Source of the DNA: a virus | Lineage: Duplodnaviria; Heunggongvirae; Uroviricota; Caudoviricetes | Length of the DNA stretch: 48,664 nucleotides | IMG/VR virus record: IMGVR_UViG_3300029686_000225 | Reading direction: 5' to 3' (one strand) | Shown: positions 1-48,664 of the stretch, one piece after another | Position numbering within the stretch: position 1 is the stretch's first letter | Layout of the letters: each line of letters begins with the position of its first letter | The notes under the pieces: model-generated | The model's input: the letters and a program-made list of their open reading frames with translations, nothing else | Database searches by the model: none | What the model was told of the DNA's origin: nothing | Translations under genes and position numbers: made by a program

Positions 1-699
1 TTACTGCGAAAGTTTGTTGATGGAAAGGTAGCCGCCAAAGTTGCCGACGTTATTGCGAAACTTACAGCCACTCAGGCATTTGCTGCATTTATCTTTCGTG
101 ATATCGGACGTCGGCTGGTCATATTCATCCGCGACAGCCGGACCGCTATAACCGCACTCATCACCGCGATAGGTCCAGGTACAGGTGTTGGCCAGCATGA
201 TGCGCCCCGGAAAAACCGCACCATCCGTTTCCGTCGGCGTGGACAGTACAAAAGAAGCACTGACCGCACTCAGTTCGCTGCACTGCTCGATGCGCCAGCG
301 GCTGATCACCTCCTGCTCCGGGTCGGCGTCACTGTTTCCGTTGACGAAGTTCACCGCATCCAGAAAACGGGCGTAAACCTTACGCCGGACCACCGTTCCG
401 CCGACCAGACTCTGCAGATCTTCCGCCATCCCGGTGACCATGCCGTGCAGATTAGAGACTTTCAGCGTTGGCCTTGCACTGGCTCCTTTGCCGTTCATCT
501 CAAATCCACTTCCCTGAATGGGATAGGCCTGATACTGCCGCCCCTGCCAGGTGACTGGTTCACCTTTTTCGTTCTGCTCATTACAGAAGAAATAACGATC
601 TCCGCCGACCTCTGTCAGATCAATTTCCCAGAGCACGACCAGCGCGGATTGCTCCGTTTTAGTGCACTCATTGAGTGTTTCCTGCTGTATATCCTGCAT
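1..699 (-). CDS. phage minor tail protein L (lambda gpL-like)
   Basis: 232-aa ORF matching lambda gpL in length and sequence pattern (MQDI.QETLNEC...SINKLSQ); last gene of the tail block. Confidence 0.9.
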   Translation of the reverse strand: MQDIQQETLNECTKTEQSALVVLWEIDLTEVGGDRYFFCNEQNEKGEPVTWQGRQYQAYPIQGSGFEMNGKGASARPTLKVSNLHGMVTGMAEDLQSLVGGTVVRRKVYARFLDAVNFVNGNSDADPEQEVISRWRIEQCSELSAVSASFVLSTPTETDGAVFPGRIMLANTCTWTYRGDECGYSGPAVADEYDQPTSDITKDKCSKCLSGCKFRNNVGNFGGYLSINKLSQ

Positions 700-1055
700 C
701 AGTGAGTGACCTCTTCAAAGGTACAGTTAAAATCGGTATACATGGCATTATCCGAAATGCTCCACTCCCTGCAGACAACCCGGACAGTCCTGTTGTGTTT
801 TGGCGGACGCCACAAAAAAGCACGAATCCCGGCATGACGGGATAAAAAACTGTCCAGCGCGGCACGGGAGTATTCATCTGTGACACGAAATACCGGTTTA
901 AACGTTTTCAGATCCGCATTCAGACCACCAGCCCGTCGCTGTTCATATCCGTCACCAAACTTTACCGTAATAACTGATGGCTTTCGTGTCGTCTCCATCC
1001 CCTCACGGGGGATCCAGTTAAAAACTTCAGGCTCAGGCACTGTATAATCCTCCAT
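699..1055 (-). CDS. phage minor tail protein M (lambda gpM-like)
   Basis: VKFGDGYEQRRAGGLNADLKT motif matches lambda gpM VRFGDGYSQRAPAGLNANLKT; ATG at 1055 chosen, 998 and 1085 are alternatives. Confidence 0.7.
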   Translation of the reverse strand: MEDYTVPEPEVFNWIPREGMETTRKPSVITVKFGDGYEQRRAGGLNADLKTFKPVFRVTDEYSRAALDSFLSRHAGIRAFLWRPPKHNRTVRVVCREWSISDNAMYTDFNCTFEEVTH

Positions 1056-4000
1056 CCCGACGCGATGACTGCATAATTGACACAACCCTGCTGTCGATCA
1101 GATCCACCAGTCCCCTGGCTGAGCGCGTATCTATCTCGCCATTGCTCCCTTGATTCTGAATGCTGATGTGATACACGGGAGAATAAACAAATCCACCGCC
1201 ACCATTCACATTGCCAATGGCTCTGACCCCAAGAGAGCCGTCCGCTGCCCGTGTCAGTGGCATGATAGCTTCAGGCCCGGCCTCGCCCATCAGCCCGGCA
1301 CCTTTCGCAAAAGCAAAATACGTCGGTGTATCCACAATAGTGTTACTGTAAGCACTCAGATTTGCCGATGTGTAAACACCACCTTTTGCGTTTGCCACCG
1401 CCCCCGAAATCCATCCGCCGACCGTACCAAGCCACCCTCCGGCACCGGAGAGTGACTTCAGTCCGTTAACAATGGCCGCATTCATCAGAATTTTTGAAAC
1501 TTCCCGGAGAACTGAACTCCCCCAGTTCCTCCACTCCACAACATTCCCGGCCAGTGCATCGGAAATATTTGATACCAGCCCGTCCATCGTGGAAACGACA
1601 GCATCTGCCGCCTGTGAAGCATAATCGGTGGCACTGTCTGCCCAGTTGGTCAGTCCCTCCTGGAGTCCGGCATTCCAGTTATTACGTAAAGCATCGGCCT
1701 TTGCATAATAATCCTGCTGATCGCTGAGACGCTCTTCCAGATATTTTTTATTCAGTTCTTTCTCCTGTTTCCACAGGGCTTCTTCAATTTCTCCGGCCTG
1801 ATACTGTCTCAGCAGCTCGTTATTTTTCTGCTCAAACTCATGCCGGATACTCCACATTTCCTGGAGTCGTTCACGCATCCGTGAGCCTTCACCATATCCC
1901 AGCAACTGCGCGTCGTCAGATGCCCGGGCACTGGCATTACTGTCCGCCAGACTGCTTTCATACGCGGCAAACTGCTCACGAATCTTTTTCTGGTCGATGA
2001 GTGCTGCATTCTGCAAAAGCGTTTTTTTCTGCGCTTCTGACAGGGTTGATAATTCGCCCTGACTGACCTGATATTTCATCTTAGCCAGTTCAGTATTCTG
2101 CCCTGCCAGTGCTATCTGTTCTTTTTGCTGTTTAATCAGCCGTTTATAAATATCTTCTGTTTTTTCCGCTTCGGTCTTTTTATGCGCTTTGGGTTTATTT
2201 GCCTGGTTATTTCGCCAGGCATCCAGTGAGTTATTGATATAATTCTGTCTGGCTGTCTGATACACCTCCCCCACAAAGCCGAGATCATCCGCAGCATAGC
2301 CCAGTCGGGCACGCTCACGCGCTTCCCCCTTAAGGCGGGACAGAGCCAGTTCGCGCTTGCTGTTATTCAGTGCGGTCTGCTGTTTATCATCCAGAGTTGC
2401 CTGTGGTAGCCGTAACGGTACATTCACCAGCCCCTGTCGCTGCTGAAGTAATTCATTACCAAGCCCGAGAAGGCGATTAAACTCGGTATGCTGCCCATTC
2501 ATGATCAACAGGGACTGATACGCTTTATTTTGTTCCGCCGCCTGTTGACGGATCAACGCCACCCGTCGCTCCTCCAGCCCGGCAAGCACATCCTGAATGG
2601 ATTGCGCTTTGCCCTGCATTTGAGTGAGACGGGATTGTTCAACTGCCAGTTGATTTGTTGCTTCGGCAAGCCCTTTAAGGATGATTTCAGCACCCGAACC
2701 ACTCTGCGAACTTTCATCAAGCCAACGTTGATAATCAGCAATTTGATTTTTCAGTCCGCGAATTTTTCCTTCCTGTTCGCTAATCAGGCGATTTTGTTCC
2801 TCCAGTGCCTGCCGCGTCTTTTCCTCATTATCTGACGCTTCAGGAAGCGACATTGCCGACGTTTTCTGGCGAATTTCGTCGATTGTTGCGGCATACTGGC
2901 GTGCAGATTCTCTGGCCTGCTCCTGATTCTGATACATCGTGTACCAGGCCGCGGCCCCCAGCATGACAAGCCCCGGCACCCCACCAACCAGTCCCAGTGC
3001 TCCACTTAACAGACGACTTCCCACTGACGTGACAGTATTCAGCATTGTCTGTGCTGCTGTTCTGGCCGCAATATTACGGGTAAGTGATGCCTGGGCAGCA
3101 GCCAGTTTCGCTTCTGCGGCTGCCTGCCTTTCGGTACCGCGAGCAGCAACAACCGCCTGTTGCGCACGATAAACCGCCGCACGCGCCCTGGCTGTTGCTA
3201 TCTGTGTCCCCCGGAGCTGCGCTTCCGCAAGAGCCACTTCGTTTCTGGCTGCAGTAATTAATCCGGCAGTTGCAGATCCAGCAGAAGACGCCATATTGCC
3301 AAAATATCGGGCTACCCCGACGGCAACCAGAGCACCGGCAGCGGTTGCCACAGTGTCAATATTGCCTGCAATACCATTCAGCACACCGGAGAGCGTCTTC
3401 GTCACTCCGCTTGCCTCGTTCGCACCACCAACCCAGGCCATAAAGGCGTTTTCAACTTTGGTTGCAGAGGATGAAACCGTATCAGGCATTGCCGCATATT
3501 CATCACGTAATGCCCCAAGCTGACTAATCAGTGCAGGAACAACCTTATCGGCGGTCAACTTTCCGTTATCCGCCATGGCCTTCAGATCCTTACGGGCAAC
3601 CCCCATTCCCGCAGCCAGCGCACGAATAACACGATCGCCGTTCTCATTCACCGAGTTAAACTCTTCACCGCGCAGCACTCCCTGCGCCAGTGCCTGACTG
3701 AACTGCGTGATCACCGAACTGGCTTCTGCTGTACTGGCACCGGATAATTTCAGGCCCGTGGAGATCGCCTCGGTGACTTTCAGTACCTCCTCAGAACTGT
3801 AACCATACTCCCGCATGGAAGCTGCAGAACGGGCAAAAAGGCTGGCGTTATCAGAAAACGCCGTCCCCGTTCTCTGGCTGATCGCCATTAATTCACGCTG
3901 TGATGCCTGAAAATCATCACTGGACTGTGAGGCCTGCTTCAGACGGGCATTTACTGAATTCCACTCATCGGCGAGAGAAATAAGATGACCGGTAGCAAAA

Positions 4001-4239
4001 GCCCCGGCAAATGCCCCCGCCATATTCAGTGCCGAAGATTTAGCTGTATTTATCTGATCCGTCACTTCTGCCAGTGCACGCCGCATTTCACGGGATGCAG
4101 CAGCGGACTGCCGGCTTCCGTTCTGCATGGTACGGTAGTAATCCTGCCCCATACGCGAAGCCCGGGAGATCTCTGACTGGAATGACCGGGAATTTGCCGA
4201 GATTTTAATAATCAGTTCACGTAATGTCGCCACACTCAT
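1033..4239 (-). CDS. tail tape measure protein (lambda gpH-like)
   Basis: 1068-aa Ala/Gln-rich, coiled-coil-rich ORF between the G/GT chaperone and gpM; ATG at 4239 preceded by GGAG. Confidence 0.9.
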   Translation of the reverse strand: MSVATLRELIIKISANSRSFQSEISRASRMGQDYYRTMQNGSRQSAAASREMRRALAEVTDQINTAKSSALNMAGAFAGAFATGHLISLADEWNSVNARLKQASQSSDDFQASQRELMAISQRTGTAFSDNASLFARSAASMREYGYSSEEVLKVTEAISTGLKLSGASTAEASSVITQFSQALAQGVLRGEEFNSVNENGDRVIRALAAGMGVARKDLKAMADNGKLTADKVVPALISQLGALRDEYAAMPDTVSSSATKVENAFMAWVGGANEASGVTKTLSGVLNGIAGNIDTVATAAGALVAVGVARYFGNMASSAGSATAGLITAARNEVALAEAQLRGTQIATARARAAVYRAQQAVVAARGTERQAAAEAKLAAAQASLTRNIAARTAAQTMLNTVTSVGSRLLSGALGLVGGVPGLVMLGAAAWYTMYQNQEQARESARQYAATIDEIRQKTSAMSLPEASDNEEKTRQALEEQNRLISEQEGKIRGLKNQIADYQRWLDESSQSGSGAEIILKGLAEATNQLAVEQSRLTQMQGKAQSIQDVLAGLEERRVALIRQQAAEQNKAYQSLLIMNGQHTEFNRLLGLGNELLQQRQGLVNVPLRLPQATLDDKQQTALNNSKRELALSRLKGEARERARLGYAADDLGFVGEVYQTARQNYINNSLDAWRNNQANKPKAHKKTEAEKTEDIYKRLIKQQKEQIALAGQNTELAKMKYQVSQGELSTLSEAQKKTLLQNAALIDQKKIREQFAAYESSLADSNASARASDDAQLLGYGEGSRMRERLQEMWSIRHEFEQKNNELLRQYQAGEIEEALWKQEKELNKKYLEERLSDQQDYYAKADALRNNWNAGLQEGLTNWADSATDYASQAADAVVSTMDGLVSNISDALAGNVVEWRNWGSSVLREVSKILMNAAIVNGLKSLSGAGGWLGTVGGWISGAVANAKGGVYTSANLSAYSNTIVDTPTYFAFAKGAGLMGEAGPEAIMPLTRAADGSLGVRAIGNVNGGGGFVYSPVYHISIQNQGSNGEIDTRSARGLVDLIDSRVVSIMQSSRRDGGLYSA

Positions 4240-4279
4240 TCTCCGGACGAAAAAAAACCGCCGAAGCGGTTATGTTGAC

Positions 4280-4591
4280 TCACTGAGACACTATTAAAAG
4301 CGCGTTTTCCAGTCCGGCAAATGGATCTGATACGCCTTCTATCTGCTCCTTCTCCCACTGAAGAAGCGCATCATTCAGTGGCACTTTGACCCCCTGCGCA
4401 CCGTAAACAGCTGAAACAATCTGGGCAGCCCGGATATCAGCCCGTTCGTCTCCCAGCGGGCTGAACCTGTCAAATTCTGCCCACATCATGATTTCTGATG
4501 CGGACATTTCCCGGCGTAACTCTGACAATGTGCGCCCCATCCTGAGCGCCAGCATCATCAGAAAACGCATCCCCGGAAGCGCTACTTTTTT
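4280..4591 (-). CDS. tail assembly chaperone T-like extension, made as a -1 frameshift fusion with the upstream G ORF
   Basis: ORF in the -1 frame relative to G, starting inside the G 3' end; slippery A AAA AAG at 4585-4591 just before the G stop. Confidence 0.6.
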   Translation of the reverse strand, partial: KKVALPGMRFLMMLALRMGRTLSELRREMSASEIMMWAEFDRFSPLGDERADIRAAQIVSAVYGAQGVKVPLNDALLQWEKEQIEGVSDPFAGLENALLIVSQ

Positions 4592-4968
4592 TTAACCTCT
4601 CCGGCATCACTGATCAGTTCCAGAGACTGCCGAAGAAGCCGCGCATGCACCGGGCCATACACGGCAATCACCTGTTCACGATCATCCTCTGAAAATACAG
4701 GTTGCAGTCCGGTATCACACAGAACATCAATGAACAGTTCAACGTCCGCCTCCAGATTTCGGCGGGCACGCTCTGCAACAGATGGCGATGTATCATCTTC
4801 CCTGGCTTTAACGATCTCCTGCCAGCGCAACCAGGCTTCTGCAGAAGGTTCCCGTAATACAACCGTTGCTCCCTCCCATTCAGGCACATCAACGGTTTTA
4901 TGGCGAAACCCCGACATCGTTGCCAGTGCCAGATTACGGATATTTTTAGTCATCACATCCATCCTCAT
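4582..4968 (-). CDS. tail assembly chaperone (lambda gpG-like)
   Basis: 128-aa acidic ORF between major tail and tape measure genes ending ...GEVKKK*; start overlaps the major tail stop as TAATG. Confidence 0.75.
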   Translation of the reverse strand: MRMDVMTKNIRNLALATMSGFRHKTVDVPEWEGATVVLREPSAEAWLRWQEIVKAREDDTSPSVAERARRNLEADVELFIDVLCDTGLQPVFSEDDREQVIAVYGPVHARLLRQSLELISDAGEVKKK

Positions 4969-5672
4969 TAACTGACGGTTACAGTGCAGGAAGTGGAGGT
5001 CACTTTGTTAACCGGGCTTGCTGAATCAGAAATCTCGCAGGTATACGCACCGGCATCACCAGATGCTGCTGATGCCTTACTGAACGTTGCCGCCGTCTGT
5101 CCGGAAACAGGAGAACTACCTTTCTTCCAGACATAAGAATAAGGCGGCACACCACCGGCAGCCTCAACCACCATTTCGAGTTTCGCTCCGGCAGAAACCT
5201 GCAGCGTGCTGTTTAAATCGACCTTCACTTTCAGCGGCTCTGTCGTCAGCACAGGTTTACCTTTCAGGCGCAGGGAAAACGTTGCAGCCACAACACCATT
5301 GGTTCCTGCAGACCAGGTATGCTGACGCACCTCTGCCATAAAGGTAAATCCGTTTCCTGACGGAAAAATAACTTTAAAGCCATACGTGGTGTCATTGTCA
5401 TAGGCACTGCGCAACGCGTTCTGGGCAGCATTGAGGTAAAAGTTGCCTGACATGGAAATCTCTGACGCGGCACCAAGACCGTTAATATTTTCCTGCTCAA
5501 CAGAACACAGCGTGGTGACATCAATATCCTGCTTTTGTCCTGCGGTAAACTGCACCTCTTTGATTGTACAGCTCAGGCCAAGATAGCTGGCAGAATCCAG
5601 GGTTTCTGCTGTTACCGGTGCAGACGAAATCATAATTTTCGTCAGTTGCGAACGCTCAAAATTAGAGGACAT
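4968..5672 (-). CDS. major tail protein with C-terminal Ig-like domain
   Basis: Position upstream of G/GT and tape measure; ATG at 5672 preceded by AGGAG with 6-nt spacer; Ig-like C-terminus (GGVPPYSYVWKK...YTCEISD). Confidence 0.8.
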   Translation of the reverse strand: MSSNFERSQLTKIMISSAPVTAETLDSASYLGLSCTIKEVQFTAGQKQDIDVTTLCSVEQENINGLGAASEISMSGNFYLNAAQNALRSAYDNDTTYGFKVIFPSGNGFTFMAEVRQHTWSAGTNGVVAATFSLRLKGKPVLTTEPLKVKVDLNSTLQVSAGAKLEMVVEAAGGVPPYSYVWKKGSSPVSGQTAATFSKASAASGDAGAYTCEISDSASPVNKVTSTSCTVTVS

Positions 5673-5684
5673 ACTCGTCTCCTG

Positions 5685-5710
5685 AAAATAAAAAACCCGC
5701 CAGCGGCGGG
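5685..5710 (-). terminator. GC hairpin plus U-run immediately upstream of the major tail gene RBS (possible attenuator)
   Basis: Minus strand reads CCCGCCGCTGGCGGG then TTTTTTATTTT. Confidence 0.35.
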
Positions 5711-5731
5711 TGGGTAAAATCATTAACGACC

Positions 5732-6076
5732 TCAGGCTATTACCTGAAATTCAAGCGTGGCTCTGCTCAGACGGGAGTCAGGATCATACCCCTGCGTTTT
5801 AGAAATAACGGAGGGTGCCAGTTTCCTTACTGCATCAAGCGCCTGCTCACGAATATCATCTGCGTCATCAGGTACTGTTGCCCAGACATCGATCTGCACG
5901 ACAATTCTGGATTCAGCCTGACCATCAAGCACATCAGACGCCGTGTCAGACACCACAGAAAACACCAGCCACGGCGGAGATACCGCAGGCTTTCCCTCCG
6001 TCAGCGGGACCACATAAGGATATACCTGTCCTCCGGCCAGCTGAGACAGCAGGGAATACAGTGTGGCCTCCCTCAT
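5732..6076 (-). CDS. tail completion / tail terminator-like protein
   Basis: 114-aa ORF between neck genes and major tail gene; start overlaps upstream stop (ATGA). Confidence 0.55.
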   Translation of the reverse strand: MREATLYSLLSQLAGGQVYPYVVPLTEGKPAVSPPWLVFSVVSDTASDVLDGQAESRIVVQIDVWATVPDDADDIREQALDAVRKLAPSVISKTQGYDPDSRLSRATLEFQVIA

Positions 6077-6519
6077 TTACTTAAGACCTCATCAATAGCC
6101 TGATTCATTCGCTGTATGGCAACCTGCGCCGCCAGCTCCTCTGTCGTATCGAAAGCCGGGCGAATGAATGGATGCGCGGGCATGTTTATCGTTCCCAGCT
6201 CCACAAAGCGCCAGTAAAACGCATTTCGGGGATCGCTGGCTTTCATGCTGTTATCACTGTTTCCGGTTCGCAGGTTCCGTCCGCGAATGTGGACACCCGA
6301 GATAATTTCTCCCCGACGCTTTGAACGCTGCGTGAGAACAACCACATTTTTCTTCAGTTTCCCGGTTCGCTCCGGCGCACGTTCAACAACTGCATCCCGC
6401 ATAACTTCAGCACCGGCACGGGTGGCATCGCGCAGAACCTTATTGTTTTCTGCCCTGCTGAGCGTCTCCAGATCCCGTGCAATATCCGCCAGGCCGGAAA
6501 AATCAAGACTGAAATCCAT
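6073..6519 (-). CDS. HK97 gp10-family head-tail joining protein
   Basis: About 149 aa, basic, in the neck gene position; start overlaps upstream stop (TGATG). Confidence 0.6.
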   Translation of the reverse strand: MDFSLDFSGLADIARDLETLSRAENNKVLRDATRAGAEVMRDAVVERAPERTGKLKKNVVVLTQRSKRRGEIISGVHIRGRNLRTGNSDNSMKASDPRNAFYWRFVELGTINMPAHPFIRPAFDTTEELAAQVAIQRMNQAIDEVLSK

Positions 6520-6857
6520 CACACATTCCCCTTCAGGCTGCAGAGTATTTCAAGCCGGGTAGCGCGTGCATCCGGTATTGGTGGACCTTCTATACCCAGA
6601 ATGGCCCCTTTAAATGCACCGGTCAGCACTTTCAGACGTGAAGTCGCTGTCACATCGCGCCGGAATCTCATCCAGACTCTGACCGTAGCCTGAGCGGTTT
6701 CTGCTCCGCCTGAGATTATCTCCCTCCCGCTGATACCCTTAACTTCTGCCCATACGGTAGCTCCCTCCGTCACCGTCTCCACCGGATGCCCTGACGGAGA
6801 GCGGGCGGTGGTGACATTCAGAATAATTACGCGATCACGTAATCTGCCCGCCTGCAT
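6519..6857 (-). CDS. head closure / head-tail adaptor protein
   Basis: 112-aa ORF downstream of the gp6-like connector in HK97-like order. Confidence 0.6.
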   Translation of the reverse strand: MQAGRLRDRVIILNVTTARSPSGHPVETVTEGATVWAEVKGISGREIISGGAETAQATVRVWMRFRRDVTATSRLKVLTGAFKGAILGIEGPPIPDARATRLEILCSLKGNV

Positions 6858-6865
6858 GCTTCCTC

Positions 6866-7183
6866 CTACACAGGAATAAAACGATAAGGCTCCAGCAGAG
6901 AAGAAAAACCAAACGGGATTGGTGCCTTGCTGACATCTGAGGAATTTTCCCGGTTTTCGTACCAGTGCCCGACCAGCAACATAAGCGCCAGCAAAACATC
7001 ATCAGCTATAAGCACCCCTTCTGGATCCCCCTCCGGCACCGTCTCCTCATAAAGCTTACGGTTGATAAAATTTTCTGCCTTGCGGCAGGCAGCCCGGAAA
7101 TACAGCATCAGTAACTCATCATCAGTTGCATCATCTGTATCAATACGGCACTGCGCCCTGAGTTTTTCCACTATTGCTGCCAT
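6866..7183 (-). CDS. gp6-like head-tail connector protein
   Basis: ATG at 7183 with GGAG 7 nt upstream; acidic N-terminus with aromatic C-terminus typical of gp6-like connectors; directly follows the capsid gene. Confidence 0.6.
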   Translation of the reverse strand: MAAIVEKLRAQCRIDTDDATDDELLMLYFRAACRKAENFINRKLYEETVPEGDPEGVLIADDVLLALMLLVGHWYENRENSSDVSKAPIPFGFSSLLEPYRFIPV

Positions 7184-7227
7184 CAGAAACTCCTGCCCGC
7201 AACACTGTGCGGGCATAAAAAACTGCA

Positions 7228-8454
7228 TTACGCAGCGGCTTTCTGGCGGACCGCAGCGCCGATCTTCATCAGCTTAATCGCCTGAGAATCCACCAGCATA
7301 CCGCCGGTTCGTTTGGTGGTATAAAAGCCCACAAACGGTTTGTTTGTGTACGGATCGCGCAGGATACGGGTGCCGATACGATCAACGATGGTATAGCCGC
7401 GTTTGAAGTTACCAAACGCAATGGCTTTTGCATCGGCAGCAATATCCGGCATCTGCTCATTCTCAACGATGCCATACCCCGCCAGTGAAGAAGGCTGACC
7501 CAGCTCAATGCCCGGACGCCACAGATAATTTCCGTCGTTATCCTTCAGCAGGCGAATGGCAAACAGGCTGCTGTTATTCATCATGAACTTCGCGCCGCTA
7601 CGGTGCGCCTTGCGCAGGGTGTAAATCAGTTTAATGATCGCATCAGCGGTCACGCCAGAAGCCGAACCGGAAGCGATGTGCTGAAGTTTGCCAAACGCAC
7701 GGGTCTTGTCATCTTCATCGGTGGACTCATAAGCCAGAAAACCTTTTGGTTTTTTGCTGCCGTCGCCACTGGTAAAGGCAATTTCTTCCTGTTCGGCAAA
7801 TTCCAGCGCCAGTTCACTGTTGATCCAGTCTTCCACATTGAAAAAAGCATCATCGAGCATTTTCTGGGTAGCCTGCGGGTTGCCGTAGATTTCCCCCATA
7901 AAAGGTTCAATCAGCCCCAGTTTTGAGGTGGCGGTTTCCGGACGCGTATCCGTTTCCCCCACCCATCCGGACTTAGTGCCGCCCAGATTCACCAGTTTTT
8001 TATAATCCGAGCCACCGAGGGTGATCACAGTGGCTTCCTGGCGCATCACCACCTCATCTTTCAGCAGCGTCAGGATGGTACGATCCAGTTCTTCCGGAAT
8101 GGCATAACCACCATCTTCATCATTACCTACCTGAAGCGCCTTACGTTCAAGTTCACGCAGACCGTCTTCACGCCCCTTGCGCATAAATCCGATAAACGCT
8201 TCTTTGTGTTCACCGGCAACTTTATTTTGCGTGCCGCCTGCCGGACGCTTGATGTCTGCCAGCTCTTTTTCCAGGTCGCTTTTCAGGTTCTCCAGCTCGC
8301 TGATTTGCCCGTTCAGGCTTTCCACCTGTTCGGCCAGCTTGCTTTTTTCCTGTTCGATCGCGTCAATGCGCTTGTCGTTTTTTGCCTTAAAATCGTCAAA
8401 CTTCTGCTGCAAATCCTGCGCGACCTGTTCAACGTCTTTAATATCAACAGCCAT
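7228..8454 (-). CDS. major capsid protein, HK97 family
   Basis: 408 aa with N-terminal coiled-coil delta region and HK97-fold body; AGGAG RBS. Confidence 0.9.
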   Translation of the reverse strand: MAVDIKDVEQVAQDLQQKFDDFKAKNDKRIDAIEQEKSKLAEQVESLNGQISELENLKSDLEKELADIKRPAGGTQNKVAGEHKEAFIGFMRKGREDGLRELERKALQVGNDEDGGYAIPEELDRTILTLLKDEVVMRQEATVITLGGSDYKKLVNLGGTKSGWVGETDTRPETATSKLGLIEPFMGEIYGNPQATQKMLDDAFFNVEDWINSELALEFAEQEEIAFTSGDGSKKPKGFLAYESTDEDDKTRAFGKLQHIASGSASGVTADAIIKLIYTLRKAHRSGAKFMMNNSSLFAIRLLKDNDGNYLWRPGIELGQPSSLAGYGIVENEQMPDIAADAKAIAFGNFKRGYTIVDRIGTRILRDPYTNKPFVGFYTTKRTGGMLVDSQAIKLMKIGAAVRQKAAA

Positions 8455-8467
8455 TATTTACTCCTGG

Positions 8468-9118
8468 TTAAAATTTAAGATTTTTCAGTGCATTCAGTGC
8501 GGCATCCACATCCTCAGCATCACGCAGGGATAAAGCGCCGTATCCCCCGGCCATGAATGCTTTGGCCTGGGTTCGCGAAAGTCCAACATCGCGCAGGACC
8601 CGCTCAATGATTTTCTGATCAGGGATCTCCCCACGCGCCAGCGCATTTTTCACATCGCTGATGCGAGCCTCATCATTGGAAGGAAACGTCACCAGACTGA
8701 CCTCCCACAGGTCGATCTCTTTCAGCAGGAATACCCCTTTTTCACGGTCGTACTCCCAGTCTTTCAGGATGTAGCCAATAGAAAGGCCGGTTAAAGAACC
8801 GGCCTTCATATGGGCATGTGCACGTTTTGCCAGGGGATCATCATCAATGAGTAATCGTCCCCTGACATAAAGCCCGACATCATCTTCTTTCATTTCGGTG
8901 TACACACCGATGGGCTCATCTATGCGGTGCTGCCAGAGCAACGCAGGCAGCGCCTTTTTTTCGCTCCATTTCTGGAGTGTTGTGGTAAAGGCTCCGGGGA
9001 CCACCACATCATCGTGGCTGTCCTTAACACCAAAAACAGAACCGTAACCTTCAAATTCCCCGGAATCACTGACGGATTTCAGGTTCAGCGGTATATCAAG
9101 ACGCTGTTTTGTCTGCAT
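8468..9118 (-). CDS. prohead protease, HK97 family
   Basis: Between portal and capsid genes; ATG at 9118 with AGGAG 7 nt upstream. Confidence 0.85.
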   Translation of the reverse strand: MQTKQRLDIPLNLKSVSDSGEFEGYGSVFGVKDSHDDVVVPGAFTTTLQKWSEKKALPALLWQHRIDEPIGVYTEMKEDDVGLYVRGRLLIDDDPLAKRAHAHMKAGSLTGLSIGYILKDWEYDREKGVFLLKEIDLWEVSLVTFPSNDEARISDVKNALARGEIPDQKIIERVLRDVGLSRTQAKAFMAGGYGALSLRDAEDVDAALNALKNLKF

Positions 9119-10337
9119 CTCCACTCTCCTTTTTCTTACCGTTGTCATCGCCAGCAGAGGGACTGGTGGTCATGTTCATCGGTGTCAGATACACATCACC
9201 GCCCGGTCGGGGATTCATATCTTCCAGATCACGGCAGTCATTAGGGGAATAAATCCCCCAGTTGATCCCCGTGGCATACGCTTCAAAGCGGGATTTCATG
9301 TCGCCACGCAACAATGCTCCGGCATTAAATTTGGCGTAAAACTTCCCCTGCTTGCTCTCCCTGACCAGCCCTGTATTGATCCGCTGCTCAATACGGGTCA
9401 GATACGGCACAAGGGAATAGTTAATGAAACCAAGCCCCAGCTCTTCAATATTGTTGAAGGTGGCGCGGTCAGTGTTCTGCACCATATGCAGTGGCACGCG
9501 GAAAAGACGACAGATTTCTTCCAACTGAAACTTGCGGGTTTCCAGGAACTGGCTGTCCTCGGCATTCAGTGCCACCGGCTTCCAGTCCAGCCCCATTTCC
9601 AGAATCATCGGACGATGAGAATTTCCCAGCCCGACATGCCGTTCCTCAAAGTCCTTTTTGATACGCGCATAAGCCTGATCAGAAAGTTGTTGATCCGTAC
9701 GCAACACACCGGATGTCACAGCGCCGTTACCAAACAGCCTGGCGCCGTGCTCCTCGGTTGCCGCTGCCAGTGAAATGGCCTCACGCGCATACGCAATGGG
9801 ATTCAGCCCGACCAGTCCGTTCAGCGTCAGGGTGCGCACATGCCAGATTTCATCCTGGGTCAACACATCCACGGAACCATCCGGAAACGTCACCTGATAA
9901 ACCGGCTGCCACTGGCTGTTCAGCTTCGGTTCCACACAGCCCGGATCTATCGGGAGAAGCTCCACCACTTCCCCCAGTGCCTTTACCTTGTAGGCGTAAA
10001 AATTACCCTGCAGACACAGGCAGACAATGACCAGTTCCCAGAATTCCTGCGGCGTCATGTAGCCATTGGGTTTTGCCGAAATCAGCTTATGCAGTCGTTC
10101 ATCCACCGCCCGTGTTTTCAGGGTGCCGGTGATTTTGTAGAGGCTGCAGGGCAGCATACCAACAGACTCTGCCAGCACCCTGACGCAGGAATACACTGCC
10201 GTCAGCCGCATGGCCCGCTTACTGCTGATCCGCTTTCCGGTATAGGTGTCATATGACAACCCAAGTTCTTCCGCAAGCATCCCGGGCGTTGTGGCGGGGG
10301 GATTATTTTTACGTTGAAAAAGCCCCTGGAAAAACAT
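9096..10337 (-). CDS. portal protein, HK97 family
   Basis: 413-aa ORF with portal-family pattern; GGAGGTGA RBS. Confidence 0.9.
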   Translation of the reverse strand: MFFQGLFQRKNNPPATTPGMLAEELGLSYDTYTGKRISSKRAMRLTAVYSCVRVLAESVGMLPCSLYKITGTLKTRAVDERLHKLISAKPNGYMTPQEFWELVIVCLCLQGNFYAYKVKALGEVVELLPIDPGCVEPKLNSQWQPVYQVTFPDGSVDVLTQDEIWHVRTLTLNGLVGLNPIAYAREAISLAAATEEHGARLFGNGAVTSGVLRTDQQLSDQAYARIKKDFEERHVGLGNSHRPMILEMGLDWKPVALNAEDSQFLETRKFQLEEICRLFRVPLHMVQNTDRATFNNIEELGLGFINYSLVPYLTRIEQRINTGLVRESKQGKFYAKFNAGALLRGDMKSRFEAYATGINWGIYSPNDCRDLEDMNPRPGGDVYLTPMNMTTSPSAGDDNGKKKESGDADKTAS

Positions 10338-10519
10338 TACTCACCTCCGGAGGCACCCCAGTGACCGCGATCGAGATAACGCGCAACCAGCCACGACCAG
10401 CACAGGCACAGCACCCCGGCAACAACAAAACCTGCCGGGGGATAAATCAGCCATGCGCCATACGACAGCAAAAGCGCCCCCAGCACGCCCACCAGTGGCG
10501 TGAGAATTATCAGAAACAT
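10337..10519 (-). CDS. small membrane protein (hypothetical)
   Basis: 60-aa ORF with two hydrophobic segments between terL and portal; GAGGT RBS; stop overlaps portal start. Confidence 0.4.
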
Positions 10520-10530
10520 AATGACCTCGG

Positions 10531-11256
10531 TTAAAGCGAGCGGATACCAACACTGATCAGGTGTTCAGACAGATCCGGCTCCGGTTCACCGCCATTGACC
10601 AGCATCCGGCTCATTGCTGTAAACATCGCAACAGGGCCGTCGATTTTGGCTTCAGGCGTGGATTTATTCGGGAAGATATTGTCGTTTTTGTCCGGTTTTA
10701 CCGTAACGTTAGACATCATCCAGTTCATGACCGGGTGATTACTGTGATGGAAACGTCCGGCATAGACCAGTGATTCCGTTTCCTTCATGGCCTCTGACAG
10801 ATTGCGGACCGTCTGCGGAACTTCCACCAGCGGTATACCTTCTTCAGCCAGCGCCAGACTGAACTGCATTGCACTCCACGGGTCAAATCCCAGTTCCCTG
10901 AGGTTTTCACCACCAATCCATTCCAGTAAGTCACTTTTTATCTGAGCATGATCGATAACATCACCATCCGTCAGGATGAGCTTATCCATCTCCGCCCATT
11001 TCCGGTAAAGTTCTGCCTGCTGCCGCGAGCACCGCTCCAGCCGTCCTTCCGGGAGCCAGAATTTAAAATCAGCATGAACATGTCCGTTATCGGTTCGCCA
11101 GAGTTTTGCCGCCGCACAGATATCAATCTTATGAGCAAGGTCGACGCCGACCCACATGGGATACGTTTTCAGCTCATGTCGTGGGGCAATATATTCGCAT
11201 TTCTCCCACTTAATCATGTCCATCCAGGCAGACTCTGCTGTTACCCACACATTCAT
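10531..11256 (-). CDS. terL: terminase large subunit, C-terminal nuclease part of a gene interrupted by the inserted element
   Basis: Colinear with the C-terminal 240 aa of the intact satellite TerL ([13 protein letters not shown] vs NIWCQGATPWMGN); no N-terminal ATPase domain in this ORF; upstream in frame reads LTKH then a stop. Confidence 0.85.
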
Positions 11257-11260
11257 GTGT

Positions 11261-11274
11261 TTGGTAAGAATATT
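11261..11274. repeat. left junction repeat of inserted element (att core TTGGTAAGAATATT)
   Basis: 12 of 14 identical to 26211-26224; 7-bp perfect core TTGGTAA; lies in terL codons L-T-K. Confidence 0.7.
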
Positions 11275-11520
11275 TCAAGTTTTTTAAAATCACCTGTATA
11301 TCAATCGTTTAACATGAAAAAACAGTCTTTATAAATCATCAAGCAATACACAGCGCAATACACGTATCTGTATTGTTTTAATGCTGATACACACCGTTTT
11401 TTGATATAGTGATTCGACCTACCATCGCGAAGCATTTTTTATTTCTTGTGTGTAACAATCTGACGAGGTGAGCACTCAAAGAGATAAGAGGCAGTAGAAA
11501 TTTCGATCCCCCCCTGAATG

Positions 11521-11701
11521 CAATTTTTCGTATATATATACAAAACAGCGCGGGTTATGCGGGTTAGCGGGTTATCTTCGCGTGCTAAGTATTTTTACTC
11601 TTTAATATCAATGCGTTAAAAAACAACGTATTTAAATATCAGCCAGAATGTAACCCGCAAGACATTCAAAATAACCCGCAAACACCCCTCAAATAACCCG
11701 C
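11521..11701. repeat. iteron cluster (GCGGGTTA x3 direct, TAACCCGC x3 inverted) with adjacent (TA)n tract
   Basis: Direct copies at 11550, 11559, 11567; inverted at 11651, 11672, 11694; alternating TATATATATA at 11531-11545. Confidence 0.7.
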
Positions 11702-11782
11702 AAAAACATCCCTGAAAGTGGGTACCGGTAATACTGAAAATTTATTCCATTAAATGAGCATTGTCCTCTCTCATCCATTCCG

Positions 11783-13444
11783 TTACACACCATCAAACGC
11801 CGCAAGCCGCTCTTTGTGGCTGTCGCTCATATCGAATGCAAATTCCTCATGCTCTGCCTGGAATGTGCCAAACGCCATCAGCGCCGCAACGCTCGGGTCT
11901 ATCTTGTTGGATGATTTTTTCTTGTTCGGCTTGATATTGGCGTTCGCGTCACTCTGCATCACAACATTACTCATTGACCAGGCCAGCACCGGATCACCAC
12001 GATGCACAATCACCTTCCGGTTAACAAAAACTTCGAACGATTTCGCCGCCGGACTGAAACGAAGGTATGTTTGCGGGAACGGCTCCACCTCAAATCCTGC
12101 GCCCTGTAGCTGCGTCCTCAGGTGCGTGGCGTTCCATGTATCGAAACCCACCAGCCTGATATTGAAATTCTCTGCATCCGCCATGATGTCATCACGGATA
12201 CGGTCATAATCAATGCAGTCACCCGGTGTTGTGCGTATCCAGCCCGCCTTTACCCACTGGCGATAGATGGCGCGGTTTTTATTGGCGGGGTTCTGTAGCT
12301 GAAATTCCGGCAGATAGTGACGGGAAACCAGCATAATCTTTTTACCGACCGGAAAGGCATAGCACACGCTGGAAATATCGCTGGTTGATGATAAGTCCAG
12401 CCCCGCGTAGCACTCCTGCCCGTATAAATCCGCCTCCGCGAACGTTCCGGCGCACTCCGCCCATGCACCATTACCCATCCACGGCGTAGCCCCCTGACAC
12501 CAGATATTGAATCGCTTGGTGAGCATTTCCACCCACTGCGACGGAATACCCCGCGCTTTCTGGATGGTTGAGGCCAGTTTTTCACGATCGACGGAAACAT
12601 CGATATTGGGATTCGCCTTTATCCACATCTCCGGATCGTCAACCTCGCTTTCATCATCCAGCTCGTAAATCAGCACGAACATGGATTCGTTCACCTCTTC
12701 ACCATCCAGTATCTGGCAGCAATAGTCGTAGTGTTGTTTACAGGCTGAAACAACGTTGCTCCCCGATGTGGTGATGGCAAATAATAACCCCTCCGGGCGT
12801 GCCCCCATTCCCAGTTCAAGCGCGGAATAAACCCCGTTGTCAGGGTGCAGGTGATATTCATCCACAATGGCAAGACTCGGGTTTGTACCTTCAATGGTTG
12901 CCGCTTTTGCTGCCAGCGGCTTTAACAGGCTGTTGGTTTTTGGGTGTATCACCTTGTGTGCCTGAATATTTACCCGCTTTCGTAACGGTCGGGATAAAAG
13001 GCACATCTGACGCGCATCATCAAACACGATCCGCGCCTGATCACGACTCACGGCGGCGGTGTAAATATCCTGCTGCCCGTTTTCCATAACCAGAAACCAG
13101 TTAGCCAGGATAGCGGCGACCGTGGATTTGGCATTTTTTCGCGGTACTTCAATGAATGCGCTGGTGTATTTGCGCCGCCCGGTGGCCTTAACCTTAAAGC
13201 CCAGGATGCACGCAAAGGCGAACTGCTGCCACGGCTCCAGTTTAATTGGGCTACCGCGCATTGCGCCTTTTACGTGCGGACACACCCTGGAAAAGGCAAT
13301 AAACCGCTCCACGACCTCCGGATCGAACGTGTAAAGGGGGTTTTCAAGGTCATAAAAATACCGTTTAACGGCCTGTTTCAGTCGTTTACAGGCCGTAATT
13401 TTGCCGTTTTTTACGCCTTCTGCGTACTCATGCCAGGCGGTCAA
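11783..13444 (-). CDS. terL: terminase large subunit (satellite copy, intact)
   Basis: 553 aa; P-loop-like region RKNAKST, Walker B IVDEYH, C-terminal nuclease domain; TTG start with GAGGA RBS, overlapping terS end. Confidence 0.9.
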   Translation of the reverse strand: MTAWHEYAEGVKNGKITACKRLKQAVKRYFYDLENPLYTFDPEVVERFIAFSRVCPHVKGAMRGSPIKLEPWQQFAFACILGFKVKATGRRKYTSAFIEVPRKNAKSTVAAILANWFLVMENGQQDIYTAAVSRDQARIVFDDARQMCLLSRPLRKRVNIQAHKVIHPKTNSLLKPLAAKAATIEGTNPSLAIVDEYHLHPDNGVYSALELGMGARPEGLLFAITTSGSNVVSACKQHYDYCCQILDGEEVNESMFVLIYELDDESEVDDPEMWIKANPNIDVSVDREKLASTIQKARGIPSQWVEMLTKRFNIWCQGATPWMGNGAWAECAGTFAEADLYGQECYAGLDLSSTSDISSVCYAFPVGKKIMLVSRHYLPEFQLQNPANKNRAIYRQWVKAGWIRTTPGDCIDYDRIRDDIMADAENFNIRLVGFDTWNATHLRTQLQGAGFEVEPFPQTYLRFSPAAKSFEVFVNRKVIVHRGDPVLAWSMSNVVMQSDANANIKPNKKKSSNKIDPSVAALMAFGTFQAEHEEFAFDMSDSHKERLAAFDGV

Positions 13445-13784
13445 GCTCGTCCTCTTCCTCTGTTTCCGGTGGATTTCTGCGGCGGCTTACCGGGTCAAAA
13501 CCCAGCAAAGAAGCCATTTTGATCATTATTCTTTCTGCGTCAGCCTTTGCGCTCAGAGCGGGGTTTCTGCTTTCGCTGCCCTGACTGTTAACAATGCTGA
13601 AGCCGCGCGTCGCAAGGTCTTCGACGGCTTTGCGGTATATGGAGTAGTTAACGCAATACAGTTCCAGATTGCTCCAGTCGGCGGGGGTAAGGTCTTCCCG
13701 CCCGGAAAGCTGGCGCGATTTTTCCTTCCACTGCCTGACCGCGATTTCATCCAGGTAAGCGGGGGCTTTTGGTGGTCTTGCCAT
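13428..13784 (-). CDS. terS: terminase small subunit (P27 family)
   Basis: Starts MARPPKAPAYLDE; homologous to the prophage TerS (MSGPPKTPPRL...); immediately upstream of terL. Confidence 0.8.
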   Translation of the reverse strand: MARPPKAPAYLDEIAVRQWKEKSRQLSGREDLTPADWSNLELYCVNYSIYRKAVEDLATRGFSIVNSQGSESRNPALSAKADAERIMIKMASLLGFDPVSRRRNPPETEEEDELDRLA

Positions 13785-14072
13785 GTTCTTTTTTCGCCCA
13801 ATTATTTTCAAAAAAATTTCCGTGCACAAAAATTTGAGGAGGCGGTCGGTGTCCGGCAGGGACGGTTTTGTCCTGAAAACCTCCCCCACCCCCTCTGACG
13901 GCCTCACCAGCGATTGCGAAAACATTCCATGACCTCGCGGTCACGGTCGGTTAATCGCTTCGCTGTGGTGCGTTCTGTGCGCCCTGTCCTGTTGGCTTTG
14001 TGCCCTGTCTCCTGTGTCTTCCATAAGTCACGCTGCCTTATCAGTCCACGTATCAGCCTGTTTTGCTCCTGT

Positions 14073-14513
14073 TCAGTCATCATCGCCATACATCCAGTCG
14101 TTACGGTGTGCCGCCCGTTCTTCCTGCTCGCGATACATACCCGCCTTACGGTTCGCTTTCGTGGCTGGATCTTCCCGTGTTGTCTTACGGTTATGGCACG
14201 TCTGGCACAATGCCTGGTGGTTCCACTCAGGCCAGAAGAGAACATCACCGCCGCCATTGATGGGAATGATGTGATCCACCACAAGAGCTGGCGTATAAAT
14301 CCCCTTAGCCAGACAACGCACGCATAACGGATTTTTGCTCAGGTACAGGGCGCGGTATTTGTCCCACTGTCGGGAATACCCGCGCGCGCGGCGGTGTCCC
14401 CGTCTGGCATCCTCTGCACGCCATGCAGCCCGCCTGTGATCTTCGCACTTGCCGGACTTCACGCGCTTATTACAGCCCGGCTCAGTGCATCGCCTTAATG
14501 GTTGCCACGGCAT
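14073..14513 (-). CDS. HNH endonuclease (packaging-associated)
   Basis: Cys-rich Zn motifs and HNH core (DHIIPINGGG ... CQTCHNRK); located upstream of terS. Confidence 0.85.
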   Translation of the reverse strand: MPWQPLRRCTEPGCNKRVKSGKCEDHRRAAWRAEDARRGHRRARGYSRQWDKYRALYLSKNPLCVRCLAKGIYTPALVVDHIIPINGGGDVLFWPEWNHQALCQTCHNRKTTREDPATKANRKAGMYREQEERAAHRNDWMYGDDD

Positions 14514-14812
14514 CAGTACACCCCTACATCACGATAAACCGACCAGAGCGCAGAAATAGCCATAGGCAGTTCAGACTGCTCCACAGGTGAAACCGCTTCC
14601 CTGTTCTCGTACAGGAAAGCGATGTACATCAGGCAACCAACACGTATTGCCGGGGTAAATTCCAGCCCGTCTTCAAAACGTTTCCCGATATGCTTCTGGC
14701 AGGCTTCCAGCGCCGCATCGGTATACATTTTCAGAAGTTCGCCTTCTCCGGAAAAGTCATCAAGGCGAAGATGTGCCCTGACTTCATCAGGTGTAATTTT
14801 TTCTTCACTCAT
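14513..14812 (-). CDS. gp6-like head-tail connector protein
   Basis: Starts MSEEKITPDEVRAHLRLDD, the gp6-like signature; GGTGA RBS. Confidence 0.65.
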   Translation of the reverse strand: MSEEKITPDEVRAHLRLDDFSGEGELLKMYTDAALEACQKHIGKRFEDGLEFTPAIRVGCLMYIAFLYENREAVSPVEQSELPMAISALWSVYRDVGVY

Positions 14813-16019
14813 CTTTTTCACCTTTAATTTCCACCGTCTGCTTCCATGCCTGGCTGAATTCGTCGCCACCTTCACGCGGCGGCATCCCCTCACGTTCGCG
14901 GGCTTCGTTCGGATTCATGATCCCGTTCTTAATCCCTTTCTCATACGTGGCGTAACGTTCGGTAGGGGTGGCGCGTAATAAATCGGCTGAATCAAACTCA
15001 ACCAGATAACGGGTACCAGGTACGGGAGAAGCCACCAGCAAAGCGGCCTTAATTTGCTGTTCGAAGTTCGCCAGCCATGGGCGCATTGTCATGGTCAGAA
15101 ACGCGCGGCTTGCCTCGCTGAAATTGCTGTAGGTGCTGTTGCTGTATTCCTGCAGAAAAATAGGCGATACGTTGAACATCCGGGCGATGTCTTCAATGGA
15201 GAAGCGACGGGAGGCCAGCCATTCCGCATCCTGGTTACTCATCCCCAGTTGCTTGTAATCCATGCCCCCTTCAAGGATTGGCGTTTTTCCGGCATTTTTC
15301 GCCCCCTTGTAGCGTTCCAGGGCGTCTAATGCCTGTTTACCTTTCACGCCGTCCAGCCATTCGCCTGACGTGATAATCCCTGCCGCCATCATGCCATCTT
15401 TCATAATGCTGGCTCCGTGACGCTGTTGAGCAAGGCCAAGCCCCAGCGCCTCACGGCAAATCGTGACGGGGGAACGTCCCAGAAAGCCATCATCCGAGGC
15501 ATAGCGGAGATGCAGGACTTCTTCCTGTAAATACGTGCGTACCGTTCCTGTATAGGGTTCGGTGATGGTATAGCGGTATTTGTGTGCGCCTGTGCGTTCC
15601 GGTACAACACACCCCGGCGCATAAGGATGAAGTGATTTTGGCTGACCGTCCCGCCCCCATTCAATAACCGCATAGGCGTTACCGTTCAGCAGGCAGTGAC
15701 GCATCATTGTGCGTTTAAACTGGTAAGGTGTCTGGCACGAATTAGGCTGCTCATTCAGCAGAATATCTACCGGATGACTGTCCAGCCATTCCCGCGCCTC
15801 CCTGCCCTTGTCATTACGTACCAGATACAGATAACACGGCATCGTGGCCACCGCCTCAGCGATGACGGAAACCGCGTTCATCACAGCAGGCAATGATTCA
15901 GCCGTCCCGGCAGAAACATATTCTCCGGATCCGGTATTCGGTACGCCGGACAGCGCCAGAAAATCATCAATGGACAGGTTACGCAGATCGCTTTTTTTAC
16001 GACTAAAAGGCCACCACAT
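14805..16019 (-). CDS. portal protein, HK97 family (satellite)
   Basis: About 404 aa with portal-family pattern; start directly after protease stop. Confidence 0.85.
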   Translation of the reverse strand: MWWPFSRKKSDLRNLSIDDFLALSGVPNTGSGEYVSAGTAESLPAVMNAVSVIAEAVATMPCYLYLVRNDKGREAREWLDSHPVDILLNEQPNSCQTPYQFKRTMMRHCLLNGNAYAVIEWGRDGQPKSLHPYAPGCVVPERTGAHKYRYTITEPYTGTVRTYLQEEVLHLRYASDDGFLGRSPVTICREALGLGLAQQRHGASIMKDGMMAAGIITSGEWLDGVKGKQALDALERYKGAKNAGKTPILEGGMDYKQLGMSNQDAEWLASRRFSIEDIARMFNVSPIFLQEYSNSTYSNFSEASRAFLTMTMRPWLANFEQQIKAALLVASPVPGTRYLVEFDSADLLRATPTERYATYEKGIKNGIMNPNEAREREGMPPREGGDEFSQAWKQTVEIKGEKDE

Positions 16020-16020
16020 A

Positions 16021-16581
16021 TCACAACCCCGCCAGTTCAGCCCAGCGATGACGATTATTTCCTGTCGGGCGTAATTCAGGGTGCTGTGCAAACAACGAAC
16101 GGTGGGCAATCTCCACGCCGGATTCGGGATAAGCAGGCATCGACGTTATCGTGATTTCACGGAGTTCTGCGGCGGTAACAGTGCGCAGATACGGTTTTTG
16201 CGCGATATTCCATTCTTCGCATAATGCGCGAAAGCCAAAGCTCATTCCTGTAATGTCGCCACGCTCCACCAGCGTAAGCACATCTTTTCCAAGCTGGGTA
16301 TCAGGCGGTGTCAGTTCAAAACGTAGCCCGGTGTTGTCCTCAGTCAGTACCAGTGTTCCGGATTTGGTGCGCCCCAGCAGTCGGGTATAGTCATGCTCAT
16401 ACAGGCAGCGCACATCATTACCCGCCGCCAGATAGTCAGCAAAAGCCCCCGGCGTGAACTGTTCGCGGAATTCGTCCCAGATAATTTCTGAAAGGCTGTT
16501 CCAGCGAACGGCATAACCCACCAGTTTTTTATCGCTGGCGGTCAGTTCAGATGTACGGATTTCAAAATCGGTATTTTTCAT
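16021..16581 (-). CDS. prohead protease, HK97 family (satellite)
   Basis: About 186 aa; GGAG RBS; motifs LGRTKSGTL and MSFGF typical of the prohead protease family. Confidence 0.8.
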   Translation of the reverse strand: MKNTDFEIRTSELTASDKKLVGYAVRWNSLSEIIWDEFREQFTPGAFADYLAAGNDVRCLYEHDYTRLLGRTKSGTLVLTEDNTGLRFELTPPDTQLGKDVLTLVERGDITGMSFGFRALCEEWNIAQKPYLRTVTAAELREITITSMPAYPESGVEIAHRSLFAQHPELRPTGNNRHRWAELAGL

Positions 16582-16630
16582 CGGTGTACTCCATAAAGCT
16601 GAAAAAGGAGGCCGAAGCCCCCTTTGCTCA

Positions 16631-17776
16631 TTACTTGCCAGCCTGAATTTCCAGAATCTTGATGGCGTTCGAATCCACCACACCACCGCCCAGATATTTC
16701 TGGGTATAGATGTTAATGAATCCGGGTTCGCTGAAATCCGGACGGGTTCGCGTACCGGTTTCATGGTCAACGATGAAATAACCGCGCTTAAAGTCACCTA
16801 CTGCAATCACACCGTCCGGCATAAATTCCAGATATTCAACCGGAAGCCCCAGCAGAGAATCAGGATCACCAGCCTGTAAACGATCGCGCCAGATGTAATC
16901 ACCAGTGGCATTTTTCAGTTTTTGTGCGGAGGCGGCTGTATTTGAGTTCATCACCCATACAGCTTTTTTGCGGTACTTATTGCGTAGCGTAAATTTCAGG
17001 TCAATCAGCATGTCGGCGCTGAGACTGCCAGTCACTTTTTTCGTCTGGAGCGTACCGAAAGGACGGGTTTTGTCGTTATCCGCAGTGCGCGGAAAAGCCA
17101 GGAAACCTTTAGCTTTTTTCTCGCCATCACCAGAAACCAGATCCGTTTCTTCGGTATCAACGAAAGTGTCGCCAATTTCAGAAGATAACCAGCTCATAAT
17201 ATCGACTTCGGAAAAATCGATAATTTCCTGAGTGGTTTTTGGGTAAGCGTAGATCGGATACAGGCGGATACTGACTTCATTCAGTTTTGGGGTTGCCGTC
17301 TGGTTACGTGTAGTGCCTTCTTCACCGTGTTCAACGACCGCGCCCCCGGCAGAAACCAGTTGCTTAAATTCATTGCTGTGAATGGTTTTAACGGTACAGA
17401 TTTTACGCATCACCGATTCATCAGAAAGCTGACGCATAATTTCTCTGTTCAGTTCCGGGATAACCGTATAACCACCATCAGCCGGGACACTGCCAGACAG
17501 GTTGCGGGTTTCCCCGGTCAGAATGTAAGAGCGCAGTTCGTCTTTGGTTATTTTCTCTTCGACGGAAACACCAGGCTGGTTACGTTCTTCATCAGCCACA
17601 GATTCGAGGCGGGAAATTTCTGTGTCGAGGGAATCGGCTTTTGCACGCAGTTCATCAAACTGTTTGCCCTCGTCATCGTTCAGGCTGCGGTTTTCACTGT
17701 CGGCTTTTTCCAGCAGGGATCGCATCTGGTTTTTCAGGGCGGTTTTTTGCTGGCGGAGTTCGATTAATTTCTTCAT
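16631..17776 (-). CDS. major capsid protein, HK97 family (satellite)
   Basis: 381 aa with N-terminal coiled coil and HK97-like core. Confidence 0.9.
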   Translation of the reverse strand: MKKLIELRQQKTALKNQMRSLLEKADSENRSLNDDEGKQFDELRAKADSLDTEISRLESVADEERNQPGVSVEEKITKDELRSYILTGETRNLSGSVPADGGYTVIPELNREIMRQLSDESVMRKICTVKTIHSNEFKQLVSAGGAVVEHGEEGTTRNQTATPKLNEVSIRLYPIYAYPKTTQEIIDFSEVDIMSWLSSEIGDTFVDTEETDLVSGDGEKKAKGFLAFPRTADNDKTRPFGTLQTKKVTGSLSADMLIDLKFTLRNKYRKKAVWVMNSNTAASAQKLKNATGDYIWRDRLQAGDPDSLLGLPVEYLEFMPDGVIAVGDFKRGYFIVDHETGTRTRPDFSEPGFINIYTQKYLGGGVVDSNAIKILEIQAGK

Positions 17777-18013
17777 GAAGGTTTTCTCGTATTGGTTAAG
17801 ATTCAGGACGTGAAACCAACACGGAGGGAGCGCCGCCCGACACTCTCGGCATCTCGCAGATCAACCCGGCATCGCGCAGGGGGTCAGGCGGCATTGTGGC
17901 GGCTCACGTCTGAGTGCCACACGCCAACATATACATAAAAATCAGTATGTAAACATCAGCCAGAATCACCGAACAACCTGGAACAACCACGAACAAATAA
18001 TTTACAAAACCTG

Positions 18014-18040
18014 AAAAAAAGACCCGGAAAAATCCGGGCC
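18014..18040 (-). terminator. intrinsic terminator
   Basis: Hairpin CCCGGAAAAATCCGGG flanked by A-run and T-run; minus strand reads hairpin then TCTTTTTTTC. Confidence 0.5.
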
Positions 18041-18049
18041 TTTATCGCT

Positions 18050-18298
18050 TTATTGTTTCACTGGATCCCGCATTCTGCGTCTTATTTTCCACAGATATTC
18101 GATCATCGCTTCCACCTGCTCACGGTTGGTTGCGAAAATTTCCCCGGTCAGTGAGCTACGCAGAAAATCATGATGATCCACAACAAACAACGCATCGGAA
18201 GAAAGCAGACGGCGATATTTTTTTGCTGTCGTGGTTTCCAGATCATCAAAACCATGAAATTTTTTATGTTGCTGGACTTCTTCAAATGTCACTGGCAT
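18050..18298 (-). CDS. hypothetical protein
   Basis: 82-aa ORF with AAGGGGG RBS; no recognisable motif. Confidence 0.5.
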   Translation of the reverse strand: MPVTFEEVQQHKKFHGFDDLETTTAKKYRRLLSSDALFVVDHHDFLRSSLTGEIFATNREQVEAMIEYLWKIRRRMRDPVKQ

Positions 18299-18831
18299 GT
18301 ATCCCCCTTTACTGCCCGGCGCTGGCGCTTGTGCTTCTCATTCAGCGCCATCAGCCGCGTTTCTGCCTCCTGCTGTTCCTGTGGTGTCACCTCGCCGCAC
18401 GGCTGGCCTTTCAGGTCGTAACGTGCACCACCAGCCATTAAGGCGCGGTAATAGCGCGGAGACTGCGCATAGGATGCCAGCGTCGCACGTAATGCCCCCG
18501 GCCCGAATGTCAGCCCCCTGGCGGCGATATCCTGCATCAGGTCGTCGCATATCCCCACCTTAAGCGGCTTCGGTGCTTCCCGGCTGAATAAGTCAGGCCA
18601 CATCTCTGTGAGGCGGTTAACGCGCCTGCGGTTTTTGCGCTGGCGTTTGGTCATATGCCGCCACGGTGTCGCCTCTGTGGGCTTCTGTTTGCGGCTCTGC
18701 TGTGCGTTCTGATTGCCGGGCATCACTTTATGCGCCGATGTGGCTTTATCCTGCTGCTGTGCCGTCTGCGTTGTTTTCTGCGGCGTGCCGTAAATGCCTT
18801 TCGGTTTTCGGTTAATGGTCAGCGTTGTCAT
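18289..18831 (-). CDS. ProQ/FinO-family RNA-binding protein
   Basis: C-terminal region PLKVGICDDLMQD...LRATLASYAQSPRYYRALMAGGARYDLKGQPCGEV resembles the ProQ/FinO domain; basic N-terminus. Confidence 0.65.
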   Translation of the reverse strand: MTTLTINRKPKGIYGTPQKTTQTAQQQDKATSAHKVMPGNQNAQQSRKQKPTEATPWRHMTKRQRKNRRRVNRLTEMWPDLFSREAPKPLKVGICDDLMQDIAARGLTFGPGALRATLASYAQSPRYYRALMAGGARYDLKGQPCGEVTPQEQQEAETRLMALNEKHKRQRRAVKGDTCQ

Positions 18832-18867
18832 GCTTTCCCCTGTAATAACTCTGTTCGCTGTTGTGAA

Positions 18868-19293
18868 TTAAAACGGTATGTTATCCCCGTACGGGTCATC
18901 GTGCTGGCTTGTCTGTTGTTTTGCCCTGTTCAGTGCGTCAGTGGCCTGGCCCTGCTGGCCTTTTTTGCCGCCCGGTCGCGCCGTTCGCGCACTGATTACG
19001 CTGTCTGCGATAACCTGCCAGCCCTGTCGCGTTTCCCCGTTCTGGCCTGTCCACTGGCTTACCTGCATGTTACCCGCCACGCTCACCAGTTCGCCTTTGC
19101 GGTGTTTTGCCAGTGCGTCGGCCTGTCTGCCAAACGCCAGGACAGATAACCACATCGTCGCCGTTCCGTCATCTGCCTGGCTGCACGGCAGGGGAACCGC
19201 CATACTCGCCATAGCCATTTGTGTCCCCTTGCTGGTGGTCTTTAACTGCGGGTCAGCCACCAGCCGCCCGTAAGCCGCTATCTGTGCTGTCAT
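18868..19293 (-). CDS. ssb: single-stranded DNA-binding protein
   Basis: OB-fold pattern and acidic C-terminal tail ...DDPYGDNIPF. Confidence 0.8.
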   Translation of the reverse strand: MTAQIAAYGRLVADPQLKTTSKGTQMAMASMAVPLPCSQADDGTATMWLSVLAFGRQADALAKHRKGELVSVAGNMQVSQWTGQNGETRQGWQVIADSVISARTARPGGKKGQQGQATDALNRAKQQTSQHDDPYGDNIPF

Positions 19294-19357
19294 GCTGTCT
19301 GTTCTCCGGTTTTAACGTTGATTGTTACGCTTGTTTACACCCTTACGGTGAAATTCT

Positions 19358-19480
19358 GCGGGTTATAATCGCACTTTTGCGGGTTATAACTGCCGTTTTG
19401 CGGGTTACGTGCGGGTTATTGATTTCCTTTTTATTCATACAGTTAATGCACTTATGCACAGGATAACCCGCATAACCCGC
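19358..19480. repeat. candidate replication origin iterons (GCGGGTTA x4 direct, TAACCCGC x2 inverted)
   Basis: Direct copies at 19358, 19379, 19400, 19411 (21, 21, 11 bp spacing); inverted at 19464, 19473; immediately 3' of the primase-helicase gene. Confidence 0.7.
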
Positions 19481-19503
19481 AACTTTTCACCTCACACAGG
19501 GGG

Positions 19504-21627
19504 TTAATCTTCTGCCTCAGGCTGGAACATCAGCACGTAAAAAACATGCTGCTTCCCCCCAATTTTGCCGAGCGCCTTTTTCTTGTAACGGCGATCGTTA
19601 CCCGCTTCCAGCATTCCGGCAGCACTCAACGCGCGGGCAAAGTGAGACGGATTAAATCCCTGTGCTATCTCACCCTCAAATACATGCGGGAACGTGTAAA
19701 AACGGAACTCGTCATCTTCGTTTCTGATACACCCCTTTCTGTATCCGGCAAGCTCTTTAATCGGTAAATCACGCTCGTCGGTGTTGGGCCACGGAAGGTA
19801 TCTGCTGAATCCGAACGACGCTAAAAAAGCCTCTGCCTGTTCAACCATCTGTTTAAACTCCCTGTTACCCGTGCCGAACTCCTTCACCCAGGCATTAAAA
19901 TTATGCTGAATGGCATCGCGGCACGCCTGAACATCCCAACCAGTAATATGGACGGAAAGCACCAGCGCCGACTCCAGCATGGCGAATCGTTCCCCCACAC
20001 GGTGAACCTGTTCGCCGTAACTCTCCGGTATCAGGTTGCGCCACCGTTCACGGCATGCCCTTACCGTATCCTTTGCCTCCTGCTGGTGGTCTGCCAGCCA
20101 TTTAACCCATTCACGCCCCGCCGCCCCGTGATTTTCTGTCCAGGCATCCTTTAACGCGTCTGCGTGTGCCTTTCCGGTGCTGTATTCGTGAAACTGCGTG
20201 GCTTTTTCCATTGGCACGTTAAGCAGGCGGACAAGCTGCCCCGCCTTGACTTTTATCCCCTCCGTTTTGAGGAATGTCTCAACGTCCATTTCTCCGGTGC
20301 TGATTGCCACCGTGCGCCAGTGTTTGATCTCCCTGTTGCCGCCGTCCTTCGCCCCCTGTAATTTCCCCGAACCGTTAAACAGCGTATAAGCCGACGTGGA
20401 CACTTCCCGCGCGTTTCCGGCCTGGCCTATTTCATCCAGGGGTAAAAGCCCGTCATTGTGTGCCTCTGCTTCGTTGGCGATACCTAACGCTGTGCCGTAC
20501 CAGGTCAGCCGCTGCGCGTCCGGCTCTCCCCATAAACTTGATGCGATGTTCTGCGTTGTGGTCTTACCTGCCGATGACTGTTCGAAAAGATGTACCCCGA
20601 AGCCGTCAGCACCCACCAGCCCGATTAATGGTGCGGATAGCGATACCGCCACACCCAGCATCATGGACGGATTACCACCAGCCAGTCGCGCCACACTGTC
20701 GCGCCAGCCCTCCGCCGTTCCTGCCACGGAATAACCATTAACGGCAGCCGTTTTTCCGGTAAACAGGACTGGCTTTTCGCAATCACCAATGACCGAACCG
20801 TCCGGCATGATGTACGCGCCAAAATGCCAGCCCGTTGTTGTGCTTAACTGCCATTCCTCATGGTTTCCGCTTAACTGCATCCAGTCAGCCAGGATAGCCC
20901 TGTATTTACCGTTGGTTGTCACGTTCAGTCCGTGGTCTTTCAGCAGCCGCCAGCCGTCACGGTCGCCAATGCCACCGCACGGAACCGCCATCGTGATGAC
21001 TTCATGGTTTGCTGGCTTTTTCCAGCGCATCACGCGGTAATGCTCTTTGCCGATTGTCCCCGTTCCCAGTAGCTCAAGCGGGGAGCATAACCACGTTTCA
21101 GGCCGGATAATTTCGCCTGACTGCTTATCCACTTTTGGCGTTACCCAGAAAACACCATCGGCGCGGCTTTCAACGCGGGGCTTTAATTCATCATCACCCG
21201 GGCTTTCTGTGATTTTTTTCTTTAAGGGCAACACCAGACTTTCCCCGCGCTCGTATTCGTCTTTGAGGCGAGGCAACTGGTCGGATAAATCCGCCGGGCT
21301 GGTGTCAGTTATCCCCGCGTATTCGTATACGGTCTTCACGCCAGCCACAGCCAGCAACGTGACGATCTGTGTGAGGCTACGTTCAGTGATGTGCCCTGCG
21401 CGGTAAATACGCACACACTGACGGCTATCATCAATAATTTGATAACCGGTAATATCTTTCAGGTGTTCATCTGACAGAACGACAGGCGGCACATTGTCGG
21501 CGGCAATATGCTTACCTGCCCATTCCTGCCACTCTTTCGCATGGCTCCACGCATCACTACCCGCAAAGATGATAACCTCCGTCATTTTGTCGGCTGGCTG
21601 GTGCTTTAAGTTTGGTGCGCGCTTCAT
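19504..21627 (-). CDS. replication initiator, putative primase/helicase
   Basis: 707 aa with Walker A-like SSAGKTT; sits next to the iteron cluster as PICI/P4 replication genes do. Confidence 0.7.
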   Translation of the reverse strand: MKRAPNLKHQPADKMTEVIIFAGSDAWSHAKEWQEWAGKHIAADNVPPVVLSDEHLKDITGYQIIDDSRQCVRIYRAGHITERSLTQIVTLLAVAGVKTVYEYAGITDTSPADLSDQLPRLKDEYERGESLVLPLKKKITESPGDDELKPRVESRADGVFWVTPKVDKQSGEIIRPETWLCSPLELLGTGTIGKEHYRVMRWKKPANHEVITMAVPCGGIGDRDGWRLLKDHGLNVTTNGKYRAILADWMQLSGNHEEWQLSTTTGWHFGAYIMPDGSVIGDCEKPVLFTGKTAAVNGYSVAGTAEGWRDSVARLAGGNPSMMLGVAVSLSAPLIGLVGADGFGVHLFEQSSAGKTTTQNIASSLWGEPDAQRLTWYGTALGIANEAEAHNDGLLPLDEIGQAGNAREVSTSAYTLFNGSGKLQGAKDGGNREIKHWRTVAISTGEMDVETFLKTEGIKVKAGQLVRLLNVPMEKATQFHEYSTGKAHADALKDAWTENHGAAGREWVKWLADHQQEAKDTVRACRERWRNLIPESYGEQVHRVGERFAMLESALVLSVHITGWDVQACRDAIQHNFNAWVKEFGTGNREFKQMVEQAEAFLASFGFSRYLPWPNTDERDLPIKELAGYRKGCIRNEDDEFRFYTFPHVFEGEIAQGFNPSHFARALSAAGMLEAGNDRRYKKKALGKIGGKQHVFYVLMFQPEAED

Positions 21628-21938
21628 TTTGCCTTTCCCCGTTCACGAATAATTTCACGTACTGCCTTAATGCGTTCCATTCCTGTAACGCGCATGATTC
21701 TGTCGATGTCGCTTAATTCTGCTGGTGGTGCTTTGCTTACCAGGGTGAACTCCCTGTCAAAGCGCATATGTGACGACACGCAGGGATGCGCATAACCTTC
21801 GCGGATATAGGTCACACGAAAATCATCGACGGTTTTAATCGTTATCGTGCTGCCGTATTTATCCCGGAAAATATCACCGGGGCGGATTTCAGGCCGAGCG
21901 TGACCGCTGGCAGTAAAGCCAGAATTTTTCTTTTTCAT
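21624..21938 (-). CDS. hypothetical protein
   Basis: 104-aa ORF; stop overlaps primase start (ATGA). Confidence 0.5.
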   Translation of the reverse strand: MKKKNSGFTASGHARPEIRPGDIFRDKYGSTITIKTVDDFRVTYIREGYAHPCVSSHMRFDREFTLVSKAPPAELSDIDRIMRVTGMERIKAVREIIRERGKAK

Positions 21939-21944
21939 GTTTTT

Positions 21945-22163
21945 TTACTCCAGAGGCAGCTTTTTAGCGGCGAGCTCAATATCAGATGTCAGAGAAACCT
22001 GTGTATTTGCCAGGTCTAACAACAAAGAAATAAGAATTTCTTCTCTGCTATCGGATTTATCGGTGCTAAGGCTGTTCATCCACATATTGACGACTTCCCT
22101 GATTTTTTTCGCAGAGTGCAGGGCTTCAAATGCCAGGTCTTCAATATCATGTTTATTTCGCAT
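21945..22163 (-). CDS. hypothetical protein
   Basis: ATG at 22163 with G-rich RBS; 72 aa. Confidence 0.4.
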   Translation of the reverse strand: MRNKHDIEDLAFEALHSAKKIREVVNMWMNSLSTDKSDSREEILISLLLDLANTQVSLTSDIELAAKKLPLE

Positions 22164-22398
22164 AATCGCCCCCGCCATTTTCACAATCAGCAATCAGGAT
22201 GGCTTTAGCCTCATTCAGCGCCATATCAGCGGTAAGCTGTGCGTAAGCCAGCGAATGCGGGATTATCGCCCCTGTATATTCCGTCTCTCTGGTAATGTGT
22301 TTTTCTGCGGTTGCTGCCGTGCATGAAATATCAATCAGCGCGTGCATTAGCGTTTTGATGGCTTCGGCGGCTGCGTCCGGACGGGTGTTATTGCACAT
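22153..22398 (-). CDS. hypothetical protein
   Basis: 81-aa ORF with AGGGGG RBS. Confidence 0.45.
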   Translation of the reverse strand: MCNNTRPDAAAEAIKTLMHALIDISCTAATAEKHITRETEYTGAIIPHSLAYAQLTADMALNEAKAILIADCENGGGDYAK

Positions 22399-22594
22399 GG
22401 CGTACCCCCTGACGAATACGGGCGGCGAATACCATCACGCAACCAGCCGGGGATTGCTGGCGTGCTTCCTGTTCGCTGGTGGCCTCAATGGTAATCACGC
22501 GCGGTTGTGCCGTGCTCAGGGCGATAAAACGCCAGATGTATTTATTCAGGTTGTGCGAGTCCCGCCCTTGCGGGTGTGTGGTATGATTTCTCAT
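22388..22594 (-). CDS. hypothetical small protein (first gene of leftward operon)
   Basis: 68 aa; ATG at 22594 with GAGGT RBS; only the 3' 207 nt of the 363-aa track ORF is taken as real. Confidence 0.4.
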   Translation of the reverse strand: MRNHTTHPQGRDSHNLNKYIWRFIALSTAQPRVITIEATSEQEARQQSPAGCVMVFAARIRQGVRHVQ

Positions 22595-22691
22595 AGCTAC
22601 CTCGATACTTCTGCTATCGTTGGTGGTTAGAAGCCCTGCGAGTGGTAACGACACTTGCGGGGCTTTGCATTTATGCGCCTTGATAATTTTA

Positions 22692-22727
22692 AGGTGTGGC
22701 CCACTATATGTTTTAGGTGTGGCCCAC
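22692..22727. promoter_or_regulatory. two 13-bp direct repeats AGGTGTGGCCCAC in a divergent promoter region (candidate operator)
   Basis: Repeats at 22692-22704 and 22715-22727, 23 bp apart, followed by TATACT and the RHH gene RBS. Confidence 0.45.
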
Positions 22728-22793
22728 GTCAAGAGTTTTATTTGTGCTTTTTCTGTGTATACTGTCCCCCACCAATCCACCAGAGGAATAGAA

Positions 22794-22973
22794 ATGGCAA
22801 CGGGTACAACAAACGCAAAATCACAAGCTCTAAAGGCTCGTGTACCACACGAAATAGTAAACGCCATGGAATCAGTGAAAGAATCAGGCGAAAGCACATC
22901 ACAATTCATCATTACGTCAATGCAAGGCGAGATCAAACGCCGCCAGCGTCGCAAGGCCAAAGAGCAGGAGTAA
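22794..22973 (+). CDS. putative ribbon-helix-helix-type regulator
   Basis: 59-aa ORF with AGGA RBS; only plus-strand gene in the element. Confidence 0.45.
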   Translation: MATGTTNAKSQALKARVPHEIVNAMESVKESGESTSQFIITSMQGEIKRRQRRKAKEQE

Positions 22974-23310
22974 CCATCACCAGCGCCGTGGTGTGAGGAA
23001 TCACGGCGGCAACCATAGGAGTAAAAGATGCCAAAACTTAAAAATTGTGCACTCTGTGCGATTGTTCTAATTGTCGCCGCCTTTATCTTAAAATCATGCT
23101 TCGAGAAAAAGAATCTTTGCGGAAGCAATGAAGGCGATATATTACGGCGTGCTTGCGATATAGAGTTGAAAAAAAGTTGAGCATAACCTAACCGCGACAA
23201 TGCCGTAGTTCCTGTAATTACAGAACAGCTCAGGATTTGCCCACCAGCCGCAAATGTGGCATTGTTGGTTATGCTCATGCGTTGGGGATAACGTGTAGCT
23301 TGTGTCAAGG

Positions 23311-23339
23311 GGCCACCGTAGCGGGTGGCCTTTGTTTTG
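23311..23339 (+). terminator. intrinsic terminator (plus strand)
   Basis: GGCCACC-GTAGCG-GGTGGCC then TTTGTTTTG. Confidence 0.5.
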
Positions 23340-23376
23340 CCTGTTATCCTGCAACTATGGTCATTTCGACCACGGT

Positions 23377-23465
23377 TGATATAATCCCCCCGCACAGATT
23401 CATTTTTTGCGCAGTAGGTTAATTGTTCGCAAGGGCGCTCCGGTAACGGGGCGCTTTTTGTTTTT
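23377..23465 (+). ncRNA. candidate small RNA (extended -10 promoter to intrinsic terminator)
   Basis: TGATATAAT at 23377-23385; hairpin GCGCTCCGGTAACGGGGCGC plus T-run at 23435-23465; no ORF. Confidence 0.3.
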
Positions 23466-23623
23466 ACCCACCAGCACAATAAAAATCTTCATTTTCCATT
23501 TTTGTAAAATTTCATGCTTTCCGGACGACTGGTAATATGTCATTTTTTAGCAGAAGATTTTGCCTTGCTGGTGGGTAGCTTCCCGGTCAACACGATGTAC
23601 CGTATAATCAACACCGCGTGTGG

Positions 23624-24217
23624 TTACTGAATACGCTCACCAAAGTAAAACTCAGGCTGGTATTCACGTATCAGCCTTTTTTCTTCTTCCTCCAGTTCAC
23701 GCTTTTTGCGCTTACATGCCTGTAGCTCCCTCCCCTTCTCGCTGGCACTTATCTGGTATTGCTCTTTGCGGCGGGAAAAATCCTGTAATGCGCCCCACGG
23801 GATACCATAAGCCCCCGTTTTTCTGATACCCGGTATCACATTTCTGAATACCCAATTACTGAAACGATGGGCGAACGTGCCAGGATTAACAGCTTTGCGA
23901 CTTCTGGCGATCAACTTGTAAAAACCTGATTCTGATACAACATTCCAACTTCTGGCACCACCACGCTTACCTGAATGACCCTCGGTTAAAGCTAGGGTCA
24001 TTACCTCATCGCTATCCAGAACTGAAACAGCATCGGTAACGTTGCTAATTTCCAGCGCCGCACACACATCAGCGCCAACAAACCACGGATCGCCGTTCAG
24101 ATACACCACGCGAACGTTCACACTATCAAAGCGCAGAACGACCAGATCGCGAATATCACAGAATTTTTTCACATGACGTGCGTCACCCTTGCCCGTCGCG
24201 GCAATATTTTTATTCAT
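23624..24217 (-). CDS. Bro-N domain protein (antirepressor-like)
   Basis: N-terminal pattern VRVVYLNGDPWFVGADVCAALEI typical of Bro-N/KilA-N; GAGGT RBS. Confidence 0.65.
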   Translation of the reverse strand: MNKNIAATGKGDARHVKKFCDIRDLVVLRFDSVNVRVVYLNGDPWFVGADVCAALEISNVTDAVSVLDSDEVMTLALTEGHSGKRGGARSWNVVSESGFYKLIARSRKAVNPGTFAHRFSNWVFRNVIPGIRKTGAYGIPWGALQDFSRRKEQYQISASEKGRELQACKRKKRELEEEEKRLIREYQPEFYFGERIQ

Positions 24218-24232
24218 CACTTTCTACCTCAC

Positions 24233-24264
24233 ATACAAAAAACCCCGCATTGCGTGGTGCGGGG
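24233..24264 (-). terminator. intrinsic terminator after alpA
   Basis: Minus strand CCCCGCACCACGCAATGCGGGG then TTTTTTGT. Confidence 0.55.
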
Positions 24265-24274
24265 TTGTCGGTAA

Positions 24275-24553
24275 TTACTTATTGGCGTTTTTGTATGGGC
24301 TGTTTACTTCCTTTACTCCTGGCGGATGCATAACCCACCAGAGCACATCAGAGAGCAACCAGGAAACAGACACTTTCCCTAAATGAGCACGAGCAGGAAA
24401 TGCTCCCTCCTGTTCAAGTACCCAACGTCTGCTTCTTGAAAGCCCGGTACGATTGGCACACTCATGTTCGCGTATACGGCGATCATACGGTTCGCCATGT
24501 TCTTTCAGAATCTGAATGCGTTCTTCGGGTGTAGGATAAATAAATTTTTGCAT
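24275..24553 (-). CDS. alpA: AlpA-family transcriptional regulator
   Basis: HTH_17-like segment TGLSRSRRWVLEQEGAFPARAHLGKVSVSW; GGTGA RBS. Confidence 0.75.
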   Translation of the reverse strand: MQKFIYPTPEERIQILKEHGEPYDRRIREHECANRTGLSRSRRWVLEQEGAFPARAHLGKVSVSWLLSDVLWWVMHPPGVKEVNSPYKNANK

Positions 24554-24566
24554 AAAAATATCACCT

Positions 24567-24592
24567 ATAAAAAAACCCGCCAAAAGACGGGT
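24567..24592 (-). terminator. intrinsic terminator
   Basis: Minus strand AACCCGTCTTTTGGCGGGTT then TTTTTTAT. Confidence 0.45.
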
Positions 24593-24616
24593 TGATTATA
24601 TCTCATTTAATTTAGT

Positions 24617-24838
24617 TCAGGGTTTCCATTCACCCTTTACCCATTCCAGCACCTCAGATAAGCGCCAGACTTTTGTTTGTGGGCCAATACATATTTTCCG
24701 TGGAAATTTTCCTTCCTTTTCAAGTAATGCTCTGTGTCTCCTGCCAAGAGCTGTTAACCATGCACATTCATCTTCCTTAATCATCCTGTCGATTGTTTTA
24801 TCATTTTCAAGTTCTTCACGCGTAACTATTTCAATCAT
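24617..24838 (-). CDS. alpA: AlpA-family transcriptional regulator (second copy)
   Basis: HTH_17-like segment AWLTALGRRHRALLEKEGKFPRKICIGPQTKVWRLSEV; GGTGA RBS. Confidence 0.7.
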   Translation of the reverse strand: MIEIVTREELENDKTIDRMIKEDECAWLTALGRRHRALLEKEGKFPRKICIGPQTKVWRLSEVLEWVKGEWKP

Positions 24839-26039
24839 TACCGTCACCACTAATTAGCTTATTCAGATAGTCGTACCACCAGTTCATAGCTTCTTTTTTT
24901 CTGTCCATATACTGACTTCTGTTATAAACCCCGGCAACACCGCCTAATGTGTGCCCAAGCAACTGTTCAACCACATTATGTTCAAAACCATGATCACTTA
25001 GCTTTGTGGCAAACACTCTTCGCATATCATGCGCCGTCCATTTTTCCGAGTGTTTCATCCTTTTCCATGTCTTACCGATAGTTACGCTTGCCGTACACTG
25101 ACGCATATCAAACCCAATCACATTTTCTTTGTTACCTGTTATTTTTTTTAACGTAACTAACCAGTTAAACATGCCATCAGGAATCGGTCTGATTATTTCC
25201 CTGCCATTTTTGCTATGATCAGCGGGAACGCGCCATAATTTCTTATCAAAATCCCACTCTACCCAGGACGACAGTAATACTTCTGACAGTCGACAACCAA
25301 AAACTACCAGGAAACGTAAAATAATTCGGTTTTCATATGATAATTCGTGATTGTCATAATCAGTATTAATACTTCGCCATAAATCTCTGATTTCATCATC
25401 TGTTAAAACCCTGCTTCTTCGCGCAGACTTTTTTCCCACATCACAGACCTCAAGATCATCAATTTCATGACTAATCGCGTATTTTCTTACCCTACAAAAT
25501 TTAAGCGCCTGTTTTGATATACGCAACAAAGCTCCGGCCTGTACAGGTGCTACTTTTTTTATTTTGTCAAAACACTTGATCCACATAGATATAGAGCAAT
25601 CACTAAGTGGTACATGACCAATCACCGGATAAATATGTTTACCAAAGCACTGCCTGATATGTTCTGCTCCCCTACGCTTATCCATTGCATAATTATCAAG
25701 CCAGTATTCAAGTGCCTCACGAACGGTAACAGGTTGCAAGGTGGCTTCCCGTTCAATTTTTATCTGAATCCGTGGATCTCTGCCCTCCGCAAGCCAGGTT
25801 CGACACTGATCGCGCATCTCTCTCGCTGATTTGAGACTCAGATCAGGATATTTTCCAAGTGTCAGCCAGATGGGCGCGGTTCCCCTTCCCGCCAGTCTGT
25901 AAAAGAAAACAAAACTAACACATCCGTATTTACTGACCCGTACCGAAAGCCCGTTACCATCAGCGATGGTTTCCTGCCTCTCACTCCTGCGCCCAAGCAG
26001 GGAACGAAGTTTTTTATCGCTCAGTTTGTTTAGCGCCAT
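24831..26039 (-). CDS. int: tyrosine integrase (P4/PICI-type) of the inserted element
   Basis: About 402 aa; C-terminal catalytic region with R...H..R and HDMRR...LLGH...Y; adjacent to the element junction. Confidence 0.85.
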   Translation of the reverse strand: MALNKLSDKKLRSLLGRRSERQETIADGNGLSVRVSKYGCVSFVFFYRLAGRGTAPIWLTLGKYPDLSLKSAREMRDQCRTWLAEGRDPRIQIKIEREATLQPVTVREALEYWLDNYAMDKRRGAEHIRQCFGKHIYPVIGHVPLSDCSISMWIKCFDKIKKVAPVQAGALLRISKQALKFCRVRKYAISHEIDDLEVCDVGKKSARRSRVLTDDEIRDLWRSINTDYDNHELSYENRIILRFLVVFGCRLSEVLLSSWVEWDFDKKLWRVPADHSKNGREIIRPIPDGMFNWLVTLKKITGNKENVIGFDMRQCTASVTIGKTWKRMKHSEKWTAHDMRRVFATKLSDHGFEHNVVEQLLGHTLGGVAGVYNRSQYMDRKKEAMNWWYDYLNKLISGDGND

Positions 26040-26210
26040 GTGATTTATAACCCGTTTTTGCAATACACAGTGCAATACACAAATGATGAAAACAGCCAGA
26101 ACCTTCCAGAAAAAACAAAAACGACGAACAAGAAAAAATCTTTTTCTTTCATTTGGTTACTAAAAAAATCAGGACAGGTCGCACTGTTGTTACGGCGTGA
26201 TGTTACTTTC

Positions 26211-26224
26211 TTGGTAAAAAAATT
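26211..26224. repeat. right junction repeat of inserted element (TTGGTAAAAAAATT)
   Basis: Partner of 11261-11274; lies in terL codons F-T-K. Confidence 0.7.
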
Positions 26225-35553: not shown

Positions 35554-35832
35554 TTACCTCCAAATCCGTTGCTGGAATGTGCGGGACGGACGCGGTGGGC
35601 GTTCGGAGTAAGGGAGTCTGACTGAGATTATCCAGTGACGATAGTCGAGACTAAGAGCTTTCTTAACCTCGTATCCACGCCTGCGGTAACACTGAATTAT
35701 CCATTCAGCCTGCTCTTCAGTGCATGGAGGATGGTGGAACCAGTCTGATTTGAATGCGTGAAAACGCCGTCCGCACCTGCTGGCAAAGACGGCAGAATCA
35801 TTAGAATTGTGTAATTTGGTATCGTGCGCCAT
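35554..35832 (-). CDS. hypothetical phage protein
   Basis: About 92 aa from ATG at 35832. Confidence 0.4.
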   Translation of the reverse strand: MAHDTKLHNSNDSAVFASRCGRRFHAFKSDWFHHPPCTEEQAEWIIQCYRRRGYEVKKALSLDYRHWIISVRLPYSERPPRPSRTFQQRIWR

Positions 35833-35904
35833 CGGTTGTCTCTGCTGGCGCAGCAGGTGCCAGTTGTTCAGGCTGGCGTGCGAATTGTAAACCAGAATGC
35901 CAGG

Positions 35905-35936
35905 AAAAAACAAAACCCGCCGAAGCGGGTTTTTTG
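35905..35936. terminator. bidirectional intrinsic terminator after the methyltransferase gene
   Basis: CCCGCCGAAGCGGG hairpin flanked by A-run and T-run. Confidence 0.6.
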
Positions 35937-35947
35937 TACATATAGAA

Positions 35948-37045
35948 TTATGGTATTAATCCAGCTGTTCTTGCTTTATTAATATAATTTTTACAGTGGT
36001 TAGCCAAATACTCTGCAAACTTGCATGGAAGTGCATTTCCTATTATGACGCATACTTTATCCATCAAGGCTGTATCAAACACATAGTTATCAGGAAAAGT
36101 CTGTAGTCTAGCAGCTTCTCGAACAGAAATAGTACGCGTATCCTCAGGATGTCCATATCGCCCACGGCTTAAAGTTGTGCACCCACCTGTAATCGTAGGC
36201 GATACGTCATCCCAAAGCATACGACCATAAACATTACTAAATCCTTTATAGTCGCCTTTATGGCAATCTGGACGGAGTTCTTCGGGAATACACTCCCAAG
36301 ACATCCCTGGAACAGCCGCTTGTAACCGCTTTATATTGATCTCAGACAAATCCCTAACAATATGCCAACTCGACAATGGAAACTTCCCTTGCTTCTTAGC
36401 CTGTGAAAGGGTTAAGGGTTTTGGCATATCTCCAATAGCTTCTTTAACAGTTACCCATTTGGGTTTCTCTCTTCCATCCTTAGAGTGTGATCCATCAGGC
36501 AATGGGATGGCAAATCCTTTTCCTGCCAACAGAACAAGTCTTTTTCTGAACTGTGGTACACCAAAGTCAGCTACTTGCAAAACTCCATAATTAACTATGT
36601 AACCAAGTTTTTTCAATCTCTCAATTACTGGCGAAAGAAGATGATTTCCCCGGGAAGCTAATCCAGGAACATTTTCCATCATGATTGCTGATGGATTGGT
36701 TTCTTCAACCAACCGTAACATCTCGTTAATCAATAAATTACGAGGGTCCTCCCTTTTATACTTGGCAGTGAGACTAGTAAATCCTTGACATGGCGGGCAC
36801 GCAGATAAAAGATCTAAATGTTGCTCAGGGATAAGATTTAGGATATCACTCCCCTTTACAAACCGAATATCTTGAACAAAGAGTTTTGTCTCACGATGAT
36901 TTGCTTGGAAAGTAGCGGCGGCATGTGCGTCCAGTTCAACGGCAGCTTTGACATCAAACCCGGCCATTTTTAGTCCCATGGTTAGTCCCCCACCACCGCT
37001 AAATAGGTCAACTGCATTCAAACTGGTCACTGTTTTCTCACTCAT
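35948..37045 (-). CDS. DNA (cytosine-5)-methyltransferase
   Basis: Motif I DLFSGGGG, motif IV PPCQGFT, ENV, C-terminal GNALP. Confidence 0.85.
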   Translation of the reverse strand: MSEKTVTSLNAVDLFSGGGGLTMGLKMAGFDVKAAVELDAHAAATFQANHRETKLFVQDIRFVKGSDILNLIPEQHLDLLSACPPCQGFTSLTAKYKREDPRNLLINEMLRLVEETNPSAIMMENVPGLASRGNHLLSPVIERLKKLGYIVNYGVLQVADFGVPQFRKRLVLLAGKGFAIPLPDGSHSKDGREKPKWVTVKEAIGDMPKPLTLSQAKKQGKFPLSSWHIVRDLSEINIKRLQAAVPGMSWECIPEELRPDCHKGDYKGFSNVYGRMLWDDVSPTITGGCTTLSRGRYGHPEDTRTISVREAARLQTFPDNYVFDTALMDKVCVIIGNALPCKFAEYLANHCKNYINKARTAGLIP

Positions 37046-39149
37046 TATTTCCCAACTTCAACTGTTCTGCCTCATCCAAGAATTCTTGGTGAGTTTGAGT
37101 TGTCCTCAGCAAGAACCCTGCCCAATCAACGGGTGTTAGGCGTTTTTCTTCGATGTATGCAGTATAAGCTTTACGACGTGCCCCACTCAAGCGCTCCCCA
37201 TCACTTACCAGCGTAACGTGAAAATCAGATGCTATTGATTTAAAATCATTATGTCTCTCATCGTTCAAAAATTCCTCGAATGTTTCGAAGTAATTAATAA
37301 TACGATCCATTTCATCATTGGAAATATAATGATGTGGCTTTTTTATTTCAATTATTTGTAATTTTCCATCCTGACTAAACAATACAAAGTCTGGTCTTTT
37401 ATTTTTTTTATCAAAATCTATAAGAAATATCTCCTCACCAGTTTTCTTTTTATAAAATTTTTGAAACTCCCTTTTAAGCGTGGACAACGTTTTATTTGCT
37501 GTAACTGGGACCCATTGAGGGTTAACTAGCCACGGAGCGGATGCAATTAGATCTTGTAACTCATCTTCTGCTGTATCCTTTGCGTCTTTTAAAGACTCGA
37601 GACGCTCAATAATCTGAAGACGCTTTTTGACCTTTTGACCAAAACTAACGGTTTCAGCTAGTTGAGCCGTTGCTAAAATATCATTGAGAACATTGAGCGG
37701 TGTATCCGCTTTACTGGAAGCTTCTATTAACTTCTCATCTAAGGATTGTAATGGTGCTAACATAATACTTAACTGCACTAAATTCTCGAGTGCATCAGGA
37801 TCATGTAATTCATCACCTCGTAAAGATTTACCCAACAACTTGGCTATTTTTTTAGCCTGTGCTCGCATATCCTTTTGACTGGCTCCAGGGTATGCTTGCT
37901 CGACCTTATCCTCCACTTGCGCTAATTCGAAGAATTGATTCATCATATTATTTCTAAGGGGGTCGCGAGTTATTTTACCCACAAGTAAAATAACTTCTTG
38001 CCCCCAATTCTGAAATTGCGTTCCTAAATCATCAGACCATAGAATATCCCTTCTATCAGTTTGGATAAGATCTTCTTTTTCGTCTAACCAGTCAGCATGC
38101 AACTCACCTACCAAATATGAACGTATAGAGTGCTCTCCAGTAAAACCAGCTTTTCTATTAAAAACTGCTGTTTGCGCAGCAAACTTACCTCGGCAATAAA
38201 TTCTAACACCTGCCATTAACTCGTCCTTATAAGGCTCTTTTGCGTATGCAATCCAACCTAATATCGGGTAAGCTTTCCCTTCATGTTCAAAACCGGCCTT
38301 AACAATTGATGAACGCGTGCCGTCAGGATTAAAAGCCGCATAATCACTTAAATCCGTACAAGAATCCGTCGCAATACTTCCACTCATGGAACGAAATTCA
38401 ATTTTAGAGTTAGGCATAACAGGAACAGTAAACTCTCCGACCTCAACTTCATAGTCAGGATTAGATTTTGTTTTCGAAGTATCAATCAGTTTAATATTCC
38501 AGTTTTTACTCTTCACTCCAAAACGTTGTGAAAGCTGCCGAGATAAATCTTTTATTTCGCTAATTTTTCTATATTCAAAATCACTTAATATTATTTTAGT
38601 ATAGGTCCTGTCACTTAGTGTGCCGTCTAAATCCCCAGTTTCCGGTTTATAAGACACTGCAGTATCATCCATTATTTTTTCTTTATCTAGCCGAATATGA
38701 GCAACCTCATACCCTTCCTTTCCATCACGACTGATTTTTTCCCCACCGGCACTTATAATCTCGACCCTTTTACAAACACCAAAAGGTGCTAATTTCCCAA
38801 CGCCTTTCCGTCCCATGACTTTGCGGTGAAACACCTTCGAGGTTTCACCTCTTTTTGGATCCTTACGTCTTTCTTTGCCAACAACCAAATAAAAGTTCTG
38901 TAGTTCATCAGGCGCCATTCCGACGCCATTATCTTCTACTTCTATTGTGACATTTTTTGACCTGACAACACCATCCTGTCTAACAGCCAAGTATTGGCCC
39001 ATAGGTGCTTTTATAGTGACATTAGTCGCATCTGCATCGTAACTGTTAGATACTAATTCGGCTATAACAGCATAAGCCCTGTCATATAATTTCACACCTA
39101 ATTTATCTACTGTCATCCTTGATATCTGCATTTCATATTGACGCGCCAT
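37038..39149 (-). CDS. GHKL-type ATPase fused to a PD-(D/E)xK-like nuclease domain (candidate restriction/defence enzyme)
   Basis: N-terminal Bergerat motifs ELVSNSYDA, EDNGVGM, GRKGVGK; C-terminal RPDFVLF...LQIIEIKK; overlaps the methyltransferase start by 8 nt. Confidence 0.65.
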   Translation of the reverse strand: MARQYEMQISRMTVDKLGVKLYDRAYAVIAELVSNSYDADATNVTIKAPMGQYLAVRQDGVVRSKNVTIEVEDNGVGMAPDELQNFYLVVGKERRKDPKRGETSKVFHRKVMGRKGVGKLAPFGVCKRVEIISAGGEKISRDGKEGYEVAHIRLDKEKIMDDTAVSYKPETGDLDGTLSDRTYTKIILSDFEYRKISEIKDLSRQLSQRFGVKSKNWNIKLIDTSKTKSNPDYEVEVGEFTVPVMPNSKIEFRSMSGSIATDSCTDLSDYAAFNPDGTRSSIVKAGFEHEGKAYPILGWIAYAKEPYKDELMAGVRIYCRGKFAAQTAVFNRKAGFTGEHSIRSYLVGELHADWLDEKEDLIQTDRRDILWSDDLGTQFQNWGQEVILLVGKITRDPLRNNMMNQFFELAQVEDKVEQAYPGASQKDMRAQAKKIAKLLGKSLRGDELHDPDALENLVQLSIMLAPLQSLDEKLIEASSKADTPLNVLNDILATAQLAETVSFGQKVKKRLQIIERLESLKDAKDTAEDELQDLIASAPWLVNPQWVPVTANKTLSTLKREFQKFYKKKTGEEIFLIDFDKKNKRPDFVLFSQDGKLQIIEIKKPHHYISNDEMDRIINYFETFEEFLNDERHNDFKSIASDFHVTLVSDGERLSGARRKAYTAYIEEKRLTPVDWAGFLLRTTQTHQEFLDEAEQLKLGNNE

Positions 39150-39413
39150 TTAAATATCCTTCTAAAAGAGTATTTTTTGCTCAAAAAGGGGAAGTTTATG
39201 TTTGACTAACATAGCAAAAAAACTTTCATCTTCAAGAGGTTCACACCAAAAGAATTTACCTGGTTCACATAACCAACTGGATTAGTGTTGAGTTTTGGGT
39301 AAACCTGAGGATTGAGAAACCAGTACTGATAAATGGGTATCCGCTGTTTTCGTCCCTCTCCTGAGTTACCGTGTATTGGAATGGCATCGACACTATTACA
39401 TGGTAGGAGGTTG

Positions 39414-39548
39414 TATGTATGGTTTAGATATTTTGCATCTTTCACAGACACTTTTTACCTTTGCCATCTCTTTCCACATTGTTTCTCCGGAAATCACTAA
39501 CGGTTTGGCATTTGCAGAACCATTATCAGCCATAGCTTCTTGCCGTTA
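39414..39548 (+). CDS. small ORF (44 aa) with consensus RBS, hypothetical
   Basis: TAGGAGG 4 nt before ATG; MYGLDILHLSQTLFTFAISFHIVSPEITNGLAFAEPLSAIASCR; AT-rich surroundings. Confidence 0.3.
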
Positions 39549-39725
39549 ACTTCGGTTGCACCTGATTGTTGCTCACCTTCAGGCAATGATGGGTTATATA
39601 CACGGACTGAGCTCACTGCAGTAACAACCTTCCCAGTCAACTTACCTATGCTTTCAACCATCATCGTAGCGGCATACTTCCGAATTGCTATTATTTCAAT
39701 TCTGCACCGTTTGCTCAATGTAACG

Positions 39726-40136
39726 CTACCTAAAACGTCGCCGATAGAACGCCAGCACGCGCTGCATAACCTCACTCTTCCGGCACTCGCGACAGATTAT
39801 GTTCAGACGCCTGTCGTAACGACGTATTTCTCCGTCTGGTAATGACCAGATAAGGTCCGGATCAACCGCAGATGGTTTCTTCGGCTTTGCCCTTGAGAGC
39901 TTTTTACGGGCATTTTGCCAGTCCTTACGCGCCTGTTCAGACGGGAATAACCCGTAACCAGAGTTGTATACATCGCCACTGGCAACCAGCTCTCTGGCCA
40001 GAACGCTCATCAGATATCTTGTTGCCCCAGTTTTAGTTTCCAGTTGTCGTAACGTCTCGCGCCCACTCTGGCGTACGAGTTCAACAACCTGCCCTTTAAT
40101 TTTTTCCCGCTCTTCTTGTGTAAAAACTTTTGCCAC
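39726..40136 (-). CDS. hypothetical phage protein (basic, possibly DNA-binding)
   Basis: 136 aa, GTG start; downstream of the replication gene. Confidence 0.5.
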   Translation of the reverse strand: MAKVFTQEEREKIKGQVVELVRQSGRETLRQLETKTGATRYLMSVLARELVASGDVYNSGYGLFPSEQARKDWQNARKKLSRAKPKKPSAVDPDLIWSLPDGEIRRYDRRLNIICRECRKSEVMQRVLAFYRRRFR

Positions 40137-40176
40137 AAGCCCTCCTGAAAATTACCTCATGACCAGAAATTAACAC

Positions 40177-41124
40177 TTACCCCCTGAAGCCCGGCGGAAT
40201 TTCGGTGTCCGGCTCGGAAATATGATTCACGCAACGCTGTACAGGCGAACGCCCCAGACGAATAACCAGCTCATCCCATTTTTCGCGAAGCTTTGACGGG
40301 CTCATGACGTTTTTTACCCAGAAGGGATCCCGCTGTACCCGACCAAACATTTCGCAAATTTGTCTGTGAGTTCTGCCATCCAGCATCCGCATTGTGCGCA
40401 CATCATTGGCCCATGCAGTCCAGTTTGGTTCTTTCGGTCGCGTGATCTCACCATCATCGCTGGCAGCCTGTTCGTAAAGACTCACGATTCGTCCCCAGAT
40501 CCACTGCGCACACGCTAAATCCTCCTGGTTGCCCCACTGGCGTTTTTTCGCACTGAACACAACCGCGTCAGGGTGTCGGGTTAAAAAATCCTGTTCAGCC
40601 GCCTGCAGGTCCGGTTGCGAAGCTTCCGGACGAGAAGATCTTTTATCTGACGGATCAGGTTTTAATACTGACAGATCGGGGCCAACCATCGCCCCCCTAA
40701 CCGGCTGTTTTTTATCAACAGTTGGTCCATCAAAATTTGACGGGTCAACCGTTGAGGGGGCAATATTTGACGGGTCATTTTTTACCGGGTTAATTTTTCT
40801 TTTCGGTTTATATGCCTCACGCGCCGCCGCTGCTGCTGCTTCGAGTTTTTCCACATTAAGACGGTAGATATTGCTTTCATTACGCCCACCGACCTTACGT
40901 TCCTCCTTCGTCAGCCAGCCGTTCTTTTCCAGTTCCGCTATCGCAGCTTTAACCGTTGATTCACTCTTTGCCCCAATCTGACGACGAATGGTCTCCACTG
41001 CAGGCCATGACACACCTTCGTCATTGCTGTAATCTGCAAGGCGAGCCATTACTGCCACCCGGGATAAGATCATGCCGGTGAAGGCACACCCTTCCCAGAC
41101 AAGACCATGAAGCTTGCTGCTCAT
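40177..41124 (-). CDS. replication initiation protein (O-like, winged-helix N-terminal domain)
   Basis: 315 aa; N-terminal HTH pattern; Pro/Asp-rich linker; position after cro/ydaT. Confidence 0.6.
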   Translation of the reverse strand: MSSKLHGLVWEGCAFTGMILSRVAVMARLADYSNDEGVSWPAVETIRRQIGAKSESTVKAAIAELEKNGWLTKEERKVGGRNESNIYRLNVEKLEAAAAAAREAYKPKRKINPVKNDPSNIAPSTVDPSNFDGPTVDKKQPVRGAMVGPDLSVLKPDPSDKRSSRPEASQPDLQAAEQDFLTRHPDAVVFSAKKRQWGNQEDLACAQWIWGRIVSLYEQAASDDGEITRPKEPNWTAWANDVRTMRMLDGRTHRQICEMFGRVQRDPFWVKNVMSPSKLREKWDELVIRLGRSPVQRCVNHISEPDTEIPPGFRG

Positions 41125-41147
41125 AAAAAACTCCGAACACCGTGATT

Positions 41148-41573
41148 TTAGTGCATCACCAGGGCATTTCCCGCCGGACCACCACGATTCATCTGATTGA
41201 AACCAGCGATCGCCACAGCGACAAAATCATCAGCGTCTCTCACCAGTCGTTCCCGCGTCTCCACCAGCTCCCGAAAATAGTCTGAACTGTGGCTGCGCAT
41301 TCGGGCCACCAGCAGAGGTGGCATTGCTTTTTCGATCGCTGGTAACAACGCCTGAATTTTTTTAACCGCATCAGGGGTGTCTTTCTCTACCCAGCGGAAA
41401 ATTTTCTGAGTATTACGAACCAGGGCTTCCGGATGGCTGTCGTCATACAGTTCCGGGAACGTCATTCCCAGTTCGAAATACGCTTTGGTAATTTTCGCAG
41501 CCGGTACTTTTTCGCCGTCCGGATGCGCCCAGGCATCCATCGCCATGCGGATGTGTTCATGCTTGATTTTCAT
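41148..41573 (-). CDS. ydaT: YdaT-like (cII-position) protein
   Basis: Starts MKIKHEHI like E. coli Rac YdaT; AAAGGGGG RBS. Confidence 0.7.
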   Translation of the reverse strand: MKIKHEHIRMAMDAWAHPDGEKVPAAKITKAYFELGMTFPELYDDSHPEALVRNTQKIFRWVEKDTPDAVKKIQALLPAIEKAMPPLLVARMRSHSSDYFRELVETRERLVRDADDFVAVAIAGFNQMNRGGPAGNALVMH

Positions 41574-41799
41574 GAATCCCCCTTTGGTTAGAAGGCGGAT
41601 TATGATCAGAACCGGGAATGACAACCGTCGGTATGTGTAACTCATATTTGAGCGCCCCGGCAGTGACTGCCTGAATTAGCAACGCCCATTTCCACGGAAC
41701 CTCTTCCCCCCACATGCTGACTGTGGTTTTTGACGTTCCTAGAGCTGCGGCTGTTTTAACAACTCCGCCAAAATAGCCTAATACTTCTGATTTTTTCAT
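41557..41799 (-). CDS. Cro/YdaS-like HTH regulator
   Basis: About 80 aa, MKKSEVLGYFGGVVKTAAALGTSKTTVSMW; divergent from cI. Confidence 0.7.
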   Translation of the reverse strand: MKKSEVLGYFGGVVKTAAALGTSKTTVSMWGEEVPWKWALLIQAVTAGALKYELHIPTVVIPGSDHNPPSNQRGIHENQA

Positions 41800-41890
41800 G
41801 AGTCGCTCCATAAAACTGAACGCCAAAAGTTTAATAATCAAAACCAAAGAAAGTCAAGAAACAAAACCATCTGTGTTTTAAAATCAAAAC
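41800..41890. promoter_or_regulatory. immunity-region divergent promoter/operator interval between cro-like and cI genes
   Basis: 91-bp AT-rich intergenic region with repeated ATCAAAAC motifs. Confidence 0.5.
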
Positions 41891-42529
41891 ATGAGCAAGC
41901 AAACAATATCTGAACGCATAACCCAACGTATGCATGCGCTAAACCTGAAAGGCAAAGACCTTGTCAATGCCACTGGCGCATCAAAAGGCTCCGTAAGTCA
42001 ATGGATGAACGGTGGAGGAGCGCCGTCCTCGCGTTACATAAGTTCACTGGCAAAGATATTGAAAGTAAACGAAAATTGGCTTCTTAATGGAGGAGAGTTA
42101 AATACAGGTGATTCGCTTGATCTATCTTTACCGCCGATAAAAACGGTTCCGCTACTATCACTTCAGCAGGCAGCAAGCTGGAGTGATTATATGAAAAATT
42201 CCTCAATAACCTCTTGTGTGCAGCTTGTCGGAGAAATCCCGGCCAATACCTTTGCAGTTGTTCTAGAGAGTGACAGTATGTCAACATCTGGTGGGGGAGT
42301 TTCCATCCCAAATGGATCAACAGTTTTTGTTGATCCCGATCGAACCGCACAACCAGGAAATATTGTCCTTGCCTTACCCAAAGGGACCACAACACCTGTC
42401 ATTCGTAAACTGGAGATAGAAGGGCCGGATATTCTTTTAGTCCCCACGAATCCTCGCTACCCTTCAATTATGCTGGATGATCTATCTTGCATATTGGGTG
42501 TATGCTTTAAAATTCAACAAGATATTTAA
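41891..42529 (+). CDS. CI-like repressor (HTH plus S24 LexA-like peptidase domain)
   Basis: 212 aa; N-terminal HTH (LKGKDLVNATGASKGSVSQW), C-terminal S24 motifs (LESDSM, K in VIRKLEIEG). Confidence 0.85.
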   Translation: MSKQTISERITQRMHALNLKGKDLVNATGASKGSVSQWMNGGGAPSSRYISSLAKILKVNENWLLNGGELNTGDSLDLSLPPIKTVPLLSLQQAASWSDYMKNSSITSCVQLVGEIPANTFAVVLESDSMSTSGGGVSIPNGSTVFVDPDRTAQPGNIVLALPKGTTTPVIRKLEIEGPDILLVPTNPRYPSIMLDDLSCILGVCFKIQQDI

Positions 42530-42819
42530 CCGACCTCATCTATTTGATTAACTGTATGCCATCGTGGTGATGGCTTAACAGCTGCCTGCTCAAAATGTTT
42601 TGATAAAAAAACATTGACCTGAAAAGTTCATTTTTCTAAACTTAATTCATTCCCTCACCCCACCCCACAAAATGCAGGGCAATACTTCGAGTTACCAGGC
42701 AGTGGTCAGGGGGGTAAGTAGCCAGCCCGAGGCGTAAGAACATGACGGCAGGGTTCAACTTTAACTATGCAGCAGGTTTTTGTTCCGCTACCCCGGCGTT
42801 AAGGGGAAATGAGGTCAGC

Positions 42820-42975
42820 ATGGATACTATCGATCTTGGCAACAACGAATCTCTGGTATACGGCGTGTTTCCCAACCAGGACGGCACATTCACCGCGATG
42901 ACGTATACCAAAAGCAAAACGTTTAAAACCGAATCTGGCGCACGTCGCTGGCTGGAAAGAAATTCAGGTGAGTGA
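42820..42975 (+). CDS. ydfA: YdfA-like small protein (DUF1391)
   Basis: 51 aa from MDTIDLGNNESLVYG with strong RBS. Confidence 0.6.
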   Translation: MDTIDLGNNESLVYGVFPNQDGTFTAMTYTKSKTFKTESGARRWLERNSGE

Positions 42976-42976
42976 T

Positions 42977-43105
42977 ATGGATTTCGACGCAATCATGGAA
43001 AAGGCTTACGAAGAATACTTCGAAGGCCTTGCCGAAGGCGAAGAAGCTCTCAGCTTCAGTGAGTTTAAACAGGCGCTTTCCAGTTCGGCAAAATCTAACG
43101 GCTGA
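42977..43105 (+). CDS. ydfB: YdfB-like small protein (42 aa)
   Basis: Hand-translated MDFDAIMEKAYEEYFEGLAEGEEALSFSEFKQALSSSAKSNG; AGGTGA RBS; not in the ORF track. Confidence 0.5.
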   Translation: MDFDAIMEKAYEEYFEGLAEGEEALSFSEFKQALSSSAKSNG

Positions 43106-43134
43106 TAAGCGAAACTGCACCGCGAGGAATCAGT

Positions 43135-43353
43135 ATGCAGAAACGAGAACCCGTCATCATCGCGCCAGACTATACCGATGATGAACTTTATGAGTGGATG
43201 CGCCAGAAAATTAAGGCAGCGCAGGACCTGAAATGGGCCAATGAAGCCAGGGCTAAGCAAGCTGAAAATCTGTCCGCTCTGGAGCAGGATATCACCAATC
43301 TGGAAAAAGCAGCGGCATTAAGCATTGCCAGAATGATTACATACCCGCGTTAA
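43135..43353 (+). CDS. ydfC: YdfC-like protein
   Basis: 72 aa; GAGGAAT RBS; same position as ydfC in the Qin dicB operon. Confidence 0.6.
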   Translation: MQKREPVIIAPDYTDDELYEWMRQKIKAAQDLKWANEARAKQAENLSALEQDITNLEKAAALSIARMITYPR

Positions 43354-43488
43354 TAGTTAACCAACGAGACTAAGGTTGATAATTAAGGAGTTCTCCACGA
43401 GGCAGGTGGAGTGCGTGCGCCGGACACGGGTGAGCATCCGGCACGTTCTTTAAAAATCTGGATAGTCCCAACTTATTTAAACAGTTAA

Positions 43489-43920
43489 TTATCTTGAGTT
43501 CATCCAGAACTTATTATTACAGGCGGGGCAAAAAGTACGAAAATGAGCATCAAGGCGCATTATTTCCATTGGCTGCAGTACAGATATTACCTTTTTTCCA
43601 AAACATTGTGGGCAAAGATGCACTGTTATCTCAGTATCGCCTATAAATTGCTTCTTGGAATACACAAGAGTTCCAGAATCAAGCTTGTTAAGTTTGTAAC
43701 CTTCCGCCTGTTGCTGAAAGTCTTCTATCTCTGCAATTTTTGCTTTGAGAGATGCGGCTTCTTCCTGATAAGAGCGCACCATCTCAATGAGCGATACGCA
43801 TTCAAACTGAACAGACGTAAGTTTTGAAAGCATATCGCTGACAGCGGAATTTATCTCAGTTTGAGTTTTGGCATTCAGAATACCCTTTGCCATTACCGCA
43901 GTTTCTTTGATTGCCGACAT
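43489..43920 (-). CDS. hypothetical coiled-coil protein with C-terminal zinc ribbon
   Basis: About 143 aa from ATG at 43920; CPQC...CPAC; antisense insert between ydfC and dicF/dicB. Confidence 0.45.
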   Translation of the reverse strand: MSAIKETAVMAKGILNAKTQTEINSAVSDMLSKLTSVQFECVSLIEMVRSYQEEAASLKAKIAEIEDFQQQAEGYKLNKLDSGTLVYSKKQFIGDTEITVHLCPQCFGKKVISVLQPMEIMRLDAHFRTFCPACNNKFWMNSR

Positions 43921-44235
43921 TGCTGCTGAGAACTCAACTATCACGTTACATACTCTTCTCGTTGTTGGGGATATCCGGATTATACAAATTTCTTGTTGTT
44001 GGGGAATAACAGGAACCACCTCGCCTGACGTGGTTAAAAGCAGGCACACAACACGAAAGCGCACGGCGAAGTTCGTCTCACTGTACGGTGTCGTTAAATT
44101 TAATTCGACCGTGCGCTTCCGGTTGTGGCACTCCGCGAAATGGCGCGGCGATAAGTATGGCGAAGCTATCCTTTCCTCGAGATAACACCGGGTTGTCAGG
44201 TTGACCATACGCCTTAGTGACAACCCCGCTGCAAC

Positions 44236-44300
44236 AACCCATGTTGATTACCTTTTGGCGGGTATCCGTTCTTTGTTCCCTTGTGATACCCGCCCTTTTT
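44236..44300 (+). ncRNA. dicF: DicF-like small RNA candidate ending in intrinsic terminator
   Basis: UUUUGGCGGGUAUC...GAUACCCGCC then U5, just upstream of dicB; shares the UUUGGCGG(G)UAUC core with E. coli DicF. Confidence 0.4.
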
Positions 44301-44483
44301 AAAGTGAATTTTGTGATGCGGTGAATGCGGCTCAGCGCACGCGGAACAGTTAAAAAGGCCAGTTGACTTCCGTATTGGTTCTTATGGGTGGGTTCTCTGT
44401 ATCCGGCGTTAATTGTTAACTGGTTAACGTCACCTGGAGGCACCAGGCACCGTATCACAAAATTCATTGTTGAGGACGCGATA

Positions 44484-44672
44484 ATGGAAACGTTATTACC
44501 AAACGTTAATACGTCTGAAGGTTGTTTTGAAATTGGTGTCACTATCAGTAACCCTGTATTTACTGAAGATGCCATTAACAAGAGAAAACACGAACGGGAG
44601 TTATTAAATAAAATATGCATTCTTTCAATGCTGGCCCGTTTACGTCCGATACAAAAAGGATGCTGGCAATGA
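44484..44672 (+). CDS. dicB: cell division inhibitor DicB
   Basis: 62 aa from METLLPNVNTSEGCFEIGVTISNPVFTEDAINKRK, matching E. coli DicB; GAGGA RBS. Confidence 0.85.
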   Translation: METLLPNVNTSEGCFEIGVTISNPVFTEDAINKRKHERELLNKICILSMLARLRPIQKGCWQ

Positions 44673-44872
44673 ATACAGCATTTGCACTTGTTCTGACAGT
44701 TTTTCTTGTTTCCGGTGAACCGGTTGACATGGTTACTGGCGTATACAGCTCAATGAAAGAATGCACGGCTGCCGCAGCGGAACAGAAAATTCCCGGTAAC
44801 TGTTATCCGGTCGATAAAGTTATTCACATGGACAATAACGAAATCCCGGCAGGACTTAAAACAGCACCGTAA
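44669..44872 (+). CDS. ydfD: YdfD-like small membrane/lysis protein
   Basis: 67 aa from MNTAFALVLTVFLVSGEPVD; ATGA overlap with dicB. Confidence 0.75.
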   Translation: MNTAFALVLTVFLVSGEPVDMVTGVYSSMKECTAAAAEQKIPGNCYPVDKVIHMDNNEIPAGLKTAP

Positions 44873-44952
44873 TTAATATCCGGTTTCATTTTTAGATGCC
44901 AGCAATGGCAGGGATTTGTTCACCCTTAAATCTGTAATGAGGTTAAAACAAA

Positions 44953-48664: not shown

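What the first reader, a model, noticed from the sequence alone, without database searches (positions are those of the whole stretch)
4585..4591. Conserved programmed -1 frameshift site in the tail chaperone genes
The G ORF ends ...GTT AAA AAA AAG TAG. The heptamer A AAA AAG is a classic slippery site, and the -1 frame continues VALPG into the T-like ORF, reproducing the lambda G/GT mechanism.
Basis: partly seen in the sequence, partly recalled or inferred. Interest (0 to 1): 0.4.

Follow-up and report, generated by a model that had tools for sequence, protein, structure and literature searches.

The report
Tail chaperone G/G-T frameshift site
This is the well-known "slippery" signal that lets a small share of ribosomes shift back one base at the end of a phage tail-chaperone gene to make a longer fusion protein; it is real and strongly conserved but an ordinary, already described feature of HK97/lambda-like phages.

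Summary
The chaperone gene G (4953->4582) ends GTT AAA AAA AAG TAG. The heptamer A_AAA_AAG is 4591->4585. A -1-frame TAA (4594-4592) and the G stop (4584-4582) bracket it, so the only place to pass from G into the 101-codon -1 ORF (KK|VALPGMRF...) is that heptamer.

G is Pfam Phage_TAC_1 (HK97 gp13 family; PDB 2OB9, E 2e-49). The -1 ORF is Phage_tail_T. They lie between the tail tube and tape measure genes.

Of 84 loci compared (29-100% identity in G), 82 have T in the -1 frame and 80 have an in-frame A_AAG at the junction, 51 of them A_AAA_AAG. The junction Lys is AAG in 80/80, against 33% AAG elsewhere in G. No conserved RNA structure and no Rfam element were found.

The HK97, KS9 and Bcep176 records annotate the same -1 product. 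Antonov et al. 2013 measured 6-7% frameshifting for two genes of an HK97-like chaperone cluster.

Verdict: a genuine programmed -1 ribosomal frameshift giving G (13.9 kDa) and minor G-T (25.2 kDa). It is already known as a kind. It is closer to HK97 than to lambda, and RefSeq does not annotate it.

Side finding: a 14.95-kb capsid-forming-PICI-like island splits this prophage's terminase gene.

The parts
4582..4953 (-). G-like tail assembly chaperone gene (123 aa, 13.9 kDa). The start is most likely ATG 4953; in-frame upstream ATGs exist at 4968 and 4962.
   Evidence: Pfam PF06222 Phage_TAC_1, E 3.9e-58. PDB 2OB9, deposited as a tail assembly chaperone, E 2e-49. Relatives annotate a 372-nt CDS. 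Size.
4585..4591 (-). Slippery heptamer A_AAA_AAG, the last two sense codons of G plus the preceding A. It lies within an 8-nt A-run (4586-4593).
   Evidence: It is the only AAAAAAG in the window with the full frameshift signature. AAAAAAGTA is the only fully invariant block among 24 diverged relatives.
4582..4584 (-). Zero-frame TAG stop of G, directly abutting the heptamer. Read as part of GTA GCG (Val-Ala) after the shift.
   Evidence: The stop directly follows the AAG in 44 of 75 distinct junctions: TAA 28, TAG 16, TGA 0.
4592..4594 (-). TAA in the -1 frame immediately 5' of the heptamer. It closes the -1 frame upstream, so the shift can only occur on the heptamer.
   Evidence: -1 frame overlap with G = 7 nt.
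4280..4585 (-). T-like segment in the -1 frame: 101 codons (VALPGMRF...LIVSQ) plus a TGA stop. Predicted to be expressed only as the C-terminal part of the 224-aa (25.2 kDa) G-T fusion, join(4953..4585, 4585..4280) on the minus strand.
   Evidence: Pfam PF06223 Phage_tail_T, E 1.2e-18. PHROG 14766 positions 123-220, with G matching positions 1-121 of the same 224-position profile. Size.
4968..5723 (-). Tail tube (major tail) gene with a C-terminal Ig-like domain, immediately upstream of G. The true start is possibly ATG ~5672, since RefSeq relatives annotate 705 nt.
   Evidence: Pfam Ig_2/Ig_3, both at or near Pfam's threshold, plus sub-threshold matches to Phage_TTP_11 and Phage_tail_2. Annotation of relatives.
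1033..4239 (-). Tape measure protein gene (1068 aa), immediately downstream of T. It is the presumed client of G/G-T.
   Evidence: Pfam Phage_HK97_TLTM, TMP_3 and Tape_meas_lam_C.
4248..4271 (-). Terminator-like hairpin AACCGC-TTCG-GCGGTT followed by T8, in the 40-nt gap between T and the tape measure gene. Context only; not part of the frameshift signal.
   Evidence: The HK97 record annotates a putative terminator at the equivalent place, just before gene H.

Best explanation
This is a programmed -1 ribosomal frameshift of the G/G-T tail assembly chaperone type. Most ribosomes translate G (4953->4585) and terminate at TAG, giving the 123-aa chaperone. A few percent slip back one base, with tRNA-Lys on AAA (P site) and AAG (A site) re-pairing with AAA AAA. 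They then read GTA GCG CTT CCG... and continue for 101 codons, giving a 224-aa G-T fusion (...GEVKKK-VALPGMRF...). By analogy with lambda and HK97, abundant G and scarce G-T together chaperone the tape measure protein encoded just downstream and nucleate tail tube polymerisation, without entering the virion. The signal appears to be minimal. It consists of the heptamer, whose conserved core is A_AAG, possibly assisted by the slowly decoded stop codon that abuts it. No conserved stimulatory RNA structure or properly spaced Shine-Dalgarno element is present. Shown here: the sequence anatomy, the family membership, and the conservation of frame and slip motif. Inferred: that slippage actually occurs, its efficiency, and the chaperone role.
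For: Anatomy. The heptamer exactly fills the 7-nt window between the -1-frame TAA and the G stop. It is the only one of 28 AAAAAAG copies with this signature.

Identity. G is PF06222 and T is PF06223, lying between the tail tube and tape measure genes. PDB 2OB9 matches G at E 2e-49. G and T match positions 1-121 and 123-220 of one 224-position PHROG profile.

Conservation. 84 loci were compared: the window, 10 phages and 73 species-level prophages. T is in the -1 frame in 82, and an in-frame A_AAG sits at the junction in 80. The classes are A_AAA_AAG 51, G_GAA_AAG 8, A_GCA_AAG 7, G_GGA_AAG 6 and others. The junction Lys codon is AAG in 80/80, against 152/465 (33%) elsewhere in G. The G of AAG is kept whether the next -1 codon is Val (GTN) or Ala (GCC). 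Of 80 near-identical IMG/VR copies, 79 keep A8G while neighbouring codons vary.

No independent start. The Met at 4570 is present in only 24 of 80 relatives, while residues between the slip site and the first conserved Met are conserved (a Pro, then F-F/L-M). Public records pick three different T starts.

Precedent. The HK97, KS9 and Bcep176 records annotate the -1 joined product. Antonov et al. 2013 (PMC3711429) measured 6% and 7% frameshifting in E. coli reporters for two genes of an HK97-like tail assembly chaperone cluster. Permanent in-frame fusions are very rare: 3 of 104 database hits, all with indel or garbled junctions.
Against: There is no experimental evidence for this exact sequence. 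I could not establish that the two genes tested by Antonov et al. include this allele. The A8 run is within the range (n>7) that the same paper associates with transcriptional realignment, so part of the fusion could arise at the RNA level. An ATG lies 12 nt after the TAG (4570) and another at 4558, so termination-reinitiation producing free T cannot be excluded from sequence alone. The phylogenetic non-independence of the 84 loci inflates the apparent statistics. The role of the adjacent stop codon as a stimulator is my inference from general knowledge and was not tested.
Confidence: 0.88

Rival explanations
1. Transcriptional slippage (programmed transcriptional realignment). RNA polymerase stutters on the 8-A run and adds one A to a fraction of transcripts. 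This places T in frame with G and yields the same ...KKKVALPG... fusion without any ribosomal slip.
For: The run is 8 A. Antonov et al. 2013 list A_n with n>7 as implicated in transcriptional realignment. One relative (L012) differs by a single A in this run, which shows the run is indel-prone at some level.
Against: Across relatives the A-run ending at the junction is 3-4 nt in 29 of 80 and 6-7 nt in 41 of 80. What is conserved is the in-frame A_AAG or heptamer, not the run length. G_GGA_AAG, G_GAA_AAG and GCA_AAG sites cannot support polymerase stuttering. It may therefore contribute here, but it cannot be the family mechanism.
Confidence: 0.07
2. There is no recoding. T is made as a free protein by termination-reinitiation or independent initiation at ATG 4570 or ATG 4558 just after the G stop, as current RefSeq/GenBank annotations imply.
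For: ATG codons lie 12 and 24 nt after the TAG. Public records annotate T as a separate CDS. In the Serratia and Burkholderia relatives the G stop overlaps an ATG (TGATG), a typical coupling arrangement.
Against: There is no usable Shine-Dalgarno sequence: GGGG directly abuts ATG 4570. The Met at 4570 is absent in 56 of 80 relatives. The -1-frame residues upstream of any Met are conserved, and the -1 frame is always open back to the slip motif. Annotators disagree on the start. PHROG 14766 models G+T as one 224-residue protein. Lambda T is known only as the G-T fusion (my knowledge of Levin et al. 1993 and Xu et al. 2004; neither paper was read here).
Confidence: 0.04
3. A chance or degenerate arrangement: an accidental A-run at a gene end, or a frameshift mutation that split a once-fused gene (pseudogene).
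For: AAAAAAG is common in this AT-run-rich window, 28 copies. The prophage's terminase is interrupted by an island, so some decay of the prophage is conceivable.
Against: The same -1 relationship and in-frame slip motif recur in 80 of 84 loci down to 29% identity in G. In-frame fused versions are the rare exception. The terminase interruption is precisely reversible.
Confidence: 0.01

Closest known systems
Phage HK97 gp13 / gp14 (tail assembly chaperone and its -1 frameshift product; the match to PDB 2OB9 is taken to be gp13, from my knowledge)
   Same: Same Pfam family for G (PF06222), at 65% identity by tblastn or 66% in the MAFFT alignment. Same T domain and the same position between the major tail and tape measure genes. 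T is in the -1 frame, and the junction Lys aligns to the same column (K123). The HK97 record annotates gp14 as 'translated due to a -1 frameshift'.
   Different: HK97 reads CGG GAA AAG TCT..., i.e. G_GAA_AAG. This is not a canonical X_XXY_YYZ heptamer. It lies 15 nt before the stop and has a 49-nt overlap. The window has the canonical A_AAA_AAG abutting the stop, with a 7-nt overlap. HK97 also carries a moron gene (gp15) between T and H that is absent here.
Phage lambda G / G-T
   Same: Same logic and position: V - G - T(-1) - H. The T parts share Pfam PF06223. The slip site ends in A_AAG. A low-efficiency shift gives a minor fusion (efficiency of about 4% is from my knowledge of Levin et al. 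1993, not read here).
   Different: Lambda G is PF06894 (Phage_TAC_2), with no detectable similarity to this G (BLASTP E 5.2). The lambda heptamer is G_GGA_AAG, 15 nt upstream of a TGA stop. T-T pairwise similarity is not significant by BLASTP (E 0.22).
HK97-like 'phage tail assembly chaperone' GeneTack cluster (Antonov et al. 2013, NAR, PMC3711429)
   Same: A cluster of 41 prophage gene pairs similar to an HK97 protein, chosen for conserved A-rich slip motifs. Two members gave 6% and 7% frameshifting in an E. coli GST-MBP reporter. This window very probably belongs to the same family.
   Different: I could not confirm that the tested alleles are this one, because the held supplementary text does not list them.
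E. coli dnaX gamma/tau frameshift signal
   Same: Identical heptamer A_AAA_AAG, read by the single E. coli tRNA-Lys(UUU) (for dnaX).
   Different: dnaX reaches ~50% through an upstream Shine-Dalgarno-like element and a downstream hairpin. Here the SD-like GGAGAGG is only 2 nt from the heptamer and is not conserved. No downstream structure is conserved. No Rfam frameshift element matches. In dnaX the shift truncates the protein; here it extends it.

Membership tests
Conserved G/G-T tail assembly chaperone frameshift of long-tailed phages (Xu, Hendrix & Duda 2004) | Two ORFs located between the major tail (tube) gene and the tape measure gene | tested here: met
   Tube gene 4968-5723, G 4582-4953, T 4280-4585, TMP 1033-4239, all on the minus strand.
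Conserved G/G-T tail assembly chaperone frameshift of long-tailed phages (Xu, Hendrix & Duda 2004) | The downstream ORF overlaps the end of the upstream ORF in the -1 frame, with a slippery sequence in the overlap | tested here: met
   7-nt overlap consisting exactly of A_AAA_AAG.
Conserved G/G-T tail assembly chaperone frameshift of long-tailed phages (Xu, Hendrix & Duda 2004) | Frame relationship and slip motif conserved among diverged homologues | tested here: met
   T in -1 in 82 of 84 loci. In-frame A_AAG in 80 of 84. AAG codon in 80/80 against 33% background.
Conserved G/G-T tail assembly chaperone frameshift of long-tailed phages (Xu, Hendrix & Duda 2004) | The downstream ORF lacks its own conserved translation start | tested here: met
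   No SD at usable spacing. Met 4570 is present in only 24 of 80 relatives. Annotated starts are inconsistent. Reinitiation is not formally excluded.
Conserved G/G-T tail assembly chaperone frameshift of long-tailed phages (Xu, Hendrix & Duda 2004) | A fusion protein is actually made at a low, fixed ratio to G and is required for tail assembly | not testable with these tools
   Only indirect evidence: 6-7% in reporters for two members of an HK97-like cluster.
Pfam PF06222 Phage_TAC_1 (HK97 gp13-like chaperone) | Score above the gathering threshold over the full-length profile | tested here: met
   195.2 bits against a cut-off of 25, profile positions 1-124 of 124. PDB 2OB9 E 2e-49.
Pfam PF06223 Phage_tail_T | Score above the gathering threshold | tested here: met
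   67.8 bits against a cut-off of 25.9, profile positions 1-69 of 73. Lambda T matches the same family.
Pfam PF06894 Phage_TAC_2 (lambda gpG family) | Sequence membership of the G protein | tested here: not met
   The window's G hits only PF06222. Lambda G hits only PF06894. BLASTP between the two gives E 5.2.
dnaX-type stimulated -1 frameshift signal | Upstream SD-like element ~10 nt 5' and a stable hairpin ~6 nt 3' of the heptamer | tested here: not met
   The SD-like GGAGAGG is 2 nt upstream and varies (GGC/GGT) in close relatives. The single-sequence fold places the next stem 16 nt downstream. RNAalifold on 24 relatives predicts no pairs. No Rfam match at E<=1.
Programmed transcriptional realignment | A long homopolymer run (roughly >=8-9 A/T) conserved as a run | tested here: inconclusive
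   The window has A8, which is borderline. Relatives have 3-9 A, with 29 of 80 at <=4, so run length is not the conserved feature. A contribution in this allele is not excluded.

The most novel reading that the evidence does not exclude
The zero-frame stop codon abutting the heptamer may be a functional part of the signal rather than an accident of a short overlap. In that reading, termination by release factor at A_AAA_AAG|TAG competes with -1 slippage of tRNA-Lys, so the G:G-T ratio would track release-factor and tRNA-Lys status. In this window that could be further modulated by the prophage's own degenerate tRNA-Lys(UUU)-like gene at 31845-31918. It would matter here because the tail module may be serving as tail donor for the capsid-forming island inserted in the same prophage's terminase gene. 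What supports this is limited. AAAAAAGTA is invariant in 24 diverged relatives. The stop abuts the slip site in 44 of 75 distinct junctions, as TAA or TAG and never TGA. The tRNA-like gene and the island are both present. None of the functional links was tested.
Probability: 0.1. Interest if true: 0.45.

Novelty: already known. Interest (0 to 1): 0.15.

Why it matters
For biology, it adds nothing new in kind. The G/G-T frameshift is a textbook example of recoding, and the HK97-type family to which this locus belongs has been predicted, annotated in reference phages and tested in reporters.

Its practical value is for annotation. The same module is present in 901 of 5,426 complete E. coli genomes. 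RefSeq calls it as two separate genes with an arbitrary start for T, so the real 224-aa product is missing from protein databases.

The family survey gives a useful generalisation. The conserved core is A_AAG, read by tRNA-Lys, not a canonical X_XXY_YYZ heptamer. About a quarter of members, including HK97 itself, lack a canonical heptamer.

Tried and rejected
(1) Xu, Hendrix & Duda 2004 (PMID 15469818) is not held in the library. Statements about it rest on my own knowledge and on citations in PMC3711429.

(2) I searched the supplements of PMC3711429 for the identity and sequence of the two tested tail-chaperone genes. They are not in the held text.

(3) The 11-sequence G alignment A1, which included Burkholderia and Halomonas, was too diverse for the search for related loci. 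I used the 7-sequence enterobacterial alignment A2 instead, so the genome sample is limited to Enterobacterales plus a few outliers.

(4) Stimulatory RNA structure. The single-sequence fold has z = -2.9, with a hairpin that encloses the slip site and a stem starting 16 nt downstream. One pair of the enclosing hairpin is broken in most close relatives (GGA -> GGC/GGT). RNAalifold on 24 diverged relatives predicts nothing. I rejected it as a conserved stimulator.

(5) Rfam found no frameshift element or other family near the site.

(6) The +1 frame is open for only 37 codons after the G stop and carries no T domain. Rejected.

(7) Natural in-frame G-T fusions as 'Rosetta stone' evidence. Only 3 of 104 hits qualify, each from a single short contig with an indel or garbled junction. 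They are not useful as independent support, but they show that permanent fusion is not the maintained state.

(8) Lambda G homology of this G was tested and rejected.

Full report
OBSERVATION. The genes in this part of the window run on the minus strand. Read on that strand, the 128-codon ORF 4968->4582 ends ...GCC GGA GAG GTT AAA AAA AAG TAG. Its start is probably ATG 4953, giving 123 aa. The heptamer A_AAA_AAG occupies 4591->4585, exactly the coordinates reported. The stop is 4584-4582, and the A-run is 8 nt long (4593-4586). In the -1 frame there is a TAA at 4594-4592. The frame then opens with AAA AAA GTA GCG CTT CCG GGG ATG... (KK VALPGM...) and runs 101 codons past the slip point to TGA at 4282-4280. 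The overlap in which a ribosome can pass from G into the downstream frame is therefore 7 nt, and those 7 nt are the heptamer. The +1 frame is open for only 37 codons. The bare motif is common in the window: 28 copies against 15.7 expected. But only this copy combines four things: a long upstream zero-frame ORF, immediate zero-frame termination, a -1 frame closed just upstream, and a -1 frame open for >100 codons downstream.

WHAT THE GENES ARE. The upstream ORF is a full-length Phage_TAC_1 (PF06222; 195 bits). The -1 ORF is Phage_tail_T (PF06223; 68 bits). The gene before them is an Ig-domain tail tube protein, and the gene after them is a 1068-aa tape measure protein with HK97_TLTM, TMP_3 and lambda-C domains. 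G matches PDB 2OB9, deposited as a tail assembly chaperone, at E 2e-49. In PHROGs, G matches positions 1-121 and the -1 ORF matches positions 123-220 of a single 224-position profile, phrog_14766. So the predicted 224-aa fusion (25.2 kDa; G alone is 13.9 kDa) is colinear with an existing protein family. The locus is a common E. coli lambdoid prophage module. It is present in 901 of 5,426 complete genomes and in 11 phage records at 95-99% identity.

CONSERVATION. I compared 84 loci: the window, ten phage records at 29-70% identity in G, and 73 prophages from different Enterobacterales species at 40-71% identity. T lies in the -1 frame in 82. The other two are visibly disrupted copies. In 80 there is a zero-frame AAG preceded by A inside the overlap. 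The classes are A_AAA_AAG 51, G_GAA_AAG 8 (the HK97 type), A_GCA_AAG 7, G_GGA_AAG 6 (the lambda heptamer), G_GCA_AAG 4, A_GAA_AAG 2 and two singletons. [quoted passage not shown] The junction lysine is encoded by AAG in 80/80, whereas elsewhere in the same G genes AAG is 152 of 465 Lys codons (33%). The G of that AAG is retained whether the following -1 codon is Val (GTN) or Ala (GCC). It is therefore not simply a by-product of a conserved T-frame residue. Among 24 diverged A_AAA_AAG relatives the only fully invariant block is AAAAAAGTA. Among 80 near-identical IMG/VR copies, 79 keep GTT-A8-G-TAG while the neighbouring Gly codon (GGA/GGC/GGT) and the codons after the stop vary. One copy (L012) has A7. 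The loci are phylogenetically related, so these counts are not independent trials. But the motif persists through at least eight different sequence contexts.

DOES T HAVE ITS OWN START? In the window an ATG lies 12 nt after the TAG (4570), but GGGG abuts it directly, leaving no usable Shine-Dalgarno spacing. That Met is present in only 24 of 80 relatives. Meanwhile, residues between the slip site and the first conserved Met are conserved in the -1 frame: a Pro four to five residues in, then F-F/L-M. Public records disagree on the start. Phage Evi uses a 291-nt CDS, RefSeq/PGAP a 279-nt CDS, and phage 606R7 two fragments. Such disagreement is typical of an ORF that has no start of its own.

STIMULATORS. 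The single-sequence fold is somewhat more stable than shuffles (z = -2.9). It puts the slip site in the loop of a hairpin and places the next stem 16 nt downstream, further than classical stimulators. The enclosing hairpin loses a pair in most close relatives. RNAalifold on 24 diverged relatives predicts no pairs at all. Rfam has no match within 4200-5000 at E<=1. The SD-like GGAGAGG is 2 nt from the heptamer and is not conserved. What is frequent is a stop codon directly after the AAG: 44 of 75 distinct junctions, as TAA 28, TAG 16 and TGA 0. From general knowledge of P-site slippage, a slowly decoded A-site stop could favour the shift. This is an inference and was not tested.

MECHANISM AND RIVALS. 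The best explanation is a low-efficiency -1 ribosomal slip of tRNA-Lys on A_AAA_AAG, giving abundant G and scarce G-T. Three lines of precedent support it directly. The HK97 record annotates gp14 as 'translated due to a -1 frameshift'. KS9 and Bcep176 annotate joined products. Antonov et al. 2013 measured 6% and 7% frameshifting in E. coli for two genes of a 41-member HK97-like tail assembly chaperone cluster.

The main rival is transcriptional slippage on the A8 run. The same paper lists A_n with n>7 as implicated in realignment. But run length is not what is conserved: it is 3-4 A in 29 of 80 relatives and 6-7 A in 41 of 80. Transcriptional slippage can therefore be at most a contributor in this allele. 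Free T made by reinitiation is unlikely for the reasons given above. Chance or pseudogenisation is excluded by the comparative data. Permanent in-frame fusions are rare: 3 of 104 hits in a 5.8-billion-protein collection, each from a single short contig with an indel or garbled junction.

COMPARISON WITH THE KNOWN. The membership needs correcting, though. G here is not a sequence relative of lambda G. Lambda G is PF06894, and BLASTP against this G gives E 5.2. Only the T domain is shared with lambda. Lambda's site is G_GGA_AAG, 15 nt before a TGA. The closest characterised system is HK97 gp13/gp14, at 65% identity in G by tblastn. HK97's own site is the non-canonical G_GAA_AAG, 15 nt before the stop. 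This window carries the commonest and most 'classical' version in the family. The heptamer is the same as in dnaX, but the dnaX stimulators are absent.

VERDICT. This is a genuine, strongly conserved and already known kind of programmed frameshift. It is unannotated in RefSeq for this prophage family. Interest is low (0.15).

NOTICED IN PASSING. (a) The window holds two sets of head and packaging genes. Alignment with the uninterrupted M19 prophage shows that window 11261-26210 (14,950 bp) is an insertion at about codon 342 of the prophage's large terminase gene. It is flanked by imperfect 10-bp repeats, TTTTTACCAA and TTCTTACCAA. The element encodes integrase, Bro-N, DUF4222, DUF927 primase-like, SSB, ProQ/FinO, capsid, S78 protease, portal, connector, HNH, TerS and TerL, and no tail or lysis genes. 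This matches the published core set and ~14-kb size of capsid-forming PICIs, which take only tails from a helper (PMC10085698; bioRxiv 10.1101/2025.02.11.637232). Precise excision would restore a 585-aa TerL 99.5% identical to M19's. The same TerL::integrase junction occurs in 36 of 5,426 E. coli genomes, including strain 042. [quoted passage not shown] I did not establish whether this particular target has been described.

(b) A tRNA cluster lies at 31771-31995 (minus strand). It contains a strong tRNA(CAU), a degenerate tRNA-Lys(UUU)-like gene with C33 and stem mismatches that PGAP does not call, and a sub-threshold tRNA annotated as Thr in RefSeq.

(c) Terminator-like hairpins lie at 4256-4271 (between T and the tape measure gene) and at 5695-5711 (before the tube gene). 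They mirror putative terminators annotated in HK97.

(d) A cytosine methyltransferase plus a HATPase-type restriction-enzyme-like pair lies at 35951-39149.

Noticed in passing
window 11261-26210 (minus-strand genes); junction repeats at 26211-26220 and 11261-11270: A 14,950-bp integrase-bearing island is inserted at about codon 342 of the prophage's large terminase gene. It is flanked by imperfect 10-bp repeats (TTTTTACCAA / TTCTTACCAA). It encodes integrase, Bro-N, DUF4222, DUF927 primase-like, SSB, ProQ/FinO, capsid, S78 protease, portal, connector, HNH, TerS and TerL, and no tail or lysis genes. That is the architecture of capsid-forming PICI satellites, which take only tails from a helper. 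Precise excision would restore a 585-aa TerL 99.5% identical to an uninterrupted relative. The same junction is in 36 of 5,426 complete E. coli genomes, including strain 042. The prophage tail module, including G/G-T, is intact, so it could serve as the island's tail source. That link is untested.
   Followed up: partly
window 31771-31995, minus strand: Three tandem tRNA-like genes. The first is a strong tRNA with anticodon CAU (72.5 bits; RefSeq calls it tRNA-Ile). The second is a weak tRNA-like gene with anticodon loop CCUUUAA (UUU 'Lys', C at position 33, D- and T-stem mismatches; 33 bits); ARAGORN and some phage records call it tRNA-Lys, while PGAP leaves it uncalled. The third is a sub-threshold tRNA (26.7 bits), annotated tRNA-Thr in relatives. 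The cluster is common in lambdoid prophages. A tRNA-Lys(UUU)-like gene in a phage whose G/T slip site is read by tRNA-Lys is a curiosity only; no link was tested.
   Followed up: partly
window 4248-4271 and 5685-5711, minus strand: Two intrinsic-terminator-like hairpins with T-runs bracket the tube-G-T block. AACCGC-TTCG-GCGGTT + T8 lies between T and the tape measure gene. ACCCGCC-GCT-GGCGGGT + T-run lies just upstream of the likely tube gene start. The HK97 record annotates putative terminators at equivalent positions. They might tune the stoichiometry of tail proteins within the late operon.
   Followed up: no
L083 (HK97) 1560-1590; L087, L114, L116, L120 (Klebsiella-type); L095-L099, L108: About a quarter of family members, including HK97 itself, have no canonical X_XXY_YYZ heptamer in the G frame. 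Examples are CGG GAA AAG, GCA AAG TAA and GAA AAG TAA. All of them keep A_AAG. So the conserved core of the signal in this family appears to be a single tRNA-Lys slip on A_AAG, often next to a stop codon.
   Followed up: partly
L012 (IMGVR_UViG_2529292907_000015) ~1855-1875; proteins P0001-P0003: One of 80 near-identical relatives has A7 instead of A8 at the slip site, which puts T out of the -1 register. Three database 'fusion' proteins have indels or garbled sequence at the same junction. These are either homopolymer sequencing errors or real replication-slippage variants of the slip site.
   Followed up: partly
window 35951-39149, minus strand: An overlapping gene pair: a C5 cytosine methyltransferase (365 aa; PADLOC MTase_II E 9e-91) and a 703-aa HATPase_c_3 protein matching type II restriction enzyme models (E 2e-34). 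This is a prophage-borne restriction-modification-like module.
   Followed up: no
L169 (E. coli M19, NZ_CP010221.1) 20028-20701, and RefSeq relatives generally: RefSeq/PGAP annotates G and T as two separate CDSs, with T starting at the second downstream ATG. There is no ribosomal_slippage join, although this module is in 901 of 5,426 complete E. coli genomes. The 224-aa G-T product is therefore missing from protein databases for this prophage family.
   Followed up: yes

Follow-up and report, generated by a model that had tools for sequence, protein, structure and literature searches.

A 15-kb insert divides the terL gene of a lambdoid prophage

The window, a stretch of 48,664 nucleotides (IMG/VR record IMGVR_UViG_3300029686_000225), contains a lambdoid prophage, as an earlier reading of the sequence without database searches had proposed. 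This E. coli prophage encodes CI, Cro, Q and RusA; its tail is lambda-like and its head HK97-like. The features of this prophage, hereafter the helper, and of the satellite inserted in it are listed in Table 1. Downstream of the insertion, the helper encodes portal, protease, capsid, adaptor, head closure (6519-6857), neck, tail terminator and major tail proteins, together with chaperones, a tape measure and minor tail proteins. The tail module is otherwise complete, but distal tail-fibre genes are absent from the window.

The helper terL gene lies in two separate pieces, and their TerL_nuclease profile matches abut at the same position; the pieces are therefore colinear. In silico deletion of 14,950 bp, comprising a single copy of the core plus the intervening DNA, restored an in-frame ORF of 1758 nt (585 aa). 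This ORF aligned as a single block, free of gaps, with intact genes annotated as large terminases; the alignment covered 100% of the ORF, and identity reached 97.5%. In intact terL homologs, 26218..27238 and 10531..11267 are contiguous. Both the profile and the rejoined frame bear out the sequence-only reading that the gene is split into an N-terminal ATPase part and a C-terminal nuclease part. Its split site and size of ∼15 kb were also correct; the right edge lies at 26217 rather than 26224, and the C-terminal piece runs beyond the ATG at 11256, as far as the core at 11267.

By its sequence, the interruption falls at codons 338–340, with which the satellite's tyrosine integrase has recombined the 7-bp core, and attP brings no replacement sequence, so that the helper terL is left as an ATPase-only and a nuclease-only fragment. 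Excision would restore the gene, with GTGAATTTTTTTACCAAACACATGAATGTG as the predicted attB junction. Of 5426 complete E. coli genomes, 909 indeed have an uninterrupted terL matching the restored frame, the anticipated empty site, as do 12 phage records, including phi467, Evi and 606R7.

Table 1. Positions of helper and satellite features in the window
Feature	Position	Strand	Evidence or remark
Helper head, neck and tail genes downstream of the insertion	1..10337	-	PHROGs, blastp, parallel PGAP annotation in E. coli 042
Helper terL 3' part (nuclease domain)	10531..11260	-	Pfam TerL_nuclease profile positions 64-283, 1e-36
attR core TTGGTAA	11261..11267		Direct repeat; junction sequence identical to published attR alignment
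Doubled attP arm motif, second copy	11343..11363	-	Family D12; nearest edge 79 nt from core centre
Iteron cluster 2, 3 + 3 inverted copies of TAACCCGC	11550..11701		Between satellite terL and attR
Satellite large terminase, intact	11783..13444	-	Pfam TerL_ATPase + TerL_nuclease
Satellite small terminase, P27 family	13428..13925	-	Pfam Terminase_4 4e-23
Satellite HNH endonuclease (packaging accessory)	14073..14513	-	Pfam HNH 1e-9
Satellite head-tail adaptor Ad1 (gp6-like)	14513..14893	-	PHROG 40, 1e-28; sole head-tail joining gene of insert
Satellite portal	14805..16109	-	Pfam Phage_portal 7e-93
Satellite prohead serine protease	16021..16797	-	Pfam Peptidase_S78 3e-45
Satellite major capsid protein, HK97 fold family	16631..17776	-	Pfam Phage_capsid 2e-60
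ProQ/FinO-family protein (accessory)	18289..18831	-	Pfam ProQ 7e-24
SSB	18868..19293	-	Pfam SSB 3e-16
Iteron cluster 1, 6 copies of TAACCCGC (4 in one orientation, 2 in the other)	19358..19480		Directly downstream of primase gene
DUF927 primase (replication zone)	19504..21627	-	Pfam DUF927 6e-46; PHROG 1139 DNA primase 2e-174
DUF4222 protein	21624..21938	-	Pfam 9e-19
Small Icd-like / repressor-family gene	22388..22642	-	PHROG 6196 at residues 280-362 only; tblastn with O157 Icd-like protein
Bro-N domain protein (anti-repressor-like; Bro zone)	23624..24220	-	Pfam Bro-N 2e-16; PHROG 2593 1e-77
AlpA regulator, copy 2	24275..24583	-	Pfam Phage_AlpA 7e-10; PHROG 2790 2e-34
AlpA-like excisionase/transcriptional regulator, copy 1	24617..24850	-	PHROG 2790, 2e-13
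Tyrosine integrase, 403 aa from ATG at 26039	24831..26039	-	Pfam Phage_integrase 1e-18, Arm-DNA-bind_3 1e-17
Satellite attL arm	26045..26210	-	terL frame open for 56 codons, stop TAA 26047-26045
Doubled attP arm motif, int-proximal copy (GTGTATTGCACTGTGTATTGC, coding strand)	26060..26080	-	Family D12; nearest edge 134 nt from core centre
attL core TTGGTAA (coding strand TTACCAA)	26211..26217		Direct repeat at both junctions
Helper terL 5' part, codons 1-340	26218..27238	-	Pfam TerL_ATPase 8e-28 (complete ATPase domain) + TerL_nuclease profile positions 2-68
Helper TerS	27238-27720	-	Pfam Terminase_4 2e-25; upstream of split terL
Helper HNH endonuclease	27868-28221	-	PHROG 144 HNH 2e-43; upstream of split terL
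Helper Q-like antiterminator (late-operon activator)	33298..34119	-	PHROG 127 / 25523, 1e-110
Helper Cro	41557-41847	-	Pfam P22_Cro 2e-15; immunity region 41557..42529
Helper CI-like repressor with S24 peptidase domain	41891-42529	+	Pfam Peptidase_S24 2e-13, HTH_3

The satellite carries its own head and packaging module

The satellite genes, all co-oriented with terL and the helper late operon, are arranged in four successive zones: integration, Bro, replication and late. A terminator scan placed terminator-like hairpins on either side of the second AlpA gene (24593-24574 and 24266-24241) and detected no terminator-like site between the core or terL fragment and int. The 363-aa ORF called for the Icd-like gene is probably over-extended; 5' of this gene lie a promoter-like site (22732-22703) and tandem 22-nt repeats (22683-22727). 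The 12 copies of TAACCCGC in the window (1.3 expected) all fall within the two iteron clusters. The cluster next to the primase gene is the probable origin of replication; in Gram-negative PICIs, ori lies downstream of pri.

Judged by its gene products, the late zone is the head and packaging module of a capsid-forming PICI (cf-PICI). The satellite has 10 of the 11 core components that SatelliteFinder lists for cfPICI, the shortfall being due to the missing head-closure gene: cf-PICIs typically have two head-tail joining genes and no head-closure homolog was found in the insert. Neither Pfam nor PHROGs revealed tail or lysis genes in it. These searches uphold the predicted integrase, AlpA regulators, primase, iterons, capsid/packaging genes and absence of tails; the head module, called complete in the sequence-only reading, has one of the two joining genes. 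The proposal of a capsid-forming PICI-type satellite is well founded in this gene content, the SatelliteFinder count and homology to an O157:H7 element described below.

The head and packaging proteins of satellite and helper share 27–39% amino acid identity overall (capsid 36%, portal 32%, TerS 27%), with 31% between the satellite TerL and the restored helper TerL. The att core TTACCAA is absent from the satellite's own terL gene. A second, intact TerL raises the possibility that the helper is not blocked at all, the satellite TerL serving with TerS and HNH as a backup that packages helper DNA and makes excision unnecessary. Such a role is very improbable, although the satellite enzyme is full-length and of the same Pfam families, is accompanied by a P27-type TerS and a helper-like HNH, and a backup intact copy has been suggested in general form (PMC10111431). 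The TerL, TerS and portal identities are low for an enzyme that must fit TerS/cos recognition and the portal, a specificity on which self-only packaging by cf-PICIs rests. The composite, at ∼55 kb or more, would also exceed the helper head capacity of ∼40 kb suggested by phage lengths of 38–41 kb.

Attachment sites and recurrence of the insertion

The 7-bp direct repeat TTGGTAA is the duplicated core at both satellite/terL junctions. In the attL arm, the truncated TerL frame stops 5 nt before the int ATG, a gap that is conserved; a T6 tract in this arm (about 26125-26130) has T7/T8 variants in other genomes that fuse TerL-N to Int. The int-proximal arm copy, GTGTATTGCACTGTGTATTGC, matches the motif tgTGTATTGCantgTGTATTGCa specific to helper-embedded PICIs (HE-PICIs), which was reported at two distances from the attP centre, 132 ± 2 bp on its downstream side and 81 ± 2 bp on its upstream side (PMC10111431). 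The satellite has two copies of this doubled motif at the published spacing.

The same site is occupied elsewhere, a point the sequence-only reading had proposed to check: the attR junction recurs in 34 and the attL junction in 36 E. coli genomes of varied sources, and both junctions are present in 14 of 14 IMG/VR contigs with the satellite arm. Carriers come from pig, poultry, cattle, human and river water, and their helpers are listed at tRNA-Ser and potB sites. Two core alleles occur, TTACCAA and TCACGAA, with attL and attR in agreement within each locus.

It is hardly conceivable that the insert is no satellite but a "phage in phage", a small temperate phage, defective or without a tail, whose arrival in terL was accidental. 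Its eight head and packaging genes are phage-like, but genes for lysis, tails or CI/Cro-type immunity are missing, its int-AlpA-Bro-primase layout is that of Gram-negative PICIs and the SatelliteFinder count points the same way; repeated use of one site with a dedicated attP architecture rules out chance insertion.

The composite could instead be a dead end, in which the insertion inactivated the prophage and both elements now decay by vertical inheritance, no longer excising or transferring. Some helpers look decayed: the prophage that houses the E. coli 042 copy has a frameshift in its integrase gene. Published work found many truncated helpers and recovered no virions of 11capE, the HE-PICI studied experimentally (PMC10111431). 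The predicted attP junction of the free form, GAAATATTCTTACCAAGAAAGTAACATC, was not found in IMG/VR or JGI metagenome contigs. Against this, all satellite genes and all of the helper genes examined in the window are intact ORFs, the split terL aside, and neither the two att cores nor the two arm motifs are damaged. The insertion is found in diverse strain backgrounds and in helpers at different sites, satellites share the att and int region with mosaic replication and head-tail modules behind it, and satellite and helper agree in which of the two core alleles they carry. Intact genes and att sites, diverse backgrounds, mosaicism and matched alleles therefore indicate ongoing mobility, and we regard the dead end as unlikely.

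The insert belongs to a published group of helper-embedded PICIs

HE-PICIs have been described and catalogued, with a site group A:Terminase_1:246 whose att identity is "ttaccaa" (Tommasini, Mageeney & Williams 2023, NAR Genom Bioinform 5:lqad036; PMC10111431). On sequence grounds, the insert is an HE-PICI of this group. It agrees with the group in target codon, terL family, 7-bp att identity, attL/attR flanks, doubled attP motif and spacing, ∼15-kb size, four-zone order and late-operon co-orientation, and differs from it by module-level mosaicism only. The member Eco4041.15.A_Terminase_1_246 (CP016546.1/4486766-4502213, helper Eco4041.57.S) is 93.6% identical in nucleotide sequence over 95% of the window satellite. 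A copy in O177:H21 has the head-closure gene that the window satellite lacks; a relative in the group carries PerC in place of ProQ/FinO and a T8 rather than a T6 tract, and TerL-N in the window is accordingly not fused to Int. A helper-embedded satellite at exactly this site is not new, contrary to what the sequence-only reading implied, since the site, att core and junction sequences are in the 2023 catalogue. The TerL-frame stop or T-tract fusion to int and the two matching core alleles are minor additions to that work.

11capE resides in prophage 50icd of E. coli NRG857c, and its precise, late excision has been shown experimentally, for this capsid-gene member only (PMC10111431). Like the window satellite, it is a PICI that disrupts a late gene of a lambdoid helper, is co-oriented with it and carries its own homolog of the interrupted gene; the integrases fall into one clade and the two elements share the attP motif (PMC10111431). 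11capE is 11 kb long, sits in the major capsid gene E and lacks terS; its packaging is presumed to rely on the helper cos machinery (PMC10111431). The window satellite, in contrast, sits in terL and has a complete packaging set of HNH, TerS and TerL with portal, protease and capsid; it is therefore predicted to be independent of the helper function that it interrupts.

EcCIEDL933 is the prototype capsid-forming PICI (Alqurainy et al., bioRxiv 10.1101/2022.09.08.507074; He et al., bioRxiv 10.1101/2025.02.11.637232). From size and gene content, we infer that a 15-kb element at phoQ-roxA in O157:H7 is EcCIEDL933. Its proteins are close to those of the window satellite (TerL 93%, TerS 88%, HNH 84%, primase 82%, portal 81% and capsid 75% amino acid identity), except for the integrase at only 42%. 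Both elements are about 15 kb, encode int, alpA, DUF927 primase, capsid, protease, portal, HNH, TerS and TerL, and lack tails. EcCIEDL933 targets a chromosomal site rather than a helper prophage gene; the window satellite differs further in lacking head closure and in carrying Bro-N and an additional AlpA-like gene.

A proposed scheme of excision and helper-tail use

We consider it highly probable that the insert, an A:Terminase_1:246 HE-PICI with a cf-PICI late zone, acts by excision and use of helper tails. The embedding prophage is assumed to be the actual tail donor or inducer. Upon SOS induction, the helper CI repressor would be cleaved and Q-modified late transcription of the helper would enter the satellite. 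This read-through, with translation of the truncated TerL up to 5 nt before the int ATG, would, with no terminator-like site before int, give expression of Int and AlpA and then of the replication and head genes. Int and AlpA would then excise the satellite precisely, rebuilding the intact 585-aa helper TerL. The satellite would replicate from its iteron origin and its DNA would be packaged into its own small capsids by its own HNH, TerS and TerL, the heads being joined to helper tails; this copy probably needs the helper head-closure protein as well. Packaging of helper DNA would be held back until the satellite excises.

Known examples of regulated gene integrity and phage regulatory switches are the B. 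subtilis skin element in sigK and Listeria phi10403S in comK. In regulated gene integrity, a gene is split without replacement and restored by precise excision at a defined stage (discussed in PMC10111431). Unavailability of helper TerL before satellite excision, as proposed in the sequence-only reading, corresponds to the "regulated gene integrity" model published for HE-PICIs (PMC10111431), and it may apply to the terL group. Unlike in skin and phi10403S, the interrupted gene here is part of another mobile element, the helper phage; the proposed regulation would benefit the satellite, not the cell.

The helper terL gene is split by a 15-kb insert

The prophage terL gene is interrupted by an insert of 14,950 bp. 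In Pfam searches, the ORF ending at 27238 matched the TerL ATPase domain together with positions 2–68 of the TerL nuclease profile, and the ORF downstream of the insert matched positions 64–283 of the nuclease profile; both pieces thus meet at one point of one protein family. The gene is split at codon ~340, where the translation of the upstream piece ends in ...ARVNFFTK, and the N-terminal fragment continues through 56 unrelated codons to a stop. The two junctions share a 7-bp direct repeat, TTGGTAA. In-silico removal of 14,950 bp with one core copy generated a 1758-nt ORF of 585 amino acids with no frameshift. The predicted restored junction, which constitutes the satellite attB, reads ...GTGAATTTTTTTACCAAACACATGAATGTG..., and the predicted satellite attP junction reads ...GAAATATTCTTACCAAGAAAGTAACATC...; no replacement sequence for terL is present in attP.

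Of 5426 complete E. coli genomes, 909 carry a gene annotated as an intact terminase large subunit to which the synthetic empty site aligned unbroken and in full (100% of its length), with identities of up to 97.5%. It also matched 12 phage records, phi467, Evi and vB_EcoM-606R7 among them. The colinearity of the two terL parts and the existence of unoccupied sites, both expected by the sequence-only reading, are therefore established, and its observation of a satellite inside terL is confirmed; only the insert boundaries needed minor correction. Integration of the satellite into its own terL was considered and rejected: that gene contains no TTACCAA, and its equivalent peptide, MLTKRFNIWC, is unlike the helper peptide at the core.

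The host element is a lambdoid prophage. Its regulatory genes encode a CI-like repressor with an S24 domain, Cro and a Q-like antiterminator, and its morphogenesis genes comprise an HK97-type portal, protease and capsid, a full neck and lambda-like tail genes. RusA, two tRNA genes, a holin, an endolysin, an exonuclease, and the helper's own HNH and P27-family TerS are also encoded. The helper integrase lies at the right edge of the window, and the distal tail-fibre genes fall outside it. The related locus of E. coli 042, in which both terL pieces are annotated as pseudogenes by PGAP, adjoins tRNA-Ser and mtfA. The tRNA pair, tRNA-Lys(UUU) and tRNA-Met(CAU), lies in the interval separating the Q antiterminator from the lysis genes; in the 042 prophage this position is taken by tRNA-Arg and tRNA-Ile. 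The helper early region also carries a low-GC (38–43%) cargo pair, a C-5 cytosine methyltransferase (365 aa) and a 703-aa GHKL-ATPase protein, which matches type II methyltransferase and restriction-enzyme models and thus represents a prophage-borne R-M system.

Gene content of the insert

In the first 41.8 kb or so of the window, nearly all long ORFs run on the minus strand, and the satellite int, alpA and primase genes share the orientation of terS, terL and the portal and tail genes of the helper. The insert shows the four-zone order of helper-embedded PICIs (HE-PICIs), namely integration, Bro, replication and late. A PICI-type left half (integrase, AlpA-type regulator and primase) precedes a late zone ordered as major capsid, S78 prohead protease, portal, gp6-like head-tail adaptor, HNH endonuclease, P27-family TerS and full-length TerL. 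The capsid, protease, portal, HNH, TerS and TerL all score above the Pfam gathering scores, and the insert size is inside the published range of about 10–18 kb for capsid-forming PICIs (cf-PICIs). Pfam and PHROGs searches found no tail, holin or endolysin families among the insert ORFs, which argues against a defective phage as the origin of the insert and makes this alternative less likely. The predicted inventory of integrase, AlpA regulators, primase, iterons and capsid/packaging genes was thus borne out by Pfam and PHROGs, and the sequence-only interpretation of insert and host is supported. The head module itself proved less complete than proposed, as one of the two head-tail joining genes is missing.

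Features of the satellite and its helper, in minus-strand order within the insert
Feature	Coordinates	Strand	Evidence or remarks
Methyltransferase/GHKL-ATPase cargo pair	35948-39149	minus	helper early region
tRNA-Lys(UUU), tRNA-Met(CAU)	31842-31995	minus	adjacent
attL core	26211-26217		7 bp
attL arm	26045-26217		64% A+T
T6 tract	about 26125-26130		in attL arm
Arm motif, attL side	26060-26080		reverse complement of tgTGTATTGCantgTGTATTGCa
Tyrosine integrase with arm-binding domain	24831-26039	minus	Pfam, PHROGs
int plus two AlpA/excisionase-type regulators	24275-26039	minus	Pfam, PHROGs
Bro-N protein	23624-24220	minus	Pfam, PHROGs
Apparently non-coding regulatory stretch	22650-23620		between Bro-N and Icd-like genes
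Terminator-like hairpins	23308-23333; 23431-23458	plus	strong
Promoter-like site	22732-22703		strong
Tandem 22-nt repeats	22683-22727		overlap promoter-like site
Small Icd-like gene		minus	PHROGs; between Bro-N and DUF4222 genes
Replication zone: DUF4222, DUF927 primase, ori, SSB	18868-21938	minus	Pfam, PHROGs
Iteron cluster 1	19358-19480		6 copies; directly downstream of primase gene, where PICI origins lie
ProQ/FinO protein		minus	Pfam; between SSB and capsid genes
Late zone, capsid through TerL	11783-17776	minus	Pfam, PHROGs
Ad1 head-tail adaptor	14513-14893	minus	PHROGs
Iteron cluster 2	11550-11701		6 copies; between satellite terL and attR, far end of element
Arm motif, attR side	11343-11363		reverse complement of tgTGTATTGCantgTGTATTGCa
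attR core	11261-11267		7 bp
Helper TerL nuclease piece	10531-11256		Pfam
Helper head-closure gene	6519-6857		O157 protein match 6540-6857

The window contains 12 copies of the octamer TAACCCGC, where 1.3 would be expected, and all of them fall in two clusters inside the insert. Each cluster is built from inverted groups around A+T-rich spacers. The second cluster is a candidate for a second origin, a Rep titration site or a packaging site.

The stretch between the Bro-N and Icd-like genes appears to be non-coding and regulatory, with a possible small plus-strand gene of the YlcI/YnfO type. P4-like immunity RNAs (C4/isrK) are reported in the Bro zones of some HE-PICIs (PMC10111431); a scan of the whole window at the gathering threshold detected none, nor did one of 22300-24700 at E<=1.

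The satellite belongs to a catalogued HE-PICI group

The element type and site are already known, having been published in 2023 as HE-PICI A:Terminase_1:246 (Tommasini, Mageeney and Williams, 2023; PMC10111431). The supplementary table of that study lists a ~15-kb E. coli group, A_Terminase_1_246, with the att identity 'ttaccaa', and one member, Eco4041.15.A_Terminase_1_246 (CP016546.1/4486766-4502213), resides in the helper Eco4041.57.S (PMC10111431). Reverse-complemented, the window junctions are identical to attL and attR sequences published for this group. The same study reports as unique to HE-PICIs a doubled attP motif, tgTGTATTGCantgTGTATTGCa, with one copy 81 ± 2 bp upstream of the attP centre and a second, co-oriented copy 132 ± 2 bp downstream (PMC10111431). 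Its reverse complement is found twice in the window, with the nearest edges 79 nt (attR side) and 134 nt (attL side) from the core centres. The CP016546.1 locus, from an O177:H21 strain, was also among the matches recovered here; its satellite aligns to 95% of the one in the window with 93.6% identity. The int region is 93–98% identical in nucleotide sequence to catalogued or co-sited members, which lends indirect support to a putative place of the integrase in the single 11capE-related clade of HE-PICI integrases. The identical att sequences, the doubled motif and the O177:H21 match indicate that the window element is a further copy of a catalogued type at a catalogued site. The site and att sequences are on record together with more than 60 sister elements (PMC10111431), so the element is of small value as a discovery. 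The functional idea of the sequence-only reading likewise corresponds to the 'regulated gene integrity' model of the same paper (PMC10111431).

Both junctions recur in complete E. coli genomes (attR, n = 34; attL, n = 36), so the satellite occupies the same terL site elsewhere. The carriers come from pigs, poultry, cattle, humans, sprouts and river water, and amount to about 4% of the genomes having this terL family. The satellite attL arm was also present in 14 IMG/VR contigs, joined to helper terL in all 14. The closest complete E. coli genomes are 99.3% identical at the attL junction and 98.5% over the satellite, and none is identical to the window.

Two synonymous alleles of the 7-bp core occur, TTACCAA and TCACGAA, each encoding F-T-K in helper terL. 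Every locus examined, including L011–L013, L017, L022, L023 and L029 of our matches, carries the same allele at attL and attR. The cores of satellite attP and helper attB thus appear to be matched, in keeping with the need for the 7-bp overlap regions to be identical.

Satellites with a common int/att region and a near-identical head module carry three different replication modules: a RepA helicase (L012 and L013), a DUF927 primase (the window, L001, L011 and L030) or a protein of the DNA primase family (L014). This indicates that modules are exchanged among terL-embedded satellites and between them and chromosomal cf-PICIs.

The late and replication modules are of the cf-PICI type

The satellite was compared with the 15-kb phoQ-roxA element of O157:H7 strain Xuzhou21, which from its size and gene content we infer to be EcCIEDL933. 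Amino acid identities are 93% for TerL, 88% for TerS, 84% for HNH, 82% for the primase, 81% for the portal and 75% for the capsid, so that the late and replication modules are, by sequence, clearly of the cf-PICI type. The integrases are only 42% identical, consistent with a different target site.

The satellite TerL, TerS, HNH, portal and capsid share only 27–39% identity with the helper's own proteins, which argues for two orthogonal packaging systems. This divergence also renders less likely the alternative that the satellite TerL serves as a backup for the enzyme lost by the helper. Judging from the homologous O157:H7 element and from what has been published on EcCIEDL933, the satellite would build its own small capsids and take only tails from the helper.

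Ad1 is the only head-tail joining gene in the insert, and the O157 head-closure protein finds no match there, the portal/adaptor boundary (14805-14893) included; its best match in the window is the helper's own head-closure gene, at 52% identity. The satellite therefore scores 10 of the 11 SatelliteFinder core components, a 'Type B' cfPICI, which is a class still accepted by SatelliteFinder. The head-closure gene is also missing from the copies in E. coli 042, KFu019, 06-00048 and 2014C-3075, whereas it is present in the O177:H21 embedded member and in the EcCIEDL933-type O157:H7 element. Its loss as an adaptation to embedding was rejected, given the gene in the embedded O177:H21 copy and its absence from a chromosomal relative integrated in yifB. 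The variation fits the published view that cf-PICIs swap adaptor and connector genes.

Possible coupling of int to helper terL and a possible packaging lock

The TerL-N frame remains open for 56 codons across the A+T-rich attL arm and ends in a TAA 5 nt before the int ATG; by a rough estimate, so open a frame has a chance of about 2%. Among 26 junction sequences, which include a few duplicates, 20 have the T6 tract and the stop 5 nt before int. The other six, E. coli 042 and O177:H21 among them, have a longer T run (T7, or T8 in O177:H21) that places TerL(1-340) in frame with Int as a fusion ORF. This fusion explains the remark 'reannotate terminase/int fusion' in the HE-PICI paper (PMC10111431), in which the stop-to-int spacing, the T-tract difference and the two core alleles were not found. 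Translational coupling of int to late gene expression of the helper is one possible reading of this arrangement; neutral noise in homopolymer length is the other.

A consensus scan detected no minus-strand terminator-like sites between the core and int, or from satellite terL to the 3′ piece of helper terL. Upon helper derepression, Q-dependent late transcription would run into the satellite; Q-modified polymerase, as in lambda, would ignore the hairpins flanking alpA. Int and AlpA would then excise the satellite and rebuild helper terL, after which the satellite would replicate from its iterons and package itself with its own machinery. It would draw on helper tails and, in this copy, probably also on the helper head-closure protein. 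The embedding prophage is the presumed inducer and tail donor. Excision after induction has been demonstrated only for the capsid-gene member 11capE (PMC10111431), and by analogy excision in the terL group would restore terL.

It is conceivable, though we hold it as doubtful, that the terL-embedded satellite acts as a cis-acting lock on helper packaging that keeps tails available, with Int tied to helper late translation so as to trigger excision. A satellite self-sufficient for heads and packaging would occupy exactly the helper function that it does not need, the co-transcribed helper tail genes would remain usable, and helper late gene expression would directly trigger excision through Int synthesis. 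A dead-end insertion is considered less likely. It would be consistent with the decay of some helpers, such as that of E. coli 042, and with the predicted attP junction, searched with exact and degenerate cores, having no match in IMG/VR or JGI metagenome contigs, a result that is uninformative because the IMG/VR contigs appear to be isolate-genome prophage predictions. The att cores, the arm motifs and all ORFs examined are intact in the window.

Implications

The splitting of terL by the satellite accounts for the pair of terL pseudogenes called by annotation pipelines and, in some genomes, for a spurious fusion of terminase and integrase. The term cf-PICI is absent from the HE-PICI paper (PMC10111431), and the text of the cf-PICI publications consulted makes no mention of prophage terL as a site. 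HE-PICIs and cf-PICIs, published separately, are joined in the terL-embedded group, a link that neither literature makes explicit. The remaining value of the window element lies in bridging these two literatures and in the small observation on int coupling. As helper-embedded satellites show, an integrative element can have its attachment site in an essential gene of another mobile element and can thereby control the life cycle of that element in cis; the window offers a clean, apparently intact terL-embedded example.

Follow-up and report, generated by a model that had tools for sequence, protein, structure and literature searches.

The window, by which we mean the whole 48,664-nucleotide stretch of viral DNA analysed here, carries a lambdoid HK97-like prophage (the helper) whose large-terminase gene, terL, is split by a second element, a tail-less satellite with its own head and packaging genes (Table 1). 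The genes for helper TerS and HNH endonuclease precede terL in the late operon, and those for portal, protease, capsid, head-tail joining proteins and tape measure follow it. The helper also encodes a holin, an endolysin, antiterminator Q and a LexA-like (S24 peptidase) repressor, with its integrase at the far end, and the window's end falls inside its tail module. Also on the minus strand of the helper is a type II restriction-modification-like pair, in which the gene for a C-5 cytosine methyltransferase (35948-37045) overlaps that for a 703-aa protein (37038-39149) with an N-terminal GHKL ATPase domain and matches to PADLOC REase_II models. Downstream of the antiterminator Q gene, tRNA-Lys(ttt) and tRNA-Met(cat) lie beside an AraC-family regulator (31842-32735, minus strand); this group looks like a moron cluster in the late-regulatory region, and related helpers carry other tRNA sets at the equivalent position.

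Table 1. Features of the split helper terL gene, its junctions and the embedded satellite, in window coordinates unless a handle is given.
Feature	Position	Strand	Basis or remark
Helper terL 3' fragment (residues after F-F-T-K; most of the nuclease domain)	10531..11260	-	Translation; collinear with intact terL
Junction far from int (attR, in the element's own orientation)	11261..11274	.	Core TTGGTAA 11261-11267, then element-derived GAATATT
Satellite body (helper-embedded, capsid-forming PICI-type; 14,950 bp including one core copy)	11268..26210	-	Identified genes all co-oriented with terL
Doubled TGTATTGC motif (presumed arm-type site), 78-100 bp upstream of the attP centre, coding strand	11341..11364	-	
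Satellite TerL, 553 aa	11783..13444	-	Pfam TerL_ATPase and TerL_nuclease
Satellite TerS (Terminase_4 / P27 family)	13428..13925	-	Pfam
Satellite HNH endonuclease (packaging accessory)	14073..14513	-	
Satellite head module: head-tail connector, portal, prohead protease, major capsid protein	14513..17776	-	Pfam Phage_connect_1 (weak), Phage_portal, Peptidase_S78, Phage_capsid
Replication zone: ProQ/FinO-domain protein, SSB, DUF927 primase/helicase-type protein, DUF4222	18289..21938	-	
Bro-N domain protein (Bro zone)	23624..24220	-	
Two AlpA-family HTH proteins (presumed excisionase/activator)	24275..24850	-	Pfam Phage_AlpA, both ORFs
Tyrosine integrase	24831..26039	-	Pfam Phage_integrase and Arm-DNA-bind_3
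Second doubled TGTATTGC motif, 133-155 bp downstream of the attP centre, coding strand	26058..26081	-	
Junction adjoining int (attL, in the element's own orientation)	26211..26224	.	Core TTGGTAA 26211-26217, then terL-derived AAAAATT
Helper terL 5' fragment (ATPase domain and first ~60 nuclease-domain residues)	26218..27238	-	Translation, Pfam
Helper TerS	27238-27720	-	Upstream of terL in the late operon
Helper HNH endonuclease	27868-28221	-	Upstream of terL in the late operon
Core allele positions	Window 11261-11267 and 26211-26217; L006 3970 and 19379; L005 19381; L009-L143		

The break in terL falls at codons 341-343. The 5' part lies in an ORF (26045-27238) that encodes the N-terminal portion of TerL as far as …ARVNFFTK and continues with 54 unrelated satellite codons to a TAA stop (26047-26045). 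The 3' fragment has no start of its own, and its equivalent bears the RefSeq label 'terminase TerL endonuclease subunit, missing N-terminus'.

Within the satellite, the head and packaging ORFs are all open, and no damage is seen in the two alpA genes, the two arm motifs or the two cores. Pfam searches of the scanned satellite ORFs returned no match to tail or lysis families. We set the integrase start at ATG 26039, the mechanical ORF reaching TTG 26075; its DNA is 100% identical to that of strain ETEC4085, where it is annotated as a 1209-nt CDS. The true start of satellite TerS probably lies inside the tabulated ORF, the annotated homologues being 357 nt long. At gathering thresholds, Rfam detected neither C4 nor isrK, the P4-type immunity RNAs, anywhere in the window, its sole match being a tRNA. 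A mechanical ORF of 363 aa with a TTG start (22388-23479, minus strand) matches PHROG 'transcriptional repressor' families over only its last ~80 residues; because relatives have several small genes there (Icd-like, YlcI/YnfO), the long frame is probably not real. At the ProQ/FinO gene (18289-18831, minus strand), most homologous terL-embedded elements instead carry a PerC-family regulator, and a relative at hpt-gcd (L144) also has ProQ/FinO. We additionally considered the satellite's own terL as a copy of the target, but at the homologous position it reads CTCACCAAG with diverged flanks; self-targeting was ruled out on this ground, and the satellite gene should for the same reason escape as a target.

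The earlier note had singled out two 14-mers as the ends of the insertion, and both lie where it placed them: TTGGTAAGAATATT at the junction far from int and TTGGTAAAAAAATT at the junction adjoining int share a perfect 7-bp core and agree at 12 of 14 positions. At the base composition of the window, the probability of a random match per position pair is 6.4e-5 for 7/7 and 3.4e-6 for at least 12/14. TTGGTAA occurs three times on the plus strand of the 48.7-kb window, two of them exactly at the terL homology breaks. On the coding (minus) strand the two copies do occupy (F/L)-T-K codons of the same terL frame, reading N-F-F-T-K|K-V on the int side and N-I-L-T-K|H-M on the other.

To map the crossover, we aligned attL, attR and the empty site (attB). 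Left of the core, the junction at 11261 is terL and the junction at 26211 is insert, and right of it the origins are reversed, with the two variable positions (G, T versus A, A) element-derived at 11261 and terL-derived at 26211. Because these positions swap origin between the junctions, strand exchange must have fallen within TTGGTAA (TTACCAA on the coding strand), whose 7 bp are the usual overlap length of tyrosine recombinases (Tommasini, Mageeney & Williams 2023, NAR Genom Bioinform 5:lqad036, PMC10111431). The predicted attB junction is GAATTTTTTTACCAAACACATG (core context …GTGAATTTTTTTACCAAACACATGAATG…) and the predicted attP junction AATATTCTTACCAAGAAAGTAAC (core context …GAAATATTCTTACCAAGAAAGTAACATC…).

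In-silico deletion of 11268-26217 (14,950 bp) fused the halves of terL in frame into an uninterrupted ORF of 585 aa without a frameshift, the length foreseen in the earlier note, and kept the conserved parts of the protein, with the Pfam TerL_ATPase (112-268) and TerL_nuclease (283-563) domains both intact. As also anticipated, the rebuilt protein aligned nearly end to end with the 553-aa TerL of the satellite (10-575 versus 7-541, 31% identity, E = 4e-86). Its alignment to an intact TerL (L001) contained no gap and 584/585 identical residues. At the DNA level the two genes showed 44 differences spread over both halves, of which 43 belong to synonymous codon changes; no frameshift or stop was seen, and neither terL fragment bears signs of decay. 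The rebuilt TerL further matched the solved large-terminase chain 6z6d_A (E = 1e-35), which we take to be the HK97 terminase. A 1200-bp query spanning the rebuilt junction aligned in one piece, at 97-98% identity, in 906 of 5426 complete E. coli genomes, at a locus annotated 'terminase large subunit', and likewise in one piece in 11 Escherichia phage records. The prediction that excision would restore terL without a scar is thus supported for the terL site.

The insertion recurs. The segment comprising int and its junction is present in 36 complete E. coli genomes, with a terL fragment under the match in 36/36; the junction far from int was found in 34 E. coli genomes, and the integrated junction in 15 IMG/VR contigs. 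In E. coli 042 and ETEC4085 the nested arrangement is identical gene for gene. The repeat, whose absence from homologous insertions would have counted against the earlier note, flanks all five complete ones that we fetched, with the core identical at both ends: four carry TTGGTAA/TTGGTAA and one (strain 06-00048) TTCGTGA/TTCGTGA. Together with the intact rebuilt ORF, the adjacent tyrosine integrase and the fixed site, these repeats in homologues bear out the note's reading of site-specific integration rather than a degenerate pseudogene.

The core exists in two forms, which on the coding strand are TTACCAA and the synonymous TCACGAA, both encoding F-T-K. Among the IMG/VR matches listed for the empty site (at least 120), 101 had TTACCAA, 16 had TCACGAA and three had the hybrid TCACCAA; the 15 occupied sites divided into ten TTACCAA and five TCACGAA. 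The integrase DNA is ~99-100% identical between elements of either allele. The same allele at both ends would be expected from a tyrosine-recombinase overlap that needs attP and attB to match. One could imagine an arms race in synonymous terL sites, in which helpers evade embedding by silent overlap changes and satellites follow by switching their attP core; we regard this as a long shot, and plain neutral polymorphism accounts for the same core-allele data. The accessible parts of PMC10111431 contain no discussion of such an arms race, or of whether the ATPase-only TerL fragment might act as a dominant negative.

A decayed composite lies by potB in E. coli GF31 (L005, NZ_CP172152.1, 12864-20276), where the satellite of an 'abandoned' helper-embedded pair is cut off after the Icd-like gene and abuts a tail-fibre fragment, the terL 5' fragment being truncated as well. 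The satellite's 6-kb head/packaging module (11783-17776) is more widespread, occurring in 538 of 5426 E. coli genomes, whereas the terL-targeting integrase occurs in only 36. A 97%-identical module belongs to the element at hpt-gcd (L144), with a different integrase, and one 81% identical in DNA lies between phoQ and roxA in O157:H7 (L145), again with another integrase. Such near-identical head modules, at chromosomal sites and joined to other integrases, indicate that integration modules are exchanged among satellites.

The arrangement corresponds to that of helper-embedded PICIs (HE-PICIs), described as PICIs inside, and co-oriented with, helper-prophage late genes (PMC10111431). The published set, assembled by searching for integrases similar to that of the founder, 11capE, holds 491 instances from 14 sites (PMC10111431), and the paper appears among the references of de Sousa et al. 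Its supplement lists the site group A_Terminase_1_246 with the att identity 'ttaccaa' (PMC10111431); the main text names the site A:Terminase_1:245, and the supplementary files use A_Terminase_1_246. A terL-embedded satellite at exactly this site, down to the 7-bp core, is therefore already published (2023, PMC10111431), and the novelty that the earlier note had implied falls away, since both site and identity block were tabulated there. The window attL is identical to the published attL of Eal37.16.A_Terminase_1_246 at 163/163 positions and the window attR to its attR at 114/119, with 5/5 differences in the helper terL part.

PMC10111431 reports a doubled motif, tgTGTATTGCantgTGTATTGCa, as unique to HE-PICIs, its distance from the attP centre being 81 ± 2 bp on the upstream and 132 ± 2 bp on the downstream side, and records that no IHF-like site was seen in them. 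In the attP reconstructed from the window, doubled TGTATTGC spans -100 to -78 and +133 to +155, with single copies starting at -98, -86, +135 and +147 relative to the core centre. The downstream copy fits the published spacing exactly, and the upstream one comes within ~3 bp of the published 81 ± 2, varying with how the distance is taken. The window integrase scored 404 bits against the 11capE integrase of NRG857c (50% identity over 396 aa, BLASTP), which places it in the class by one pairwise score just above the cutoff of the published search (400 bits, TBLASTN; PMC10111431) and not by a tree. As HE-PICI co-orientation demands, int, alpA and primase are all on the minus strand like terL. The four-zone order of integration (int, AlpA), Bro, replication (primase, SSB) and late genes is present, and the interrupted gene is the helper's, with TerS/HNH on one flank of the split terL and portal/protease/capsid on the other. 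As read from the window, all testable defining features of HE-PICIs are found in this satellite.

The stop (TAA) of the terL 5' ORF lies 5 nt before the integrase ATG (26039-26047), a spacing that hints at translational coupling. We rejected this candidate: in 11capE (L003) the corresponding stop precedes int by 133 nt, and the Arsenophonus member of A_Terminase_1_246 has it ~20 codons past the core. With the stop far from int in both, the close spacing is probably coincidence.

We consider it very likely that the window holds a 15-kb PICI-type satellite (HE-PICI, A:Terminase_1:246) that entered terL by attP x attB recombination, and that this step would be reversible by Int/AlpA with scarless restoration of the 585-aa TerL. 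On this reading, the satellite tyrosine integrase joined attP to attB in terL by exchange within the 7-bp TTACCAA (coding strand), leaving one core copy at each junction. Because the element carries no replacement sequence, helper terL is split into a 5' fragment with the ATPase and a 3' fragment with the nuclease. On induction, the composite of helper and satellite would excise from the chromosome and replicate; the satellite, being co-oriented with the late operon, probably replicates passively as part of the helper and probably owes its expression to Q-antiterminated late transcription. That transcription would pass from terS across the terL 5' fragment and on to int and alpA, and we found no terminator-like hairpin on the coding strand between the terL 5' fragment or junction and int. 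Int together with AlpA, the presumed directionality factor, would then remove the satellite plus one core copy and rebuild the 585-aa TerL without a scar, and helper terminase would be made only once the satellite has left. The satellite itself would fill capsids of its own make with its DNA by means of its TerS, TerL and HNH, and borrow helper tails. The comparisons above show how the composite is built, that its site is specific, that the site also occurs empty and that every part is intact; we infer the continued excision of the window copy, the role of AlpA, the read-through and the delay in helper packaging from the work on 11capE (PMC10111431) and from general knowledge of lambdoid phages.

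Searching for the excised form, we obtained no match in phage records with a 1400-bp query of the reconstructed attP, and exact attP junction patterns covering either core allele likewise drew a blank, with 0 hits each in IMG/VR and the JGI metagenome contigs. The control patterns in IMG/VR matched 15 contigs for the integrated junction and at least 120 for the empty site. Given these matches, the negative result points to excised or packaged forms being absent from the collections, which are mostly assembled integrated genomes, and not to a faulty pattern. A full-text literature search found no experimental follow-up on HE-PICIs.

The missing attP junction in phage records, IMG/VR and JGI contigs would also suit a site-specific insertion that has since become a fixed relic, with excision lost, terL permanently dead and the repeats a historical footprint. 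The degraded composite in GF31 fits that account, as do published observations that many HE-PICI helpers look truncated and that no virions were recovered in the 11capE experiment (PMC10111431). Against it, the int DNA is 100% identical to a copy annotated as intact, the pairs of alpA genes, arm motifs and cores are preserved, the head/packaging ORFs are open, and the terL halves differ from the intact gene by 43 synonymous changes versus one non-synonymous change, with no stop or frameshift. We judge a fixed relic unlikely.

Origins other than integrase-mediated recombination fare worse. A transposase-type insertion would likewise leave a 7-bp flanking repeat whose removal restores the target, but the element's ORFs showed neither a transposase nor terminal inverted repeats, every copy of the insertion occupies one and the same nucleotide position, and a tyrosine integrase with an arm-binding domain flanks the site together with arm motifs at fixed distances. 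Moreover, the element side resembles the target past the core (GAATATT versus AAAAATT, 12/14 overall), like an attP/attB pair, and a target-site duplication is very improbable. Still less credible, to the point of being negligible, is a split arising with no dedicated att site, through chance similarity, misassembly or homologous recombination between terL paralogues. The presence of two homologous terL genes 15 kb apart in the same orientation would permit the last of these, yet their proteins are only 31% identical and their DNA differs at the site. Chance or misassembly is contradicted by the identical architecture in 36 independently finished genomes and by junctions identical to published att sequences at 163/163 and 114/119 positions, and a 12/14 match at a given position pair has a probability of 3e-6. 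Transposition, misassembly and paralogue recombination were thus rejected on site constancy, recurrence and the published att match, which leaves integrase-mediated insertion at a dedicated att site as our preferred reading.

A satellite embedded in the terminase gene of its helper would amount to tight hyperparasitism, in which helper packaging is blocked until the satellite leaves and the satellite meanwhile retains a terminase, capsid and portal of its own. Because hyperparasitic embedding is already established (PMC10111431), the value of the window lies in a clean, independently verified instance; what novelty remains concerns the biology of the terL site and the silent core dimorphism. 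For annotation, the split terL is better read as an occupied att site than as a pseudogene, and the composite as two nested elements. Sequenced strains carrying the terL-site satellite, for example E. coli 042 and ETEC4085, are available.

The closest known system is the site group A:Terminase_1:246, which shares with the window the target gene, codon, 7-bp block, arm motif, co-orientation, size of 15-16 kb and four-zone order; we found no difference of substance, and the window is a further instance. Eco567.11capE, lying in capsid gene E of prophage 50icd, is likewise a satellite in, and co-oriented with, a helper late gene. It has alpA, Icd-like, DUF4222, primase and SSB genes in common with the window satellite and also carries a paralogue of the gene that it interrupts. 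In contrast, its target is codon 80 of capsid gene E, its identity block is 10 bp, it measures 11 kb, and its late genes are limited to capsid and decoration; since it is without terS and terL, it is presumed to use the helper cos machinery (PMC10111431). Its own capsid gene likewise differs at the site and is thus not a target (PMC10111431). After mitomycin C treatment, 11capE was reported to excise with formation of exact attB and attP, as measured by qPCR and deep sequencing (PMC10111431).

Like the cf-PICIs (prototype EcCIEDL933; Alqurainy et al. 2023 Cell Host Microbe; 10.1101/2022.09.08.507074), the window satellite is tail-less and has a full capsid and packaging module. Its 14,950 bp agree with the cf-PICI architecture of 10-15 kb with int, regulators, capsid, protease, portal, connector, HNH, TerS and TerL and no tail or lysis genes; as far as its genes alone tell, it works like a cf-PICI. 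It differs in having another integrase and in sitting within a prophage gene. Typical of cf-PICIs are small capsids of their own, with only the tails taken from the helper. By definition, cf-PICIs insert at chromosomal attB sites that prophages never use (10.1101/2022.09.08.507074), whereas the attB of the window satellite is inside a prophage gene, a departure that follows from its HE-PICI integration module.

In its recombination, the window resembles the lambda Int system, with a tyrosine integrase bearing an N-terminal arm-binding domain, a 7-bp overlap and arm sites on both sides. For lambda Int, the 7-bp overlap must match between the partners, and arm-type sites lie at fixed distances from the core. 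The arm motif of the window, doubled TGTATTGC, is by contrast of the HE-PICI type.

The consequences for the target gene recall regulated gene integrity, for which the Bacillus subtilis skin element in sigK and Listeria phi10403S in comK are examples: there, as in the window, a gene is interrupted by an element that brings no substitute end, and exact removal of the element makes the gene whole again. HE-PICIs have been likened to regulated gene integrity and active lysogeny (PMC10111431). Unlike in those cases, the gene interrupted in the window is that of the helper phage, and the presumed beneficiary is the satellite and not the cell.

Follow-up and report, generated by a model that had tools for sequence, protein, structure and literature searches.

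A second iteron unit beside the attachment site of a capsid-forming phage satellite is probably an origin-type unit cognate to the satellite's DUF927 Rep

A cluster of iterons located beside the attachment site of a capsid-forming phage satellite, taken together with the (TA)5 tract, the AT-rich centre and the conserved flank that accompany it, is probably a complete and functional origin-type unit cognate to the satellite's own DUF927 Rep. The cluster would constitute one half of a two-unit origin, displaced to the opposite side of the 15-kb element from the half that lies next to rep. The decisive evidence for regarding it as a cognate Rep-binding origin unit is that, among related satellites, the type of iteron covaries with the C-terminal domain of Rep.

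An exact search of the window, by which is meant the whole 48,664-bp stretch of DNA analysed here, identified 12 matches to the iteron GCGGGTTA, compared with a mean of 1.07 expected from dinucleotide shuffles; the shuffled windows contained a maximum of 5 copies, and 0 of 100 shuffles reached 12. Every copy falls in one of two clusters, and none is found elsewhere in the window. Cluster 2 (11550-11701), referred to here as the distal unit, contains three direct copies on the + strand, starting at 11550, 11559 and 11567, and three inverted copies on the - strand, at 11651, 11672 and 11694, and cluster 1 (19358-19480) contains four copies on the + strand (19358, 19379, 19400 and 19411) and two inverted copies on the - strand (19464 and 19473). 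An extended consensus, TTTTGCGGGTTAT, is common to all 12 copies. The sequence TATATATATA, that is (TA)5, has a single occurrence in the window, at 11531-11540. The distance between the clusters is 7.66 kb, and cluster 2 is 7.7-7.8 kb from the initiator gene rep. An earlier note on this DNA had described three direct and three inverted copies of one 8-mer at 11521-11701, with an alternating TA tract beside them, about 8 kb from a first cluster, inside the element boundary and downstream of terL. The copies were borne out by the exact search and the shuffles, the tract is present and unique, the measured distance agrees with the estimate, and the placement is correct, with the terL stop at 11783 and the attachment core at 11261-11267. 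Because the 12 copies are confined to two clusters and TATATATATA occurs nowhere else in the window, the observation is confirmed as it was written.

The distal unit is preceded by a left flank (11418-11530, + strand), ending in GAAATTTCGATCCCCCCCTGAATGCAATTTTTCG, that was delimited from a blastn map and the sequences of the relatives L003, L004 and L174. This flank is kept wherever the unit is distal, also in elements with other iterons, and is missing when the unit adjoins rep contiguously. Next to the flank is the (TA)5 tract (11531-11540), a candidate DNA-unwinding element, followed by the three tight direct iterons (11550-11574, + strand; spacing of 9 and 8 bp), an AT-rich centre of 76 bp and 70% A+T (11575-11650), the left half of which is conserved and the right half variable, and the three inverted iterons (11651-11701, - strand; TAACCCGC on the + strand), which are spaced 21 and 22 bp apart, or two helical turns. 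The AT-rich centre holds a match to the IHF consensus, TATCAATGCGTTA, at 11606-11618, and the window has only six such matches. Furthermore, two of the window's 12 least stable 20-mers sit in cluster 2, one in the TA tract (the 20-mer at 11522) and the other in the centre. A search of the distal region with Rfam returned nothing beyond a chance snoRNA match (E=0.74), and scans of the same region gave one weak promoter-like site compared with 2 expected, no terminator and no tRNA; an RNA gene, promoter or terminator function for this region was rejected because these scans gave no signal.

Cluster 1 (19358-19480) is the rep-proximal origin unit, with four direct and two tightly spaced inverted iterons; 24 bp separate its end from the stop codon of rep, the DUF927 gene. 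Its direct iterons are spaced 21, 21 and 11 bp apart, its AT-rich centre is 45 bp long, and its inverted pair has a spacing of 9 bp. When reverse-complemented, cluster 2 reads as three iterons (22/21 bp), followed by the AT-rich centre and by three inverted iterons at tight spacings of 8 and 9 bp, and in this orientation its iterons are in register with those of cluster 1, with an alignment score of 118.5 compared with 60 +/- 6 for shuffles. By the measure of this alignment, clusters 1 and 2 are mirror-image paralogues.

Both clusters belong to a satellite of 14,950 bp (11268-26217), a capsid-forming PICI (cf-PICI) that lies inside a prophage terL and is co-oriented with it. The satellite genes from 11783 to 26039 are all on the - strand, and Pfam matches give the order integrase, Bro-N protein, DUF4222 protein, 707-aa DUF927 protein, SSB, ProQ/FinO-domain protein, major capsid, prohead protease, portal, connector, HNH, TerS and TerL. 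The scanned satellite ORFs gave no match to a tail-gene family, and a 1068-aa ORF at 1033-4239, taken for the tape measure, lies outside the satellite. The presence of an integrase, a replication module, capsid, protease, portal, connector, HNH, TerS and TerL with no tail genes identifies the element as a cf-PICI, a class for which this gene content has been described (10.1101/2022.09.08.507074). The satellite's own terL (11783-13444, - strand; 553 aa; Pfam TerL_ATPase and TerL_nuclease) is the last gene before the distal unit, and cluster 2 is positioned 82 bp beyond it and 283-440 bp inside the terL-distal satellite end. A 363-aa ORF at 22388-23479 (- strand) matches only an Icd-like cell-division-inhibitor domain, over its last ~45 residues, and is probably an over-call, since relatives annotate several short genes there.

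The ends of the satellite are marked by the attachment core TTGGTAA, which is present at 11261-11267 (terL-distal end) and again at 26211-26217 (int-proximal end). The flanking ORFs, 26045-27238 and 10531-11256, are two halves of the prophage TerL and match positions 2-68 and 64-283, respectively, of the Pfam TerL_nuclease profile; when the sequence is joined at TTGGTAA, an uninterrupted prophage TerL of 585 aa is restored. These data indicate that the satellite is 14,950 bp long and is embedded in a helper late gene. [quoted passage not shown] A 21-bp direct repeat, GCAATACACAGYGCAATACAC, was observed at 11343-11363 and 26060-26080, which is 76 bp and 131 bp, respectively, inside the satellite ends. 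It reads GCAATACACAG(Y)GCAATACAC, two 9-mers 12 bp apart, and GCAATACAC is found in two copies at each satellite end. The repeat copy at 26060-26080 lies 20 bp upstream of the int start, and on the other arm an IHF-consensus site (11299-11311) is located between the attachment core and the repeat. As an attachment core, GCAATACACAGYGCAATACAC was rejected because joining there leaves 5 stops, the true core being TTGGTAA; the 21-bp repeats and the IHF site are probably integrase arm-type sites of attP.

The rep gene (19504-21627, - strand) encodes a 707-aa initiator-helicase with a Pfam DUF927 match that resembles SaPI Rep and SCCmec Cch. Its structural relatives are 8tch ('pathogenicity island protein'; E=4e-14) and 5dgk (the SCCmec helicase Cch), and its NCBIfam match is Cch1; by these matches, Rep is a self-loading initiator-helicase of the SaPI-Rep type. 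A P4 alpha signature was not detected in Rep, for which Pfam gives DUF927 only.

Relatives of the distal region were identified by blastn in 372 of 5,426 complete E. coli genomes, and a scan of IMG/VR with the tight iteron-pair pattern GCGGGTTATGCGGGTTA yielded 71 more loci. When the whole genome-contig collection was scanned with GCGGGTTATGCGGGTTA, only single scattered matches in unrelated phyla were obtained (among the matches listed, 80 of 93 stretches). Rep, SSB, capsid, TerL, integrase and both units, the homologues of clusters 1 and 2 being called units 1 and 2, were located on all loci, and the loci fell into three layouts. The contiguous layout (A), in which Rep is followed by unit 1, unit 2 and then SSB, was found in at least 16 loci, including L001, L006, L101, L109 and L111. 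Sakai Sp7 (L001; E. coli O157, EcCIEDL933 type) represents this layout: its unit 2 homologue (11001-11154) adjoins its unit 1 homologue (11167-11333), and the two contiguous units come directly after the primase-helicase gene. The split layout (B), with unit 1 after Rep and unit 2 at the far end by the attachment site, is that of the window and also occurs in L005, L100, L102, L119, L124, L128, L130, L131, L148, L156, L182 and L183. Split elements occupy at least five integration sites (prophage terL, yifB, dinD/yicG, tRNA-Ile and thiM/rcnR), and their cargo is cf-PICI, defence-like or minimal. The relative orientation of units 1 and 2 is identical in every layout A and layout B locus; this conserved orientation is weak evidence, since the split elements may stem from few rearrangement events. 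Both units are present in all 12 of the complete-genome elements inspected that encode a cognate Rep, which occupy six or more integration sites; the 12 are few cases, most of which were found through the unit itself. Because the relatives were mostly found by searching with the unit or its flank, a claim of invariable presence would be open to ascertainment bias. The proximal unit stands alone in several IMG/VR loci, which contig ends may have cut.

In the orphan layout (C), a GCGGGTTA-type unit 2 lies at the far end of a satellite that has a different Rep with its own iterons in the usual place. The orphan-bearing L002 (unit at 16208-16361) encodes a RepA helicase with CCCCACTTTT iterons, L003 (unit at 12136-12288) encodes a primase-family protein with GGTAGACAG iterons, and further satellites with orphan units are L143 and L145/L150. 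These copies indicate that a GCGGGTTA unit does not need a cognate Rep in cis in order to persist. Between L003 and L148, the latter an element with a cognate Rep, the copies are ~98% identical, as judged by eye in the alignment; this identity suggests that the orphan units are the result of recent swaps of the rep module, and they consequently say little about selection in the orphan state. Orphan units may be remnants of such swaps, or may have been retained because they serve in cross-replication or competition among satellites that reside together. Two elements whose Rep is non-cognate, L179 (12100-12140) and L181 (12100-12130), lack the TA tract and iterons between conserved flanks, a loss that fits a function dependent on the cognate Rep. 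A GTAT microhomology was observed at the L179 deletion junction. The length of the unit was also seen to be polymorphic, with three to five tight iterons and a tract of (TA)5 to (TA)7 (L101 12030-12063, L136, L182 12107-12120 and L183 6595-6606), the tract of L182 being (TA)7.

Three relatives, L004, L174 and L175, have the same left flank and TA tract followed by a repeat that differs from GCGGGTTA. In L174, the distal unit consists of three tight copies of a GTCCCA-core repeat (spacing 9, 9), an AT-rich centre and three inverted copies (21, 22), and in the proximal unit, after the DUF927 gene, GTCCCA-core copies spaced 21, 21 and 11 apart are separated by an AT-rich centre from two tight inverted copies (9); compared to the window, the geometry of the unit matches at both units but the sequence of the iteron differs at both. 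Against the window Rep, that of L174/L175 shows 99% identity in the N-terminal part and 95% in the core, but only 45% in the C-terminal ~130 aa. For the Rep of Sp7, which keeps GCGGGTTA, the identities to the window Rep are 44% (N-terminal part) and 90% (C-terminal part). L178 encodes a Rep with an L174-type C-terminus (86% identity), and its contiguous two-unit origin is built of GTCCCA-core iterons. Relatives with different iterons (L174 and L178) retain the (TA)5 tract, and the GTCCCA distal variant is present in 73 genomes. Across the sequences compared, the distal iteron type follows the Rep C-terminal domain, and this covariation would be predicted for a unit that Rep binds and that is maintained in a working state. 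From the covariation of iteron type, we infer that specificity for the iteron resides in the last ~130 residues of the DUF927 Rep (about nt 19507-19890); in SaPI-type Reps, a C-terminal winged-helix domain reads the iterons (PMC9371898). The DUF927 Rep was seen to be a three-part mosaic of an N-terminal part of ~130 aa, a helicase core and the C-terminal ~130 aa, and the discordant identities of these parts (in L001, L006, L102, L174 and L178) point to their independent recombination.

An alignment of 38 distinct unit 2 homologues was used to measure conservation of the distal unit. The iteron columns are 97.2% identical to the window, compared with 80.3% for the other columns, and the (TA)5 tract is invariant in all 38 homologues. 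The segment with the IHF-like site is also conserved, with the site itself present in most of the 38, and the number of tight iterons varies from 3 to 5. At the level of alignment columns, these data show purifying selection on the distal iterons.

Origins of SaPIs and PICIs are defined by 6-12 iterons and an AT-rich centre, with at least two iterons on each side in opposite orientation (PMC9371898, PMC6092414), and they are described as one block placed directly 3' of rep, a layout treated as a family hallmark (PMC6092414). Cluster 2 has this architecture, with 3 + 3 copies of GCGGGTTA around the 76-bp, 70% A+T centre, and the iteron sets and AT-rich centres of clusters 1 and 2 each agree with the published PICI origin definition. 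The likeness comprises six iterons, an AT-rich centre, opposed orientation and an iteron type matched to the Rep C-terminal domain; specificity of the iteron for the C-terminal domain of the cognate Rep is seen comparatively, between window/Sp7 on the one hand and L174/L178 on the other. A position immediately downstream of rep is found for cluster 1 and for the Sp7-type homologues of cluster 2, but not for cluster 2 itself. Thus, dissimilar from the single block 3' of rep, the window has in addition a full second unit 7.7 kb away, with a conserved flank and (TA)5. The composite origin of Sp7/EcCIEDL933 is a direct homologue with the same GCGGGTTA iterons, TA tract, spacer and mirror-image pair; however, its units are contiguous (~330 bp) after rep, whereas those of the window are separated by the SSB-to-terL block (7.7 kb).

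In P4, the initiator is the alpha primase-helicase, which has a C-terminal origin-binding domain, and the same iteron is found in ori and in crr, several kb apart; crr consists of two 120-bp direct repeats and is needed in cis for initiation at ori. The window is similar in that the repeat of one initiator occurs in two separated cis regions of a small satellite genome, at a distance of 7.66 kb. However, the P4 initiator is of the alpha type, whereas the window Rep is DUF927/SaPI-Rep-like and falls outside the alpha type, and P4 crr is built of long direct repeats, whereas cluster 2 is an inverted origin-like unit and differs from crr in structure. Because the family of the initiator and the structure of the second site both differ, the window system does not belong to the P4 ori/crr family; by analogy, its two clusters may work as ori and crr do. 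The comparison with P4 had been drawn in the earlier note, and the two separated sets of initiator sites on which it was based are upheld by the covariation and by homology to Sp7, but with a DUF927 initiator and no crr-like repeats the likeness to P4 is one of analogy only. In the plasmid R6K, distant iteron clusters communicate via the initiator by looping and activate a remote origin (gamma/alpha/beta), and in P1 (incA) and F (incC) auxiliary iteron clusters restrain copy number by handcuffing. These systems resemble the window in that one iteron occurs in distant clusters, which in the window too would communicate by way of the initiator; however, R6K, P1 and F have other initiator families, a plasmid life style and direct arrays, whereas the window has mirror-image origin units.

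Following induction and excision, Rep hexamers would bind the iterons of both units via the C-terminal domain, and the TA tract and AT-rich centre of the distal unit, which should be easily melted, would then be opened. The distal unit would act in cis in initiation and have a positive role in replication. It could fire as an origin in its own right, or the distal and rep-proximal units could cooperate by Rep-mediated DNA looping, like P4 ori/crr or R6K gamma/alpha/beta. Given its invariant TA tract and lowest duplex stability, the distal unit may be the main unwinding site in split elements. We also entertain, as a distinctly tentative proposal, that the distal unit is an independently firing, trans-activatable origin that is passed as a cassette from satellite to satellite, and that the mirror-image units pair by Rep-mediated looping in cognate elements. 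If this were true, L002, L003, L143 and L145/L150 would keep the unit for replication by a co-resident GCGGGTTA-specific Rep, or to titrate that Rep, and phage satellites would be joined in a network of origin sharing or origin competition; the two-unit looping would then be a convergent re-invention of P4 ori/crr by an MCM-like initiator of the SaPI type.

Iterons matched to, and covarying with, the cognate Rep C-terminal domain would also be expected if the distal iterons titrated Rep or 'handcuffed' the proximal origin, in which case cluster 2 would be a negative copy-number or incompatibility locus that restrains replication. Auxiliary iteron clusters outside the minimal origin are standard in iteron plasmids such as P1 and F, and the orphan copies could be incompatibility determinants against competing satellites. 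We nevertheless consider handcuffing unlikely, because cluster 2 has a full origin architecture (inverted iteron sets, AT-rich centre, invariant TA tract and IHF-like site) as opposed to a plain array, and because a satellite would need burst replication after induction and not a stable low copy number; in addition, part of the origin next to rep in Sp7-type elements is a homologue of the unit. Alternatively, the unit could be a non-functional relic, half of an ancestral origin that was stranded by recombination or rearrangement between satellites and has not yet decayed. Satellites are mosaic, to the point that the N-terminal part, core and C-terminal domain of Rep recombine independently, orphan units are found beside non-cognate Reps, and in L179 and L181 exactly the unit is lacking from between conserved flanks, all of which would suit a relic. 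However, the iteron of a relic would not change along with the Rep C-terminal domain against a constant spacing and flank, and a relic would not be expected to show 97% identity in the iteron columns and 80% elsewhere; moreover, both observed deletions are in elements with a non-cognate Rep, and 12 of 12 cognate elements retain the unit, so that decay of a stranded half-origin is a quite improbable explanation.

The position of the cluster invites two other explanations. In the excised circle, it would lie upstream of int at a distance of ~280-440 bp from the crossover core, the unit adjoins the attachment core in every split element, and an IHF-consensus site is close by (11299-11311); it could, for these reasons, be an accessory part of attP or of the int control region, composed of integrase arm-type sites or of sites by which Rep regulates integration. 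This is very unlikely, as the same motif builds the rep-adjacent origin of Sp7-type elements, far from att, and the unit is common to elements with different integrases and sites (prophage terL, yifB, dinD, tRNA-Ile and thiM/rcnR). Conversely, L006/L101, with nearly the same integrase as L003 and the same site, are without the distal cluster, and the GCAATACACAGYGCAATACAC repeat at both ends is a better candidate for the arm site. On the grounds of distribution among satellites, an identity of cluster 2 as integrase arm sites was rejected. The earlier note had offered a packaging site as an alternative, that is, an accessory cos/pac site for the satellite's HNH-TerS-TerL machinery. The unit is directly downstream of the packaging operon, and its repeats around a bendable AT-rich segment with an IHF-like site are superficially like a cosB region; however, satellites that lack these terminase genes (L003, L005 and L174) also carry it, and it is absent after terL in cf-PICIs of the Sp7/EcCIEDL933 type, a group with a 92% identical TerL and a known capacity for self-packaging (10.1101/2022.09.08.507074). 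Furthermore, the motif tracks the Rep C-terminal domain and not TerS/TerL, and local alignment of the left flank and unit gave no similarity to lambda cos, with scores at noise level. Cluster 2 thus has neither similarity to a known cos nor a distribution linked to terminase type, and the packaging alternative, which these observations do not support, has hardly any likelihood. A lambda-type cos in the left flank, suspected from a GACGGGGCGGA motif, was likewise rejected after a noise-level alignment against the lambda cos junction.

The iteron origin of PICIs is known as a kind of element, as is the embedded cf-PICI context. The cf-PICI preprints and PICI papers searched contain no description of iterons or of a second origin unit in cf-PICIs, and do not place the cf-PICI cos; similarly, the literature searched contains no second origin unit displaced to the far end, no orphan units beside another Rep, and no mapping of iteron specificity to the last ~130 residues of a DUF927 Rep. 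If the distal unit is functional as a cognate origin-type unit, constructs limited to rep and the neighbouring sequence may fall short as minimal replicons for a large group of E. coli satellites, to which capsid-forming PICIs under development as delivery vehicles belong, and long-range or dual-site control would have to be counted among the ways in which self-loading MCM-like Rep helicases initiate replication. Natural swap pairs are available in the window and L174, whose Reps are alike except in the C-terminal domain, and in Sp7 and the window, which are contiguous and split, respectively. The orphan units beside non-cognate Reps point to possible cross-replication or incompatibility between co-resident satellites.

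Two further repeats were observed in related elements. A TGTCAC repeat, present in 3-4 copies at a spacing of ~9-11 bp after a G-run (L183 6930-7010 and L181 12115-12190), adjoins a 94-aa ORF after terL in several cf-PICIs and is absent from the window. The distal non-coding end of Sp7 (L001 2340-2760) contains several repeated units of ~100 bp, each with a short hairpin (ttaccgcgcc ... gaaaatatcaac); these hairpin repeats fill the position where split elements carry the origin unit, and similar pieces are found in L003.

Follow-up and report, generated by a model that had tools for sequence, protein, structure and literature searches.

The minus-strand block at positions 11783-17776 is, with a probability that we put at roughly 0.88, an operon for morphogenesis and DNA packaging that belongs to a capsid-forming phage-inducible chromosomal island (cf-PICI) of the EcCIEDL933 type. 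In the window, by which we mean the whole stretch of 48,664 nucleotides that was analysed, the prophage around this satellite is lambdoid and has a head of the HK97 type. Pfam and PHROGs assign the genes of the block, in order, to capsid, S78 protease, portal, gp6-like adaptor, HNH endonuclease, a small ORF, TerS and TerL. These identities and their order agree with the sequence-only reading of this DNA, from whose list the small ORF was absent.

The major capsid protein (381 residues, 16631-17776) has the HK97 fold (PF05065, E 2e-60) and shares 76% sequence identity with that of EcCIEDL933; its best match among solved structures is the 385-residue 'Major head protein' of 9gyi (E 2e-187). The prohead serine protease (186 residues, 16021-16581; PF04586, E 3e-45) and the portal (404 residues, 14805-16019; PF04860, E 7e-93) are 62% and 81% identical to their EcCIEDL933 counterparts. 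The adaptor (99 residues, 14513-14812, 58% identity) is recognized by phrog_40, 'head-tail adaptor Ad1', with an E value of 1e-27, its score of 20.1 bits against PF05135 being under the Pfam cut-off of 21.2. The HNH endonuclease (146 residues, 14073-14513; PF01844) is 84% identical. Between it and TerS lies a 61-residue ORF (13904-14089; phrog_3173, E 3e-29), the counterpart of hypothetical gene 1792, which occupies the same position in EcCIEDL933 and shares 82% identity. TerS (118 residues, 13428-13784) belongs to the P27 family (PF05119, phrog_83) with 88% identity, and TerL (553 residues, 11783-13444; PF03354 and PF20441) reaches 93% amino acid identity with dN/dS of 0.10. The gap between the HNH and TerS genes holds no strong repeat, and a cos site was not located.

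All eight ORFs are full length and free of internal stops. Against EcCIEDL933, dN/dS is 0.10-0.27 for seven genes of the head module, the adaptor being excluded on account of saturated dS, and comparison with a second embedded copy (L001) gives a pooled pN/pS of 0.075. Judged by these measures, none of the eight genes is damaged and all are under purifying selection.

EcCIEDL933, the prototype cf-PICI (Alqurainy et al. 2022/2023, bioRxiv 10.1101/2022.09.08.507074; He et al. 2025, bioRxiv 10.1101/2025.02.11.637232), is among the closest known systems. The two head modules are collinear; 95% of the module aligns at 81% nucleotide identity, and the proteins are 58-93% identical. The elements share a DUF927 primase, TGCGGGTTA iterons downstream of the DUF927 gene and a size of about 15 kb. 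EcCIEDL933 carries no tail or lysis genes, and likewise none are found among the annotated ORFs between the att cores of the satellite (Pfam, PHROGs); the absence of tail genes had been claimed earlier and extends to lysis. The differences involve a head-closure gene, present between portal and adaptor in EcCIEDL933 and absent from the satellite, and the integrase and attP module, EcCIEDL933 being inserted at the chromosomal roxA-phoQ site and the satellite in prophage terL. In addition, a ProQ/FinO gene stands where EcCIEDL933 has a PerC-family gene, and only the satellite has a second iteron array at its right end.

The remainder of the satellite, its genes also on the minus strand, follows the layout integrase, two alpA genes, Bro-N, DUF4222, DUF927 primase, ori iterons and SSB, ahead of the head and packaging genes. 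The tyrosine integrase (24831-26075; PF00589 and PF13356) has an arm-DNA-binding domain and probably starts at an ATG at 26039. PHROGs identifies two AlpA-type regulators or excisionases (24275-24583 and 24617-24850) and a Bro-N anti-repressor-like protein (23624-24220). The DUF4222 protein (21624-21938) and the DUF927 primase-helicase (19504-21627) are assigned from Pfam and from the annotation of L001, a near-identical locus. An ori-like iteron array (19347-19491) lies just downstream of the primase gene, and a second TGCGGGTTA array (11546-11714) is inverted relative to it; the window holds 10 copies of the iteron 9-mer, with 0.38 expected. Positions 18050-19293 encode an 82-residue ORF, the ProQ/FinO protein (18289-18831) and SSB (18868-19293) (Pfam, PHROGs). 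P4-type immunity RNAs are reported for some helper-embedded PICIs (HE-PICIs); the Rfam families C4 and isrK gave no hit at the gathering threshold in the whole window, nor in 22300-23700 at E values up to 1. A search of the satellite for promoters and terminators gave no usable signal, with promoter-like sites less frequent than in shuffled sequence.

The satellite thus carries the cf-PICI left half (integrase, two AlpA-type proteins with Bro-N, and DUF927 primase with downstream iterons) together with its own intact capsid, prohead protease, portal, HNH, TerS and TerL genes. Tail and holin genes are absent, the length of 14,950 bp falls inside the range of about 10-18 kb, and relatedness is evident from nucleotide and amino acid identity to EcCIEDL933 and from the match of the capsid to 9gyi. 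Where a cf-PICI would have both an adaptor and a connector or head-closure protein, the gp6-like adaptor alone is present. With 10 of the 11 SatelliteFinder core components the element corresponds to 'Type B', counted as cfPICI (PMC10085698). Classical Gram-negative PICIs of the EcCICFT073 type share the int-alpA-Bro-primase-ori left half and the dependence on a helper, but lack portal, adaptor and TerL; they divert the capsids and terminase of the helper and do not encode their own.

The surrounding prophage encodes, on the same strand, HNH (27868-28221), TerS (27238-27720), portal (9096-10337), protease (8468-9148), capsid (7228-8454), gp6 (6866-7228), a head-closure protein (6519-6857) and a gp10-like protein (6073-6522), with tail genes at 1-6076. 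It had been described as having the usual phage order; this is so from HNH to tail, but only once the satellite, which splits TerL, is removed. The unbroken arrangement is seen in phage phi467, with HNH, TerS, TerL (1758 nt), portal, protease, capsid, gp6, joining and tail genes. HK97-like temperate phages such as phi467 and this prophage have homologous capsid, S78 protease, portal, gp6-like adaptor, HNH, P27-family TerS and TerL, together with the tail and lysis genes that the satellite lacks. The two head sets in the window are homologous yet diverged, as proposed, with 20-39% identity in pairwise blastp: capsid 36%, portal 32%, HNH 39%, TerS 27%, TerL 31% when the restored prophage protein is used, and protease 20% (E 0.007). 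The satellite adaptor gives no blastp match to prophage gp6. The order in phages is HNH-TerS-TerL-portal-protease-capsid-connectors-tail and that of the satellite capsid-protease-portal-adaptor-HNH-TerS-TerL. The latter had been called non-canonical, which is correct relative to phages; comparison of gene maps indicates that it is the standard, conserved cf-PICI order already in print and not a local rearrangement.

The edges of the satellite are defined by two 7-bp TTACCAA cores on the minus strand, attL at 26211-26217 and attR, the right end in the satellite's own orientation, at 11261-11267. Excision in silico joins the terL halves in frame to give an intact prophage TerL of 585 residues, and among 5426 E. 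coli genomes 901 have the restored junction unbroken, as do 11 phage records. The interruption falls at positions 64-68 of the nuclease profile; the N-terminal fragment (26218-27238) contains PF03354 and profile positions 2-68, the C-terminal fragment (10531-11260) positions 64-283. Satellite and split terL genes all lie on the minus strand, so that the element is co-oriented with the prophage late operon. In a related genome PGAP labels both flanking terL halves as pseudogenes. There is a trap for annotation here, since the HNH, TerS and TerL genes of the satellite lie directly ahead of the prophage portal and may be taken for the prophage's own. Assignment of TerS and TerL at 11783-13925 to the prophage can be ruled out because it has its own TerS (27238-27720) and split TerL, and because the att cores enclose 11783-13925 in the satellite.

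The insertion site is that of the HE-PICI class A_Terminase_1_246 (Tommasini, Mageeney and Williams 2023, PMC10111431). The attL and attR sequences are nearly identical and the identity block ttaccaa is shared (Supplementary Files 3 and 4 of that paper). Class and satellite share a doubled TGTATTGC motif, present in each of the two attP arms. Of this HE-PICI-specific doubled motif, tgTGTATTGCantgTGTATTGCa, the satellite has one copy per arm, as TGTATTGCgcTGTGTATTGC at 11343-11362 and TGTATTGCacTGTGTATTGC at 26060-26079, both on the minus strand, with near edges 79 bp from the centre of the attR core and 135 bp from that of attL; the paper gives distances of 81 and 132 ± 2 bp. The class comprises E. 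coli elements of 15-16 kb co-oriented with the prophage late operon, and the satellite, inside a late gene in the same orientation, is alike; no structural difference from A_Terminase_1_246 was found. The identity of att sites and arm motifs suggests that the integrase falls in the 11capE integrase clade. The term cf-PICI is absent from PMC10111431, and A_Terminase_1_246 is accordingly not stated there to be capsid-forming with its own TerL while breaking that of the helper; among its gene profiles, that of the sister class A_Terminase_1_132 has such content, with an own TerL. Both the gene order of cf-PICIs and the embedded position are already published.

Experiments on EcCIEDL933 inform on how the satellite may function (bioRxiv 10.1101/2022.09.08.507074). 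EcCIEDL933 encodes its own capsids and depends on phage tail genes. Small capsids made by the island, exclusive packaging of its own DNA and a need for phage tails are known for EcCIEDL933 and a few relatives only. Mutants of the packaging module lose island transfer and keep phage transfer; tail mutants lose both. Transfer requires each packaging-module gene that was mutated with the exception of the small ORF 1792, the mutant of which is severely impaired. The published capsid is T=4, 47.5 nm, with 15.5 kb of DNA inside. By analogy, helper-triggered, AlpA-dependent induction would lead to excision of the satellite, with restoration of prophage terL, and then to replication. The capsid protein, protease and portal would form small T=4 heads, into which alone the satellite HNH, TerS and TerL would cut and package unit-length cos DNA, and the adaptor would dock tails made by a phage. 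Lysis would have to be provided by the helper. The earlier suggestion that the element makes and fills its own capsids is supported by collinearity with EcCIEDL933, intact genes and purifying selection. The view that the prophage would have to supply just head closure and tails is too restrictive, given the absence of lysis genes and the helper signal that, as in EcCIEDL933, induction appears to need. Dependence for head closure is reasonable, the gene being absent and the prophage copy the sole one in the window, and the protein probably comes from the helper, since the satellite lacks the gene of the prototype. Chromosomal relatives of the satellite also lack it, an observation that tempers the claim.

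Is the surrounding prophage the helper, or only a landing site? It may be, though we consider it distinctly the less probable case, that the conserved terL sequence serves simply as attB and that other phages induce the satellite and give it tails, head-closure protein and lysis. Of the 17 prophages resident in EDL933, none mobilized EcCIEDL933 efficiently (bioRxiv 10.1101/2022.09.08.507074), and for this reason position inside a prophage is no proof of induction by, or compatible tails from, that prophage. Published work also has cf-PICI capsids accepting tails of various phages, with specificity set by adaptor and connector; the satellite adaptor is without blastp similarity to prophage gp6, and the same head module occurs at chromosomal sites in two other loci (L003 and L004). 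Against this stand the co-oriented integration within the late operon, the repeated targeting of prophage late genes by the putative integrase clade of the satellite, and the fact that the window's sole head-closure gene is that of the prophage (6519-6857; PF05521), its product 52% identical to the EcCIEDL933 protein (E 8e-38). A tblastn search of the window with the latter matches this gene only.

The missing gene bears on a second alternative. Lacking a head-closure gene that is essential in EcCIEDL933, the satellite could be a crippled variant, and one might go further and regard it as a fossil, structurally intact and immobile, that merely inactivates prophage terL; the terL halves annotated as pseudogenes by PGAP would fit. 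We think this improbable in view of the eight uninterrupted reading frames, the low pN/pS against another embedded copy and the intact att cores and arm motifs. Moreover, near-identical modules occupy at least three att sites and occur in more than 130 genomes at 95% identity or above. A module without the head-closure gene, at 96-97% nucleotide identity, is present at chromosomal roxA-phoQ (L003) and rcnR-thiM (L004), and loss of the gene as a companion of embedding in a helper is rejected on that ground.

That the block is what survives of a second HK97-like prophage in decay, or arose by internal duplication from the prophage's own head genes, an impression fostered by the way the satellite HNH-TerS-TerL runs straight into the prophage TerL C-terminal fragment and portal in mimicry of the phage order, is refuted by the precise 7-bp att cores with clean terL restoration and by collinearity with EcCIEDL933, and disfavoured by the PICI-type left half (int, alpA, Bro, primase), the 15-kb element and the mere 20-39% identity to the prophage set; we give it hardly any weight.

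With the cf-PICI assignment retained, a more specific scenario can be offered tentatively, as one that we would not yet favour. The lineage may have given up its head-closure gene and now rely on a phage both to complete its heads and to provide tails. When embedded, it carries its own TerL and splits that of the host prophage; the phage could then not package until the satellite leaves, though production of tails and head-closure protein from the late operon could continue. On the same reading, the second, inverted iteron array at the right end might contribute to replication in situ. If true, the piracy would take a tighter, gate-keeping form, compared with the commensal model in which the island 'only steals tails'.

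As first stated, the finding repeats two published themes, the biology of cf-PICIs, with their own small capsids and borrowed tails, and the existence of helper-embedded PICIs. Its use is mainly in annotation, the insertion accounting for two terL 'pseudogenes' and a second set of head genes within one prophage. A need for helper protein in the variant without head closure would refine, not overturn, the current model.

The head and packaging genes of the satellite, a 14,950-bp capsid-forming PICI (cf-PICI) lying within terL of a lambdoid prophage, occupy positions 11783-17776, and like those of the prophage are all on the minus strand. Assignments with Pfam and PHROGs give, in order of transcription, the major capsid protein (16631-17776, PF05065, E 2e-60), an S78 prohead protease (16021-16581), the portal (14805-16019, E 7e-93), a 99-residue gp6-like adaptor (14513-14812), an HNH endonuclease (14073-14513), a 61-residue ORF (13904-14089, phrog_3173), a P27-family TerS (13428-13784) and TerL (11783-13444). 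The adaptor falls slightly under the Pfam cut-off and is assigned from phrog_40, 'head-tail adaptor Ad1' (E 1e-27). None of the eight ORFs is truncated. The sequence-only reading had these genes and coordinates right, leaving only the 61-residue ORF unmentioned, and its statement that the element carries no tail genes is borne out by annotation of the genes within it, among which neither tail nor lysis genes are found.

The surrounding prophage carries a second head set in the usual phage order, as had been claimed. It comprises HNH (27868-28221), TerS (27238-27720), TerL in two pieces, portal (9096-10337), protease (8468-9148), capsid (7228-8454), gp6 (6866-7228), head closure (6519-6857) and a gp10-like gene (6073-6522), followed by lambda-like tail genes (1-6076), among them that for the tape measure (1033-4239). 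The description of the two sets as homologous yet diverged also holds. Pairwise blastp gives identities of 39% for HNH, 36% for capsid, 32% for portal, 31% for TerL, 27% for TerS and 20% for protease (E 0.007), with no match between the adaptors. The phage sequence portal-protease-capsid reads capsid-protease-portal in the satellite, although every gene keeps the same orientation, whilst HNH-TerS-TerL are arranged as around a phage cos site. This combination of uniform orientation and a reversed capsid-protease-portal block is not explained by simply inverting or circularly permuting the phage order.

The order is that of a known element. The head module aligns with the genome of Escherichia coli O157:H7 EDL933 with 81% nucleotide identity over 95% of its length, and the matching locus, between roxA and phoQ, is the published EcCIEDL933. 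This 15.4 kb island is the prototype on which Alqurainy et al. defined cf-PICIs (bioRxiv 10.1101/2022.09.08.507074), with genes for capsid, protease, portal, head-tail connectors, HNH, TerS and TerL and none for tails. Its annotation runs int, HTH, …, DUF4222, DUF927, SSB, …, capsid, protease, portal, head closure, head-tail connector, HNH, hypothetical, TerS, TerL; the satellite has the same order less one gene, head closure. Protein identities range from 58% (adaptor) to 93% (TerL).

The head and packaging genes are intact and under purifying selection. Comparison with EcCIEDL933 gives dN/dS values of 0.10-0.27 for the seven genes with estimable dS, and comparison with a second prophage-embedded copy, L001 of strain OkiPb01701, a pooled pN/pS of 0.075 (74 synonymous and 19 non-synonymous differences, capsid gene excluded). 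The capsid gene (16631-17776 here, 11338-12507 in L001) encodes proteins of only 71% identity, though L001 is otherwise about 99% identical, and the 381-residue allele of the window recurs in the chromosomal cf-PICI L003. The gene is mosaic, and this suggests that capsid alleles are exchanged among cf-PICIs. The best solved structure for the satellite capsid is 9gyi, a 385-residue 'Major head protein' (E 2e-187), which, being equal in length to the EcCIEDL933 capsid, is probably its T=4 structure. Next in similarity come two capsid structures of the gene transfer agent of Rhodobacter capsulatus, 6tb9 and 6tba (E about 1e-45), and at the 1e-5 cut-off of this search HK97 capsid chains are absent from the matches.

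The element is discrete, inserted at a specific site within terL and in the same orientation as the late operon. A 7-bp core, TTACCAA, is common to both junctions (26211-26217 and 11261-11267). The insert separates an N-terminal TerL piece (ORF 26045-27238, prophage part 26218-27238), which includes nuclease-profile positions 2-68 besides the ATPase domain, from a C-terminal piece (ORF 10531-11256, prophage part 10531-11260) with nuclease-profile positions 64-283. Deletion in silico of the 14,950 bp between the cores restores an uninterrupted TerL of 585 residues, with a junction that reads …AATTTTTTTACCAAACACATG…. Finally, when a 275-bp probe spanning this junction was run against 5426 complete E. 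coli genomes, 901 had it uninterrupted, as did 11 phage records; phage phi467 has an intact HNH-TerS-TerL (1758 nt)-portal-protease-capsid-gp6-joining protein-tail series. This terL allele occurs in 931 E. coli genomes, of which about 30 are without the uninterrupted junction. Since the minus-strand run of satellite HNH-TerS-TerL, prophage TerL C-terminal fragment and portal resembles a phage order, the border between the two elements is revealed only by the att sites. At the attB-homologous position of its own terL (12500-12530, codons about 302-319) the satellite has CTCACCAAG, as opposed to TTTACCAAA in the prophage attB, and the flanks differ too, so self-integration looks unlikely.

Does the element depend on the prophage for head closure as well as tails, as had been proposed? 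EcCIEDL933 has a 113-residue head-closure gene between portal and adaptor. The satellite has none, the portal stop overlapping the adaptor start, and in a tblastn search of the window the EcCIEDL933 protein matches only the prophage gene at 6519-6857 (52% identity, E 7e-33). This fits the proposed dependence. The loss is not tied to embedding in a prophage, as the same module lacking this gene, 96-97% identical, occurs in chromosomal cf-PICIs at roxA-phoQ (L003) and rcnR-thiM (L004). With 10 of the 11 SatelliteFinder core components the satellite corresponds to the common 'Type B' cfPICI class (PMC10085698). The 52% identity is far above that of the other phage-satellite head pairs (20-39%), a hint that phages and cf-PICIs have recently exchanged neck proteins.

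Outside the head module the genes are typical of PICIs: an arm-binding tyrosine integrase, two AlpA-type regulators, a Bro-N protein, DUF4222, a DUF927 primase with iterons directly downstream, SSB and ProQ/FinO. There are two ori-like iteron arrays (11546-11714 and 19347-19491) built on the 9-mer TGCGGGTTA, present in 10 exact copies against 0.38 expected. In each, direct copies at intervals of 21 bp are followed by an AT-rich spacer and then by closely packed inverted copies; the arrays are mutually inverted, with the SSB-to-TerL block between them. Both are present in L001, whereas in EcCIEDL933 every copy is downstream of the primase gene. In the satellite, some 1.2 kb (22400-23620) separating the Bro-N gene from the small early ORFs contains no convincing minus-strand gene and no Rfam family match. 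On its plus strand lie a YlcI/YnfO-like ORF (within 22620-22973) and two strong terminator-like hairpins (23308-23333 and 23431-23458).

The prophage has cargo of its own. A low-GC segment (0.38-0.43) at 35948-39149 encodes a C-5 cytosine DNA methylase (35948-37045) and, overlapping it, a 703-residue HATPase_c_3 protein (37038-39149) with a weak restriction-enzyme-like match at its C-terminus; the segment may serve in restriction or defence. In the late-regulatory region, an AraC-family regulator (32022-32735) and genes for tRNA-Lys and tRNA-Met lie at 31842-32735, downstream of the Q antiterminator gene (33298-34119).

The prototype indicates how such an element might behave. In EcCIEDL933, island transfer was lost, with the phage unaffected, on mutation of any packaging-module gene but the small ORF 1792; phage tail mutations abolished transfer of both, and none of the 17 resident EDL933 prophages served as helper (bioRxiv 10.1101/2022.09.08.507074). 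The capsid is T=4 and 47.5 nm, and tail specificity is set by adaptor and connector (bioRxiv 10.1101/2022.09.08.507074; 10.1101/2025.02.11.637232). By analogy, a helper would trigger AlpA-dependent induction; the satellite would excise, restoring the prophage terL, and replicate from the primase-linked ori. Its capsid protein, protease and portal would form small T=4 heads, its HNH, TerS and TerL would cut cos and package the DNA, phage tails would dock via the satellite adaptor, and particles would be released through phage lysis.

The embedded state is likewise on record. Tommasini, Mageeney and Williams described helper-embedded PICIs (HE-PICIs) at 14 sites in prophage late genes, the identity block of class A_Terminase_1_246 being 'ttaccaa', and the attL/attR alignments of that class agree with our junctions almost base for base (PMC10111431). 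The doubled motif specific to HE-PICIs, tgTGTATTGCantgTGTATTGCa, is found twice (11343-11362 and 26060-26079), its spacing from the core being close to the published values (PMC10111431). The sequence-only observation is thus confirmed and its interpretation supported. Given the cf-PICI papers and the match to this terL class, the gene order as well as the embedding had been described before, and the finding rediscovers a satellite family, and an embedded state of it, that are both in the literature.

Follow-up and report, generated by a model that had tools for sequence, protein, structure and literature searches.

Satellites that reside in the late genes of prophages, termed HE-PICIs, are the closest described relatives of the element treated here. 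This class comprises 491 satellites at 14 prophage late-gene sites, carries integrases of one clade, and features a doubled TGTATTGC motif located 81 +/- 2 bp upstream and 132 +/- 2 bp downstream of the attP centre (PMC10111431). Its E. coli group A:Terminase_1:246 encompasses elements of ~15 kb with the att identity 'ttaccaa' (PMC10111431 supplementary tables). For the same group, the published sequences include a second core allele, TCACGAA, whose flanks are unchanged, and 'terminase/int fusion' annotations have been flagged (PMC10111431). That study does not discuss a paralogous site in the satellite's own terL, and a full-text literature search found no later paper on a satellite's own copy of its target gene.

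Two further systems are relevant for comparison. The capsid-forming PICI EcCIEDL933 (bioRxiv 10.1101/2022.09.08.507074) has the same packaging module as the satellite of the present locus, consisting of capsid, protease, portal, connector, HNH, terS and terL and devoid of tail genes, and the satellite terL DNA is 91.5% identical to that of this O157:H7 element. In contrast to the present satellite, EcCIEDL933 is chromosomal, being located between roxA and phoQ, its integrase is 42% identical, and its terL reads ATG ACA AAG at the site considered below. Regulated gene integrity, or active lysogeny, likewise involves a split gene that is precisely restored on excision, whereas the interrupted gene of the present locus belongs to another mobile element and not to the cell, a point already made in PMC10111431.

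The stretch of DNA analysed here, referred to as the window, comprises 48,664 nucleotides and holds, on the minus strand, the late genes of a lambdoid prophage of E. coli. The terL gene of this helper prophage is split in two by a satellite. The principal features of the composite locus are the following:

26211..27238, minus strand: N-terminal (ATPase) part of the helper prophage terL, through the core (ORF list, Pfam)
10531..11260, minus strand: C-terminal (nuclease) part of the helper prophage terL (ORF list, Pfam)
11268..26217, minus strand: the whole embedded satellite, 14,950 bp with one core copy counted
24831..26075, minus strand: tyrosine integrase of the satellite (Pfam Arm-DNA-bind_3 and Phage_integrase)
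24275..24583, minus strand: AlpA-family regulator, a putative excisionase, encoded next after the integrase (Pfam Phage_AlpA)
11783..13444, minus strand: satellite terL, 553 aa, with complete ATPase and nuclease domains (ORF list, Pfam)

All satellite genes lie on the same strand and are co-oriented with the helper terL, integration having taken place inside a prophage late gene. Their order starts with int, AlpA-type regulators, Bro-N, a DUF927 primase and SSB, and continues with an HK97-type capsid, protease, portal, head-tail connector, HNH, terS and terL; the RefSeq annotation of E. coli 042 depicts the same satellite element with the same gene layout. Neither tail nor lysis genes were found in the satellite by Pfam matches or in the RefSeq annotation of E. 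coli 042. Judged by its genes alone, the element is a capsid-forming PICI, since it has its own capsid-to-terL genes and its 14,950 bp fall within the 10-15 kb range of the class.

The setting is already known: it is that of the HE-PICI group A:Terminase_1:246 of Tommasini, Mageeney and Williams 2023 (PMC10111431). The window agrees with this group in size, in attL and attR, in the 'ttaccaa' block and in the doubled TGTATTGC motif, as well as in the order of int-AlpA, Bro, replication and late genes and in interrupting the helper terL with no replacement sequence, and no structural difference was found. Both junctions of the window are identical to the published attL and attR of the group (PMC10111431 Supplementary File 3/4). 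Its integrase shares ~99% identity with the integrases that E. coli 042 and strain 2014C-3075 carry in their embedded satellites; compared with six chromosomal capsid-forming PICIs (hpt, fis, cspD/clpS, roxA-phoQ, tqsA), integrase identity is 41-47%.

Joining both helper terL fragments at the core in silico yields an open gene of 1758 nt, which equals the length of the intact gene in another locus (L001), and the uninterrupted terL of E. coli 14EC020 reads gtgaatttttTTACCAAacacatgaatgtgtgg at the site. The ORF listed at 26045-27238 (minus strand) represents the N-terminal part of the helper terL reading on into satellite DNA and ending there. At the opposite junction, attR contains a TGA stop five codons upstream of its core. 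Since attP lacks a replacement sequence, the helper terL is truly disrupted; judging from the junctions, excision would restore it precisely. In the segment 26045-26210 (minus strand), the helper terL frame continues for ~55 codons into the satellite, where it overlaps the 5' end of the integrase ORF; according to RefSeq, the integrase of E. coli 042 is 440 aa long, which exceeds the 414 aa of the window. Adjoining tRNA-Lys(ttt) and tRNA-Met(cat) genes are located within the prophage at 31842-31995 (minus strand), upstream of the late region.

The attachment sites, their accessory motifs and the two further sequences resembling the core are listed below:

26211..26217, minus strand: attL core TTACCAA at the junction of the helper terL N-terminal part and the satellite
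11261..11267, minus strand: attR core TTACCAA at the junction of the satellite and the helper terL C-terminal part
11343..11363, minus strand: upstream copy of the doubled TGTATTGC motif, ending ~79 bp from the core centre
26060..26080, minus strand: downstream copy of the doubled TGTATTGC motif, starting ~134 bp from the core centre
25639..25645, plus strand: exact TTACCAA, inverted with respect to the att cores, in the 9-mer TTTACCAAA inside the int gene
12500..12523, minus strand: satellite terL codons for L-T-K-R-F-N-I-W, reading CTC ACC AAG CGA TTC AAT ATC TGG

The junctions read gtgaattttT-TTACCAA-gaaagtaaca at attL and aaatattC-TTACCAA-acacatgaat at attR, and the bases flanking the 7-mer on either side are unlike between the two. 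An earlier note on this DNA had given the prophage target as (T/C)TTACCAA and the helper terL as the gene that is integrated into; the former agrees with T-TTACCAA at attL and C-TTACCAA at attR, and the latter with the split gene, the matching junctions and the 1758-nt reading frame that appears on rejoining. Both copies of the doubled TGTATTGC motif are co-oriented, and their edge-to-centre spacing agrees with the published HE-PICI distances.

The same note had further claimed that the satellite's own terL carries a one-base variant of the core at the homologous codons, which the reverse complement and a codon alignment confirm. At 12516-12522 (minus strand), the satellite terL contains the 7-mer TCACCAA, which matches TTACCAA at 6/7 bases and differs at position 2. 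Helper and satellite TerL share 32% protein identity and 45% nucleotide identity in a protein-guided codon alignment, which sets the att core opposite the satellite 7-mer by pairing F-F-T-K-H-M-N-V-W with M-L-T-K-R-F-N-I-W. Among all homologous 7-nt windows of this terL pair, 5.9% match at 6/7 bases or better. The seven bases on each side of the satellite 7-mer match attB at 4/14 positions, and the surrounding 21-mer does so at 10/21, an average score within the gene, as 48% of windows do equally well. The 6/7 match is no greater than homology and chance would give; it arises because the Thr-Lys codons are conserved and the second base of Leu/Phe is fixed. Over the whole window, exact copies of TTACCAA occur 9 times versus 6.7 expected, and its one-mismatch variants 142 times versus 148.6 expected.

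With a probability of roughly three in four, the near-match arose passively, as a by-product of motif conservation in TerL and of ordinary codon usage in an inherited late module. The integrase would target a 7-bp exchange segment that coincides with the conserved codons for (F/L)-T-K, where the TerL nuclease region begins, and the satellite TerL is a distant homologue that keeps the M-L-T-K-R-F-N-I-W motif. This motif constrains the satellite DNA to read nTn-ACn-AAr, and hence something near TTACCAA; with common codons, the result would be a sequence one base away from the core.

The distribution of the sequence among related satellites accords with a by-product. ATG CTC ACC AAG was found in the window, in E. 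coli 042, where the core is TTACCAA, and in strain 2014C-3075, where it is TCACGAA. The TCACCAA of the satellite terL is one base from either core, differing from TTACCAA at position 2 and from TCACGAA at position 5. Capsid-forming PICIs at other sites, namely hpt (L005) and the interval between cspD and clpS (L006), share the identical ATG CTC ACC AAG, and their integrases are 47% and 42% identical to that of the window, respectively. Moreover, one TerL protein, WP_000127863.1, is encoded by both the embedded satellite of E. coli 042 and the PICI integrated at hpt. The C at the Leu wobble position is demonstrably part of a late module common to capsid-forming PICIs and not specific to terL-targeting satellites. 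Late modules are shuffled between integration modules (L002 30252-31913, L005 15001-16662, L043), and in one viral contig a terL-targeting attR is joined to an EDL933-type terL reading ATG ACA AAG.

Across 5,426 complete E. coli genomes, an 85-nt query for the satellite terL site gave matches of 95-99% identity in ~165, representing the CTC-type context; matches sampled at 98.8% identity include genomes known to carry CTC. The terL-embedded arrangement, in which the integrase is joined to the terL N-terminal part, is present in 36 of these genomes, while ~717 feature an uninterrupted helper terL site. A broader set of 32 satellite-type terL genes was assembled from E. coli loci and species-representative genomes and covers Escherichia, Shigella, Proteus, Xenorhabdus, Photorhabdus, Serratia and Haemophilus. 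Within this set the protein motif is constant and the Leu codon varies (TTA 10, CTC 8, CTG 5, ATG 4, CTA 3, TTG 1 and CTT 1); 23 of the 32 genes are one mismatch from TTACCAA, and a single one, from Xenorhabdus beddingii (L018), reads exactly TTACCAA. The scan of species-representative genomes with the satellite TerL found 27 loci, none of which is embedded in a helper terL; these loci therefore inform on codon drift and not on self-targeting.

In tyrosine integrases, a requirement for identity of the overlap region is familiar from site-affinity mutants of lambda Int and from secondary attachment sites. The present system resembles that of lambda Int in having a 7-bp block of identity between attP and attB, and two core alleles with matched partners served by one integrase, the difference being that the cleavage positions are deduced here from the identity block alone. 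Identity of the overlap region between recombining sites is likewise regarded as a general rule for tyrosine integrases in PMC10111431.

In strain 2014C-3075, attL and attR both read TCACGAA and the integrase is 99.25% identical to that of the window. The cores of attL and attR match in every satellite examined, as well as in the published identity blocks of the group, and a mixed pair was never seen. Among 21 genuine attR sequences in viral and metagenome contigs, defined by the doubled TGTATTGC motif, which is present in all 21, the core is TTACCAA in 16, TCACGAA in 5 and any other sequence in none. Since matched pairs of either core occur with one near-identical integrase, core identity appears to be enforced, which suggests that it matters in A:Terminase_1:246 satellites; a mismatch within the 7-bp exchange segment would accordingly be expected to hinder recombination. 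The core alleles of the helper terL are all synonymous, TTACCAA and TCACGAA both encoding F-F-T-K, and may stem from two ancient allele lineages or from helper and satellite chasing one another. Both are common in helper terL, each being occupied only by satellites with the matching core; the core loci compared were 11261-11267 and 26211-26217 of the window, 1962-1995 and 17022-17045 of L003, and the surroundings of 1520-1535 in L037 and L038.

The intermediate cores TCACCAA and TTACGAA were sought with 51-52-nt queries that require an exact 28-base seed spanning the variable bases; 82-nt queries for the same cores had been dropped, as their best matches contained one mismatch at an unplaced position. 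A rare third helper allele, TCACCAA, is present in 4 of 5,426 complete E. coli genomes, all of them intact and unoccupied, and TTACGAA was not found in these genomes. As overall occupancy of the helper site amounts to ~5%, the four empty TCACCAA sites say nothing about whether this allele can be used. Heterology of the cores is no absolute barrier, as illustrated by the published off-target insertion at yeaN (off-A_246.Eco2384.15), where GAA is all that the site has in common with attP (PMC10111431 Supplementary Files 3 and 4). This GAA directly adjoins the usual core on its right, and TTGCACT stands in place of the 7-mer. Such an event suggests that recombination may rarely proceed despite four mismatches in the exchange segment.

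Given this apparent enforcement, the C of CTC might be kept by selection: if the satellite terL read exactly TTACCAA, it would recombine with attP, and the 3' part of terL, ~1.25 kb upstream of attP, would be deleted or disrupted. The earlier note had proposed such protection of the satellite terL, and the 7-bp identity of either core pair (TTACCAA/TTACCAA or TCACGAA/TCACGAA) under the same integrase renders it plausible, as does the co-orientation of the terL site and attP on one molecule. Among satellites of the A:Terminase_1:246 att type with a readable site, none of 20 carries its own core at its own terL site, which reads CTC ACC AAG in 19 and ATG ACA AAG in 1; these 20 represent only two late-module lineages, and thus a sample with almost no power. 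Queries with an exact 28-base seed spanning the variable bases detected CTT at the satellite terL site in no complete E. coli genome, an absence that also fits selection. On the contrary, adaptation is unsupported, in that the same CTC is found under other integrases, namely in the same late module of satellites targeting hpt or cspD/clpS. The wobble base drifts in relatives, one of which reads exactly TTACCAA, and the flanks match attB at only 4/14 positions. In addition, heterology is not absolute, as exemplified by the published off-target event, and an exact copy of the core is tolerated elsewhere in the satellite.

This latter copy, located in the int gene, matches the 31-nt attB at 20/31 positions, which is above the 19/31 of the satellite terL site, and is kept in 3/3 embedded satellites examined (window, E. 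coli 042 and 2014C-3075). It is present even in the satellite of 2014C-3075, whose own core is TCACGAA. An exact 7-mer is hence insufficient to make a target. Taken together, selection for self-protection appears improbable. A selective constraint at the satellite terL site may nevertheless exist, the available sequences having little power in this respect. It is very improbable that the satellite functionally needs this single-base heterology and is thereby restricted in the cores open to it; the satellite cores TTACCAA and TCACGAA are each one step from the TCACCAA of the own terL, and a satellite with a TCACCAA core was never seen.

The likeness of the terL site to attB raises the converse possibility, that this site serves as a low-frequency secondary attachment site, the occasional use of which gives rise to satellite dimers or deletions. 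Over 31 nt, the site ranks among the four most attB-like positions of the satellite (19/31), a likeness that follows from the homology of helper and satellite terL, and off-target insertions are documented for this integrase group (PMC10111431). Recombination between attP and the terL site would leave the junction sequences gtggaaatgcTCACCAAgaaagtaacatc and aaatattcTTACCAAgcgattcaat. In the genomes and contigs surveyed, no sign of recombination at the site was seen: 330/331 E. coli genomes have it contiguous, the lone exception being an IS insertion, and neither viral nor metagenome contigs yielded a genuine attR with a TCACCAA core. Use as a secondary site is thus highly unlikely.

The exceptional terL break, found in E. 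coli NMBU-W12E19 (H240 / L036), had been considered as an integrase event and proved to be an insertion of an IS5-family (IS903-like) element. It affects a capsid-forming PICI in tqsA (L036 ~20036-21092), where the IS is inserted two codons upstream of the M-T-K motif, a coincidence. Matches to the attP-arm pattern with other TnACnAA cores were set aside as chance, since they stem from unrelated, mostly AT-rich contigs without the doubled motif. Likewise, a half-site consensus drawn by eye (roughly A-T-n-T-T/G-Y next to the core) was dropped, four half-sites being too few.

The resemblance might also concern attP in the first place: the left arm and core of attP (ATTCTTACCAAG) might derive from a satellite-type terL (ATGCTCACCAAG), in which case the likeness would reflect the origin of the att site and not protection. 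The 15-mer at the terL site indeed matches attP at 11/15 positions, which is better than its match to attB (8/15) and is equalled by only 6 of 29,858 satellite positions. However, outside the 7-mer only 5/8 bases match, which is not significant, and in its right arm attP bears no relation to terL. In a group member from Arsenophonus, moreover, attP copies the codons of its own helper (AATTTTATAACAAAG), which suggests that attP tracks the helper target. A shared origin accordingly has a very small probability. Within the window, ATTCTTACCAAG (11256-11275) and the own terL ATGCTCACCAAG (12512-12527, minus strand) are identical at 10/12 positions, mostly the core itself; helper attB TTTTTTACCAAA is identical to ATTCTTACCAAG at only 8/12, and the excess outside the 7-mer is not significant.

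Under the preferred explanation, that of a by-product of TerL homology, the integrase probably does not act on the satellite terL, owing to two properties in combination, namely the heterology of the exchange segment, TCACCAA not being identical to the TTACCAA of attP, and flanks unlike the attB arms. The mismatch may contribute to protection incidentally; judged from sequence comparison, protection by the single base would be incidental rather than selected, and not demonstrably necessary. If protection by the mismatch were nevertheless true, it would provide a simple self/non-self rule for a satellite attacking a gene that it also carries, and would predict escaping helper alleles. In case the heterology were necessary, helper alleles reading TCACCAA would constitute a refuge, as a satellite following them would target its own terL. 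As it is most probably understood, the finding represents an ordinary consequence of codon conservation within the system described in 2023, and its practical value is limited to identifying the satellite of the window as a typical helper-embedded, capsid-forming member of A:Terminase_1:246.

What the first reader, a model, noticed from the sequence alone, without database searches (positions are those of the whole stretch)
18289..18831. Satellite encodes a ProQ/FinO-family RNA-binding protein next to ssb and the origin
FinO/ProQ proteins are RNA chaperones best known from conjugative plasmids and the chromosome. A copy in a phage satellite between the head module and the replication genes suggests RNA-based control of satellite or helper gene expression.
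Basis: partly seen in the sequence, partly recalled or inferred. Interest (0 to 1): 0.55.

Follow-up and report, generated by a model that had tools for sequence, protein, structure and literature searches.

The report
FinO-type RNA-binding cassette in satellite
A small phage satellite lodged inside a prophage carries a swappable gene for a FinO-family RNA-binding protein; the domain call is solid and already in database annotation, but the RNA it controls is unknown and sibling satellites do without it.

Summary
ORF 18289-18831 (minus strand, 180 aa) matches Pfam ProQ/FinO (84 bits, cutoff 27). Its AlphaFold model matches only FinO-domain structures, and the RocC 3'-end pocket residues are present (G93, R115, Y127, R137). 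It is FinO-like, not ProQ-like: it has a FinO-type N-terminal motif and basic disordered arm and no ProQ C-terminal domain. It fails the curated FinO and ProQ orthologue cutoffs.

The host element is a 14.9-kb capsid-forming PICI-type satellite inserted at a 14-bp core inside the terL gene of a lambdoid prophage. The gene follows primase, an iteron cluster and ssb.

The main new result is that the gene is a 561-bp exchangeable cassette. Siblings that are 92-97% identical have PerC, or nothing, between identical breakpoints (18308/18868). It is therefore accessory, not core to replication or packaging.

No RNA partner was found. There is no Rfam ligand family in the window. A conserved 75-nt sRNA candidate at 23392-23466 is identical in a sibling that lacks the gene.

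RefSeq already names the gene "ProQ/FINO family protein", about 20% of complete E. coli genomes have a homologue, and two 2026 papers mention such genes in satellites in passing. Verdict: a new member of a known kind, of moderate interest, with function open.

The parts
18289..18831 (-). Gene for a 180-aa FinO-type RNA-binding protein: N-terminal motif TLTINRKP, disordered basic arm to about residue 55, FinO domain at residues 56-176
   Evidence: ORF; Pfam PF04352 at 84 bits; PDB sequence hits; AF2 model; Foldseek; N-terminal motif shared with plasmid FinO; dN/dS 0.3-0.4
18308..18868 (.). The 561-bp exchangeable cassette (ProQ/FinO ORF plus its ribosome-binding site and the ssb spacer). Siblings have 10 bp (empty) or a 334-bp PerC cassette between the same breakpoints
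   Evidence: Breakpoints from blastn and alignment against L016, L026 and L027; annotation of the siblings
18868..19293 (-). Satellite ssb, immediately upstream in the same transcription direction
   Evidence: PF00436 E=3e-16; TIGR00621 at 63 bits
19294..19503 (.). Primase-ssb intergenic region with 5 copies of the iteron GCGGGTTAT (19358-19480); putative replication origin
   Evidence: 9 copies in the window against 0.25 expected, in two clusters only; 21-nt tandem repeat (D4); 93% conserved in PICIs L006-L011. Origin function is inferred
19504..21627 (-). DUF927 primase/helicase (satellite replicase)
   Evidence: PF06048 E=6e-46; phrog_1139 DNA primase E=2e-174
18050..18298 (-). 82-aa gene of unknown function (phrog_1957). 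Its ATG overlaps the ProQ/FinO stop by 10 nt; it is present in all siblings whatever fills the slot
18014..18043 (-). Intrinsic terminator ending the primase-ssb-FinO-orf82 operon (GGCCCGGA-UUUU-UCCGGGUC followed by U7)
   Evidence: Sequence; fold at -18.4 kcal/mol; compensatory C:G to U:A change in L001; also present in ProQ-less L016
11275..26210 (-). The capsid-forming PICI-type satellite (14,936 bp): int, HTH/AlpA, Bro-N, Icd-like, DUF4222, primase, ssb, FinO-like, orf82, capsid, protease, portal, connector, HNH, TerS, TerL
11261..11274 (.). att core copy TTGGTAAGAATATT at the junction with the C-terminal fragment of prophage terL
   Evidence: Alignment to the intact terL of L022; coordinates
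26211..26224 (.). att core copy TTGGTAAAAAAATT at the junction with the N-terminal fragment of prophage terL
23392..23466 (+). Candidate ~75-nt sRNA (promoter 23358-23385, terminator 23431-23458). Considered as a ligand but not linked to the gene
   Evidence: z=-3.7; promoter and terminator conserved in 5 islands; 100% identical in ProQ-less L026

Best explanation
The ORF encodes a FinO-type RNA chaperone carried as an exchangeable accessory cassette. It occupies a fixed slot (ssb-[slot]-orf82) at the 3' end of the replication operon of a capsid-forming PICI-type satellite.

Proposed mechanism: the gene is transcribed together with primase and ssb when the satellite operon is switched on. Its FinO domain grips a terminator-type hairpin and the 3'-terminal nucleotide of the U-tail through the conserved pocket (G93, R115, Y127, R137). 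Its basic disordered N-terminal arm, which carries the FinO N-terminal motif, helps to protect that RNA or pair it with a partner. The RNA targets lie outside the cassette. They are most likely transcripts of the host, the helper prophage or a co-resident plasmid, so the protein would act as an optional post-transcriptional regulator in the same way that PerC, the alternative occupant of the slot, is an optional transcriptional one. It is not needed for satellite replication or packaging.

Shown here: the domain, fold and pocket residues; the FinO-like architecture; the cassette and its breakpoints; the gene order and terminator; purifying selection.

Inferred: RNA binding itself, co-transcription and its timing, and targets acting in trans.
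For: Domain and fold.

Pocket residues, defined in PMC9674577, align to G93, R115, Y127 and R137. Y127 and R137 are invariant and G93 is at least 90% conserved across homologues down to 29% identity.

FinO-like architecture: the N-terminal motif TL[ST][IL]xRKP is shared with IncF FinO and with intermediates that start MTEQKRPTLTIKRKPK. The protein has pI 10.4, and residues 10-55 are disordered.

Operon layout: a 36-nt gap after ssb, a 10-nt overlap with orf82, then a strong intrinsic terminator.

Accessory status:
- L016 has an empty slot.
- L026 and L027 (E. coli 042) have PerC between identical breakpoints in backbones that are 93-97% identical.
- The EcCIEDL933-type element has PerC.
- About 44 of roughly 131 genomes with this lineage's orf82/capsid-leader segment carry the cassette.

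The gene is maintained by selection: dN/dS 0.3-0.4.

Precedent for action across mobile elements: FinO of pSLT controls RepX of another plasmid (PMC8136791).
Against: No RNA ligand was identified. No Rfam family that FinO/ProQ proteins are known to bind occurs in the window.

Characterised plasmid members (FinO, FopA) have partners encoded on their own element, which argues for a target encoded in cis.

The gene recurs immediately after ssb next to the putative origin, even in PICIs with a different primase type (L023). That could point to a replication-linked role.

Copies in other islands are sometimes frameshifted.

Nothing here measures RNA binding or expression.
Confidence: 0.55

Rival explanations
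1. Self-directed replication or copy-number control. Like FopA with Inc/repZ, or FinO with RepX, the protein would stabilise a satellite antisense RNA that limits synthesis of the primase/replicase or firing of the adjacent iteron origin.
For: The gene sits next to ssb, the iteron cluster and the primase. The same ssb-adjacent position is seen in PICIs with two different primase families. Characterised plasmid members control replication through antisense RNAs. A weak plus-strand hairpin with a T-run lies antisense to the DUF4222 start at 21907-21935.
Against: Siblings without the gene have 93-97% identical primase, origin and ssb, so replication control does not depend on it. No antisense promoter was predicted between 17953 and 22703. 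There is no Rfam antisense family. The antisense hairpin has only 5 bp and lies in K-rich coding sequence.
Confidence: 0.15
2. FinO mimic aimed at F-like plasmids. The satellite would supply FinO activity in trans, stabilising FinP (or RepX-like RNAs) of co-resident IncF plasmids, and so repress conjugation and pilus synthesis.
For: The full-length architecture matches FinO, including the N-terminal motif and a Trp-containing basic segment. FinO acts in trans and across plasmids. FinO-bearing plasmids are very common in E. coli, with more than 5000 plasmid records matching.
Against: Identity to FinO is only 30-34%. The score of 68.9 bits is below the curated FinO cutoff of 136. FopA, although close to FinO in sequence, has a distinct target set, so similarity does not predict the ligand.
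Confidence: 0.1
3. Helper-directed regulator. The protein would bind terminator-bearing RNAs of the helper prophage (late-operon leader, antisense RNAs) to retune helper gene expression in favour of satellite packaging.
For: The satellite sits inside the prophage terL and depends on helper tails. The gene lies at the boundary with the packaging module. ProQ-type proteins bind phage-derived sRNAs (review PMC9977716).
Against: Siblings at the same terL site in the same prophage type do without it. The same gene occurs in PICIs at chromosomal sites and in non-satellite islands. No specific helper RNA candidate emerged.
Confidence: 0.15
4. A passenger gene with no current function, spread only by recombination at the slot.
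For: It is dispensable in siblings. Frameshifted or split copies exist in other islands.
Against: dN/dS is 0.3-0.4 over the whole gene and 0.2-0.36 over the domain. The pocket residues are invariant. Intact copies exist in hundreds of genomes.
Confidence: 0.05

Closest known systems
FinO (fertility inhibition protein of F-like plasmids; PDB 1dvo)
   Same: Same domain and fold. Similar length (180 aa against 186-194 aa). Shared N-terminal motif TL[ST][IL]xRKP and a basic arm ahead of the domain. Carried on a mobile element.
   Different: Only 30-34% identical, and below the NCBIfam FinO cutoff. It is not at the end of a tra operon. No FinP-like RNA is present. It is carried on a phage satellite as a swappable cassette.
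FopA (pCol1B9)
   Same: Small FinO-domain protein of a mobile element that works with an antisense RNA of the replication control region (PMC9977716; PMC8136791). Here the gene lies beside the replicase, origin and ssb.
   Different: No antisense RNA or leader structure equivalent to Inc/repZ was found, and siblings with the same replication module lack the gene. No direct sequence comparison with FopA was made.
ProQ (chromosomal global RNA chaperone; PDB 5nb9)
   Same: Best PDB sequence hit (E=3e-12). The residues that align with RocC Y87/R97 are conserved.
   Different: No linker or C-terminal Tudor-like domain. The score of 56 bits is below the ProQ equivalog cutoff of 127. It has an N-terminal extension instead.
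RocC / NMB1681 / Lpp1663 (minimal or specialised FinO-domain proteins)
   Same: Best structural matches, target-normalised TM 0.8-0.83. The RocC pocket residues G52, R75, Y87 and R97 align to G93, R115, Y127 and R137.
   Different: 25-32% identity, different hosts and contexts. RocC has a long C-terminal extension and a known partner, RocR.
ProQ/FinO-like genes noted in an Enterobacter PICI (AVS0889) and in Vibrio cf-PISP satellite-plasmids
   Same: Same kind of observation: a FinO-family gene on a phage satellite, listed as an accessory regulator or a plasmid-maintenance gene (PMC13612085; PMC13230959).
   Different: Those reports are annotations only. The cassette structure, the PerC/empty alternatives and the FinO-type N-terminal motif were not described there, and their sequences were not compared here.
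PerC-family regulators of PICIs (EcCIEDL933, EcCICFT073, EcCIMP1_025)
   Same: They occupy exactly the same slot with identical breakpoints in sibling satellites and are regarded as accessory regulators of PICIs (PMC11773190).
   Different: PerC is an unrelated protein that acts on transcription, not on RNA. In some islands both genes are present in tandem.

Membership tests
ProQ/FinO domain family (Pfam PF04352) | Profile match above the curated gathering score | tested here: met
   84.3 bits against 27; E=7.3e-24; profile positions 5-108 of 109
ProQ/FinO domain family (Pfam PF04352) | FinO-domain fold | tested here: met
   AF2 pLDDT about 90 for residues 56-176. The top 26 Foldseek PDB hits are all FinO-domain structures, target-normalised TM about 0.8, rmsd about 2.2 A
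ProQ/FinO domain family (Pfam PF04352) | Conserved 3'-nucleotide pocket (RocC Gly52, Tyr87, Arg97; PMC9674577) | tested here: met
   These align to G93, Y127 and R137. Y127 and R137 are invariant and G93 is at least 90% conserved in alignment A3
ProQ/FinO domain family (Pfam PF04352) | Binds a hairpin with a single-stranded 3' tail (terminator-like RNA) | not testable with these tools
   Needs EMSA, RIP-seq or CLIP
FinO sensu stricto (NCBIfam NF010317) | Score at or above the curated cutoff | tested here: not met
   68.9 bits against a cutoff of 136
FinO sensu stricto (NCBIfam NF010317) | Encoded at the distal end of the tra operon of an F-like plasmid (after traX) | tested here: not met
   The gene is chromosomal and lies in a satellite between ssb and orf82. 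Plasmid FinO genes do sit after traX
FinO sensu stricto (NCBIfam NF010317) | A cognate FinP-type antisense RNA on the same element | tested here: not met
   No FinP or other antisense RNA family in permissive Rfam scans of the whole window
FinO sensu stricto (NCBIfam NF010317) | N-terminal extension carrying the conserved FinO N-terminal motif | tested here: met
   MTTLTINRKPKG compared with FinO MTEDKRPTLSLKRKPG; the motif is aligned by MAFFT, with intermediates that start MTEQKRPTLTIKRKPK
ProQ (NCBIfam NF003434 equivalog) | Score at or above the curated cutoff, and a C-terminal Tudor-like domain | tested here: not met
   56 bits against a cutoff of 127. The protein ends about 8 residues after the FinO-domain helix, and there is no second Pfam hit
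Capsid-forming PICI (for the host element) | Integrase, AlpA-type regulator and primase/replicase | tested here: met
   PF00589/PF13356, PF05930 and PF06048
Capsid-forming PICI (for the host element) | [quoted passage not shown] | tested here: met
   PF05065, PF04586, PF04860, PF05135, PF01844, PF05119 and PF03354/PF20441
Capsid-forming PICI (for the host element) | Small size, with no tail or lysis genes | tested here: met
   14,936 bp between att cores. The gene list between the cores has no tail or lysis genes
Capsid-forming PICI (for the host element) | Induced and mobilised by a helper phage whose tails it uses | not testable with these tools
   Needs induction and transfer experiments

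The most novel reading that the evidence does not exclude
The slot after ssb in enterobacterial PICI-type satellites is a dedicated 'regulator cargo' site that alternates between a transcriptional regulator (PerC) and a FinO-type RNA chaperone. On this reading the FinO-type protein acts in trans on terminator-bearing RNAs of the helper prophage, the host or co-resident plasmids. That would be the first case of a phage satellite manipulating other genomes through an RNA chaperone.
Probability: 0.2. Interest if true: 0.7.

Novelty: new member of a known kind. Interest (0 to 1): 0.42.

Why it matters
FinO-family proteins are the third major class of bacterial RNA chaperones. Every characterised member on a mobile element controls the spread or copy number of a mobile element.

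About a fifth of complete E. coli genomes carry a satellite- or island-borne clade of this family, and no ligand is known for it. That is a sizeable blind spot in E. coli post-transcriptional regulation.

Nature has already produced near-isogenic satellites with the gene, with PerC, or with an empty slot. Its contribution to satellite transfer, helper fitness, plasmid conjugation or host gene expression can therefore be tested directly.

If the protein does act on helper or plasmid RNAs, it would add an RNA-level layer to satellite-helper-plasmid conflicts. If it does not, it is one more routinely annotated accessory gene.

Tried and rejected
1. Cognate RNA inside or next to the cassette. The cassette is only the ORF plus 36 nt. 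No plus-strand promoter is predicted between 17953 and 22703. The plus-strand terminator-like hits inside the ORF have 5-6 bp stems in K/R/Q-rich coding sequence. I rejected these as chance.

2. The 75-nt sRNA candidate at 23392-23466. Its promoter and terminator are conserved in five islands and it folds well (z=-3.7). However, the stem is invariant, so there is no covariation. It is missing from the ProQ-bearing loci L006-L011 and is 100% identical in ProQ-less L026. I rejected it as a dedicated partner.

3. A duplex-energy scan of that sRNA against all ORF start regions did no better than shuffled controls.

4. The operon terminator at 18014-18043 as a specific ligand: it is also present in ProQ-less L016.

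5. Rfam at gathering and at permissive thresholds over the whole window found only tRNAs and sub-threshold noise.

6. PADLOC defence models gave no hit for this protein or its neighbours.

7. The genome-contig scan returned a single locus, because the patterns derived from one sequence were too specific.

8. Close relatives among 50,697 deposited phages: none above 41% identity, so this clade is not a feature of autonomous phages.

9. An early idea that the gene might be core to the replication module was rejected after the sibling comparisons.

Full report
**Observation.** The ORF is real and lies at the stated coordinates: 18289-18831 on the minus strand, ATG to TGA, 180 aa. It matches Pfam PF04352 (ProQ/FinO) at E=7.3e-24 and 84.3 bits against a gathering score of 27, over nearly the whole profile. 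NCBIfam places it between FinO (68.9 bits, cutoff 136) and ProQ (56 bits, cutoff 127). It is therefore a family member and an orthologue of neither. PHROGs puts it in phrog_21591, of unknown function.

Sequence search of the PDB finds only FinO-domain proteins: ProQ NTD, FinO, NMB1681, Lpp1663 and RocC. An AlphaFold2 model built from 29 homologues is confident for residues 56-176 (pLDDT about 90) and disordered for residues 10-55. In Foldseek against the PDB, the top 26 hits are all FinO-domain structures, with target-normalised TM about 0.8 and rmsd about 2.2 A. The next hit has E>1.

**RNA-binding residues.** The RocC-terminator structure paper names Tyr87 and Arg97, with Gly52, as the conserved pocket for the 3'-terminal nucleotide, and shows that R75D, Y87F and R97M are the strongest mutants (PMC9674577). 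In the HMMER alignment to RocC these residues correspond to G93, R115, Y127 and R137 of the window protein. Y127 and R137 are invariant, and G93 is at least 90% conserved, across homologues down to 29% identity.

**Architecture.** The protein is FinO-like, not ProQ-like. It has no C-terminal extension after the domain. It has a basic N-terminal arm (overall pI 10.4). Its first residues, MTTLTINRKPKG, align with the N-terminus of an IncFII FinO, MTEDKRPTLSLKRKPG. Intermediate relatives start MTEQKRPTLTIKRKPK.

**The host element.** The gene sits in a 14,936-bp element bounded by imperfect copies of a 14-bp core, TTGGTAA(A/G)AA(A/T)ATT, at 11261-11274 and 26211-26224. Read on the minus strand, the element encodes integrase, two HTH/AlpA-type proteins, Bro-N, an Icd-like protein, DUF4222, a DUF927 primase/helicase, ssb, the FinO-like protein and an 82-aa protein. 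These are followed by capsid, prohead protease, portal, head-tail connector, HNH, TerS and TerL. It has no tail or lysis genes. That is the gene set of a capsid-forming PICI as listed in the figure legend of PMC13612085; the founding description is 10.1101/2022.09.08.507074.

The element is inserted in the large terminase gene of a complete lambdoid prophage. The N-terminal fragment of that gene (26045-27238) ends at nuclease-profile position 68, and the C-terminal fragment (10531-11256) begins at position 64. An uninterrupted copy of the same terL in an ST131 genome reads straight through the core.

**The origin.** The 210-nt gap between primase and ssb holds 5 of the window's 9 exact GCGGGTTAT copies, where 0.25 are expected by chance. 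The other 4 lie near the TerL-proximal end of the element. An iteron origin is a reasonable inference, and the region is 93% conserved in related islands. No replication data exist here.

**Operon context.** There are 36 nt between the ssb stop and the FinO-like ATG, which is preceded by AGGGGA. The FinO-like stop overlaps the ATG of the 82-aa gene by 10 nt. A strong intrinsic terminator (GGCCCGGA-UUUU-UCCGGGUC followed by U7, at 18014-18043) comes right after that gene. In L001 the terminator carries a compensatory C:G to U:A change. A promoter-like site lies at 17953-17926, and a ~55-nt element at 17971-18028, conserved in the same position in the O157:H7 satellite, precedes the capsid gene. 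The gene is thus the penultimate cistron of the replication operon, not part of the head module. Co-transcription is inferred from the layout.

**The key comparative result.** The gene is a cassette.
- L016 (strain DAX4) is a satellite 92-93% identical across TerL-to-orf82 and ssb-to-primase. In it, window positions 18308-18868 (561 bp) are replaced by 10 bp, and the flanking ribosome-binding contexts are alike (ACAGGGG...ATG).
- L026 (APEC17) and L027 (E. coli 042) are siblings 93-97% identical, inserted at the same terL site. They carry a 334-bp PerC cassette between exactly the same breakpoints.
- The O157:H7 element (L017) also has PerC after ssb. I take it to be EcCIEDL933-type by its gene content; identity with EcCIEDL933 was not checked.
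- Other islands carry both genes: ssb-ProQ-PerC in Salmonella, and ssb-PerC-ProQ in a PICI with a D5_N/DUF5906 primase.
- Many E. coli PICI-type islands without capsid genes have int-AlpA-AntA/Bro-DUF4222-DUF927-ssb-ProQ followed by variable cargo.

As a rough estimate, 44 genomes have the full orf82-ProQ-ssb arrangement against 131 with this lineage's orf82/capsid-leader segment. So the protein is optional for the satellite. It occupies a recombination hot spot for regulators and is not tied to the capsid module.

**Distribution.** DNA-level homologues occur in 1093 of 5426 complete E. coli genomes. All are chromosomal, with up to 9 per genome. More divergent copies (about 73% nt identity) lie in other integrative islands with inovirus-Gp2/YfjJ-like and YfjI genes, and some are split or frameshifted. 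No deposited phage has a relative above 41% identity. Plasmid FinO proteins are 30-40% identical. In a library clustered at 50% identity, only 7 representatives score below 1e-30, so the clade is narrow. The gene is under purifying selection, with dN/dS 0.3-0.4 against four relatives.

**Search for the RNA partner.** FinO-domain proteins recognise a hairpin with a 3' tail, typically a terminator (PMC9977716; PMC9674577). I looked for such RNAs:
- Rfam finds no known ligand family anywhere in the window.
- The cassette holds no room for a separate gene, and no antisense promoter is predicted in it.
- The operon terminator is shared with the ProQ-less sibling L016.
- A plus-strand unit at 23392-23466 looked promising. 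Its -10 box, body and strong terminator are conserved in five islands, it is about 75 nt long, and it folds with z=-3.7. But it shows no covariation, it is absent from several ProQ-bearing islands, and it is 100% identical in ProQ-less L026. A target scan gave nothing above shuffled controls.

No satellite-encoded RNA co-varies with the gene in the loci I could compare.

**Interpretation.** I think the protein is most likely a working FinO-type chaperone, expressed with the replication operon, that acts on RNAs encoded outside the cassette: host, helper prophage or co-resident plasmids. This would parallel PerC, its alternative in the slot, which is regarded as an accessory regulator of PICIs (PMC11773190). 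It also parallels FinO of pSLT, which regulates RepX of an unrelated plasmid (PMC8136791). My confidence is about 0.55.

The rivals are self-directed replication control (0.15), helper-directed regulation (0.15), a FinO mimic acting on IncF plasmids (0.10) and a functionless passenger (0.05). The position next to ssb and the origin, seen with two primase families, is the main argument for a replication link. The identical replication modules in siblings that lack the gene are the main argument against.

**Novelty.** RefSeq already names the gene 'ProQ/FINO family protein'. The family review notes phage-borne members. Two 2026 papers list ProQ/FinO-like genes in an Enterobacter PICI and in Vibrio satellite-plasmids without functional work. 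The founding cf-PICI preprint does not mention such a gene. What this analysis adds is the cassette structure with exact breakpoints, the PerC/empty alternatives, the FinO-type N-terminal motif, and negative evidence on a cis partner. I rate it a new member of a known kind, with moderate interest because the natural near-isogenic variants make the function directly testable.

**Limits.** The structure alignment is shallow (29 sequences, all at least 53% identical). Promoter and terminator calls are pattern matches. The frequency estimate mixes two searches with different queries. Assigning L017 to the EcCIEDL933 type is an inference. Nothing here shows RNA binding or expression.

Noticed in passing
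window 10531-11256 and 26045-27238; cores at 11261-11274 and 26211-26224; also L001, L026, L027: The satellite is integrated site-specifically inside the large-terminase gene of a complete lambdoid prophage, splitting it within the nuclease domain. An intact copy of this terL reads through the 14-bp core TTGGTAAAAAAATT. The same insertion recurs in several strains, including E. coli 042. While the satellite is integrated, the prophage's own packaging enzyme is disrupted. That satellites can integrate in prophages is mentioned in PMC10085698; I did not check whether this particular site has been described.
   Followed up: partly
L018 (NZ_CP095823.1), locus 4371-5153 and 16036-16869: A different PICI-type satellite (int, AlpA, Bro, P4-family primase, ssb, capsid, decoration protein, TerS) is inserted in the portal gene of a lambda-like prophage, and both portal fragments are annotated. 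Morphogenesis genes of prophages may be recurrent satellite attachment sites.
   Followed up: no
window 18308-18868 compared with L016, L026, L027, L017: The slot between ssb and the 82-aa gene alternates between ProQ/FinO, PerC and empty, with identical breakpoints in otherwise 92-97% identical satellites. Similar ribosome-binding contexts (ACAGGGG) flank the slot.
   Followed up: yes
window 11550-11701: A second cluster of the iteron GCGGGTTAT (4 copies, two in each orientation) lies downstream of the satellite TerL near the att end. The region 11522-11605 matches the primase-ssb gap of the Salmonella islands L012-L015. It could be a second origin, a partition or packaging site, or a relic.
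   Followed up: partly
window 23358-23466 (+): A conserved promoter (-10 TATAAT with a TG extension), a ~75-nt body and a strong terminator lie opposite to the satellite's main transcription, downstream of Bro-N. The unit is present in five islands and folds well (z=-3.7). It is a likely small RNA of the satellite backbone, with unknown target.
   Followed up: partly
window 22683-22727 and 22703-22732 (-): Two tandem 22-nt repeats (ATAATTTTAAGGTGTGGCCCAC and ATATGTTTTAGGTGTGGCCCAC) overlap the best sigma-70-like promoter of the replication operon, in the divergent region between the YlcI/YnfO-like gene and the Icd-like gene. They look like operator sites.
   Followed up: no
window 17971-18028 and 17945-17966 / 11628-11649: A ~55-nt element with GGTTGTTC repeats, just upstream of the capsid-operon promoter, is conserved in the same position in the O157:H7 capsid-forming satellite (L025). 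A 22-nt piece that includes the -35 box is repeated downstream of the satellite TerL (91% identical), where it would point towards the prophage portal, head and tail genes.
   Followed up: partly
window 18014-18043 compared with L001: The operon terminator differs between the window and L001 by a compensatory pair (GGCCCGGA/TCCGGGTC against GGCCTGGA/TCCAGGTC), which supports a functional hairpin.
   Followed up: no
window 35948-39149 (-): A low-GC stretch (38-43%) in the prophage encodes a C-5 cytosine methylase and a 703-aa HATPase_c_3 protein with a weak HSDR_N-like region. This may be a restriction or defence cargo pair.
   Followed up: no
window 23028-23180 (+): A 50-aa ORF with a hydrophobic, Cys-containing N-terminus (MPKLKNCALCAIVLIVAAFILKSC...) follows the YlcI/YnfO-like gene. 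It could be a small membrane protein or lipoprotein.
   Followed up: no
L002-L004 (E. coli islands with inovirus-Gp2/YfjJ-like and YfjI genes): Divergent copies of the same FinO-like gene occur in non-satellite integrative islands next to dnd/dpt or resistance cargo. They are often split into a 57-aa N-terminal ORF and a 114-aa domain ORF, or are frameshifted.
   Followed up: partly

Follow-up and report, generated by a model that had tools for sequence, protein, structure and literature searches.

Genomic Context and Gene Content of the Satellite

The window (the whole 48,664-nt stretch of DNA analyzed here, IMG/VR record IMGVR_UViG_3300029686_000225) is E. coli chromosomal DNA containing a prophage of the HK97/lambdoid type, whose terL gene is interrupted by a co-oriented satellite element (Table 1). 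The corresponding locus in strain OkiPb01701 is 99.7% identical over the rep-ssb region, and a megablast search with the rep region returned no match in the phage collection and only partial matches, at the ssb end, in the plasmid collection. The intact terL of phage Evi served as the reference for locating the element junctions. When the two 14-nt cores are joined in silico, terL regains an open frame of 596 aa, and the satellite is thus delimited to a length of 14.9 kb. A pair of 21-nt direct repeats (nt. 11343-11363 and 26060-26080) was also considered as att cores and rejected, given that simulated excision at these repeats leaves terL unrestored. These 21-mers instead represent an internal doubled motif (GCAATACAC-N3-GCAATACAC, with one mismatch between copies) lying just inside both ends of the element. 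They may be arm-type sites of the integrase, or correspond to what earlier work on helper-embedded PICIs (PMC10111431) calls a "doubled DNA motif unique to HE-PICIs". The prophage also carries genes for tRNA-Lys(ttt) and tRNA-Met(cat) (nt. 31842-31995), with the Q-like region on one side and the lysis genes on the other, a place occupied by four tRNAs in the near-identical locus L001.

The genes of the satellite are transcribed from the minus strand, beginning with a tyrosine integrase, two AlpA-family proteins, a BRO-N protein, an Icd-like gene, a DUF4222 protein, and a DUF927 replication protein (Rep), which is followed by the first of two repeat arrays (module A). Beyond this array lie genes for a single-stranded DNA-binding protein (SSB), a ProQ/FinO-family RNA chaperone, an HK97-type capsid protein, a protease, a portal protein, a connector, an HNH protein, and the terminase small (TerS) and large (TerL) subunits, followed by the second array (module B). 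Given the combination of int, alpA, and rep with an HK97-type capsid-to-TerL module, and the absence of tail and lysis genes from its gene content, the satellite is a capsid-forming PICI (cf-PICI) by gene set, with the formation of small capsids of its own and the use of helper phage tails predicted from its class. Its site of insertion further makes it a helper-embedded PICI, as that term is used in PMC10111431, here in the form of a full cf-PICI. The element is collinear with the E. coli cf-PICI EcCIEDL933, at 73–89% DNA identity. The ProQ/FinO-family gene (nt. 18289-18831), which sits directly after ssb and before the capsid gene, has a PerC-family gene at about its place in EcCIEDL933.

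Table 1. Coordinates of the satellite, its replication region, and its insertion site (window positions).
Feature	Position (nt)	Strand	Basis or detail
Satellite, cf-PICI inside prophage terL	11275..26210	-	Junctions, gene content, collinearity with EcCIEDL933
14-nt flanking cores of the satellite	11261-11274 and 26211-26224		
Prophage terL fragments	10531-11274 and 26211-27238		
Tyrosine integrase	24831..26075	-	
Two AlpA-family genes, after the integrase	24617-24850 and 24275-24583		
rep, 707-aa DUF927 initiator-helicase	19504..21627	-	PF06048, E 5.8e-46
Rep C-terminal region, putative iteron-specificity domain (about residues 590-707)	19507..19860	-	Covariation with iterons
Module A, proposed core origin	19357..19481	-	Repeat positions, chance test, AT content, duplex stability, 68-locus layout
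Module A, part 1 on rep strand: two tandem TGCGGGTTA copies	19464-19481		
Module A, part 2 on rep strand: 45-bp AT-rich spacer	19419-19463		
Module A, part 3 on rep strand: four opposite-orientation copies, spacing 11/21/21	19357-19418		
ssb, first gene past module A	18868..19293	-	PF00436
TerL of the satellite	11783..13444	-	Stop 80 nt from module B
Module B	11549..11702	-	Same iteron; homology to EcCIEDL933; distal module B in other elements
Module B on rep strand: three copies spaced 22/21	11651-11702		
Module B on rep strand: 76-bp AT-rich spacer	11575-11650		
Module B on rep strand: three tandem opposite-orientation copies	11549-11574		
(TA)5 tract and invariant ~40-nt stretch, element-end side of module B	11508..11546	-	Minus strand GTTTTGTATATATATACGAAAAATTGCATTCAGGGGGGG

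The Replication Protein

Rep belongs to a large family, with 2196 homologues found. The initial annotation had described it as a primase-helicase. The helicase half of this label is borne out by the DUF927 domain, while the primase half is not, as Pfam finds DUF927 only; no Toprim, PrimPol, or zinc ribbon domain was detected, and residues 1-150 gave no Pfam hit even at E ≤ 1. Against PDB sequences, Rep matched 8tch (E 4e-14) and 5dgk (E 2e-3), the same two entries that were matched in a fold search with a low-confidence model of the protein. The former is the SaPIbov1 initiator-helicase, as named in the fold-search table, and the latter the Cch helicase of SCCmec. At the sequence level, Rep is homologous to both proteins in its ATPase core.

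The structural models of Rep were of low confidence, with an AlphaFold pLDDT of 47.6 for the full-length protein (26-sequence alignment) and 51.5 for the C-terminal 148 residues (78 sequences). The N-terminal domain was modeled, at this low confidence, as alternating beta/alpha, and the C-terminal region as beta-beta-alpha-alpha-beta-beta. A fold search with the low-confidence C-terminal model returned noise only, with no usable match to a winged helix, and a profile built from 71 Rep C-terminal domains had no match among PDB sequences at E ≤ 10.

An Iteron Array between rep and ssb

The initial annotation had pointed to four direct and two inverted copies of GCGGGTTA at nt. 19358-19480 and proposed that they form the replication origin of the satellite. 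On recomputing the motif positions, we found the array exactly as described, with plus-strand copies at 19358, 19379, 19400, and 19411 (spacings of 21, 21, and 11 bp) and minus-strand copies at 19464 and 19473 (a spacing of 9 bp), all lying between the stop codon of the helicase gene and the start of ssb, both on the minus strand. A search of the entire window for GCGGGTTA returned 12 copies, every one of them in one of two tight clusters, compared to a mean of 1.07 and a maximum of 5 copies per window in 100 dinucleotide-preserving shuffles. The true repeat unit is slightly longer than the 8-mer, at 9–10 nt (TGCGGGTTA(T)).

The 45 bp between the two repeat sets have an A+T content of 69%, compared to 50% in the element, and an overlapping 40-bp stretch (nt. 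19415-19454) is the seventh least stable duplex window of the element. The nearest repeat lies 22 nt past the rep stop codon, and the farthest lies 63 nt from the start of ssb. Consensus scans of this interval identified neither a sigma-70-like promoter nor a terminator, and no relevant Rfam hit fell within or near either module. Within module A, iteron positions were conserved in 54 of 54 comparisons, versus 82 of 93 at the other positions.

Array Layout Is Conserved While the Repeat Unit Follows the Rep C-Terminus

To place the array among its relatives, we compared 80 loci around Rep homologues (44–86% identity), taking one genome per species; 68 loci, the window included, could be assessed for layout. 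The first iteron begins a median of 27 nt past the rep stop codon, the leading tandem copies are 9 bp apart in 89 of 99 gaps, and the spacer between the two iteron sets has a median length of 45 bp. In most loci, the first two gaps among the copies in opposite orientation are 11 and 21 bp, in that order. The gene downstream of the array differs from locus to locus and can be ssb, a hypothetical gene, or a capsid gene. The repeat unit itself differs by lineage, with at least 15 types among the loci, including TGCGGGTTA, GTGGGTTA, ACGGGTTA, GTTGGTTCA, GTTGTCCCA, GTTGTCTCA, GTCGGTTCA, GTTGTACCA, AGTGTGTCA, and GTCGGGTA. In these sequence comparisons the layout of the array is therefore fixed, and conserved across Enterobacterales, with a variable repeat unit.

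One comparison is with an E. albertii PICI (L002). Its Rep is 92–100% identical to that of the window up to approximately residue 540 but only 27–55% identical from approximately residue 581, and its iterons are of the CTTGTCCCA type rather than TGCGGGTTA. At the DNA level, homology stops at nt. 19825 and resumes at nt. 19324 of the window; between these points, no similarity was detected to the equivalent E. albertii segment (nt. 11803-12341 of L002), although both sides are 86–93% identical. Given these breakpoints, module A and the final ~107 rep codons together make up a single exchanged cassette of ~500 bp, which indicates modular exchange of origin specificity. The converse is also seen, as loci with GGGTTA-type iterons retain 60–82% identity to the C-terminus of the window Rep over most of this region despite more diverged cores. 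When pairs were binned by core identity, C-terminal identity was 0.69–0.88 for pairs sharing an iteron and 0.33–0.69 for pairs with different iterons, in a set of related sequences for which kinship was ignored. From this covariation, the repeat unit tracks the last ~120 residues of Rep.

Within the group carrying TGCGGGTTA, iteron positions are conserved in 147 of 151 comparisons, versus 287 of 335 for the positions between them (Fisher p = 5e-5, for comparisons that are not fully independent). One locus, from Yersinia pekkanenii (L023), carries three complete arrays of the same type within ~6 kb (about -4555, +27, and +1208 from the rep stop codon), which suggests tandem or partially duplicated elements.

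A Second Array Downstream of terL

The second cluster of GCGGGTTA copies, module B, went unmentioned in the initial annotation. Viewed on the plus strand, it has three plus-strand copies (spacings of 9 and 8 bp), a 76-bp spacer, and three minus-strand copies (spacings of 21 and 22 bp). The spacer has an A+T content of 70%, and only two 40-bp stretches of the element are less stable. Module B lies 275 nt from the end of the element and is separated from module A by 7.65 kb spanning ssb to terL. Scans of the module B interval found no terminator and one weak promoter-like match (nt. 11261-11290), outside the array.

In EcCIEDL933, a homologue of module B, including a TTAGCACGC.AAGATAACCC motif and a (TA)5 tract, directly follows module A. 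Given that module B is the homologue of the distal half of this contiguous region, we consider the origin region of the window element to be split. Across the 80 loci, the two modules are contiguous in about 40, module B lies 2–9 kb downstream in seven plus the window (always in the same relative orientation), and module A occurs by itself in at least nine for which about 10 kb of downstream sequence is available. As these nine relatives have module A only, module A is the constant unit and module B is not a requirement in all elements.

A second cf-PICI (L087, E. coli SM107), located beside thiM and not in a prophage, has the split layout too. Its arrays (nt. 10055-10208 and 18467-18610) are placed as in the window, with module A next to rep and module B on the far side of terL and one small gene; the split thus represents a trait of the lineage and not an accident of the window. 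Also next to thiM, E. coli 2014-01-7375 carries a degraded PICI (L084) with an integrase and a perfect module B of six GCGGGTTA copies (nt. 9134-9287), in which both a Rep homologue and module A are absent. Another satellite with matching specificity in the same cell might replicate a remnant of this type in trans. As this remnant retains its module B without rep, an intact module B is no proof of present use.

In the E. albertii PICI, the flanks of module B are homologous to those in the window while the iterons within are of the CTTGTCCCA type, like those of that element's own module A. This joint switch of the module B iterons with module A and the Rep C-terminus argues that module B is still a target of Rep. 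The internal layout, with convergent iterons around an AT-rich spacer as in module A, likewise predicts Rep binding, and we regard module B as most likely bound by Rep too.

On the element-end side of module B, a (TA)5 tract and a stretch of ~40 nt are 100% identical in the window, the E. albertii PICI, and the degraded E. coli PICI, where the flanks are 74–86% identical and the E. albertii iterons differ. EcCIEDL933 and at least 11 further loci have a TATATATA tract at the corresponding place. The invariant stretch contains no ORF and has no Rfam match. We considered it as a mimic of a helper cos site and rejected this, as neither a set of 50,697 phage records nor the rest of the window contained a match. 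The notion of module B as a terminus lying across the excised circle from module A (arcs of 6.9 and 7.65 kb) was likewise dropped, given arcs of 5.9 and 11.8 kb in another split locus (L035), the only one of the other split loci in which an exact-repeat search for att sites found any.

Module A as the Putative Core Replication Origin

Origins in SaPIs have been described as 6–12 iterons immediately 3′ of rep, in opposite orientations on either side of an AT-rich center, with Rep proteins that bind the iterons via a C-terminal winged-helix domain and then self-load, it is thought as two hexamers (PMC9371898). Module A has its first iteron just past the rep stop codon and two opposed sets (2 + 4 copies) around its AT-rich spacer, and the specificity of the iteron for its cognate Rep is seen as covariation. 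In our view, this cf-PICI quite probably has its core replication origin in module A, and the proposal made in the initial annotation is strengthened in this respect: the array has the position and layout of SaPI and Gram-negative PICI origins, this layout is shared by the 68 loci, and its unit changes with the Rep C-terminus. This reading is supported because the repeats are non-random, their layout is conserved, the unit tracks the C-terminus of Rep, and the iterons are more conserved than their surroundings. It gains further support from the homology of Rep to SaPIbov1 Rep, from the same layout in the validated origin of EcCICFT073, from the low duplex stability of the two spacers, which rank among the least stable parts of the element, and from the status of module A as the constant unit. 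Counting against it, the Rep of EcCICFT073, the validated Gram-negative example, has a helicase of the D5/Pox_D5 type and has only the N-terminal domain in common with this Rep.

By analogy with SaPI Rep proteins, we infer that Rep would bind, melt, and initiate replication at module A. Once the satellite is induced and excised, the DUF927 Rep encoded just upstream would bind the TGCGGGTTA iterons through its C-terminal ~120 residues, flanking the 45-bp AT-rich spacer on either side. With their 11/21/21-bp spacing, the four copies lie on one face of the helix, and the two contiguous copies face them from the other side. The spacer would then melt and Rep would self-load as a hexameric helicase, probably with one ring per side. 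The SSB encoded by the next gene would coat the exposed single strands and stabilize the bubble, and replication of the excised circle would follow.

The Possible Roles of Module B

Given that each module has convergent iterons around an unstable spacer, module B could be a second origin, an enhancer similar to crr of satellite P4, a copy-control site, or a young relic. Module B may be functional yet dispensable for firing at module A, either as a second origin in its own right or as a site of copy control (handcuffing), a reading that is possible but on the doubtful side. Its convergent iterons enclose one of the least stable stretches of the element, the (TA)5 tract flanks it, and it has been kept intact in several lineages; the degraded E. 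coli PICI, however, has preserved the module although rep is gone.

It seems unlikely that module B is a neutral relic, left when a rearrangement or the insertion of a gene module split an EcCIEDL933-like origin region. Its homology to the distal half of that contiguous region and the adjacency of the two modules in most relatives would fit such an event. However, its iterons are better conserved than the DNA between them, and the switch of iterons between homologous flanks in the E. albertii PICI would not be expected of a relic.

A further reading, that the two modules form one bipartite origin in which module A is insufficient alone and Rep bound at module B loops to module A, or the reverse, appears rather improbable. 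The P4 ori/crr pair is a precedent, and module A might need module B in cis in the way that P4 ori needs crr. The same iteron occurs in both modules, module B varies jointly with module A and the C-terminal part of Rep across at least three iteron classes (TGCGGGTTA, CTTGTCCCA, and GTTGGTTCA), all six 8-mer cores of module B are intact in the window, L084, and L087, and the split layout recurs at the thiM site. Against this, the A-only relatives carry no distal module, each module alone has a complete SaPI-type layout, and Rep is not of the P4 alpha type, since only DUF927 was found and neither D5_N nor Pox_D5. In HK97-type systems, cos lies by the HNH and terS genes, and it is highly improbable that the arrays are a packaging (cos/pac) site or an operator/promoter for the ssb-to-TerL genes instead of an origin: module A does lie upstream of ssb and module B just after terL, but the scans found no promoter or terminator in the former interval and only the weak match outside the array in the latter, the distance of the array from the rep stop codon is fixed while the downstream gene varies, and the repeat covaries with Rep.

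With module A as the probable core origin, we tentatively propose, at less than an even chance and from sequence comparison, that one sub-lineage of E. coli PICIs has a functionally bipartite origin, in which module A remains beside rep while a module B co-evolving with the Rep C-terminus, located kilobases downstream at the far end of the element together with its (TA)n tract and the invariant ~40-nt stretch, would provide either a second site of initiation or an enhancer that works by looping. This sub-lineage would include the helper-embedded cf-PICI described here, the thiM cf-PICI, and the E. albertii PICI. If so, these elements would carry their cargo and morphogenesis genes inside the origin, and the split arrangement offers a natural experiment on the modularity of PICI origins. 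More broadly, the comparison proposes a concrete origin and Rep specificity domain for cf-PICIs, along with a catalogue, drawn from the 68 loci, of at least 15 pairs of Rep C-terminus and iteron on one fixed architecture. Such a catalogue could serve the design of orthogonal replicons and the prediction of incompatibility or cross-replication between co-resident satellites. None of this overturns the current understanding.

Comparison with Known Systems

The SaPI elements SaPIbov1, SaPI1, and SaPI5 share with the window element an origin located 3′ of rep, opposed iteron sets, an AT-rich center, and a homologous Rep core. Specificity in SaPIs resides in the Rep C-terminus, the assignment reached here by covariation. 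The iterons differ in length, with 5–6 nt in SaPIs versus 9–10 nt here, and the host here is Gram-negative, with strict iteron spacing (9 and 11/21/21 bp). Two features go beyond the SaPI arrangement, namely an extra N-terminal Rep domain, common to the Pri-Rep of EcCICFT073, and the second module far from rep.

EcCICFT073, an E. coli element of the int-alpA-rep type, has an origin on which plasmid replication was found to depend in experiments (Fillol-Salom 2018, PMC6092414). As in the window, tandem copies follow the stop codon and an AT-rich spacer separates them from opposite copies; its iteron, however, is CTGTCTACC, and all iterons lie within one 289-bp interval. Its Pri-Rep (nt. 10242-12284 of L086) has a D5_N/DUF5906/Pox_D5 helicase in place of DUF927 and shares only the N-terminal ~125–170 residues (40–53% identity) with DUF927 Reps bearing the window-type N-terminus, which points to one common N-terminal domain on two different helicase types.

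EcCIEDL933, the prototype cf-PICI, shares its gene order and iteron (TGCGGGTTA) with the window element, with a module A that is ~93% identical and unchanged in its iterons, and with 87–89% identity at the 3′ end of rep and across the terS-terL region. It differs in its integrase, in its integration site (the phoQ side versus prophage terL), and in the arrangement of the two modules, which are contiguous within a 370-bp interval after rep (an origin region of ~330 bp) and not 7.65 kb apart. In the term-matched passages of the cf-PICI preprint (bioRxiv 10.1101/2022.09.08.507074), the word "iteron" is absent and no origin is described. Helper-embedded PICIs (PMC10111431) resemble the window element in their insertion into a prophage late gene (here terL, the cognate of lambda A), their co-orientation with it, the restoration of the gene on excision, and a doubled motif near the ends. 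The element type described there carries a capsid gene only, whereas the one described here has the full cf-PICI head and packaging module.

Outside the PICIs, the split arrangement is reminiscent of ori/crr. P4 is a small E. coli satellite with two clusters of one initiator-binding repeat kilobases apart, of which crr is experimentally required, and its initiator, alpha, is a D5-type primase-helicase. The window element likewise has a distal cluster with the same iteron, although nine of its relatives lack one; an alpha-type (D5_N/Pox_D5) initiator was not found here, only DUF927, and the sequences are unrelated. Overall, the kind of origin proposed for this cf-PICI is already known from SaPIs and PICIs, as is helper-embedded integration, and the split of the origin region is the sole unusual aspect.
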